Shown here piece by piece: positions 1-64,000 of a DNA stretch of 64,000 bases (positions are counted from its first letter, which is position 1; the number at the start of each line of letters is the position of its first letter). The position numbers and the translations under genes are program-made. This stretch comes from Scyliorhinus canicula (taxonomy: Eukaryota), in contig NC_052171.1 in NCBI RefSeq assembly GCF_902713615.1, forward strand, positions 22,852,324 through 22,916,323. The letters run 5' to 3'. The notes under the pieces are model-generated. The model worked only from the letters and a program-made list of their open reading frames with translations. It was not told the DNA's origin and did no database searches.

Positions 1-12397: not shown

Positions 12398-14419
12398 ATA
12401 TTGGTTAATCCCTGTTGATGCTTTCCGATCCTGCCGCTATTTTCTCTGCTCTGCTATAAAATCTTTTACAATGGACTCTTGCATTTTCCCCACTATTGAT
12501 TTACTGGTCCAGAATTCCCTCTTCCCTCTCTATCTCCCTTTTTTTAAATAGTGGGGTTATCTCTTCATATCTTTGAGAAGTAAAAGTTCATTAACCTCAG
12601 ATTTAACCTTGGCGGAAAAGAGTTTGAAACTTCTGCCAGCCTGTTTTTAAAATTTAACACTTGATTTAATCCTTGACTCCCCAGACAGTGGAAATAGTTT
12701 ATCCCTCTCTACTCCTCCTGCTGTCTCGAGATCTTGCATCATATCATCTCCTGACCATCTTAACCCCAGGGAACACAACCCCAGTCTGCTGGCCCTTTCC
12801 ACCAAAGATCACCCTTGGAGTCGACGTATTATCCTTGGTGAATCTGCACTGCACCACCTCCCAGGCCAATAATATATCCTTCAGAACTGCCCACATTACT
12901 CTAGATGCTGTCTACTCGGGGCCGTGTAGAGCTGCCATTGTCTGCGAAACCCACTCTGTAGATTGGCTATGAAGACCACAGGACGTTTGCCACAGAAGAG
13001 CAGGGCATTCCCCCTGGCGTCCTGGTCAATATGTCTCACTGATGTATTTTATTGTTGCCTCACTGTGTGTGGGAGCTTGCTATGCTCCTACTAAGTGAAA
13101 AGACAAGCTGGAAAATGCTTGTGACGGTCCTGAGCTACACCCTGACTTCAATGCGGGCACTCCCAGGGCCGGTGTGCAGCAGAGAAATATTCTTCTGTCA
13201 CTTGGCCAACAGAATAGTTTCGCTTTATCTGTCTCACTTGAATTTTCATTTCCTGATTGCAGTCAGTCCCTGTTGCAAAGGTTATTGTCCCTCGCTGTGT
13301 GAATTCTGCCCGTGACCATCCCCTTGGAGCGCCCGCCCTCTGACAGTCACAGTTGTGCTGGGGTTCAAGCGATTTGATTTTTAAAACGTTCCCCCCACCC
13401 CACCCCCTTCCAGTTCGTCCTTTTTGCCTATCCTGACCAGGGAAGGAGTTGTGTCCAAACATTTGGTTTGATCAAATGCGTGAACTCGCCGCAATTCACA
13501 AGGGATCGTTGGTAATGAGGAGAAACTCTGATGGTAAAGATCCCACGACACTATTGGAAGAAGAGAAGGAGAGTTCACCCCAGTACCCTGGTTAATATTT
13601 CTGCTGAAACCAGACGCCTTATCATTATAAAAGAGCTGCGTTTGGGATCTTGCTGTGCACAACTTGGCTGCCACCTTTCCTGCAGCAGTGACGCCAGTTC
13701 AAAGAGAACTTCATTGGCTGTCAAGCATCTGGCGGTTAGAGAAGCTGCTACCGAGAATCACAATTCTTTCTTGTGTATGTACTCACGAGGTCGTCAGGAA
13801 TGTACCTGTCGATCATAATGGGCTTGTAAAATACCTTTTGGTGTTCTCCGGAGTTCTAGGTGTGTGTCGATGAACCTGATAGAGTGGGTCCTTCTACCCT
13901 GAGCTGCAGGTTGAGGAGGGGCCGGGGGTGTGAGCAACATTGGGGAAGGAATGCGAGGTACATTGGAGGCCTGTTCAACTTGGTTTGAAGTTGGTGATTG
14001 ATTGATCATGTGGATAGTGCTGGTCTTGATGGAGGCTCCAGACACGGGGTATCCGCAGGAATTTAAACCAATGAATGTGGAGCGTCCTGTGGAATAATGA
14101 CGGAAACAGATTTGACTGAGTGAGACATGGGGAGCAGCGTAATTGAAATTTAACTCCATCAGAATATTAACTTGACGACAAGGAGACATCTGTTGGTCGA
14201 AGAGAAGTGAGGCTTGTTGGATAGCCCTTTCAAAGAGCTGTGCTGACATGATGGACGAGATAGCCGTCTCCTGTACTGATCTTCCTCGGAACACGCCTTG
14301 AGTTGAAACATAGATCAACCATAATCTAATGGAATAGAAGAGCTTGTTGGGGCTGAAGGTTGCCCTCATTCTTTCCCTCTCTATTGCAGTTACAGGTAAG
14401 GAACAGTACGCCATCATTG

Positions 14420-15685
14420 GCATTCTGCCCGACCTGTGTCGATGACTCTGTCGGTGCTGCTTCAGGTTCCCGTCTGGACTTGGGAATATTTATTCATCTC
14501 GCTTCCAATTTCCACCCCTCTATTACCTTTGCATGGACCGTTCCCAACATTTCCCTTCCCTTCCTTGAGCTTTCTATCTCCATTTCTGTCCACTAGTACC
14601 CATTACAAACCCACTGACTCCCACAGCTACCTCAACTACAGCTCTTCACGCCCCACACCCTGTAAGGACTCCCATTCTCCCAGTTCCTTCGCCTCCGTTA
14701 CATCTGCTCCGATGATGCTACTTTCCAAAACGGTGTTGCTTACATGTCTCCACTCTTCCTTAGTTGTGGTTTCCCACCCACAGGGCTCTCAACCGTGTCC
14801 CACCCAACTCCCCACCCTGCCTCTCAGCCTTTCCCCTCCCTCCCAGAGCCAGGATAGGGCCCACTTGTCCTCACTTTTCATCCACCAGCTTCCGCATTCA
14901 CAGAACCATCCTCCGCCAGTTCCACCAACTCCAGCATTATGCCACAACCAAATTTACCTCCTCCCTGCTCTCCATCCCAGGACCAAGACACGCTTTCCAA
15001 GTGAGGCAGAGCTGCACGTGCACCTCCTTCAATCTGGTCTATTACATTCGCTGCTCCCAGTGCCGCCTACTCTACATTGGAGAGACTAAACGCAGACTGG
15101 GTGACCGCTTTGCAGAACACCTCCGGTCTGTCGGCAAGCAGGACCCAGACCTTCCTGTCGCTGCCGTTTCAGCTCCCCGTCCTGCTCTCACGGCCACTTG
15201 TCCGACCTTGGCCTGCTGCAATGTTCCAGTGAAGCCCAGCGCAAACTGGAGGAACAGCACCTCATCTTCCGAAGGGGAACGTTACAGCCTTCCGGACTTA
15301 ACATCGAGTTCCACAACTTCAGCCTGTGAACTGTGTCCTCCATCTGTCCCCTGTTTAACTTGTCCTTTGACTTGTCCTTACCTTTGTTCCGGCAGTAACA
15401 CGTTCTGATCTCTTAATGTGCCACGACCAGCCCCTTCTTAGTGAGTATCATCACCATTTACATTCCCTCTGTCTTTCTCTCCAAGGCATCTTTGTCAATC
15501 ACCACCTATCACTGGCCCCCTATCCAGCCCCAGCTCTCCCCTCCCACAACAGTATCAATCTGACCCTATTTCCACTTCACTCCAGCTTTGTTATCCACAC
15601 TGGAAGAAACACGAGCTCCCTTCTCTCTCTACAGATGCTGTCAGACCTGCTGGGAATGTCCAGCATTTTCTATTTTTGCTTTAAA
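14420..15685 (+). mobile_element. decayed Penelope-like retroelement (RT end, GIY-YIG endonuclease, pLTR)
   Basis: YKPTDSHSYLNYSS and NLVYYIRCSQCRLLYIGETKRRLGDRFAEHLRSV; frameshifted. Confidence 0.9.
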
Positions 15686-16390
15686 AAAAAATCTCGTCAC
15701 TTTTTTTCACACACAGAAGAACAGGGACGGCTACAGAGCTGTGTCTAAAATGGAGAAGGCAGGCAATAGGGTGGATCAGAAGAGATTTTGTTTCACACAG
15801 AGGGCTGTGAGACCCTGAGCTCGATTCCTGGAGCTGGTGAGAGGGCATCATTGAAGAGCACGTTCGACAGATGATGAAGGAATAAAGGGATCTGGAAAGA
15901 GCACGGGCTGGGCGTTGTTTATTGGGGATAGACACCAGCCACAAATTGGCTGGACCAATGGAATTTCTTTGTGCGCCAGCATTTTGTTCATTCAATGTAC
16001 CTTTTATTGAAATGCAGCTCTTAAAACAGGTATGAACACAGCTCAGTCAGAACAAGGTGTGTCGACAGTTGGGTGCTGTTGGAGCGAGGAGAGAGGGCAG
16101 GGAGGAAATCTGAGCCCAGAGGTTCAACAAAGTTATCTTTTCTGTGTGTGGGAGACAAATAAAAATGATTGGAATGCCCTGGCGTTGAATGAACATTGGC
16201 AGTCCAGACTGACGAAACCATGTTACAGTCGGAGTTTCTCTCCAGCGCCCAACTCTGCCTCCGTGCTCCATTCACCTCCTTTTGTTCTCCCTCCTCTGGC
16301 TGTTCTTTTTTAAAGATTAACCTTGTGAAGCTCCCCAGTTCTGCCCCGCTCTCTTTTGTCTGTGTTTTTAATTTGTCTTGTCCTCCCCAG

Positions 16391-16468
16391 AATGCATCTG
16401 GACGCGATGACCTTAATGAAGCTGAACCCCCTAGGAAACTTGTATTGGAAAAGAACACATTTAATCAG
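16391..16468 (+). CDS. BTRC: beta-TrCP-like gene, first identifiable coding exon (NASGRDDLNEAEPPRKLVLEKNTFNQ)
   Basis: ccccAG acceptor and CAG/GTGACG donor; 78 nt, phase 0-0; matches recalled human BTRC NSSEREDCNNGEPPRKIIPEKNSLRQ. The symbol names the nearest human gene; orthology is uncertain. Confidence 0.88.
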
Positions 16469-17082
16469 GTGACGATTCAACTCTGCACTGCGGCTGACAA
16501 GGAGTGATTTATTTTAGAGTTGCCCGCCTCCACCAACCTCATTGAACCGCTCTGAAAACACAACCACATTCGAGAATGCGGAGTTGGGATTGTGGAACGT
16601 CCATCAGTTTTAGCGGCATCCCTCGGGGTGAAATCTGCAAAAACCAGTGCAACCCATGATCAGGGAGCTGGACGTGTTGTTGATGTGAACCTTTCCACTG
16701 CCTCACTCCCATTGCAATAACCAGGATGGTCAGTTACCTCCCCATTGTGGCCATCTTCAAATTGAGCTCCTTTCCTCAGAGCCCCAGCCTCACTTTGCAA
16801 CCTCCTCCAGCCATATTCTGCCCCAACTCTCTGCCGCTCGAACTCTCGCCTCTTGTGTATTCCCCGCACCCCCTTCTTCTCCCGCTCCACCAGTGCCATC
16901 AGCCCTCTGAACCCCATCTGTCCTTCAGTCCTTGAACCCCCTCACCCTACCTGAGTCACTCCCCACCCTTCCAGCTCCCTCCCTCCCTTGGGTTAGTTTC
17001 TACGCTGGAGCCCGTCGGTAAATACAAACAAAAAGTTCTGTGCCGAATCTCGACTCTCTTTAAAATTCTTATTCCTTTGCAG

Positions 17083-17314
17083 ACTAAACTCAGCAATGGC
17101 ACGTCAAGCATGATATCAGCCAAGCAACGTGCAGCTTCTAATAGTTATGAGACACAGAAAGAGCAGTGTGTGAAATACTTTGACCAGTGGACAGAAACCG
17201 ACCAGGTGGAGTTCGTCGAGAACTTGATATCCCGAATGTGTCACTATCAGCACGGTCACATCAACTCTTACCTGAAGCCAATGCTGCAGAGGGACTTTAT
17301 CACAGTCCTCCCAG
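17083..17314 (+). CDS. BTRC: beta-TrCP-like exon: D (dimerisation) domain and start of F-box
   Basis: [11 protein letters not shown]...[37 protein letters not shown]; ttgcAG / GTACGT; 232 nt. Confidence 0.97.
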
Positions 17315-18476
17315 GTACGTGGCCAGAGGAGAGGAGGTACGGGGGGACCAGAAGGGGTTCAGCGCACTCACGTGGAGCTCAGTACGTCACCCAGTCAAGG
17401 GCGTCTGTGCCGGCTCTTTAGCAAATCCTGCCTCCCTGCTCTTTTCCCAAACACCATGCGCAATTCTTGCTCAAATTTCCTTCGACCTGCACGCTCTGAT
17501 TACCCGCACTCCTGCCTTGGGGAAACTGCTTCTCCCTATTTGATTTGGGAAACTCTTTGTAATTTTAGATACTGTGATAAAATCGCTCCTTCTCCTCCTG
17601 TGTTCCTCGAAGCACAATCTTACCCCCTCCAGCCTCCGCCATCGGACTGGACTTTAGTAATTCTCCTTGGCGCTCAGTTCCTCTCTCAAATGTGGGACCC
17701 GGGGTGTATATTTTTTTTCTTTCATGTGATTTGGACGTCGGTGTCTGGAACAGTTTTTATTGCCCATCCTTAACTTCCCTTGAGTGGGTATTTCAGAGTC
17801 AGGCACGTTGCTGTGGGTCTGGAGTGGCCTGTGGGCCAGACCAGGTAAGGACGGCAGATTTCCTTCCCGAAAGGACGTGATGGTTTACGACAGTGGACAA
17901 TGGATTCATGATCAGCGTTTCAGATACTTATTGAATTCAGATTTTGCCACCTGCAGTAGTGGCAATCGAAGCGAGTTCCCATGCATTCCCCTGGATCTCT
18001 GGGTTAGTTCCTGTGACAGTCCCACTGTACCAGTGCTGCAATGAATTGGGCACCCTGCTCCAGCGCAGGTCAACTGCGTTACTCCGTGCCTCCCGTTACA
18101 AAACCAATGCATCTGTTCCCCTTTTCACAATCTTATCAACATGACGAGACAGTGAGGGAATGTGTTTCCTCTCCCACAAACCCTTCTCTCCCCCCCAAGT
18201 TCCCTTGTGATCCTTTCCTGGGATTTGTGGATAAGCCTAATCGCTGCCGCGCGAGAATGTTTGTTTCAAGCGCTCGCTCATTGATAGAGACAGAGCTACG
18301 AATTGCTGAAATGTGTTCTCGAGCAGTGTGTTCATATCCCATGCTGGGAGGGATGTTTTCAAGTGAATGGTCTGCATCATTTCCTGTGCTGAAGTCTTTG
18401 AAAACCGGAAGTGGGGAATGACAAAGAGAGAGAGGCAGACATGGTTAATTGGTTTAAAGGGGAAATGGCAGTGAGT

Positions 18477-19366
18477 ACATAGAACATAGAACAGTACAGC
18501 ACAGAACAGGCCCTTCGGCCCTCAATGTTGTGCCGAGCCATGATCACCCTACTCAAACCCACGTATCCACCCTATACCCATAACCCAACAACCCCCCTCT
18601 TAACCTTACTTTTTTATTAGGACACTACGGGCAATTTAGCATGGCCAATCCACCTAACCCGCACATCTTTGGACTGTGGGAGGAAACCGGAGCACCCGGA
18701 GGAAACCCACGCAGACAGGGGGAGGACGTGCAGACTCCACACAGACAGTGACCCAGCCGGGAATCGAACCCGGGACCCTGGAGCTGTGAAGCATTTATGC
18801 TAATCACCATGCTACCCTGCTGGCAGTAGGGTGGTACTGGTTAGGGCGGCACAGCGGCAGAGTGGATAGCACTGCAGCCTCACAGAGCCAGGGTCCCGGG
18901 TTCGATTCCAGCTTCGGGTCACTGTCTGCGCGGAGTCTGCACGTTCTCCCCGTGTCTGCGTGGGTTTCCTCCGGGTGCTCCGGTTTCCTCCCACAGTTGT
19001 GCAGGTTGGGTGGGTGTTGGTGTGGAAAGGGCAGGGGAGTGCCATTCATCAACAGCTCTTTTATGGAGAGCTGGCACAACCTGGGTAGACCGAATTGCCT
19101 GCCTCTGTAACGTTTCTTTAACTCTAAAGTGAACGTTATAGTTTTTTTTAAATTTAGCGTACCCAATTCTTTTTTTCCAATTAAGGGGCAATTTAGCGTG
19201 GCCAATCCACCTACCCTGCACATCTTTGGGTTGTGGGGGTGAGACCCACGCAGACACGGGGAGAATGTGCAAACTCCACACGGAGACTGACCCAGAGCCG
19301 GGATTGAACCTGGGACCTCGGCGCCATGAGGCAGCAGGGCTAACCACTGCGCCACCCTGCTGCCCT
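18477..19366. mobile_element. SINE cluster: B(-) 18477-18820, B(+) 18844-18997, A(-) 19140-19366
   Basis: tRNA heads and V-domains; head-to-head arrangement. Confidence 0.88.
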
Positions 19367-19705
19367 AGTGAATATTATAGTTGAGGTGGATTAACTTTTG
19401 TTAACACAGGTTATTAGGTGACAGCAGGGAGTGTTGGGAATGTGGTCACAGATCAGCCCTCATCCCATTGAAGGGTGCAGGAAATTGGAGGGGCTGAACG
19501 GCCTCCTCTTCCAAAAGACACAAGGTACCCTCTGGCCAAAGCCCATTCTCATTCCCCGCCTCTGCGTGCCAGCAGGCCCTGCACCAACTCAGCACTGCTG
19601 TGTCGTTGCCACTTTGGCTGCCTTGAGTCCAGGTTTGGGCCAAGCCCTTGCTGGACCCGGGTTTAGCCGACCTGTTTTTCACTGTTTATGTCTTTGCTTG
19701 TGTAG

Positions 19706-19892
19706 CCCGTGGTCTGGATCACATTGCAGAGAACATCCTCTCGTTCCTGGATGCCCGGTCACTGTGTGCTGCTGAGCTTGTGTGTAAGGAATGGTATCGG
19801 GTGATCTCTGATGGAATGCTCTGGAAGAAACTGATGGAACGCATGGTGCGGACGGATTCCCTGTGGAAGGGGCTCTCCGAAAGGAGGGGATG
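19706..19892 (+). CDS. BTRC: beta-TrCP-like exon: F-box
   Basis: [42 protein letters not shown]...GLSERRGW; tgtAG / GTAAGG; 187 nt. Confidence 0.97.
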
Positions 19893-20039
19893 GTAAGGAT
19901 TGTGCTGCATTGATGCCTCCCAAGGGTGTGAATTCCAAGTTCCGGGAGTGATGACATCCCGAGTCCAGGTCCAGGAGTCTGGGTTCAGTCTCCCCACCGA
20001 GGCCCAATTACCTAATCTCAGCAACAACCCAGCCAATGG

Positions 20040-23000
20040 GGACCAAAGGTCACTGGGTAGCCAAGGGTCACTGGGTAGCCAAGGGTCACTGGGTAGCCAA
20101 GGGTCACTGGGTAGCCAAGGGTTACTGGGTAGCCAAGGGTCACTGGGTAGCCGTGGGTCACTGGGTAGCCAAGGGTCACTGGGTAGCCAAGGGTCACTGG
20201 GTAGCCAAGGGTCACTGGGTAGCCATGGGTCACTGGGTAGCCAAAGGTCAATGGGTAGCCAAAGGTCACTGGGTAACCAAGGGTCACTGGGTAGCCAAAG
20301 GTCACTGGGTAGCCAAAGGTCACTGGGTAGCCATGGGTCACTGGGTAGCCAAGGGTCACTCGGTAGCCAAAGGTCACTGGATAGCCAAGGGTCACTGGGT
20401 AGCCAAAGGTCACTGGGTAGCCATGGGTCACTGGGTAGCCAAGGGTCACTGGGTAGCCAAGGGTCACTGGGTAGCCAAGGGTCACTGGGTAGCCAAGGGT
20501 CACTGGGTAGCCAAGGGTCAAAGGGTAGCCAAAGGTCAATGGGTAGCCAAAGGTCACTGGGTAACCAAGGGTCACTGGGTAGCCAAAGGTCACTGGATAG
20601 CCACGGGTCACTGGGTGGCCAAGGGTCACTGGGTAGCCAAGGGTCACTGGGTAGCCAAGGGTCACTGGGTAGCCAAGGGTCACTGGGTAGCCAAGGGTCA
20701 CTGGGTAGCCAAGGGTCACTGGGTAGCCAAGGGTCATTGGGTAGCCAAGGATCACTGGGTAGCCAAGGGTCACTGGGTAGCCAAGGGTCACTGGGTAGCC
20801 AAAGGTCACTGGGTAGCCAAAGGTCACTGGGTAGCCAAAGGTCACTGGGTAGCCAACGGTCACTGGGTAGCCAAAGGTCACCCGGTAGCCAAAGGTCACT
20901 GGATAGCCAAGGGTCACTGGGTAGCCAACGGTCACTGGGTAGCCAAAGGTCACTTGGTAGCCAAGGGTCACTGGGTAGCCAAGGGTCACTGGGTAGCCAG
21001 GGGTCACTGGGTAGCCAAGGGTCACTCGGTAGCCACGGGTCACTGTGTAGCCAAGGGTCACTGGGTAGCCGTGGGTCACTGGGTAGCCACGGGTCACTGT
21101 GTAGCCAAGGGTCACTGGGTAGCCGTGGGTCATTCGGTAGCCACGGGTCACTGTGTAGCCAAGGGTCACTGGGTAGCCGAGGGTCACTGGGTAGCCGTGG
21201 GTCACTGGGTAGCCAAGGGTCACTGGATAGCCGTGGGTCACTGGGTAGCCAAGGGTCACTGGGTAGGGTCACTGGGTAGCCGTGGGTCACTCGGTAGCCA
21301 AGGGTCACTGGGTAGCCAAGGGTCACTGGGTAGGGTCACTGGGTAGCCGTGGGTCACTCGGTAGCCAAGGGTCACTGGGTAGCCAAGGGTCACTAGGTAG
21401 CCAAGGGTCACTGGGTAGCCAAGGGTTACTGGGTAGGGTCACTGGATAGCCGTGGGTCACTGGGTAGCCAAGTGTCACTGGGTAGCCAAGGGTCACTGGG
21501 TAGGGTCACTGGATAGCCGTGGGTCACTGGGTAGCCAAGGGTCACTGGGTAGCCAAGGGTCACTGGGTAGCCAAGGGTCACTGGGTAGCCATGGGTCACT
21601 GGGTAGCCAAAGGTCACTGGGTAGCCAAGGGTCACTGGGTAGCGAAAGGTCACTGGGTAGCCAAGGGTCACTGGGTAGCCAAAGGTCACTGGGTAGCCAA
21701 CGGTCACTGGGTAGCCAAGGGTCACTGGGTAGCCAAAGGTCACTGGATAGCCACGGGTCACTGAGTGGCCAAGGGTCACTGGGTAGCCAAGGGTCACTGG
21801 GTAGGGTCACTGGGTAGCCAAGGGTCACTGGGTAGCCATGGGTCACTGGGTAGCCAAAGGTCACTGGGTAGCCAACGGTCACTGGGTAGCCAAGGGTCAC
21901 TGGGTAGCCGTGGGTCACTGGGTAGCCAAGGGTCACTGGGTAGCCGTGGGTCACTGGGTAGCCGTGGGTCACTGGGTAGCCAAGGGTCACTGGGTAGGGT
22001 CACTGGGTAGGCAAAGGTCATTGGGTAACCAAGGGTCACTGGGTAGCCAAAGGTCACTGGATAGCCACGGGTCACTGGGTGGCCAAGGGTCATTGGGTAG
22101 CCAAGGATCACTGGGTAGCCAAGGGTCACTGGGTAGCCAAGGGTCACTGGGTAGCCAAGGGTCACTGGGTAGCCAAAGGTCACTGGGTAGCCAAAGGTCA
22201 CTGGGTAGCCAAAGGTCACCTGGTAGCCAAGGGTCACCGGGTAGCCAAGGGTCACTGGGTAGCCAAAGGTCACTCGGTAGCCAAAGGTCACTGGGTAGCC
22301 AACGGTCACTCGGTAGCCAAAGGTCACTGGATAGCCAAGGGTCACTGGGTAGCCAAAGGTCACTTGGTAGCCAAGGGTCACTGGGTAGACAAAGGTCACG
22401 ATAGCCAAGGGTCACTGGGTAGACAAAGGTCACGATAGCCAAGGGTCACTGGGTAGACAAAGGTCACGATAGCCAAGGGTCACTGTGTATCCGTGGGTCA
22501 CTGGGTAGCCAAAGGTCACTGGGTAGGGTCACTGGGTAGCTATGGGTCACTGGGTAGCCGTAGGCCACTGGGTAGCCAAGGGCCACTGGGTAGCCACGGG
22601 TCACTGGGTAGGGTCACTGGGTAGCCAAAGGTCACTGGGTAGGGTCACTGGGTAGCCAAAGGTCACTGGGTAGGGTCACTGGGTAGCCAAGGGTCACTGG
22701 GTAGGGTCACTGGGTAGCCAAAGGTCACTGGATAGCCGTGGGTCACTGGGTAGCCAAGGGTCACTGGGTAGCCAAGGGTCACTGGGTAGGGTCACTGGGT
22801 AGCCAAGGGTCACTGGGTAGCCATGGGTCACTGGGTAGCCAAAGGTCACTGGGTAGCCAAGGGTCACTGGGTAGCCAAGGGTCACTGGGTAGCCAAGGGT
22901 CACTGGGTAACCAAGGGTCACTGGGTAGCCAAAGGTCACTGGGTAGCCAAGGGTCACTGGGTAGCCAAGGGTCACTGGGTAACCAAGGGTCACTGGGTAG

Positions 23001-23670
23001 CCAACGGTCACTGGGTAGCCAACGGTCACTGGGTAGCCAAGGGTCACTGGGTAGCCAAAGGTCACTGGGTAGCCAAGGGTCACTGGGTAGCCATGGGTCA
23101 CTGGGTAGCCAAGGGTCACTGGGTAGCCAAGGGTCACTGGGTAGCCAAAGGTCACTGGGTAGCCAAGGGTCACTGGGTAGCCAACGGTCACTGGGTAGCC
23201 AAGGGTCACTGGGTAGCCAAGGGTCACTGGGTAGCCAAGGGTCACTGGGTAGCCAAGGGTCACTGGGTAGCCATGGGTCACTGGGTAGCCAAGGGTCACT
23301 GGGTAGGGTCACTGGGTAGCTAAGGGTCACTGGGTAGGGTCACTGGGTAGCCAAGGGTCACTGGGTAGCCAAGGGTCACTGGGTAGCCAACGGTCACTGG
23401 GTAGCCAACGGTCACTGGGTAGCCAAGGGTCACTGGGTAGCCAAGGGTCACTGGGTAGCCAAAGGTCACTGGGTAGCCATGGGTCACTGGGTAGCCAAGG
23501 GTCACTGGGTAACCAAGGGTCACTGGGTAGCCATGGGTCACTGGGTAGCCAAAGGTCACTGGGTAGCCAAGGGTCACTGGGTAGCCATGGGTCACTGGGT
23601 AGCCAAGGGTCACTGGATAGCCAAGGGTCACTGGGTAGCCAAGGGTCACTGGGTAGCCAACGGTCACTGG
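20040..23670. repeat. 18-bp minisatellite GGGTCACTGGGTAGCCAA, ~200 copies, with 13-bp variant units
   Basis: direct tandem periodicity; intronic. Confidence 0.97.
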
Positions 23671-25044
23671 AGAGCAGTCAGCCAACTGAAAATGCACAGT
23701 CCTTTTCAGTCGATGCACTCTGCTGTGATGGTTCCTACAGTGCAATATCCTGCTGATGCTGCTGTTCATTGTAGACGCACAGTTACTGGGTCCCTCAACA
23801 GGATTGAGCACAGCAAAGTGAGGATATGAAACTTACAGGTGGGGAAGTTAATTAAATCTCTCCCTCCATCTTTTGGACCCACAGGATTTTCTTGTGTGAG
23901 ATTATCAATCATTTGGGTGGAGAGAGGTGAATTTATCTTGAGGTGGTTCAGGAGACCCATGCCTCCTGAGAGAATTTGTTACACAAAATGCCAGCTGAAA
24001 CTTTTTTTGAGATGCCCGCTTAACTGAAGAACCAAACACATGGCGAAGACAGTGTGTCCACAGTTATGCGAACAGGGGTGTGTCGGGAAAAAAAGACATG
24101 CACGTTTCTTTCACACCTCACCTTGCCCATTTCCCAACGTGCTGCCCACAACAAGTCACTCTGCTTTGAAATGATGTGGCACCCATTCTGGGCACAAGCA
24201 ACATCCCACAAGCAGCAACACAACAAACAGCCGATTACTCTTTGGCAATGTTGATTTGAAATGTTGCCACAAGATATCCTGGAGTGGAAAATGGCTGTCA
24301 GAGAGTCAGATCCTTCTGTCTGCATCTCTTGTTCCAAGCCTCAATGAGCCCTGACTACTGGATTGGGGTTTGTAACTTCATAAACTCTACTAATTTACAA
24401 GAAAATAATATCTGCTGACAATATTTTCTGTGAGAAGCAGTTGATGGTGTGCGAGACCTGATTCGCTGCTCAGCTGTACTTGCTGCCTGGAGTGGGAGAG
24501 ACAGAGAGAGTTCAGGAGCCAACATTAGCAGCTCGTTGACTGCTTCATCCCAAGTTCTGGTTGCGTACACTGACCACTGTTGCACAAACATTTGGTGAAG
24601 GAATCGAGATGTAAAGAACAGCAGATTAAAGTTCTGCATATGTTTCTCCATCTTTTGCTCCAACGGACAATGTGCGAAGCCAATCCTCCCAGTTAGCAAG
24701 CAGAGATTTATTTTATGTAACTTTAATTATCTGCTAAGAGTGGATGAAGAAAGTATTATTTATTTATCTGAACCGAAATCTCCCACGGGTTTGAAAGGGA
24801 TCTCTTAACGGAGAGGTGTTCGTCTCCTCCACGTCCAACCCTTCGATCTGTTTTACCTATTTCTCCTGAGCGAGGATGTTCAGATGCACCTGTGTGTCTG
24901 TATATAATCTGTGACCAGATTGATGATTTATCATGCTTCACAGAATGACATGTAGTGACGGTGATCCCAGTTAGTCACAGCTGTGCTCGGACACACAGCT
25001 CTGGGCTAACCACTTCCTCACAGATTGGGGAGTGTCCGCAGTAA

Positions 25045-25527
25045 TAGAATATTACAGCGCAGTACAGGCCCTTCGGCCCTCGATGTTGCGCTGACCTGTG
25101 AAACCACTCTAAAGCCCAGCTACACTATTCCCTTATCGTCCATATGTCTATCCAATGACCATTTGAATGCGTTGAGTGTTGGCGAGTCCACTACTGTTGC
25201 AGGCAGGGCATTCCACGTCCTTACTACTCTCTGAGTAAAGGACCTACCTCTGACATCTGTCCTATATCTATCTCCCCTCAATTTAAAGCTATGTCCCCTC
25301 GTGCTGGACATCACCATCCGAGGAAAAAGGCTCTCACTGTCCACCCTATCTAATCCTCTGATCATTTTGTATGCCTCAATTAAGTCACCTCTTAACCTTC
25401 TTCTCTCTTTCGAAAACAGCCTCAAGGCCCTCAGCCTTTCCTCATAAGATCTTCCCTCCATACCAGGCAACATCCTGGTAAATCTCCTCTGTACCCTTTC
25501 CAATGCTTCCACGTCCTTCCTATAATG
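25045..25527 (-). mobile_element. young CR1 LINE 3' fragment
   Basis: intact reading YRKDVEALERVQRRFTRMLPGMEG...FTQRVVRTWNALP. Confidence 0.92.
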
Positions 25528-25587
25528 TTGCTGATCTCCAGTGCAGAGATTTTGATGCCAACGTCCTGGATTTTGTTTATGTTGTAG

Positions 25588-25684
25588 GATCCAGTATCTG
25601 TTGAAGAACAAGCCTTCCGATGGGATTCTCCCTCCAGATTCCTTCTACAGATCCCTGTATCCCCAAATTATACAGGACATAGAG
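25588..25684 (+). CDS. BTRC: beta-TrCP-like exon: F-box to WD40 linker
   Basis: [32 protein letters not shown]; tgtAG / GTAAGA; 97 nt. Confidence 0.96.
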
Positions 25685-26933
25685 GTAAGAGGCTGCAGCT
25701 TGCGTTCTGGGGACGGGTTCAGGCGTGACGCCAATCACAATCTGATGAAAAAAGTCACAGCCCAGGTCATTACAGTTAACAAAGTGTGGCAGGGAAATGT
25801 GACCACTTTGTGCAGAGCAAGCTCCCACTCACAGCAGTGAGATTAGTCCTGGAAATCTGTTGCTAATGTAGGTTTGGGCAAGAATATTGACTCAGGACTT
25901 GTGTGTGATATTGGGGGAGGGGGGTGGGGGGGGGGGGGGGGGGGGGGGGGGGGTGGGGGGGGGGGGGGGGGGAATCCCCTTGCCTATCTTCAAAGTCTTG
26001 TCTTGGAGTCTTTTAGATGCAGCAGACCGGGATTGTGGTTAAATGCACCACCCCCTCTGGAGTGGAACCTGAACCCGCAGCGTTGTAACAGGGAAGCGAG
26101 CTTGCTGCCCACTGAACCAAGGGCTGGGCTGTGATGGGCTCAAGGGCCGTATGATTCTGTACACTGTGGCTTTGCAGCACCTTTACACGCACTCCATCAT
26201 CTCTCCCTGGTCCAGACCACAATCTCAGTCTGCTGCTGTTAACTCTCTTCACTGACCGAGCTCCCTGTCCCCAGGCAATTCGGCCGAAAGACCATTGAGA
26301 TCGTTACGCAAGAGAAAGGTTTTCTTTAAAGTTGGCCTGGTTGGGTAATTCTGACCTGCAGCAGCCTTGGGAGATGGGACAGCAACAGGAGGAGGAGGCT
26401 GTCACACAAGCAAAACACAGCAGAAGCTGGGAATCTGACGTGAAGATGGGAAAGCCTGCAATGTGTCCAGTCAGCAGAGAGAGGTCTTGAGTTGATGGCG
26501 TTTTGCCAAAAGTGACGGTATTTGAGATTTAACAGTGTCCGAATCACAAACCGAGCGACGGTAAAGGTGGGGAGGGAGGAAATAACCCCAGGGATGGGTC
26601 TGTGATAAGGCAGTGGGTGGGAACGATGAAGCGACAAGGGAGGAAGGTGGAAGGCAAATGGGAGAAACACAAGAGGAGAAAAGATGGGCAGAAGATGCTG
26701 GCTAACCCCAGGAGATCTGACCGCATCAGGAGAGAGATTGGAGCTGACGTTTCATTGAAGTCTCTGATGAAGCATCATCCAGACTCGAAACGTGAGCTCG
26801 CTCTCCCCTCTCTTCACAGATGCTGTCAGACCTGCTGAGAATTCCCGGTATTTTCAGCGTTTGTGGCAGATTGCAGCCCCCGCGGCCATTTGCTTCAACA
26901 CGAATGAAAAGGTGGATTGTGTCTCCTTTTCAG

Positions 26934-27071
26934 ACCATTGAATCGAACTGGAGATGTGGACATCACGGCTTGCAGCGGATACACTGTCACAGCGAGACCA
27001 GTAAAGGTGTCTACTGCTTACAGTACGATGATCAGAAAATTATCAGCGGTTTACGCGACAACACAATCAAG
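26934..27071 (+). CDS. BTRC: beta-TrCP-like exon: WD40 repeat 1
   Basis: [46 protein letters not shown]; tttcAG / GTAAAT; 138 nt. Confidence 0.97.
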
Positions 27072-27367
27072 GTAAATAGAGCAGCGACTGAATGGAGGAA
27101 GGTTTGTTAATGAGCCCAGTCAGTTTGACATGGCTTTATTAATCAAATAGTCTTCAGGTTGTGTTGTAATGGGGATGTGCACAGTGTCAGAGCTGACTGG
27201 GGTCCAGTTTAATATCTGCTCATCTCCACTGGGAGTTCCTGTGGAACAGGAGCTGCTGCGCGTAGTCACACAAAGGAATCTGTTGGTTGGTCAGCATTAA
27301 TTGGCTTGTGTACGGCTCAGGCCTGGTCTCCATTCCACAGCAAGAATATTGAAACCTGGAGCAGCGG

Positions 27368-28460
27368 GGAGGGTGAGGAGGCTGTGATTGGTGGAAGGGA
27401 GAGGGGGAAGGCTGTGATTGGTGGAAGGGAGAGGGGGAAGGCTGTGATTGGTGGAAGGGAGAGGGGGGAGGAGGGTGTGATTGGTGGAAGGGAGGGGGGG
27501 AGGAGGGTGTGATTGGTGGAAGGGAGAGGGGGAAGGCTGTGATTGGTGGAAGGGAGAGGGGGGAGGAGGGTGTGATTGGTGGAAGGGAGAGGGGGAGGAG
27601 GCTCTGATTGGTGGAAGGGAGAGGGGGAAGGCTGTGATTGGTGGAGGGGAGAGGGGGGAGGAGGCTGTGATTGGTGGAAGGGAGGGGGGGAGGAGGCTGT
27701 GATTGGTGGAAGGGAGGGGGCGGAGGCTGTGATTGGTGGAAGGGAGAGGGGAGGAGGCTCTGATTGGTGGAAGGGAGAGGGGGAAGGCTGTGATTGGTGG
27801 AGGGGAGAGGGGACGGAGGGTGTGATTGGTGGAGGGGAGGGGGCGGAGACTGTGATTGGTGGAGGGGAGAGGGGACGGAGGGTGTGATTGGTGGAGGGGA
27901 GGGGGCGGAGAGTGTGATTGGTGGAGGGGAGAGGGGGCGGAGGCTGTGATTGGTGGGAGGGGGGAGAGGAGGGTGTGATTGGTAGAGGGGAGAGGGGGCG
28001 GAGGGTGTGATTGGTGGGAGAGGGGGAGGAGGGTGTGATTGGTGGGAGAGGGGGGAGGAGGGTGTGATTGGTGGAGGGGGGAGGCTGTGATTGGTGGAGG
28101 GGAGAGGGGGGGCGGAGGGTGTGATTGGTGGAGGGGAGAGGGGGGGCGGAGGGTGTGATTGGTGGAGGGGAGAGGGGGGGGCGGAGGGTGTGATTGGTGG
28201 AAGGGAAAGGGGGAGGAGGCTGTGATTGGTGGAGGGGAGAGGGGGAGGAGGCTGTGATTGGTGATGGGGAGAGGGGGCGGAGGCTGTGATTGGGGGAGGG
28301 GAGAGGGGGCGGAGGGTGTGATTGGTGGAAGGGAGAGGGGGAGGAGGCTGTGATTGGTGGAGGGGGGCGGAGGCTGTGATTAGTGGAAGGGAGAGGGGGT
28401 GGAGGGTGTGATTGGTGGAGGGGAGAGGGGGGTGGAGGGTGTGATTGGTGGAGGGGAGAA
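27368..28460. repeat. G-rich ~30-33-bp minisatellite (TGTGATTGGTGGA.GGGAGAGGGGG.GGAGG)
   Basis: about 34 tandem units. Confidence 0.95.
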
Positions 28461-28534
28461 GATGGCAGGAATCGCGCCGGTTTAATGACACGAATGACCA
28501 TGGTGATCTGTGATATTTGTTCTGCCCTCTCCAG

Positions 28535-28653
28535 ATTTGGGACAAGAACACATTGGAGTGTAAGAACGTTCTGACAGGACACACTGGCTCGGTGCTGTGT
28601 CTGCAGTATGATGACAAAGTGATCATTACTGGATCCTCGGACTCCACAGTAAG
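28535..28653 (+). CDS. BTRC: beta-TrCP-like exon: WD40 repeat 2
   Basis: [40 protein letters not shown]; tccAG / GTATGT; 119 nt. Confidence 0.97.
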
Positions 28654-28996
28654 GTATGTGGCTGCTTACTCCCAGGTGTATGCTCGACTTGGCAATAGGA
28701 ACTGATGCTGTGCGTAAACCACACTGGGGTGAAACACTCACTCTCTGGTGAACCTCGTTAACCCCCTCGTTACACACATTTTTCATCGATGAGTGAGTTG
28801 AGCTTTACAGGAGACAGGCAAGAAAGTTGAGTTCTGGTTATAATTACATTCATAATGATACTGAATGGCGGAGCAGACTGGTGGGGCTGAATGGCCGATT
28901 CCGATGCCTGTTAATAACGATCATCATTCCAATGACTGGACAGCACTGGCTCAGTCACCTGTTACCTGGCTCCCAGAGGTGAAAGGATCAGTGTTT

Positions 28997-29499
28997 AACC
29001 CACTGCTCCGCCTCAGCCTGCGTGCCCCCCCGCCCCCCTCCCCATCCTCTCTCTGAACCCACTGCTCCGCCCCCGCCTGTGTGCCCCCCCTGCCCACCCT
29101 CCCCATTCTCTCTCTGAACCCACTGCTCTGCCTCCGCCTGCGTGCCCCCCCCCCCGGCCCCCTCCCCATCCTCTCTCTGAACCCACTGCTCCGCCTCAGC
29201 CTGTGTGCCCCCCCCCCCGCCCCCCTCCCATCCTCTCTCTGAACCCACTGCTCCGCCTCAGCCTGTGTGCCCCCCCCCCCCCCCGGCCCCCTCCCCATCC
29301 TCTCTCTGAACCCACTGCTCCGCCTCCGCCTGTGTGCCCCCCCTGCCCACCCTCCCCATTCTCTCTCTGAACCCACTGCTCCGCCTCCGCCTGTGTGCCC
29401 CCCCGCCCCCCTCCCCATTCTCTCTCTGAACCCACTGCTCCGCCTCCGCCTGCGTGCCCCCCCCGTCCCCCCTCCCCATTCTCTCTCTGAACCCACTGC
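28997..29499. repeat. C-rich ~57-60-bp minisatellite (AACCCACTGCTCCGCCTC...CCTCTCTCTG)
   Basis: 8-9 tandem units. Confidence 0.93.
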
Positions 29500-29550
29500 G
29501 GAGTGCTTCTATTTAACTGGGGTGCTGTATGTTTGATTTGCCCATTACAG

Positions 29551-29800
29551 AGTATGGGACGTTGGTACAGGGGAGATGTTAAACACACTGATCCATCACT
29601 GTGAAGCTGTCCTCCATCTCCGCTTCACCAATGGAATGATGGTCACCTGCTCCAAGGATCGTTCGATAGCTGTGTGGGATATGAGTACATCCACGGACAT
29701 CACCTTGCGCAGGGTCCTTGTTGGACACCGAGCAGCTGTCAACGTTGTGGATTTTGACGATAAGTACATCGTATCAGCTTCTGGGGATAGGACCATCAAA
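29551..29800 (+). CDS. BTRC: beta-TrCP-like exon: WD40 repeats 3-4
   Basis: [25 protein letters not shown]...[19 protein letters not shown]; tacAG / GTAAGA; 250 nt. Confidence 0.97.
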
Positions 29801-31402
29801 GTAAGACCTCTTTCATCACTCCTTCCTTCTCTTTTGTGCAATGTTTGTCTGTTCTTTTTCTCCCTCCCCCTGATGTTGACAGTGGGGCCATTCTGCCCCT
29901 CGAGCCTGGTGTGTCAGTTCCGAGCTGATCTGGACACAAACTCCATTTACCCATCTTTGCTCCGTGCCCTTTGATTGCCTTCGCCAATAAAAACCTTGCA
30001 GACTGGAGTCGACAGGCTGTCTGATCCAGCGGCGTGCGGTGTGACCAACACAGAGTTTAGGTCCTTGTCAGATAAGTGTATTGTATCAACTCTTCCCAGC
30101 AACGGAATGGGATGCTGGGTGAAATTGAATTGGAATTCTCGTGTCTCACTGGCTTGGATCAGCTCATCAGCGGATCAACTCATTGATCCACTTTTCCAAA
30201 CGTTTTCCCATCGGATGGAGTTTGATAAATGTTCCCGAGCCATCTGAGCATCTTGTGGAATGCACATTTGTAAAGTGCTACATCTTGACCTCTGCCATAA
30301 GCCCAGAGGTGTGCTGTTTAGGTGGACTGGCCACGCTAAATTTCCTCTGAGCGGTGAAGTGGGGTTGCGGGGGTAGGCTGGGGACGTGGGTGTGGTGCCA
30401 TCACGGAGGGTTGGTGCAGACTCGATGGGCCGAATAGCCTCCTTCTTCACTGTAGGGATTCTATGATTCCACAAGCTTCTATCTCCTGAGCTCCGGATCA
30501 AAGGTTTAGTCTGTATCGATTTGGAAGTGAGTGGCCAGTTGATGCTCCTGAATACGATAATATTCGATGAACACCCCCATAGTCAGGACACCCCAAATTA
30601 GTTGCAGCCAGCTAATGCTCCATGTCACACAGTCACTGTTGTTTTACTGGATAATGCACCTGGCAAATGGGAGACACAAAATCCCCATAAACAGGACTGA
30701 GATCAAAGCGCACAAAGTCTCTTTCCCCCCCGTGTTGATTCAGAAATAATTATTGGCAGTGGCAGAACGGTCTATTTCCTGCTCGACATTTTAGATTTCA
30801 CTTCAACAGAGTCTGGGTGTACTGTCTCCTCCGAGAACATGCCAACACTGGCAGAGTGAAACTCTCTCTGGTCCGTGTCGGGCACCCTCGGTGCTGCCCC
30901 TCTGACAGCTCAGCCCTCCCTCAGTTGCTGCATCGGCATTGTACGGCTGCATTGTCTGTGGAATGGGACTGGGACTGGGACTCTCAGCCCATTGACCTCG
31001 CAAGTGAAGGGAATAGTCACCCTCTCTCCACACCCCTCTCCAGCTTCTCAAAACGCCTGACCATATAAAAACCCCAACTTGGCCTTCACCAATTTAACGT
31101 TCCATTAATAATAATAAAAAACACAGAGATAAACTCAGCAGGTCTGGCAGCATCTGTGGAGAGAGAATCAGAGTTCATATTTCGGGTTTAAATGACCCTT
31201 CTGCAGAACTCATTCCCTTATTGTTCTATCAGGATTATCCCAAGCTCAGGTCAGTCTTAATATCCCTCCTGAATTCAGGAAGTGATCCCAGTTACTTGCC
31301 CTTGACCCTCTGTTCTTTAAGAGTTCCTGATGATGTGTGAGTGAATATTTGTCTAGGTGTGTTGCTAACCGTGCTTCCTTCCGCCTCTCTCTCTCTCTCG
31401 AG

Positions 31403-31521
31403 GTGTGGAACACTGGCTCCTGTGAGTTTGTGCGCACGTTGAATGGTCACAAGCGAGGCATCGCCTGTCTGCAGTACAGGGACCGACTCGTGGTCAGTGG
31501 TTCCTCCGATAACACAATCCG
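31403..31521 (+). CDS. BTRC: beta-TrCP-like exon: WD40 repeat 5
   Basis: [40 protein letters not shown]; acceptor is an unusual GAG, donor GTATGT; 119 nt. Confidence 0.96.
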
Positions 31522-31721
31522 GTATGTCTCTTCCCATCTCACACCTCTCTCAAACTACACTCCCCGCGGCAAGTCCTTGCTTCGTTCAGTCACAGAGTGA
31601 CCATCAGCGCCATGCATTAACTTGCAGTTCAGCTGTGCCAGTTGCAATATCTTTAAACTCTCTGCTTGTTTTGGGCAGGAACAGAGCTGGGTAAAAGGAA
31701 CCCGGTGAATTTAGGTGATCT

Positions 31722-34700
31722 TTTTCATTTTAAACGCATTTTATTCAAACTTGTATCAAAGTAGGTTACAGCAAATAAACACTCCGGGAAACAATCTTCC
31801 CAACAATCAACTATACAGTTTGTACAGATTTTCCTGGCCCCCCCCCCCCCCCCCCGGGTGACTAATGGCCCCTCGAAGACGGTCCCAAACATCCCCCACC
31901 TTTTCTCGAACTCCCCTGCTGAGCCCCTTAACTCATACTTTATCTTCTCTAACCGCAGGAAGTCGTACAGATACCCAACCGTGCTGCTACCCCCGGTGGC
32001 GATGCCGACCGCCACTCCAGCAACATCCGTCGCCGTGCAATCAGAGACGAGAAGGCCATGACATCGGCCTTCCTCCTCTCCATGAGCTTCGGCTTCTCTG
32101 AAACCCCAAATATCGCCACCAAAGGGTCCGGGTCCAGTCCCTCCTCCACTATCCTGGCTAAGACAGCGAACACTCCCGCCCAGAATCTTCCCAATTTTGC
32201 ACAACCAGAAACATGTGTGCGTGTTTCGCTGGCCCCCGCCCACACCTCTCACACTCATCTGCTACCCCCTGAAAGAACCCACTCATCCGAGTCATATGCA
32301 CCCTGTACACCACCTTAAACTGTATCAGGCTCAACCTTGCACAAGAGGAGGTCCCATTTACCCTTCACAGTGCCTCACTCCATACACCCCAATTGATCTC
32401 CATTCCCAACTCCCCTTCCCATTTCTCCTTGATCTTCACCACCCGCTCACCTCCCTGCTCCCCCAGCCACTTTATATATCCCCAATTCTTCCCTCCCCTT
32501 CCACATCCGGAAGCAGCAGTCGCTCCAGCAGGGTGTATCCCGGCAATCTAGGGAATCCCTTCCAGACCTTTCGTGCAAAGTCCCTAACCTGTAGATACCT
32601 GAACTCACTGCCCCTCGGCAGCTCTACCCTCTCCCTGAGCTCCTCCAGACTAGCGAACCCTTCCTCCAAATACAGATCCCTCACCTTGACCAGCCCCACA
32701 TCCCTCCACCTCCTGTATACACTATCCATCCTCCCCGGCTCAAACCCATGATTCTCGCACAGCGGCGTTAGCACCGACATCCCTTCCACCCTAAAATGCC
32801 TCCTCAGCTGATTCCATATCTTCACCGTTGACTGCACCACTGGGCTCCCTGAATCCCTACTCTGAGCCATTGGCAATGCTGCCGTCACCATAGCCCTCAA
32901 ACTAGACCCCTCACAAGATTCCTTCTCCATCTTAACCCACTCTACCCCTTCTCCTTCCCACCACCGCCGCACTCTGTCCACATTCGCCGCCCAATAATAA
33001 TGGAGCAAGTTTGGCAACACCAACCCCCCCCCCTGCTGCCTCTGTCTCTGTGGCAGGGTCCTCCCCACCCTCGGCACCTTCCCACCCCCCCCCCCCCCAC
33101 CCCCGCTGCCTCTGCCTCAGGGTCCTCCCCACCCTCGGCACCTTCCCCCCCCCCCCCCCTGCTGCCTCTGCCTCAGGGTCCTCCCCACCCTCGGCACCTT
33201 CCCCCCCCCCCCCCCCTTCCTGCTGTCTCTGCCTCAGGGCCCTCCCCACCCTCGGCACCCCCCCCGCCTCTGCCTCAGGGTCCTCCCCACCCTCGGCCCC
33301 CCCCCCCCTGCTGCCTCTGCCTCAGGGCCCTCCCCACCCTCGGCACCCCCCCCGCCTCTGCCTCAGGGCCCTCCCCACCCTCGGCCCCCACCCCCCCCCC
33401 CCCCCCTGCTGCCTCTGCCTCAGGGTCCTCCCCACCCCCGGCCCCCCCCCCCCCCCCCCTGCTGCCTCTGCCTCGGGACCCTCCCCACCCTCGGCCCCCC
33501 ACCCCCCCCCTGCTGCCTCTGCCTCAGGGCCCTCCCCACCCTCGCCCCCCCCCCACCCTCGCCCCCCCCCCCCCCCCCCCCCCGCTGCCTCAGGGTCCTC
33601 CCCACCCTCGGCCCCCCCCCCCCCCCTCCCGCTGCCTCAGGGTCCTCCCCACCCTGCCCCCCCCCCCGGCTGCCTCTGCCTCAGGGCCCTCCCCACCCTC
33701 GGCACCTCCCCCCCTATACAAAGTCAGAGATGATTGTGTCCACTTTCCGAAAAAGGCCTTTGGTATAAAGATGGGGAGAGCCTGAAAGATAAACAAGAAC
33801 CTCGGCAGAATATTCATTTTCACCACTCGGACCCACCCTGCCAACGCTAAGTGCCGTGTATCCCACCTCTTAGATCCTCCCTGGCCTCCTCCACCAGCTT
33901 CGTTAAGTTTCACTTACGGAGCCCCGTCCATTCCCTCGCTACCCTGATTCCCCAAGTACCTAAACCTATCCCTCGCTACCGTAATGGCATCCCCATAAAT
34001 TAGCCGCTGTGCCAGCTCTTCACCGGAATACCTCGCTTTTCCGACATTCATCATAGAACATAGAACGTACAGCACTGAACAGGCCCTTCGGCCCTCGTGT
34101 TGTGCCGAGCCATGATCACCCTACTCAACCCACGTATCCACCCTATAACCCGTAACCCACAACCCCCCCCTTAACCTTACTTTTTAGGACACTACGGCAT
34201 TTAGCATGGCCAATCCACCTAACCCGCACATCTTTGGACTGTGGGAGGAACCGGAGCACCGGAAGAAACCCACGCACACACGGGGAGGACGTGCAGACTC
34301 CACACAGACAGTGACCCAGCCGGGAATCGAACCTGGGACCCTGGAGCTGTGAAGCATTTATGCTAACCACCATGCTACCGTGCTGCCCTTATGTATCCCG
34401 CGAACTCTCCAAACCTCCCCAACAGGCCCATAATCCTTCCCATACTCTCCAACGGATCCGAAACATACAGCAAGAGGTCATCGGCATAGAGCGACACCCG
34501 ATGCTCCCTCTGTCCCCTCATTATCCCCTGCCACTCTGCCAACCCCCTGAGAGCCATCGCCAATGGCTCTATGGCCAGCGCAAAGCAGCAGCGGCGACAG
34601 CGGGCCACTCCTGCCACGCGGTGGTGTTTTTCATGTTGCTTTGTCCCCCAGCATTCGGCGACAATTGGGTGCTTTTTCTTCCTTTCCAGCACTGGTTGCT
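31722..34700 (-). mobile_element. L1/Tx1-like LINE ORF2 remnant containing a minisatellite (33030-33715) and a SINE (34052-34388)
   Basis: SLYADDLLLY, VKMNILPRFLFIFQ and LPNLLHYYWAAN motifs; A-rich tail near 31725. Confidence 0.88.
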
Positions 34701-35430
34701 GAAAGAGCGCTGACCAATGTTGGGGCAGTAAGATCCCACAGACAGCATTGTGTTGGTTCCCAGATAATGATGTTGGTTGAGGTTGACCAGAGTCACCGGG
34801 CAGGCCTCCCTCCTCTACTCTGCTTCCAGCCGGAAGCTCAATGTAACATCGTGCGGAATGCGTGGCCCCTCCATCATTGCAGCATTCCCTCCGGACTGCA
34901 CTGAACCTGTGGCCCGAATAACGGTGCGAGTCTCTGCAACTGAGGATTTAACCTGCTGGGCACTGAGGTGCAAGCGTTGCCTGCTGAACTCTCTTCTTTA
35001 AATGGGCTGAGCATTTGCTTGTTAACCTGGGCACAGAACCGGACGTACATCGCCCACCATTCAACAACAAGGCCTCTCCTGTGTGGAAAATGGCACTGAC
35101 CATGAACCCTCTGTAAATGCTCACAGACATCTCCCACTTTACTCATTGTCCAACTGCTCACCTCAACAATAAAAGTTTGCATTTATATAGCACCTTGATC
35201 ACTGTAAAACACTTCCAGGAGCTGCACAGCAATGTCATCAGGCACAATCTGACCCGACAACCTGAGGGGATATTAGGGCCCATCGGCCGGAAACTTTGAC
35301 TTGGGTTTTAAGGAGAGCATCTTGAAGATTGAAAGAGAGTTTTCCTTTCCGCGCTTTCGGCTCAGTTATTCTTGCTTCAAATTCCCCCTGCTGACTTTTT
35401 GCCCCTCTGATTGATGTGCCCCTGCTGCAG

Positions 35431-35541
35431 GCTGTGGGATATCGAATGTGGAGCATGTCTGCGGGTCCTGGAGGGCCATGAAGAACTCGTTCGATGCATT
35501 CGTTTTGACAACAAGCGAATAGTTAGCGGAGCTTATGATGG
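35431..35541 (+). CDS. BTRC: beta-TrCP-like exon: WD40 repeat 6
   Basis: [37 protein letters not shown] read directly from the DNA (absent from the ORF track); tgcAG / GTAAGC; 111 nt. Confidence 0.97.
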
Positions 35542-35674
35542 GTAAGCAAGAGAGAAAGGTCAATGATATATCGATTTTCTCATCCCACCCATTTTCAAAA
35601 TGAGCTTTGAAGGCAGTAAAATAGTTTTTGAAATATATTCACTGTCATCATATAACGTTTCATCTGGGAGGTGG

Positions 35675-36510
35675 CCCCTCTGACAGTGCGGCAGCTCCCT
35701 CAGTACTGACCCTCTGACAGTGCAGCACTTCCCTCAGTACTGACCCTCTGACAGTGCGGCACTCCCTCAGTACTGACCCTCTGACAGTGCAGCACTCCCT
35801 CAGTACTGACCCTCTGACAGTGCGGCACTCCCTCAGTACTGACCCTCTGACAGTGCGGCACTCCCTCAGTACTGACCCTCTGACAGTGCGGCACTCCCTC
35901 AGTACTGACCCTCTGACAGTGCAGGCACTCCCTCAGTACTGACCCTCTGACAGTGCGTCACTCCCTCAGTACTGACCCTCTGACAGTGCGGCACTCCCTC
36001 AGTACTGACCCTCTGACAGTGCGGCACTCCCTCAGTACTGACCCTCTGACAGTGCAGCACTCCCTCAGTACTGACCCTCTGACAGTGCAGCACTCCCTCA
36101 GTACTGACCCTCTGACAGTGCGGCACTCCCTCAGTACTGACCCTCTGACAGTGCGGCACTCCCTCAGTACTGACCCTCTGACAGTGCAGCCTCCCTCAGT
36201 ACTGACCCTCTGACAGTGCGGCACTCCCTCAGTACTGACCCTCTGACAGTGCAGCACTCCCTCAGTACTGACCCTCTGACAGTGCGGCACTCCCTCAGTA
36301 CTGACCCTCTGACAGTGCGGCACTCCCTCAGTACTGACCCTCTGACAGTGCGGCACTCCCTCAGTACTGACCCTCTGACAGTGCGGCACTCCCTCAGTAC
36401 TGACCCTCTGACAGTGCGGCACTCCCTCAGTACTGACCCTCTGACAGTGCGGCACTCCCTCAGTACTGACCCTCTGACAGTGCGGCGCTCCCTCAGTACT
36501 GACCCTCCGG
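35675..36510. repeat. 33-bp minisatellite CCCTCTGACAGTGCGGCACTCCCTCAGTACTGA, ~25 copies
   Basis: direct tandem periodicity. Confidence 0.97.
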
Positions 36511-36765
36511 CATTCTGAGCCGATTGGGCAGGATTGAAATGTAATGTCGCTGCTCAAGCAGGATCTATATTTGTACAACATCAGCATGTGTTTATATAGC
36601 ACCTTCCATCGATGAGTCTCCTGCAATCTGGCACTTTGGGAAATAGCTGAGTCTCTGACTGTTCACAACGCTGGCAGAGGCCTGAGATAATCCAAAGCTG
36701 ACCTGACCACACACACACCTTCGTGTTTATTTAGTTTGGCTTCTCTTTTCTGTTTTGTTTTATAG

Positions 36766-36844
36766 CAAAATTAAAGTGTGGGACCTGGTGGCTGCATTGG
36801 ACCCCCGATCTCCAGCTGGGACTCTCTGTCTGCGAACATTGGTG
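36766..36844 (+). CDS. BTRC: beta-TrCP-like exon: WD40 repeats 6-7 linker
   Basis: [26 protein letters not shown]; tatAG / GTAAGA; 79 nt. Confidence 0.97.
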
Positions 36845-36900
36845 GTAAGAATCCAGCTTCTGACTGAATTCCAGATATCCCTTCAACTGACCTGCTTCAT

Positions 36901-37485
36901 GGGCGGCACGGTGGCACAGTGGTTAGCAGTGTTGCCTACAGCGCTGAGGACCTGGGTTTGAAAGGGCAGCACGGTAGCATTGTGGATAGCACAATCGCTT
37001 CACAGCTCCAGGGTCCCAGGTTCGATTCCTGGCTGGGTCACTGTCTGTATGGAGTCTGCACATCCTTCCCCATGTGTGCATGGGTTTCCTCCGGGTGCTC
37101 CGGTTTCCTCCCACAGTCCAAAGATGTGCAGGTCAGGTGGATTGGACATGATAAATTGCCCTTAGTGTCCAAAATTGCCCTTAGTGTTGGGTGGGGTTAC
37201 TGGGTTATGGGGATAGGGTGGAGGTGTGGGCTTGGGTGGGGTGCTCTTTCCAAGAGCCGGTGCAGACTAGATGGGCCGGGTGGCCTCCTTCTGCCCTGTA
37301 AATTCTATGAAATTCTATGAATCCCGGCTCTGGGTCACTGTCCGTATGGAGTTTGCATATTCTCTCCGTGTCTGCGTGGGTTTCGCCCCCACAACCCAAA
37401 AGACGTGCAGAATAGGTGGATTGGCCACGCTGAATTGCCCCTTAATTGGAAAAAATAATTGGGTACTCTAAATTTGTTTTTTAAA
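36901..37485 (+). mobile_element. family A SINE with a full family B SINE nested inside (36963-37320)
   Basis: 16-bp TSD AACTGACCTGCTTCAT at 36885-36900 and 37486-37501. Confidence 0.88.
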
Positions 37486-37756
37486 AACTGACCTGCTTCA
37501 TTTATCACGAACATGTGCTGTGTGATCACACTTCTCCTGTAATCAGAAAGCTGTGGTTTCAGTCTGGGAGCACTTAATGATAACACAAACGTTCAGCAAG
37601 TCTTTCAGAAGGTAAATGTTAACCTCACCTTTACTGCAAGGTCCTTGTGGGTCTCAGTAAGAGAGCCTTGCTGCAGGGATTATAGACCTTCTGTGACACC
37701 GCACCTCCACTGCGATCTCTGCTCTTGGTGTCCTGACCCAAGGAAAGATGTAAAGG

Positions 37757-38245
37757 TCATGTTGGGGCTGTACAGGGCTTTGGTGAGGCCACAGCTGGAG
37801 TAGTGTGTTCAGTTCTGGTCACCGCACTATAGGGAGGATGTGATTGCCTGGAGGGGGTACAGAGGAGATTCACCAGGACGTTGCCTGGGATGGAGCGTGT
37901 CAGCTGGGAAGAGAGGCTGGAGCAGAGAAGGCCGAGAGGGGACCTGATTGAGGTGGATAAGATGATGAGGGCGACATGGGAAGGGTGGATAGAAAGCAAC
38001 TCTTCCCCTTCGTTGAATGGTCAATAACAAGGTTTCGAGGGAATTTTCACCCAGAGGGTTGTGGGAATCTGGGATGCACCCACTGCCTGGGAGGCAGGAA
38101 ACCTCACAACCTTTAAAAAAGTACTTGGATGAACAAATGTCACAACATTCAAAGCTATGGGCCACGTGCTGTGAATTGGGTTTCGTGTAGTTTTGTTGGT
38201 GCAGACTCAATGGGCCTGAGGGCCTCTTCTGTATGATTCTGTGAT
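37757..38245 (+). mobile_element. decayed CR1 3' fragment
   Basis: ALVRPQLE.CVQFWSPHY and QRRFTR-like remnants. Confidence 0.85.
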
Positions 38246-38312
38246 CTGTTCAAAAACTACGGAACAGAAAACTGTTATCCTTGCAGATCAAACCTTGCTT
38301 ACTGTCAGTGGC

Positions 38313-38939
38313 CTGAATTCTCTGTGTTCTGAATTCTCTGTGTTCTGAATTCTGTGTTCTGAATTCTCTGTGTTCTGAATTCTCTGTGTTCTGAATTCTC
38401 TGTGTTCTGAATTCTCTGTGTTCTGAATTCTCTGTGTTCTGAATTCTCTGTGTTCTGAATCCTCTGTGATCTGAATCCTCTGTGATCTGAATCCTCCGTG
38501 ATCTGAATTCTCCGTGATCTGAATTCTCAGAGTTGCGAATTCTCAGAGTTGCGAATTCTCAGAGTTGCGAATTCTCAGAGTTGCGAATTCTCAGAGTTGC
38601 GAATTCTCAGAGTTGCGAATTCTCAGAGTTGCGAATTCTCAGAGTTGCGAATTCTCAGAGTTGCGAATTCTCAGAGTTGCGAATTCTCAGAGTTGCGATT
38701 TCTCAGAGTTGCGAATTCTCAGAGTTGCGAATTCTCAGAATTGCGAATTCTCAGAGTTGCGAATTCTCAGAGTTGCGAATTCTCAGAGTTGCGAATTCTC
38801 AGAGTTGCGAATTCTCAGAGTTGCGAATTCTCAGAGTTGCGAATTCTCAGAGTTGCGAATTCTCAGAGTTGCGAATTCTCAGAGTTGCGAATTCTCAGAG
38901 TTGCGAATTCTCAGAGTTGCGAATTCTCAGAGTTGCGAA
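38313..38939. repeat. 16-bp tandem repeat (CTGAATTCTCTGTGTT grading into GCGAATTCTCAGAGTT)
   Basis: about 39 units; most contain GAATTC. Confidence 0.97.
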
Positions 38940-39641
38940 CCCTGTGCACAAGCTGAAAAAGGAACAACATTATCAGGAAATAAATTAACCTTTCAGGATG
39001 CTCCCCGGCCCACTCTGTTCTGAAGGGGACATTGCACAAGCTTCTCCCAGTCAGATGGGTAATCACAGCAGAGATTGCACAGAATGGGCCAATGGAGTGT
39101 GGAAAATGAGTTAATCGCATTGAAGCAGACACCATTCTTAGAGAGCTAAAACAGGGTGGATACTGAGAGGCTGTTTCACCTGGCGGGAGAGTGGAGAACT
39201 CGGCCGTGTAGACACAGGATAAGAAGCGAGTCACTTAAGAGTGAGGTTGAGAAATGTCTTCACTCAAGAGGGATGAGAACCTCTGGGTTTCTCCGAGCGT
39301 TGTGAACGGTCTGTGAATGAGCATGCTCAGCCTGTGCTTGAAGGACTTTTGGATACGAGGGAATTGTGTTTGAAAGTGGAGTTGATGAGGAATATTGGAT
39401 GTGGAAGCAGGTTTGAGAGGCTGGATAACTGACTCTGGCCCTGTGTTCAGCAGAAGGAGGTAGTTAGGAAACTGACTGGAATACAGGCTGTTTTTCGGGG
39501 GGGGAACACTGCACTTTGATTCTCACCGTCCCACGGGTCAGCCTCAGTATCAGGAATGTGAAGCCAGTTCATCAGCTTTCTTCTAATAATGTTTCCATCA
39601 CCTTCCTCCTGTTTTTCTCTCTCTCTCTCTCTACTGTGCAG

Positions 39642-39803
39642 GAGCATTCCGGGAGAGTATTCAGGCTTCAGTTTGACGAGTTCCAGATAGTTAGTAGTTC
39701 TCACGATGACACCATCCTGATCTGGGATTTCCTGAATGTGCCCTCCGATCAAGGGGACGGCTCGCAGTCAGCACCCCGCACGTACACCTACGTCTCCAGA
39801 TAG
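39642..39803 (+). CDS. BTRC: beta-TrCP-like last coding exon: WD40 repeat 7, C-terminal tail and stop
   Basis: [53 protein letters not shown]; TAG at 39801-39803; the exon probably runs to 39833 (TG/GTAAGT). Confidence 0.97.
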
Positions 39804-40464
39804 GTGTGGGTGTCTCGTGTCAGACTGGTTGTGGTAAGTTGGGTACAGAACGCGTGTTGCCCCATTGCCATCACCCCCATTCTTTGTGAAAAGCGGGGGC
39901 GGGGGGGGGTGCTCTGATTTCTTGGCCAAACGAGCCCAGTGATGTGGGTTTCGATTCCAGCCGTGACTTTTCTTCTTCTGTGAAAGGCGAACCAGTGTCC
40001 TGCTCAGCTGGCAGCTGCAGATGTCTGGTTCCTGGTTGGTGACTCATCATCAAACCAGAGTAACCAACGGCATTCCAACCAATCCTAGCTTAAATTCTGG
40101 GCGGCAAGGTTGGGAGTTGCAGAGATCCGCAATTGGTGCAAACCTTCTAACGAGCAGTGAGAAAAAGAATGCTGATCTTTCGGTGACTTGCTGGATCTCT
40201 GCAAATCTCTCCCTGCACGCTCCCCGCCGTTATGATTCTTTGTAATAAATTTGAAGGCCCTTTCTTATCAAAACCACATTTTGGGAACCTTCACTCCGGA
40301 AGGTACAAAATGTAGAGCCACTGTGCGAGAGGGCAAGGGGAGGCAGATTTAACAGGGAGTGCAACCGCTTTGAGACTTGCCGTTTGAGAGGCCCAACACG
40401 TTGTCCTGATGTAAAGGGTTGATGTTTCTCCTCTCTTCTCTCCCTCTCTTTGTCTTCTCTTCAG

Positions 40465-42273
40465 GATGTCCAAAATGCAGCTTTTTGGCACTTATTAAAA
40501 AAAACAACGACCCTGCGCCACACATTCATACAAGGAAGCGGTCATTTTGACGGGGACATTTCAGGATCTGGGGTAGTGAGCAGTGAGTGCCTGCTGTGTG
40601 GCGGATGCAGCATTTGAGAGAGCAGAAAAACAAATCCCTACATATCATTGCATCAACGGAAGAAGTTTTAACTGGATCTCCACCTCCATCTCAAAGCAAC
40701 TAAACCCTGTTCATTTTGTAAATTTGTACGGACTGATTTCTGGAAGGAACTTTTGAAGACGAAGCAAACCCGTGAAAAATCTTCTGAAAGGGAAGAGCGA
40801 GGGGGGGGGGGGGGGGGAGGGGGGCCTGGATTTGGTGATGGGTTCTGCTGAAACGTCTGTACTGTTGCAGATTATTTTGTTCTTTCTCCCCCTTAACATC
40901 AGAGTTTGAAGACGCTCCCCGACCTAATGACAGCGAGCCCCAGAGAGTGGGAGATGGCAGGTGTGAGCTGGGCCTGGTCGAGGTGTCTCTGGGCCTTGGA
41001 AACAAACTGGTTGTGGGGAGGGGGATGTGGGGGGGGGCTGAGGCACGATTGGAGAGAGAGGGAAAAATGAAATGAGCCAGACTCGCTTTTCTTTAATAAT
41101 ACCCCTCCTTCATCCCGGCTGGAGGACAGAATCAGGCTCTTCCGTGATGCCATGGCCAGACAGCCTGTGATGGATATCAGCTTGGATACGATGGTGAGGC
41201 TGCTGCCCATGGACTGTGCTCCAGTAAAGATCTGGGCCTTGCAGAGGGCAGGGGGAGAGAAGTGGAGACATGGCATCAGGAGTTTGATTTGAGTCACTCC
41301 TCAGGGGTGTGTTCTTCAATAACCAATAAAGCATTGCAACTTTGCAGTGGAGAGTGCGATGTTGGGATTGTTCTCCGATTAATCACTTGTTCTCACTGTG
41401 ACGTGGAGCTGGCTGGGAAGGGGGGGGGGGGGGGGGGGGGGGTTGGAGGGGGTTGTTGGTGATGGATTTGGCCTTGGCTCCTGGTTCCAATCACTACACG
41501 ATGCCTAAACTGGTATCAGAGATGGCAGGATCAGGCTCGGCCACGGAGCTGAAAAGCCTGCTGGGAGGGAGGGAGGGAGGGGGGCAGAGTCACGAGCGGC
41601 CCTGGAAAGCTGTACCCTATCCCAGTCAAAGTGGCAGTCGTCTGCAGAGTTGTACCGTGGGCAGTGACACCTGGAGCACCACAGGTCCTTGTCCACCACA
41701 TTGAGCAGCCCAGACGTTAAAGGTGGGAGAAACTATCAAAGATAAGGCAACAGTGCAGAAGGGCCCCCAGTGCTGCTCTGATTAGCACCTATGATGTTGT
41801 ATAATTATGTCATTGCCTTCGTCCCAAGAGGAAGGTGGTGTATTGTGTTGCTAGAAGCCAATGTGCAATTGACAGTGACTATTGCACAGTTTGTGTATAG
41901 TACCTTGTGTTTAGTTTATTTTAATAAGTATTCTCTGTGAAACTTTTCCTTTAATCATTGGTGAAACCCCGGGGCTTTTAAAGGTTCCATTTCAGCTGTG
42001 TCTCATGACGGCAGGTCCGTGTTGTGGGGAAGTTGTTTTGGGCGGAGGGGGGGGGGTCTTTCTTTTCTGTGTTTGCTTCCCACGCCCCATCCTCATCCGG
42101 GTTCCACACTGCACAACGTCGCTGACCAAGGCTGCCTTGATCACACGGAGCTGGGAGTTGCTGCGCTGCCCAAACTCTGGATATTTATGCCACTGTGGAC
42201 TTGGTATTGTTGGCTTCGTGGGAGGGAGGGTGGGGGAATTGAGGGTAAAAGCAGGTTGACCCTAAAAGCCGGG

Positions 42274-42306
<33 letters not shown>

Positions 42307-42915
42307 GCCTGCAGGAGGGGGAGCAGCCGGGGATCAATCAAGAGTTTACTGATGAAGACCACCATCCACAGCCCATTGCTCGGAGTGAACAGTTAGGGGG
42401 TCTGGGGTGGTGCCTCATACAGTCAAATTGCCCATCTGGTCTCACGGGCTGACCAATGACACGGGCCAGTTGTATTTTGGCATGTGGGAAAGTGGAGTGT
42501 GAACACCCTGGTGGAAGGGGGTCAGAAAGAGAGCCAAGTTGTTTGAGGCCAGATCCTCTCCCAAAGGCCCTCAACATCTGAACTCTGCTTTCCCCACCAC
42601 CTTACACCCCTCAAACAATCAGACAATGCCCAGGTTTCTCATGAATGTAATTTCTCCGCTCCGAACCCAGTCAGTCCGAACTCCTCCCCCCCCCCCCCTC
42701 CCCCCTTGGGGGTACAAGCTCCTCCTTTATCTCCTTGTTTTGGGAGGGTGGGGCATGAGCTCCCCTGTTCTCACTTCACTTGCTTTGATCGCAATTTTTC
42801 TACATTTCCTTGTTTTGAGGTATTGTTCTGTGGATTATTTATGTAGCCTTTTTAAAAACAAAAAATGCATTCTTTAAGATATGTGGTTCGTGATTAAATT
42901 GCAGTTTATCATTCT
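40465..42915 (+). other. probable non-coding terminal exon (3' UTR) of the beta-TrCP-like gene
   Basis: ~40-nt polypyrimidine tract plus TCAG acceptor at 40464; ~2.5 kb free of SINE/LINE; AU-rich blocks; the 3' end is inferred. Confidence 0.7.
42893..42898 (+). terminator. candidate distal polyadenylation signal ATTAAA (proximal AATAAA at 41325-41330)
   Basis: hexamer at the end of an AU-rich tract, just before TE-rich DNA resumes. Confidence 0.5.
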
Positions 42916-43177
42916 CCCAACACGCAAGGATTTCAAATGTCAGAAATGATTACATTATCTTTCGAGAACATCACCGTGAAACTCCAGCCAGCTCCCTGGG
43001 TCGCTTAACTCCATTTCAACCTGCAAATAGAGAGTGGGTCCAAACACTGAGTAACGAAATAGTCATTCCTGCCTACTCTGCTTTGTGTCTCGTCAAGAAT
43101 CTGGAGCTTATTTTCCATTCCTTAAATTGTTCGCTTCTCTGCACATCAGTCTTGACTTCACTGAGTTATAACATGTT

Positions 43178-43395
43178 TTTTTAAATAAATTTACAGTACC
43201 CAATTCTTTTTTTCCCCAATTAAGGGGCAATTTAGCGTGGCCAATCCACCTACCCGGCACATCTTTGGGTTGTGGGGGGTGAGACCCAGGCAGACACGGG
43301 GAGAATGTGCAAACTCCGCACGGACAGTGACCCAGGGCCAGGATCGAACCGGGGTCTGTGGCGCCGTGAGGCAGTAATGCTAACCACTGCACCAA
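43178..43395 (-). mobile_element. family A SINE
   Basis: same consensus as 2036-2252. Confidence 0.85.
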
Positions 43396-43639
43396 CCAGG
43401 GATTACAAGATGTTCTTGTGTGTATTTATAGACATAGCTTCCAGATGTCCCACTCAGATCATTTACGTTTCATTCACAGTATGCCTTTCAACCCAGTTCT
43501 TACATGCTCTACAAATGATCCTCACACCCATCTACACCCCCACGCTAACAGTACATCCTCCTATTCCTTTTTATCCCCAGAACCTCTCGCCTCCACTTAA
43601 ATGTATCTATACTATTGGACTGAGTTACTCCATGTAGGA

Positions 43640-43837
43640 CTAGGGGCTGTTAAGCTCACAGGGCTAATCGCTGGCTTTGAAAGCAGAGCAAGGCAAGCCA
43701 GCAACACGGTTCAATTCCCGTACCAGCCTCCCCGAACAGGCGCCGGAATGTGGTGACTAGGGGCTTTTCACAGTAACTTCATTTGAAGCCTACTCGTGAC
43801 AATAAGCGATTTTCTTTTTTTTTCATTTTCATTTCAT
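43640..43837 (+). mobile_element. third tRNA-derived SINE family (C); other copies at 49665-49760 (+) and 58366-58525 (-)
   Basis: GGTTCAATTCCC B-box, shared GAAGCCTAC.TGTGACAAT body, (CATTT)n tail. Confidence 0.75.
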
Positions 43838-44336
43838 GTGGGAGTAATCTCACCACTCTCTGGATCAATTCTGCGTTGAATTATTAGTGACGATCTAATA
43901 TTGGTCCCAAACTTTAGACAAGTGGAAACATCTCATTCGGCCTGACCGCCCCTCAACCTTCTCTTTCTCAGAGTAGTGCCAGCCAGAATAGCTTTAAAAA
44001 CTAAAATGGAAGTTTCAACCGAACCCTTTGTCTATTTCTTGAAGTAAATTCCGAGTCCACATTCCTGCATGCGCACCCTTTACTTTCCAAATCAAAGCGA
44101 TGTCAAATATTGTCTATTACCTATCTCCTTCCTGCACACTCCCTCCTGATGTAGGACCATCGCCCACGAGGTAGGGACTTGGATTTCTAGTCCTGAGCAG
44201 AATGAAGGAGCACACTGAATCCCTCAATGTCGTGGGAAATGCTGTCTCTGGTTTCAGGCACATGCAGAAAGACTAGAACTTTACACTTGAGAAGAAAGCT
44301 TTTCGGAGGGTGTTCGAGAGCGATTAATCAACTTCT

Positions 44337-44665
44337 GGGCAGCACGTTGGCACAGTGGTTAGCACTGCTACCTCACAGCGCCAGGGACCCGGGTTTGATT
44401 CTGGCCATGAGTGACTGTATTAGAGTTTGCATGTTCTCCCTTTGTCTGCGTGGGTTTCCTCCGGGTGCTCCGGTTTCCTCTCACAATCTAAAGATGTGCA
44501 GGTTAGGTGGATCGGCCATGATAAAATTACCACTTAATGTCCAAAGATGTGCAGGTTAGGTGGGGTTACGGCAATAGGGTGGGCAAGTGGGCCTGGATGG
44601 GGTGTTTTTTTTCAGAGGGTCGGTGTCGGCTTGATGGGCCAAATGGCCTCTTTCTGCACTGTAGC
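44337..44665 (+). mobile_element. family B V-SINE
   Basis: tRNA head, V-domain, CR1-like tail. Confidence 0.85.
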
Positions 44666-45514
44666 GACTCTTTGTTTCTGAATCTGTTTGACAGAAAAAG
44701 TGAAAGTGCTCGAGTCTTATGTGGTCATTCTTCCCTCTAAGCGAGTGAGCACCTGTGGGAGGAGGTTGTGATAGGGTGAGGGTCCCATTTATGTTGCAAG
44801 GGAGCTCGGTGTTATTGAATCAAGTTGTGATAACTTTGCTCTCTCACATCAAACTCCTTGACAAATCCCCCCCCCCCCCAATATCATTGACAATCACTGA
44901 ACAGAACTATGTAGTGTGTTCACATTGCACGGTGAAGGAGGACAACAGTCAGCCTCATTCTGTCTGGGCTGACTCCTTCAAACAGCTCGTCACTTCCTCG
45001 AGCCCTTGCTTTTTCATCCTTTTCAAATTGATCCCATTCCCTTTGGAAAATTCCCCCTGAACCCTTTCCCTCTCCCTGTTGTGCATTGCAGATTGTAACA
45101 GTTGACTGTTTTATCAAATAATCCTCCCATCTCACCTCTGGTTCTTTCACAAACTTCCTGGAATCTGTGTGGTCGGCTGACCAGTTTCTGCTGATCAGAA
45201 CCCTGCACTTGGCTCATCGGGTTAGGCAGGGATGTACAAATTCCCACACAGCCCGCAGCTTAGAAACAGCCCCCCTCAAGTTCACTCTCATTTTCAATTG
45301 AAACGATGTTTGAAAGTTTTTATTTTGTGTTTTTTAAAAATGGAACCGAAGCTTGAATGGGAGATCTGCTCGTGTTCGAGATGGAGACGCACAGGCTGCT
45401 GTGATTATGATGAATGAAAATAAATGAATTTAAAACTCTCTGGTCCTTATTTTTTTGTTGTGATGTGACCTCTCCCTGCATTGCTCATCATCTCTCTGTC
45501 TTTGTGTACCTGTT

Positions 45515-46660
45515 GACGGCGCCAAGGTCCCAGGTTCGATCCCGGCTCTGGGTCACTGTCCGTGTGGAGTTTGCACATTCTCCCCGTGCCTGCGTGGGTT
45601 TCACCCCCACGACCCAAAGACGTGCAGGGTCGGTGGATTGGCCACGCTAAATTGCCCCTTAATTGGAAAAATGTATTTTTTAAAAAAGGATGGGCAATAA
45701 ATGCTGGCTCATCCAGCGACACCCACATCTCATGAATGAATAAAGAAAACCGTGCAGCACCAGCCCCAGCATTGTACTCGAGCAGCAGATTTGATTCAAG
45801 CAAGGGTCCCCGTTGAGATCCGCTTATGGAAGTACCAGGTCTTCAGGTAGCTCCTTCCACAACGTCACTGCGGTCGAACATCGAGGAACGTGTCAACCAC
45901 TTTGCTCACCGCAAGGTTGGGCAAACAGAAATAAGTGGCCAGTTAATCTGTTTTAGTGATGTTGGCTGAGGGATCGATATTGGGTAGCACACTGGGGAGA
46001 ACTTGCATGCTCTTGTAAGAGTGCATTTGAATCGTTTTGTCCGCCTCCGAGAGCGGAGAGGGCACGGGTCTAACAATTCACCCGGAGGATGGCTCCTTTC
46101 TGCAGCAGTACCTCAGGTGGCACAGAGGTTAGCTCTGCTGCCTTACCAGGACTGGGTTCAATTCCGGCCTCGGGTGACCTCCCCGTGTGTGCGTGGGTTT
46201 CCTCCGGGTGCTCTGGTTTCCTCCCACAGATCAAAGATATGCAGGTTAGGTGGATTGGCCGTGCTAAAGTGCCCCTTAGTGTCCCACGGTTAGATGGGGA
46301 TAGGGCAGTGGTTTGGGTCCAGGTGAGATGCTCTTTCGGAGGATCGGTGCAGACTCAATGGACTGAATGGCCTCCTTCTGCACTAGGGATTCTGGTTTCA
46401 GATTATTGCTCTGATGTAGATTTTTAAAATGTTTTTTTTAAATAAATGTAGAGTACCCCATTCATTTTTTCCAATCAGAGGCAAATTAGCGTGGCCAATC
46501 CACCTAACCTGCACATCTTTGGGTTCTGGGAGTGAAACCCACGCAAACAGGGGGAGAATGTGCAAACCTCGACACGGACAGTGACCCAGAGCCGAGATCG
46601 AACCTAGGACCTCGGCGCTGTGAGGCTGCAGTGCTAACCCACTACGCCACCGTGCAGCCC
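45515..46660. mobile_element. SINE cluster: A(+) 45515-45685, B(+) 46116-46395, A(-) 46435-46660
   Basis: matches to the window-wide consensus sequences. Confidence 0.8.
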
Positions 46661-46784
46661 TCTGTCTACAGTTTTTGCTTCATGAACTATCTGAAGGACG
46701 TCTGAATGCACTTCCTTGAAAACTCGATGGACAAAGTAAAAAATTTGTCCAATTGATTGACTTTTTGGACCTGTGTGTGTCAGT

Positions 46785-47337
46785 CGGTCAAGGAACCCAC
46801 AAGGGGACAAGCGGTCCTAGATCTGGTTCTGTGTAATGAGACAGGATTGATTAATATTTTCATAGTTAGGGATCCTCTCAGAAGGAGCGATCACAATATG
46901 GTGGAATTTAAAATACAGATGGAGGGTGAGAAGGTCAAATCAAACACTCCTGTTTTGTGCTTAAACCAAAGAGATTACAATGGGATGAGAGAAGAGCTAG
47001 CTAAGGTAGACTGGGAGCAAAGACTTTATGGTGGAACAGTGGAAAACCTTCCAAGCGATTTTTCACAGTGCTCAGCAAAGGTATATACCCACAAAAGGAA
47101 GGATGGTAGAAAGAGGGAAAATCGACCGTGGATATCTAAGGAAATAAGGGAGAGTATCAAATTGAAGGAAAAAGCATACAAAGTGGCAAAGATTAGTGGG
47201 AGCCTAGAGGACTGGGAAATCTTTAGGGGGCAACAGAAAGCTACTAAAAAATGCTATAAAGAAGAGAAAGTATGAGAGTAAACTTGCTCAGAATATAAAA
47301 AGATAGTTAAAGTTTCTACAAATGTATAAAACAAAAC
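46785..47337 (+). mobile_element. CR1 ORF2 internal fragment
   Basis: EPTRGQAVLDLVLCNETG...RPWISKEIRESIKLKEKAY. Confidence 0.92.
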
Positions 47338-49280
47338 ACGGGGCCCAACACGGATCCCTGAGGGACACCACTAGCTACTGATTGCCAACCAGAGAAACAC
47401 CCATTTATCCCAACTCTTTGCTTTCTATTAATTAACCAATCCTCTATCCGTGCTACTACTTTACCCTTAATGCCATGCATCTTTATCTTATGCAGCAACC
47501 TTTTGTGTGGCACCTTGCCAAAGGCTTTCTGGAAATCCAGATATACCACATCCATTGGCTCCCCGTTATCTACTGCACTGGTAATGTCCTCAAAAAATTC
47601 CACTAAATTAGTTAGGCATGACCTGCCCTTTATGAACCCATGCTGCGTCTGCCCAATGGGATAATTTCTATCTAGATGCCTCGCTATTTCTTCCCTGATG
47701 ATAGATTCAAGCATCTTCCCTACTACTGATGTTAAGCTCACTGGCCTATAATTTCCTGCTCTCTGCCTACCTCCTTTTTTAAACAGTGGTGTCACGTTTG
47801 CTAATTTCCAATCCACCGGAACCACCCCAGAGTCTAGTGAATTTTGGTAAATCATCACTAGTGCATCTGCAATTTCCCTAGCCATCTCTTTTAGCACTCT
47901 GGGATGCATTCCATCAGGGCCAGGAGACTTGTCTACCTTTAGCCCCATTAGCTTGCCCATCACTACCTCCTTAGTGATAACAATCCTCTAAAGGTCATCA
48001 CCTGTCATAACCTCATTTCTATCAGTCACTGGCATGTTATTTGTGTCTTCCACTGTGAAGACCGACCCAAAAAACCTGTTCAGTTCCTCAGCCATTTCCT
48101 CATCTCCCATTATTAAAACTCCCTTCTCATCCTCTAAAGGACCAATATTTACCTTAGCCACTCTTTTTTGCTTTATATATTTGTAAAATCTTTTGCTGTC
48201 TGCTTTTATATTCTGAGCAAGTTTACTCTCATATTCTATCTTACTCTTCTTTATAGCTTTTTTAGTAGCTTTCTGTTGCCCCCTAAAGATTTCCCAGTCC
48301 TCTAGTCTCCCACCAATCTTTGCCACTTTGTATGCTTTTTCCTTCAATTTGATACTCTCCCTTATTTCCTTAGATATCCACGGTCGATTTTCCCTCTTTC
48401 TACCGTCCTTCCTTTTTGTTGGTATAAACCTTTGCTGAGCACTGTGAAAAATCGCTTGGAAGGTTCTCCACTGTTCCTCAACTGTTCCACCATAAAATCT
48501 TTGCTCCCAGTCTACCTTAGCTAGTTCTTCTCTCATCCCATTGTAATCTCCTTTGTTTAAACACAAAACACTAGTATTTGATTTTACCTTCTCACCCTCC
48601 ATCTGTATTTTAAATTCCACCATATTGTGATCGCTCCTTCCGAGAGGATCCCTAACTATGAGATCATGAATCAATCCTGTCTCATTGCACAGGACAAGAT
48701 CTAGGACCGCTTGTTCCCTCGTAGGTTCCATTACATACTGTTCTAGGAAACTATCGCGGATACATTCTATAAACTCCTCCTCAAGGTTGCCTTGACCGAC
48801 CTGGTTAAACCAATCGACATGTAGATTAAAATCCCCCATGATAACTGCTGTACCATTTCTACATGCATCAGTTATTTCTTTGTTTATTGCCTGCCCGACC
48901 ATAACGTTACTATTTGGTGGCCGATAGACTACTCCTATCAGTGACTTTTTCGCCTTACTATTCCTGATTTCCACCCAAATGGATTCAACCTTATCCTCCA
49001 TAGCACCGATGTCATCCCTTACTATTGCCCGGATGTCATCCTTAAATAACAGAGCAACACCATCCACTTACCATCCACTCTGTCCTTCCGAATAGTTTGA
49101 TACCCTCGGATATTTAACTCCCAGTCGTGACCATCCTTTAACCATGTTTCAGTAATGGCCACTAAATCATAGTCATTCACGATGATTTGCGCCATCAACT
49201 CATTTACTTTATTCCGAATACTACGAGCATTCAGGTAAAGTACACTTATGTTGTTTTTTTTACCTCTGTTTTGAATCTTC
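47338..49280 (-). mobile_element. young CR1 ORF2 (APE endonuclease plus N-half of RT), 3'-truncated, two frameshifts
   Basis: YLNARSIRNK, ITETW, MGDFN, SDH, NYRPVSLTS, YLDFQKAF and GVPQGSVLGP motifs. Confidence 0.95.
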
Positions 49281-49814
49281 AAAAGTGTTCGTTCATATGT
49301 CTGCGTTTAATACTGAGTGACTGACCTGAGAACGACACAAATTATCTCAATTAAAATATAATGGACATAGTGGAGTCAGAGGGATAAATAGGCGGGTAGT
49401 GTCGATGGGAGAGGAGCGGGCTTGTGCAGTATGGTTTGATTGAAGTATTGGTTTTACGTTGATGTTTGCACATTTTTGTTATCTGTAACTTCTTACAATG
49501 CCGAAAAATACCTCAATACAATTGTTTGTTTAACAAAATATATAATGGACATTACAGCCCCTTTTTAAAATCCATTACATCTTCACCTCAGCTTTGTTTC
49601 AATATTTTATTCAATAAACAAATTTAAAGTAATTGGTCAGTAATCAAAAATTAATCTGTCATAACAGTCGCCAGAATGTGGCGACTAGGGGCTTTTCACA
49701 GCAACTTCATTTGAAGCCTACTTGTGACAATAAGCCAATTTCAATTTTTTCATTTCAACTGTATGTAGATAAGACAGACTCATATATCTATCTGTATTCT
49801 CGTGTAGATGAGAC

Positions 49815-50032
49815 TTTTTTAATCAATTTAGAGTACCCAATTATTTTTTTCCAATGAAGGGGCAATTTAGTGTGTTCAATCCACCTACTCGGCACATCTT
49901 TGGGTTGTGGGGGTGAGACCCACACAGACACGGGGAGAATGTGCAAACTCCACACGGACAGTGACCCAGAGCCGGGATTGAACCTGGGACCTCAGCGCCG
50001 TGAGGCAGCAGAGCTCACCCACTGTGCCGCCC
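49815..50032 (-). mobile_element. family A SINE
   Basis: consensus match. Confidence 0.85.
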
Positions 50033-50206
50033 TATCTCCTGACATGTGTTGTAACAATACAAAGTGTTATTTACTTTCGCCATTTCTGCAGCACCTTTAC
50101 CGAATGTAGCTGTGCATCTTGGGAGGTTGAGGGCGGTGTTGAAAAGAAACCCTCTGTGAAAGATTTACTGTTTCGACACAATCTGTAAATTGAGGGCTTT
50201 GTTCAG

Positions 50207-50470
50207 TGATGCGACCATCAATTCACTCAGAGACACGAGTTGCGGCTTTAATCGACTTACAACTGAGCCTGCCTGCGACTATGCTGAACTGAAGGCAGGC
50301 TCACAAGACCGCAGCACTTCATACTTCCAGTTGTAGGCGGAGCCGAGGGCGGAGCCCTGTACAAGCTCCTCATCTCCCCCTGTGGGCAGAGCCGCGCAAC
50401 GGCTCACAGACAGAGCCCACAGGGACACAGTGATATACAGTGTGGATTTATATGTTATACATTCACCACA
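50207..50470 (-). mobile_element. solo LTR (264 bp)
   Basis: TG...CA ends, 5-bp TSD TTCAG (50202-50206 and 50471-50475), ATTAAA on the minus strand. Confidence 0.8.
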
Positions 50471-50656
50471 TTCAGTTGGGGCAGTCAGTACTGAGTGCTA
50501 TCTTGGAACCCCTGCATTTGTTTGAACTGTGGATGAAAATATCTTCGGGCTCAGCTGCAATATCCTTCCCCCAGCCACAGGCAAACTGTCCAAATTCGCC
50601 ACAAAACCTGTATTTCGGGCAGCACGGTGGCGCAGTGGGTTAGCACTGCTGCCTCT

Positions 50657-53140
50657 GGTGAGCAAGCGGGTGGTATTTGAGGAGGGGGGGGGTATTGTGG
50701 CGGATAAAGGGGGTAGATATATTATGGTGAGTGGCAGGTTGCCGACACGGTCCTGGACCCGGCACTGGATCAGTCTAGGTCTGGATCGGGTAAGAGGCCG
50801 GTAGCGGTCAAGGTCCTGAGGGGGTTCATGGACCAAATGGGGGGAGTGGACCTGTGGAGATTCGCTAGGCCAAGGGCGAAGGAGTTTTCTTTCTTCTCCC
50901 ATGTTCACAAGGCGTACTCACGGATTGACCTTTTCATGGTGAGTAGGGCGCTAATCCCGAGAATGGAGGGGGTAGAGTACTCAGCCATTGCCATCTCGGA
51001 CCATGCCCCACACTGGGTGGAGTTGGGGCTGGGGGAGGAGAGAGGCCAATGCCCTCTGTGGAGACTGGACGAAGGGACTATTGGCGGACGAGGAGGTCTG
51101 TGGGCGGATTCGGAGGAGTATCCAAAGCTATGTGGCGACCAACGATACTGGGGAGGTTTCGGCGAGTGTGGTCTGGGAGGCGCTGAAGGCAGTTATCAGG
51201 GGGGAGCTCATTTCAGTCAGGGCCCACAGGGAGAAGAGGGATAGGATGGCGAGGGAGAGGTTGGTGGGGGTGATACTCAGGGTGGACAGGAGGTATGCGG
51301 AATCCCCCGAGGAGGGGCTGCTAAAGGAGAGCTGGAGCCTGCTGGCGGAGTTTGACTTGCTTACCACAGGGAAGGCAGAGGCTCAGGGGAGGAAGGTACA
51401 AGGAGCGGGGTACGAGTATGGGGAGAAGGCAAGCAGGATGCTGGCGCACCAACTACGGCAGAGAGAGTTGGCTTGGGAAATTGGGGGAATTAGGGACAGG
51501 GGGGGGGGGGGTAACACAGTGCTGAGTTTGGCAAGGGATCAATGTGGTCTTTAAGGACTTTTATGGTGAACTGTGTGAGTCGGAACCCGGGAGGGGGGGG
51601 GGGGGGGGGGGGGGGGGCAATGTGGCTCCTACAGGCCGATATCACTCCTTAATGTAGATGCCAAACTATTGGCCAAGATCCTGGCCACCAGAATTGAGGA
51701 CTGTGTCCCGGGAGTGATCAATGAGGATCAAACGGGGTTAGTGAAGGGCAGGCAGCTGAACACGATTGTGCGGAGGCTCCTGAATGTGATTATGATGCCC
51801 TCGGAAGGAGGGGGATGTAGAAGTGGTGGCAGCAATGGATGCGGAAAAAGCCTTCAATCGGGTGGACTGGGAGTACCTGTGGGAAGTGTGAGGCAGATTT
51901 GGATTTGGAGAGGAATTTATAGGGTGGGTTAAATTACTGTATCAGGCCCCTGTAGCGAGTGTGTCGACGAACCGGCTGCGGTCGGAGTACTTTAGGCTAC
52001 ATTGAGGAACGAGGCAGGGATGCCCCCTGTCCTCCCTGCTGTTAGCCCTGGCAATCGAGCCGTTGGCCATGGCACGGAGGGAGTCCAGTTCGTGAAGATG
52101 ACGGTCCTCCCCAGGTTCTTGTTCGTCTTCCAGTGCCTCCCCATCCTCATCCCCAAGTCCTTCTTCAAGCGGGTGAACAGGATTATTACGGGGTTTGTGT
52201 GGGCAAACAGGACCCCGCGTGTTAAGAGACTGTTCTTAGAGCACAGTCGAGGCGGGGTGGGCTGGCGCTGCTGAACGTCTGCAGCTGCAGGAGGCGGAGG
52301 AGGCCTCGGTGGAAGGCTTGAAGGGCAAGTGGGAGGAGGAGCTGGGTGAGGAGCTGGGTGAGGGCCTGTGGGCAGACACCCTGGGCAGGGTCAATTCCTC
52401 CTCATCTTGCGCCAGGCTCAGCCTGATTCAGTTTAAGGTGGTGCATCAGGTGCATATGACAGGGGTGAGATGAGCAAGTTCTTTGGGGTGGAGGACAGGT
52501 TTGTGAGGTGCTCAGGGAGCCCAGCAAACCATGTCCATATGTTCTGGGCATGCCCGGAACTTACAGAATTTTGGGGAGGCTTTGCAAAGGCCATGTCCAA
52601 GGTCTTGGACACTCGGGTAAAGCCGAGTCTGGGGGATAGCGATATTTGGGGTATCAGAAGATCCGGGAGTGCAGGAGCTGAAAGAGGCCGGAGTCCTGGC
52701 CTTTGCCTCCTTGGTAGCCCGGAGACGGCTCTTGTTAATGTGGAAGGACGTGAATCCCCAAGTGTGGTGACTTGGGTCAGTGACATGGCTGGGTTTCTAA
52801 GTTTGGAGAGGATAAAGTTTGCCTTGAGAGGGTCCTTGCTGGGGTTCTCCAGGCAGTGGAACGTTGTGGAGGTCAGCAGCAGCAGCAGCAACCCAGAGGG
52901 GGTGGGGGTGTGGGGGGGGGGGGGGGGGGGGGGGGTGGGGGGGGGGGGGGGGGAGAGGGGGGCGGTATGGGTGGTGGGTAGATTTTACTTGTAAAGGACA
53001 GAAACCCCACCTTGCTTTGTTAAGTTGTTAATTTGTTTTTCTTTATTATTATTATTATTATGTTTTTTGTTGTTTTCATTCTGTCGTGGTTTGTAAAATT
53101 TTGTTAAAATTTTGAATTAAAAAGAAACCTAAAAAAAAAA
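50657..53140 (+). mobile_element. internally deleted L1/Tx1-like LINE with A-rich tail
   Basis: YSRIDLF..ISDHAP endonuclease end, RPISLLNVDAKLLAKILA, DQTG.VKGR, GTRQGCPLSP and C..C..H..W.C motifs. Confidence 0.9.
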
Positions 53141-53454
53141 GGACTGCCTCATGACACCAGGTCCCAAGGTTGCACCCCCACAACATAAAGATGTGCAGGG
53201 GTAGGTGGATTGGCCATGCTAAATTGCCCTTTAATTAGAAAAAACAGAATTGGATACTCTAAAAAAAAATTTTAAACTTGCATTTCTGCAGAGCTTTCTA
53301 ACACAGTCAGGCTGTTCACATAGAGATCTTAACGAAATCTGACACAGAATGATACAGGGAGATCTGAGGAAACGTGACCAGATGTTTGGTCAGAGAGGTA
53401 GCCGGTGTTAAAGGCCGGAATGAATTTGCGGTGAAGAGGTTTTTTTTTCTTCTT

Positions 53455-54135
53455 TTTTTTAAATAAATTTAGAGTACCCAATTATTTTTTCCAATGAAGG
53501 GACAATTTAGCTTGGCCAATCCACCTACTCTGCACATCTTTGGGTTGTGGGGGTTAGACCCACGCAGACACGGGGAGAATGTGCAAACTCCACACGGACA
53601 GTGACCCAGGGCCGGGATTCGAACCCGGGTCCTCAGCGCCGTGAGGCAGCAGTGCTAACCACTGCGCCACCGTGCTGCCCTCGGTGAAGAGGTTAGAGAG
53701 AGAATTCCAAACCATAGGGCCGAGCTAACGAAAGGCACGGACTCAAGACAAGGCAAAGGAGATTGGGGATGGGCAATTCCCGGAATTCCAGAATCCTTCT
53801 CAGAGGGTTAGAGACTGCAGGGGGTCACAGAGGTTAGGAGAGCACAGAATCCCTACAGTGCAGAAGGAAGCCATTTGGCCCATCGAGTCTTCGAAAGAGC
53901 ACTCTACTCCTGTCCACAGACCCGTCCACACCACACCATCACCGTAACCCCAAAACCTGCTCATTCCTGAACACGCAGCGATTTAGCGTGGCCAATCCAC
54001 TTAGCCCGCACTTCTTTGGACTGTGAGAGGAAACGGGAGCACCTGGAGGAAACCCACACTTCCTCCATAGAATCCTGACAACACAGGAGGCCTCGAGGCC
54101 CATCGAGTCTGTACTGACCCTCTGCAAGAGCACCC
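53455..54135 (-). mobile_element. SINEs A (53455-53681) and B (53845-54135)
   Basis: consensus match. Confidence 0.8.
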
Positions 54136-54264
54136 CATCTGTTTAATATGAATTAGCGTAGGGGCAGCAGAGTTTTGGATTTGTCCAAGGATGAAATGGG
54201 AAGTGGGTCAGGACAGCATTGAATAATTGAGTTTACGGGAAAGAAACGCTTTGTTAAAAATGTA

Positions 54265-55470
54265 TTTACGGGGCAGTACAGTGCCGGGGTGACCGGGATG
54301 GGGGATGTGGCGGAGGAGCTGTGGCTATCGGGGTGACCGGGATGGGGGACGTGCCGGGTGGCGGAGGAGAGGGCTGTGGTTGCCGGGGTGACCAGGATCG
54401 GGGACGTGCCGGGTGGCGGAGGAGCGAGCTGTGGCTATCGGGGTGACCAGGATCGGGGACGTGCCGGGTGCCAGAGAAGAGGGCTGGATGACACCCCACG
54501 AGTTAGCACAACGTGCAGCGGTGGACGTCCGGCTTGTGGCCAATGCTATCCGAGAGCTCAGATCCGGTGGCATCGTGGTTGAGAGGATGCGGAGGTGTGT
54601 GGTGGTATCCTGTCCGGGTGAACCCCTGTCCGGACAGAATTCCACATTGGCCCCAGGCCCTGAAACCTCCCTCGGGGTTGGTGCCCCACAATCCGAGCTG
54701 CCTCACGGAAATGCCCTCCGTGCCCTATCGCACTGCGCCGAGGGGTTTCCTGTCCGGGCTGCTGTTGCCACCCTTCACCCCCTTACCCTCGCCCGCCGTC
54801 CGGACACGCCATGGCGTGCCTTGCTGCTGTCCGGCCGTGGAAGGTCCCCACTGGAGGTCCCTCTATGGAGAAGTCCTCCCTCTCAATCCTGGGGACCTGG
54901 GGTGGAGGTTACCGCAATGCCGTACAATCACCGATTGCACCGGTTCACCGTCTCCCACGAAGTCCTCCCACGGCCGGCCATTTTTGCGGCCTTGTGGAGT
55001 CCGCCCACGTCTATGTTACGTGTTTATGGCTGTTTTCTGACCAATCCATTGTTGAGGTTTTGTTCAGCCCCACGCTCCGGATCGACGGGCACCGAGTGCA
55101 GAGAGGGGCGGGGAAGGCGGAGGACCTCCTTGTGAACCTGCTCCTGGGCCTGGCGAAGCGCCCCATTTATAGGACCAGGCAGCGGCCAACCGAGGGGGTC
55201 GTCCAGTCCGACTGTCTGCCCCTCTTCCCCGGCTTCATTCGCAGCCTGGTGACCCTGGAATGGGAGCACGCGACATCCATGGGGACAATCGAGGCCTTCC
55301 ATTCCGGGTGGGCACTGCGGGGGTAGGGGGGACCTCTTCAACCACACTCTTTATTGATGTTTTTAAGTTTACCGTTGATCTTTGTTACGTCGGGGCAGTG
55401 CCCCTGACAGGAGCGGCAATTTTTGGGTTTGTCCCAAAGTTTGTTTCCTTTCTTCTGTTTGGTTGACCTC
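54265..55470 (+). mobile_element. Tx1-like LINE 3' region with a short GC-rich internal tandem repeat
   Basis: GDLGWR, FCGLVES.HVYVTC and LLVNLLLGLAK..IY motifs. Confidence 0.75.
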
Positions 55471-56027
55471 AAAGGAGTGGCCAATCCATATCGCCTGCAC
55501 ATCTTTATGGGTTGTGGGGGCGAAACCCACGCAAACACGGGGACAATGTGCAAACTCCACACGGACAGTGACCCAGAGCCGGGATCGAACCTGGGACCTC
55601 GGCGCCGTGAGGCAAACCACTGTGCTGTCTCTCATTGGATCTTAATTGGAGAATTGAGCACATAATCTGGACCGATACTCCCAGCCCCAATACTGAGGGA
55701 GTGCTGATTTCCAGATGTACCCTACTCTGGAGAAGAGTTTAACTGAAGCCCTCCTGCAAAGATCCCACAGCCACTCATTGAAGAAGAACAAGGGACTTCG
55801 ACCCAATATTTATTCCTTAATTAGCATCTCCAAAAAGAACAATCAGGTGACTTCTCTCATTGCTATTTATGGAATCTTGCTGTGCCCAGAATAACTGTCA
55901 AGTTTCCTGTATTGTAACAAGATTTCAGAAGCACTTCATGTGGCTCTAAGTGACATTAGGATGTGATGAGTTGGTGAAAGACTTTCTCGGATTGCAAATT
56001 CTTTCTTTAGCAGGTGCATACATACAT

Positions 56028-56361
56028 ACAATTTACAGTGCAGAAGGAGGCCATTCAGCCCATCGAGTCTGCACGGGCTCTTGGAAAGAGCACCCTACCC
56101 AAGGTCAACACCTCCACCCTAGCCCCATAACCCAGTAGCCCCAACCAACACTAAGGGCAATTTTGGACACTAAGGGCAATTTATCATGGCCAATCCACAT
56201 CTTTGGACTGTGGGAGGAAACCGGAGCACCCGGAGGAAACCCACGCAGACACGGGGAGGACGTGCAGACTCCGCACAGACAGTGACCCAAGCCGGGAATC
56301 GAACCTGGGACCCTGGAGCTGTGAAGCGATTGTGCTATCCACAATGCTACCGTGCTGCCCC
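56028..56361 (-). mobile_element. family B V-SINE
   Basis: consensus match. Confidence 0.88.
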
Positions 56362-56899
56362 CAATGTGGCAGTGACATGGTTAAAAATGAAGCCCATTGG
56401 CTTTAATTGGGATTGATTCACACAATTGCTTCCACCTGGGCTGAGCAGCTTTATTTGGAAAACCTTGAGTCTGAGATTGATTCTGCTTTTTCCTCTCTCT
56501 GCTCACCTCTGGAGTTGGGTAAGTGTGGCTGATGGTGTGAGTTCCCCCTGGTGAGTCACAGTGATGTGTGGAGCCTGTTTGTGCTGCTTTGTGCCCTGGT
56601 TCCCAATGCAGCATTGTTGGGAGTTGTTGACAAGATGTGGGCTGTGAAGACCTCAATGATATCTTCTGAAAAATGGTGTTCCAAAAGAAACTGTTTCCTG
56701 TGGGTGTAACACTGGGGATTGGGGTGGATTTTATTTATTTTTGGGGTCTAAGGATTTGAGAGAATTTATTCTTTGCTCCAATTTCAGTGGGCTGCTGATG
56801 GGAGGGGGATGGGAGAGTACAGCTCTTCACTTATAAGGTTTTACTGTCTAAACATCTTTTTGTATTATCATTATGTTTGATCCAACATCCTCTAGTTTT

Positions 56900-58260
56900 T
56901 TTTTAAACCAAGTCACTGGTTAGGCCAGCATTTATTGTCCATCCCAAACTTCCCTCAAGATGGTGGTGGTGAGCTGCCTTCTTGAGCAGCTGCAATCCCT
57001 GTGGTGTAGGTACAGCCACTGTGCTGTTAGGGAGGGAGCTCCAGGATGTTGCCCCAGTGACAGTGAAGGAACGGCCGATATATTTCCCAGTCAGGGTGGG
57101 GAGTGACTTGGAGGGGAACCTTCAGGTGGTGGAGTTCCCAGGTATCTGCTGCCCTTGTCCTTCTAGATGGTAGTGGCCGTGGGTTTGGAAGGTGCTGTCT
57201 CAGGAACCTTGGTGAGTTCCTGTGGGTGCATCTTGTAGATGGTACACACGGCTGCTGCTGTTCATGGAGTACCCAATTGTTTGTTTTTTTTCCAATTAAG
57301 GGGCAATTTGGAGTGGCCAATCCATCTAACCACATCTTTGGGTTGTGGGGGTGAGACCCATGCAAACACCAGGAGAATGTGCAAACTCCACATGGAGAGT
57401 GACTCAGGGCTGGGAGTCGAACCTGTGTCTGCAGTGTTGCAGTCCCAGTGCTAACCACTGCAATATGCTGCCAACATTGTTCATTGATGTTGGAGGGTTT
57501 GAATGTTTGTGGAAGGGGAAACAATCAAGCAGGGCTGCTTTGTCCTGGATGGTGTTGAGCTTCTTGAGTGTTGATGGAGCTGTGCACTCATCCAGGCAAG
57601 TGGAGAGTATTCCATCACACTCCTGACTTGTGCCTTGTAGATGGTGGACAGGCTCTGGGGGGGTCAGGAGGATTCTCACTGCAGGATTCTGAGCTTCTGA
57701 TTTTCTTTGGTAGCCACAGTATTTGCCTGGCTAGTCCAGCCCATGTTAACCCCCATGGTTACTGATTGAGTTTGTGATGGATATGCTGTTGAATGCTCTC
57801 TTGTTGAGTCATTACCTGGCACTGTGTGGTTTGTGGTGTGAATGTTAATTGCCACTTGTCAGCTCAAGTCAGGATATTGTCCAGGTCTTGCTGTATTTGG
57901 ACATGGACTGCTTCATTAGCTGAGTGCAAATGACCCTTTAATATTGTACAAGTGTCCCTACTTAAGTCTGTATGGTGGGAAAGTCATTGATGAAGCAGCT
58001 GATGGTTGGAACTAGGACACTACCCTGAGTAACTTCTGTATGGATATCCTGGAATGGAGATGATTGACCTCTACCATATTCCTTTTGAACTAGGTATGAC
58101 TCAACTAGCGAGGGATTATCCCTCCCTGATTCCCAATCATTTTTTTAGGGCTCCTTGATGCCACAGTCAAATGCTTCGTGATATTGAGGCCAGTCACTCT
58201 CCTCACCTTGGGAGTTAAGCGCTCTGTCCATTTTGGACCAAGGTTGTAATGTAGGAGTGT
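56900..58260 (-). mobile_element. decayed CR1-group LINE with a family A SINE inserted (57268-57472)
   Basis: STLKKLNTIQDKAA and LRQHLPNPRPLPSRRTRAA remnants. Confidence 0.75.
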
Positions 58261-59330
58261 TTGTTCCATTTCTCTTCCTGATGTCTTTGCTGCTCCATCA
58301 GTTTCTTGTGTAAATGCTGACTTAAGTTTCGGTCGCCAAAGAAATTCCTGATGCCAGGAAACACATTGTCACGAGTAGGCTTCAATGAAGTTACTGTGAA
58401 AAGCCCCTAGTCGCCACATTCCGCGTCTGTTCGGGGAGGCCGGTACAGGAATTGAACCCTTGCTGCTGGCCTTGTTCTGCATTACAAGCCAGCTGTCTTA
58501 GCCCACTGTGCTAAACCAACCCCGACAAGGTGGACTATTGGTTATGGGATGGTTGGAAGGGTGTTGGCCAGTGAATCGATGGGATTTGGGTATGTGGAGA
58601 GGGAGGGGCCTGAACTCTGGTTTGGTGGAAATGTTGGGATGGTGAAGTGGGCGGGGGAGATGGGAGAGAGATTGTGAAACCCTTCCCTTTCTGCTCCGAT
58701 GACGGGGTCCATTCTTGGGCCTAGTGTGAAATGAGCCTTTCCCCTTTGGTCAAGTTCAAATTGAAGGATTTTATTTTGTGTTATAGAACCCTGAAGAATG
58801 ACTTCGAACAAAAACAACAAATCGGATACGCCAGTTGCCGTATTGTGGAGTAAGGATCACACTTTAATCAGTCCATCAATTTGTGTTACTTTTTTAGTTT
58901 CTGATTTGACCTCTTTGATGAAATACGCATGTTGTGTTTTTACCGTTTAGGATTTATCTTGCAACTATAATTCCATAATAGTTTGTGGACACAGTCCTTT
59001 GTCACCGAGACTTTCATCAATTTGACCTCGTGACCTCAGGACTTAAAGCATTTCACAGCCAATCAAGTACTTTGGTGAAGTGTGTCCCTAACCAATAGCA
59101 TCCTGCACAACCTGCCTCCCCCCTCCCCCCCCCCCCCCCCCCCCAGTCTATACTGTGTACTGGGCAGTCCATGGTTTATCTATGGATTGAGGGGTTGATT
59201 CTGACCATGAAGTGATTGGGAAAGGTGTTGAGGTTGGAGTGAGAGAATGTGATCTTTCATGTTGGGAGCACGATTCCCATCTTCCGATTGTCAGATGGAA
59301 GTCTCTAAATTGTCAACTTGACGCATGGGA

Positions 59331-60950
59331 GGGCGGCACGGTGGCGCACTGGTTAGCACTACTGCCTACTGCCCACAGCACTTGGGACCCGGGTTCGAAT
59401 CCTGGCCCTGGGTCCGTGTGGAGTTTGCACATTCTCCCCGTGTCTGCGTGGGTTTCACCCCCACAACCCAAAGATGTGCAGGGTAGGTGGATTGGCCATG
59501 CTAAATTGCCCCTTAATTGGAAAAAATGAATTGGGTACTTTAAATTTTTTTTTTAAACTTGCGCATGTTAAATTACAACAAAATTGTGACTCGTGGACTT
59601 TCCCATCTAACCCGCCTGTTTGCTCATCATCCTCCAAACGTGTCCGCCTGCTGCCCTCTGATCTCTCCTCCTGCAACCTCTTGGGAATTCTCCAAATCCA
59701 GGAAGTTGCTACATGGCTGTGAAGAGTTCTTGATGGCAAGAATCATGATGGCCAACAGTGGCTGCAGTTTAGTGTTTTTGATGTTTTATTTGTTTCTTTT
59801 GGAGGAATAACGTTGAATTCATTGCAGGCTGTGAGTTGAATGCGGGTCAGACCACACAGAAGTTTCAAATTGCAGACAACGAGATCTGGGAACATCAGCT
59901 GGCTTTGAAGACGGTGAGGAGATGCATGTTCCTCTTCCATGACTTTCATTTAGGCTCCTGACATCTTGGGAGGCGTTCATTGTCCCAGGGTGTACATAGC
60001 AATCTGACCAAAAGTAGCACCTTCTTCTCAGGAGGGATTCTTACCAGCTCTGGTCAGAGGTACCATAATCCCTACAGTGCAGAAGGTGGCCATTCGGCCC
60101 ATTGATTCTGCACCAGCACTCTGAAAGAGCACCCTAAATTGGCCCACTCCCCCACCCTATCCCTGTAACCCCACCTAATCTGCACACCTCGGGACACGAG
60201 GGCCAATCCACCTCATCATGCAGACACTGGAGAACCACTGGAGATATAATCCCAAACAACCCTGCCCAGTGCAAGAACATCTCGCCACCTCCCCCGCTGG
60301 CAGTGACGGCAGCACAGTCGTTAGCAGCTTCACGGCTCCAGGGTCCCAGGTTCGATTCCCGGCTTGGGTCACTGTCTGTGTGGAGTCTGCACGTCCTCCC
60401 CGTGTCTGCGTGGGTTTCCTCCGGGTGCTCCGGTTTCCTCCCACAGTCCAAAGATGTGCAGGTTAGGTGGATTGGCCATGATAAATTGCCCTTTGCCCAA
60501 AAAGGTGGGGTGGGGTTACGGAGATAAGGTGGAGGTGTGGGCTTGGGTACAGCTCTTTCCAAGGGTCAGTGCAGACTCGATGGGCTGAATGGCCTCCTTC
60601 TGCACTGTAGATTCCATGATTCGGTGTTTGTAAAAATAAATAACACACCGTGAAGTCCCTGTCATTCTCTACCCAGACTCCCGAAAATTAATCTTGGATA
60701 CTGGAGTTTAAAATCCATCCCAAGGTTGGATGCTTTTGAGTGAGGTGTGTGACGGGGCAGCGCAGTGGTTAGCACTGCTGCCTCACTGCACCCGAGAGCC
60801 CAGGTTCAATCCCGACCCCAGGTCACTGTCCGTGTGGAGTTTGCACATTCTCCCCTTGTCTGCAAGCATCTCGCACCCCTAACCCCAAAGATGTGCAGGG
60901 TAGGTGGATTGGCCATGCTAAATTGCCCCTTAATTTGAAAAAAAATAAGT
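59331..60950. mobile_element. SINE cluster: A(+) 59331-59557, B(-) 60068-60210, B(+) 60300-60620, A(+) 60754-60950
   Basis: consensus match. Confidence 0.8.
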
Positions 60951-61609
60951 TGAAATGTGGGCCAAAGTGTTTCAGGCATCAGCGCAAACCTGGCAGAGAT
61001 TATCTGTGTTGTTTCTTTTGAGGAAATTCCTCCATGTTTCTGCTTCATTTCGAGATGGGAATGATTTGTGCAAGAGCAGGCTTGGATGTATCTCCATAGT
61101 GGCCCTGGATTATATCTACTTGGGCAAGGTTAAAGGTCATTTTGGTGCCTTCTGGGAATATTAGCTCTATCAAGGTGACTCACCAGCATTCCTAAGGCCT
61201 GGGTTAAGTGGCCAATGTGTCTATTTGGTCATGTTGGTTCACGGACAAGATGTCAACCCACAACGCCAGAAGAGCAGTTTGCTCTTTAAACAGCGCGGGG
61301 AATTTTGCACTCCTGCACCACAGCAAGCATAATGGGCCTTGCCTTAACATTTCCATCAAAAAGACAGCACCCCTGGTAGTGCAGCAGTCCCTCGCCACTA
61401 CACTGGACTGTCCGCTGAGATCATATTAGCACCTGTGGCCTGTCGCACATCTTGTGAAATTTAATGACCATGGGTTTGCGGCTGTCCAGCGACACGGAGG
61501 TGACTCCAGAGGGTGGGAGGGTATCAAATGTAGAAACTGATGGTTCACTGTCATTTTTGCTGTATAAAACTGGTTCCTGTTGGGATGCAATACAGGAAGA
61601 GTAGTGACC

Positions 61610-62030
61610 ATTCGTGTGGCAGGTCGCTCCACTCTGATCATATCGAGGCACATAAAATACTAAAAGGGATTGATAAAGTAAACGGAGACCAAATGTTTCC
61701 CCGTGTGGGGCAATCGAGAACGAGAGGTCACTGATACAGGCTGAGAGGCGGTGATGTAAAACTGAGATGAGGGGGGAACTATTTCTTGCACAGGGTAGTG
61801 AATTTGTGGAACTCGTTGCCCTATCGTGTGGAGGAATCTGAATCATTAAATGGTTTCAAGAGGGAGATATGTTTCTGATTTTTAAAACAAATTAAAGGGA
61901 TCTGGGGAACAGGTGGGGAGGTGGATTTGAGACCAGGAAGAGATCAGCCATGATCTGATTGAATAACTGAGCAGGCTGGAAGGGCTGAATGGCCTCCTTC
62001 TGCTCCAAATTCCGATACTCCCATATGTTG
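61610..62030 (+). mobile_element. CR1 3' fragment
   Basis: IEAHKILKGIDKV..SRTRGH motif plus CR1 3' UTR. Confidence 0.85.
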
Positions 62031-63029
62031 AGGAAATGTCTATAAACGAAGAAGACTAGCCGATCTTTCTCCTTGCTAAGAGTATTTTCAGAGTGAGGCG
62101 CACCCTGAACATGTGGCTGAGCAGTTATGTAAAGTTAACCAATTGCTTTTGTTCCAGGTGACAGTCTAGTGTTCAGTATATGGTTCAGTATATGGTTATT
62201 TGACTCCTAGATATGTCTGGGAGTTGGTGCAAAGGATGAGCTGAACATTGTGGAAATAGTCCCAGAGAATCAGGGTGCAGCCGTTCCGATTGCTGCCCTG
62301 CAACTTTCCATATTGCCAATGGTTAGTCACTCTCAGCTTTTCTGCTGTTTGAACATTTCTGCTCACGTTCCCATCTTCAAGATTTTCAACCACTTGGTGA
62401 TGGTGTCACCTTTGCTGATGGGTTTTCTCTCTCTCCTGTTTTGCTCCTGCCTTCACTTTTGAGCGTTCCGAGTTTAGACTTGTGTTTTGCAGCATGTGAA
62501 TATTGTCCACTGTCCTGATCTCTTTCCAGACCACCATCTCTGGCATTGAGCTGACTCCTCCAGTTACTTTCCGATTGAAGAGTGGATCTGGACCCGTGTA
62601 TATAACTGGTCAAAACATGGTCTGTAAGTATGAGACCGCTTCTTTCTCTCTCTCTCTTCTATTTTTAATAACTCGAGGGGCTGAGTTCTTCACCCCTGCA
62701 TGTGAGCACCTGATGGGGAGCAGGAATAGACCATTCAGCCCCTCTAGCGTGATTGGATTGTGGCCTCAACTTCGCATTGTGCCAACCACTGATGACGTTT
62801 GACTCCCTCATCAATCAATAATCCAGCTTTCACAAACAACCAATGCCCCAGCTTCTGCTGGAGGAGATTTCCACAAACTGACAGCCCAGGGCTCTCTCCA
62901 TCTGAAAATGGAAAGCCGCTTATTTTCGATCCGTTTTCCCAAACACTTGCCTTTCCCACAAGAGCAAGCTTCCTTTCAGCATCCACTCTGTCTGGTCTCC
63001 TCAGGAACTTTTATTCTTTTTTTTGGGAA

Positions 63030-63495
63030 TTTTAAAGTATCCAATTCTTCTTTTCCAATTAAGGGCAATTTAGTATAGCCAGACAGCTACTCTGCACATC
63101 TTTAGGTTGTGGGGGTGAGACCCACGCAGAGAATCGGCTCCAATTGGACAGCGACCCAGGGCCAGGATTGAACCCTGAGTCATGAGGCAGCAGTACGAAA
63201 CACTGCCACCATTTCTCAGGAACTTGTGTTTCAATAATGTCACCTCTCATTCTTCAGTCCAATATAAAAACCCAGCCTGGGTCGGCACGGTGGTGCAGTG
63301 GTTAGCACTGCTGCATCACGGTGCAGATGATCGGGGTTCGATCCTGGCCCCGGGTCTCTGTCCGTGTGGAGTTTGCACATTCTCCCCATGTCTGCGTGGG
63401 TCTCACCCCCACAACCCAAAGATGTGCAGGGTAGGTGGACTGGCCGTGCTAAATTGCCCCTTAATTAGAAAAAATAATTGGATACTCTAAATTTA
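63030..63495. mobile_element. head-to-head family A SINEs (63030-63212 minus, 63281-63495 plus)
   Basis: consensus match. Confidence 0.8.
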
Positions 63496-64000
63496 AGGCC
63501 CAACCTTTCCTCATTCCCACTTCAGCACAGGAATTGGTTGAATGAGCCGACGCTGGTCCTGGTACCCCTAGAGTGGCCAGTTTTTAAGTTGACCTGGTTG
63601 GTCACCATCAATACATTAACCAAAAGTGGATTTCCAGCCAAGGTAATCTGCTTGGGGTCATTATTCAACATTTTTGGTGTTCAATGGCCTTTTGCAAGTC
63701 CTTGAGTGAGAGGTGGAGAGGTTTACTTGATATAAAAACAGGGTGCTGGAAATATTGAGGTCAGGCAGTATCTGGAGAGAGTTTCAGTTTTGCTCTGAAG
63801 GGTCATTGATCTGAAACGTTAATAGTTTGATACTCTGCAGATGCTGACTGTCCTGTGCAGCATTTCCCTTTTCACCCAATGTCCAACATCTGGTGTCCTT
63901 GCTTTCCTGCTCTCCATTTCTTTGTTTGTCCACCCAAGCTTGTCCCCTTGGATGCATTGGAAGTGTCTTGGTGCTTAGCCATCAGCTTGACTGCACATAA

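Follow-up and report, generated by a model that had tools for sequence, protein, structure and literature searches.

A third beta-TrCP gene in cartilaginous fishes, probably a genome-duplication ohnologue of the Fgf17-Npm2 paralogon

A 24.9-Mb chromosome of Scyliorhinus canicula carries, within the 64,000-nt stretch analysed here (“the window”), an intact beta-TrCP gene, which we call c1 and which belongs with neither BTRC (beta-TrCP1, FBXW1A) nor FBXW11 (beta-TrCP2), the two genes of the textbook vertebrate count. We believe that c1 is probably a third, older vertebrate paralogue: an ohnologue in the Fgf17-Npm2 paralogon that dates from 2R and that cartilaginous fishes retained but bony vertebrates lost. 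Beta-TrCP, as a receptor, directs a large set of signalling proteins, beta-catenin and IkB among them, to degradation. A synteny analysis of 2008 also counted two vertebrate beta-TrCP genes (PMC2446394), and we found no published description of c1 in the literature.

The gene has 11 coding exons on the + strand, flanked by AG/GT throughout, and the limits first proposed for it were exact: an AG acceptor immediately precedes 16391, where the coding exon opens, and the TAG stop ends at 39803. Joined, the exons form an open frame of 1572 nt encoding 523 residues, which are letter for letter part of S. canicula XP_038641194.1. The annotation gives the CDS a range of 23,584 nt (16220-39803), which also takes in the in-frame stretch immediately 5' of the first exon, probably an intron or an alternative first exon; residues 1-92 of RefSeq isoform X1 (P0295) match 16220-16495 in a tblastn search against the window. 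Unlike isoform X1, the c1 orthologues elsewhere start M(M)DSDSILHDKIVEYM, and no exon encoding that start was found within the window. The features of the gene, all on the + strand, are:

16220..16390, +, in-frame stretch immediately 5' of the first exon; the isoform X1 (P0295) protein begins here (MLQSEF...)
16391..16468, +, beta-TrCP coding exon (NASGRDDLNEAEPPRKLVLEKNTFNQ); AG acceptor, GT donor, in frame
17083..17314, +, exon with the D (dimerisation) domain; AG/GT; Pfam Beta-TrCP_D on P0295
19706..19892, +, exon with the F-box; AG/GT
25588..25684, +, linker exon; AG/GT
26934..27071, +, exon opening the WD40 propeller; AG/GT; Pfam WD40
28535..28653, +, WD40 exon; AG/GT
29551..29800, +, WD40 exon; AG/GT
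31403..31521, +, WD40 exon; AG/GT
35431..35541, +, WD40 exon; AG/GT
36766..36844, +, WD40 exon; AG/GT
39642..39803, +, final exon; AG acceptor, TAG stop at 39801-39803

Judged by its sequence, c1 is a member of the beta-TrCP (FBXW1) subfamily of F-box/WD40 proteins with the full architecture: a D domain (PF12125 Beta-TrCP_D, E = 7.5e-26, full profile, 1-39/39) upstream of the F-box (PF12937 F-box-like, recorded for P0295), followed by a C-terminal seven-bladed WD40 propeller (Pfam WD40, E = 2.7e-52). The order of D domain, F-box and seven WD40 repeats is that of BTRC, and the architecture of FBXW11 is the same. The F-box has the BTRC majority residue at 44 of 48 positions, the four changes (Y>F, K>R, T>I, I>M) being conservative, and the propeller has it at 281 of 296. 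The motifs presumed to carry the top-face contacts with the DSGxxS phosphodegron are unchanged in the c1 alignment. Such conservation makes it most likely that c1 functions like BTRC and FBXW11, as a dimeric substrate receptor of an SCF (SKP1-CUL1-F-box) ubiquitin ligase, and its predicted targets are most likely DSGxxS-type phosphodegrons.

Three beta-TrCP lineages occur in elasmobranchs: FBXW11 (in Mobula/Pristis and Heptranchias), a gene that groups with BTRC, here called c2, and the c1 type of the window. Separate BTRC-type and FBXW11 genes had been predicted and were found in other elasmobranchs, c1 and c2 both being present in the Heterodontus assembly GCA_036365525.1, on scaffolds of 20 Mb and 93 Mb, respectively. 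In Mustelus the two are listed on contigs of different size, and in Carcharodon they share one 122-Mb scaffold. The two genes differ clearly in size, c1 being compact (24-33 kb) and c2 spanning roughly 200-230 kb. They differ also in rate: shark and ray c1 proteins share 97-100% identity, while c2 evolves fast, with a stem of about 0.2 and substitutions at 9-13 of the 48 F-box positions and at 22-26 of the 296 in the propeller. A Callorhinchus fragment bears the TETDQ and VENL marks, so chimaeras have c1 as well; no c1 from bony vertebrates was found among the 120 best matches of one search. RefSeq models c1 under BTRC-like names, in many species as “F-box/WD repeat-containing protein 1A”.

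All 25 peptide motifs listed in the first-pass annotation are present in the c1 model, and the contrast with BTRC that was read from them is real: of 497 aligned positions, 55 depart in c1 from the majority residue of bony-vertebrate BTRC, most of these differences being fixed in all seven elasmobranch c1 species compared, and 22 positions are unique to the window's protein where BTRC and FBXW11 agree. Over the 492 shared columns, BTRC of Amia and human are 98% identical; c1 is 89-90% identical to BTRC, making it as distant from BTRC as FBXW11 is, and 83-85% identical to FBXW11. The identity of c2 to bony BTRC is 85-87%. Some of the motifs turned out to be less distinctive than thought: FDQW, taken as FBXW11-like, is also found in Amia BTRC; YDDKV, taken as distinct from both human genes, is present but common to hagfish and for that reason probably ancestral; CHSE is in c1 but in c2 too; YLLK is found in the catshark only, the rest of the c1 clade having YLFK; and DVGT, present in catshark c1, is missing from the ray Narcine. 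The other supposedly unique motifs are fixed in the shark and ray checked, with most of the underlying single changes in all seven elasmobranchs. Finally, c2 carries BTRC-derived states, e.g., FLN(D/E)PT and YRV(T/S/C), while c1 lacks derived states such as FLNDPT and retains ancestral ones found in FBXW11, hagfish and amphioxus, including FLNVP, WKGLS, FYRSL and RVIS, which it has in common with FBXW11.

The maximum-likelihood trees bear out the proposal of a third paralogue that is neither BTRC nor FBXW11: the three elasmobranch lineages are separate in one tree, with c1 forming its own clade at 100/100. It is c2, the sharks' own orthologue, that falls inside BTRC (BTRC + c2, 100/95; 95/95 on the conserved core alone), to the exclusion of c1. 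The FBXW11 clade (100/100), which holds the separate elasmobranch FBXW11 members, likewise excludes c1. We favour c1 as the sister of BTRC, as had been suggested from the sequence; this placement is recovered at 96/84 and 94/85, and at 88/73 on the core, but other deep placements pass the approximately unbiased (AU) test, with c1 outside BTRC + FBXW11 at p = 0.19 and c1 and FBXW11 as a sister pair at p = 0.18. In AU tests on the full alignment, for groups named after a quick tree had been seen, c1 + c2 and c1 + bony BTRC were each rejected as one clade (p = 0.009). Restricting the alignment to the conserved core (446 columns, LG+G4) left the topology unchanged, and both rival clades, each at p = 0.095, are not rejected. 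The stems of c1 and c2 are both long (0.14-0.20). Membership of c1 in the BTRC orthogroup was dismissed on the BTRC + c2 clade, the full-alignment AU value and the neighbouring gene described below, and identification of c1 as FBXW11 on the FBXW11 clade that excludes it (p = 0.18 for the forced sister pairing).

The neighbour of c1 provides the genomic side of the argument. A nucleoplasmin gene begins 19 kb downstream of c1 on the same strand, and its 5' part lies in the window:

58798..62622, +, nucleoplasmin (NPM2-type) gene, 5' part; tblastn of the Heterodontus nucleoplasmin-like protein P0307; Pfam Nucleoplasmin E = 9.4e-33
~58798-58851, 59812-59916, 62211-62321 and 62530-62622, +, its exons (tblastn)

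The exons for the acidic tail and nuclear localisation signal (NLS) fall beyond the window end; P0307, which shares a scaffold with c1 in Heterodontus, has the bipartite nucleoplasmin NLS KRPASNKKAGLAKKKK. Compared with Xenopus nucleoplasmin and with NPM1, P0307 scores 202 and 97 bits, respectively, and a protein-cluster ranking puts nucleoplasmin-2 (0.96 and 0.95) just ahead of nucleoplasmin-3 (0.94). The 10 kb flanking c1 on each side contain no called gene, and flanks of up to 10 kb in other assemblies showed no further one. In human, NPM and FGF are convergent with BTRC and FBXW11, so the NPM2-type gene on c1's own strand calls for a rearrangement. The flanking synteny is not that of BTRC, whose neighbours are LBX1, POLL, DPCD, FBXW4, FGF8 and NPM3; nor is c1 the only BTRC-type gene, c2 being present in Heterodontus. 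The outcome that would have refuted the proposal, a sole BTRC-type gene beside LBX1/POLL/DPCD/FBXW4/FGF8, is therefore not what is seen. NPM2 is the hallmark partner of FGF17; in the 2008 study Btrc goes with Fgf8-Npm3, Fbxw11 goes with Fgf18-Npm1, and Fgf17-Npm2 is the one Lbx/Tlx paralogon without a Btrc-type gene (PMC2446394). The expected paralogon, FGF17/LBX2/TLX2, is supported on its FGF17 side by the NPM2-type neighbour, but LBX2 and TLX2 belong to the Fgf24-Npm4 paralogon (PMC2446394). Npm2/Npm3 and Fgf8/Fgf17 are sister pairs (PMC2446394), which matches c1 as sister to BTRC. The position of FGF17 itself is outside the window.

The tree, the AU tests, the NPM2-type neighbour and the absence of c1 from bony vertebrates among the best matches together support, as most likely, the first-pass reading of a 2R ohnologue lost in mammals. 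The second vertebrate genome duplication would have left a BTRC-side copy, c1, in the Fgf17-Npm2 paralogon; cartilaginous fishes (sharks, rays, chimaeras) would have retained it and bony vertebrates lost it, with the role of shark BTRC orthologue held by the separate, fast-evolving c2 of about 200 kb. Alternatively, c1 and c2 might stem from a BTRC duplication inside the cartilaginous-fish lineage, both then diverging and c1 later moving beside NPM2. Both genes are chondrichthyan only, among the matches listed, and in the tree both fall nearer to BTRC than to FBXW11; the core leaves their joint clade at p = 0.095, and Carcharodon has them on one scaffold. We nevertheless consider such an origin unlikely: the full alignment rejects the joint clade (p = 0.009), long-branch attraction would join two long stems and yet c1 and c2 are apart in every tree, the BTRC-derived states of c2 are missing from c1, the two sit on different scaffolds in Heterodontus and on contigs of different size in Mustelus, and a chance landing by exactly the NPM paralogue predicted by 2R is improbable.

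Less probable again is that c1 is the true, relocated chondrichthyan BTRC orthologue and c2 an odd copy, older or derived. The greater similarity of c1 to bony BTRC (89-90%, against 85-87% for c2) and the RefSeq label 1A on many c1 proteins point this way, as does the core-only p = 0.095 for c1 + bony BTRC, but similarity tracks rate rather than descent, and c2 is simply fast (stem 0.2; 9-13 of 48 F-box residues changed). The BTRC + c2 clade (100/95; core 95/95), the full-alignment rejection of c1 + bony BTRC (p = 0.009), the ancestral states kept by c1 in place of BTRC-derived ones and its position next to NPM2, not NPM3/FGF8/POLL, all argue against it. Decay or loss of function of the locus, or an artefact of annotation or assembly, we regard as very improbable: the window did not yield the canonical first exon (MDSDSILHDKIVEYM) and a 100-N gap lies upstream of c1 (9017-9116), but the frame is open through 11 exons with canonical splice sites, the proteins are 97-100% identical across 14 elasmobranch genera of both sharks and rays, and the F-box and WD40 domains are almost unaltered.

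The likely 2R origin gives c1 company in Fgf24 and Npm4, the “ohnologues gone missing”, which likewise go back to 2R, survive in only part of the vertebrates and belong to the same four-fold paralogous region with linked Fgf-Npm pairs (PMC2446394). Teleosts have retained Fgf24 and Npm4, both already described in the literature, and tetrapods have lost them (PMC2446394), while c1, the probable Fgf17-Npm2 member, is found in cartilaginous fishes only, among the matches listed. What is new here is a third, ancient and strongly conserved beta-TrCP in cartilaginous fishes; the family itself is known, and no new mechanism is involved. With this gene, the Fgf17-Npm2 paralogon would gain its missing Btrc-type member, in support of the 1R/2R model for the region, and the RefSeq name “F-box/WD repeat-containing protein 1A” would put shark and ray proteins of many species in the wrong orthology group. 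These fishes also allow three naturally occurring receptors to be compared, one of which, the true BTRC orthologue c2, is evolving fast. We tentatively raise the possibility, on balance a doubtful one, that the shark BTRC-side ohnologues have swapped roles: c1, compact and 97-100% identical between sharks and rays, is a candidate for the working beta-TrCP1-type receptor, and c2, given the changes in its F-box and propeller, may be losing SKP1 binding or taking on another function. Cartilaginous fishes would then show, as a natural experiment, how the machinery of degradation in Wnt, NF-kB and Hedgehog signalling withstands the replacement of its receptor.

The beta-TrCP gene of the window (c1), most likely a third lineage beside BTRC and FBXW11, lies on the forward strand in eleven exons, the first ten bounded by AG/GT and the last opening at an AG acceptor and ending in TAG.

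Exons of c1 and the assembly gap upstream
9017-9116: gap of 100 N, upstream of c1
16391-16468, + strand: exon 1 as seen in the window, AG/GT
17083-17314, + strand: exon 2, AG/GT
19706-19892, + strand: exon 3, AG/GT
25588-25684, + strand: exon 4, AG/GT
26934-27071, + strand: exon 5, AG/GT
28535-28653, + strand: exon 6, AG/GT
29551-29800, + strand: exon 7, AG/GT
31403-31521, + strand: exon 8, AG/GT
35431-35541, + strand: exon 9, AG/GT
36766-36844, + strand: exon 10, AG/GT
39642-39803, + strand: exon 11, AG acceptor, ends in TAG

Spliced together, the eleven exons give an open frame of 1572 nt (523 aa) closed by TAG, and all 25 peptide motifs quoted for this protein in the first-pass annotation are found in it. 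The 523 residues lie with zero differences within the catshark protein XP_038641194.1 (P0295, “beta-TrCP-like isoform X1 [Scyliorhinus canicula]”), which is placed on a 24,906,204-nt record of assembly GCA_902713615.2 with a CDS span of 23,584 nt, equivalent to 16220-39803 of the window. The RefSeq start is provided by an in-frame extension (16220-16390) of the first exon seen in the window; c1 orthologues of other species begin in a short exon apart from it, M(M)DSDSILHDKIVEYM. No canonical first exon (MDSDSILHDKIVEYM) was found in the window upstream of 16391, and the missing exon may sit in the 100-N gap or upstream of the window.

To collect homologues, the whole library was searched by HMMER with the D-domain exon and then twice more at full length. 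The c1 proteins form one cluster of 24 at 90% identity, with sharks (Heterodontus, Chiloscyllium, Hemiscyllium, Rhincodon, Stegostoma, Scyliorhinus, Mustelus, Carcharodon, Cetorhinus) listed together with Amblyraja, Hypanus, Hemitrygon, Mobula and Narcine; Pristis c1 falls in a side cluster, and a Callorhinchus fragment (P0002) carries the TETDQ and VENL marks as in c1. Their RefSeq labels vary between “beta-TrCP”, “beta-TrCP-like” and “F-box/WD repeat-containing protein 1A”. Outside the chondrichthyans, c1 finds its best matches in ordinary BTRC proteins (87-89% identity), and no bony-vertebrate c1 was present among the best 120 matches of one search.

Two additional c1-like RefSeq models with odd N-termini, P0270 (Narcine) and P0305 (Stegostoma), each share a scaffold with the regular c1 gene of their own species. 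No D domain is recognisable in P0270, which aligns over 78% of P0170 (the Heterodontus c1 protein) and there shows 99% identity to c1; in the tree, P0305 ends in a long branch (0.15). The two models may represent local copies of recent origin, pseudogenes or duplications in the assembly.

The evidence for FBXW11 and for a second, fast-evolving BTRC-like gene (c2) comes from elasmobranchs other than the catshark. Elasmobranch FBXW11 (Mobula/Pristis, Heptranchias) clusters with tetrapod FBXW11 at the 90% level. The c2 cluster is composed of Carcharodon, Cetorhinus, Mustelus and Heterodontus, and has the N-terminal exon CSVPRSLWLGCSSLADSMPSL, common to bony-vertebrate BTRC, together with many changes of its own; the genes span about 200-220 kb, and a Myb_DNA-bind_5 gene lies upstream in three sharks. 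A single Heterodontus assembly (GCA_036365525.1) by itself holds both genes: c1 spans 33 kb of a 20-Mb scaffold, and c2 spans 222 kb of a 93-Mb scaffold.

Identities over the 492 columns common to all sequences
c1, shark vs ray: 97-100%
bony-vertebrate BTRC among themselves: 96-99%
c1 vs BTRC: 89-90%
BTRC vs FBXW11: 86-89%
c1 vs FBXW11: 83-85%
c2 vs BTRC: 85-87%
c2 vs c1: 81-82%

Comparing the c1-BTRC and BTRC-FBXW11 values, c1 is as distant from BTRC as FBXW11 is. Trees were built in IQ-TREE (LG+C20+F+G4; 38-40 proteins, 531-535 columns) with echinoderm, amphioxus and tunicate outgroups. They place elasmobranch FBXW11 within the FBXW11 clade (support 100/100), unite shark c2, on a stem of 0.2, with bony BTRC (100/95), and recover c1 as a clade of its own (100/100, stem 0.14-0.15) that is sister to BTRC (96/84 and 94/85), with hagfish branching just outside the c1 and BTRC pair. 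If c1 and c2 were the products of a shark-specific duplication they would group together, and if c1 were the BTRC orthologue it would group with bony BTRC to the exclusion of c2; on the full alignment, the AU test rejects each arrangement (delta lnL 18.3, p = 0.009 in both cases), the p values being somewhat weakened because the tested groups were named after a first quick tree. Restricting the alignment to the 446 columns of the conserved core, from the D domain through the propeller, under plain LG+G4 leaves the topology unchanged, with support of 95/95 for BTRC and c2 and 88/73 for c1 as their sister; the AU p for both rival clades rises to 0.095, and part of the signal therefore comes from the N-terminal linker and the C-terminal tail. 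Neither placing c1 outside BTRC and FBXW11 (p = 0.19) nor joining it to FBXW11 (p = 0.18) is rejected, and the sister relation of c1 to BTRC is the favoured order.

The individual characters can be read alongside the trees. There are 55 positions at which the c1 protein of the window departs from the BTRC majority: in 22 the c1 residue is unique while BTRC and FBXW11 agree, in 13 all three differ, and in one the c1 state matches FBXW11 only. At the other 19, c1 retains a state found in FBXW11 and/or the outgroups (e.g., FLNVP, RVISDG, YDDK, RFTNG), and at several of these c2 either agrees with BTRC or shows a private change, as in FLN(D/E)PT, YRV(T/S/C) and YDER. Such a pattern would be expected were c2 the BTRC orthologue and c1 an earlier branch.

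No paper recognising a third beta-TrCP lineage was found in the literature searched; matches to “beta-TrCP3” are superscript citation numbers and not a third gene, and the sole synteny study of the region reports only two beta-TrCP genes (PMC2446394). The c1 proteins are in RefSeq under automatic names.

No genes were called within 10 kb of catshark c1. The surroundings and introns of the gene contain the following features.

Other features of the window
2403-4505, + strand: purine-rich simple repeat of about 2 kb with a protein-letter reading in all + frames, upstream of c1
20043-23670, 27369-28459, 28997-29499, 35676-36507 and 38305-38939: large intronic minisatellites
46757-49282, mainly - strand: remains of LINEs, including ORFs for endonuclease and reverse transcriptase (359 aa, 215 aa), between c1 and the NPM2-type gene
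58798-62622, + strand: four exons forming the 5' part of an NPM2-type nucleoplasmin gene, which continues beyond the window

SINE fragments crowd the c1 introns, as do long minisatellites (units of 18 bp x 206, 32 bp x 35, 61 bp x 8, 33 bp x 25 with 97% match, and 16 bp x 26-39), the latter causing strong local GC skew. Copies of tRNA-derived SINEs are scattered over the whole window.

The nucleoplasmin gene has its orthologue in a Heterodontus “nucleoplasmin-like” protein (P0307, 170 aa) encoded on the same 20-Mb scaffold as c1 (N-terminus MTSNKNN--KSDTPVAVLWS in catshark, MTSNKSNTSKSDRPVAVLWS in Heterodontus). P0307, the one protein obtained within the length limits of a search with the nucleoplasmin reading frame, matches Xenopus nucleoplasmin over its whole length with 202 bits, against 97 bits for NPM1, and has the EDYSW acidic-tract junction and a bipartite signal, KRPASNKKAGLAKKKK, that also matches PDB “nucleoplasmin NLS” peptides. 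The atlas ranking (nucleoplasmin-2 clusters at 0.96 and 0.95, then nucleoplasmin-3 at 0.94) is weak support on its own; it is the full-length match and the NLS that point to an NPM2-type neighbour. Since Heterodontus c1 and its nucleoplasmin-like gene, on one scaffold, are 67 XP numbers apart and their catshark counterparts only 19 kb apart, the closeness of the Carcharodon c1 and c2 numbers (23 apart) was dropped as evidence of position. In Heterodontus, a PBDC1-domain protein gene lies head-to-head (divergent) about 0.9 kb upstream of c1; no PBDC1 motifs were seen on the minus strand of the catshark window upstream of 16391.

Btrc belongs to the Lbx1/Tlx1 paralogon with Fgf8-Npm3 and Fbxw11 to the Tlx3 paralogon with Fgf18-Npm1, no homologue beyond these two being found in the human genome; the Lbx2/Tlx2 paralogon is marked by Fgf24-Npm4 and a fourth by Fgf17-Npm2, with Npm2/Npm3 and Fgf8/Fgf17 as sister pairs (Wotton et al. 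2008, PMC2446394). A beta-TrCP gene adjoining NPM2 and sister to BTRC fits this scheme exactly. The first-pass annotation had expected an FGF17/LBX2/TLX2 paralogon: the NPM2-type neighbour agrees with the FGF17 part, and LBX2/TLX2 belong to the other, Fgf24-Npm4 paralogon. In human, BTRC and FBXW11 each stand in convergent orientation to an NPM gene; the catshark nucleoplasmin gene has, unlike these, the same orientation as c1, which implies a local rearrangement.

Finally, c1 is an intact gene with three domains, D domain (PF12125, E = 7.5e-26), F-box and WD40 repeats (E = 2.7e-52), and is extremely conserved across elasmobranchs. Relative to the bony-vertebrate BTRC majority, it is changed at 6/50 positions of the D domain, 4/48 of the F-box (every one conservative) and 15/296 of the propeller, and the motifs that we take to bear the degron contacts are unchanged. 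From this conservation, the c1 product is predicted to act as BTRC and FBXW11 do: the D domain would mediate dimerisation, the F-box would bind SKP1, and substrates with a DSGxxS phosphodegron would be presented to SCF. The c2 F-box is changed at 9-13 of 48 residues, several non-conservatively (one stretch, for example, becomes LGAQWLWAAEQVSKGWL in Carcharodon); we therefore speculate that the extra copy, c1, and not c2, may be the main BTRC-type receptor in sharks.
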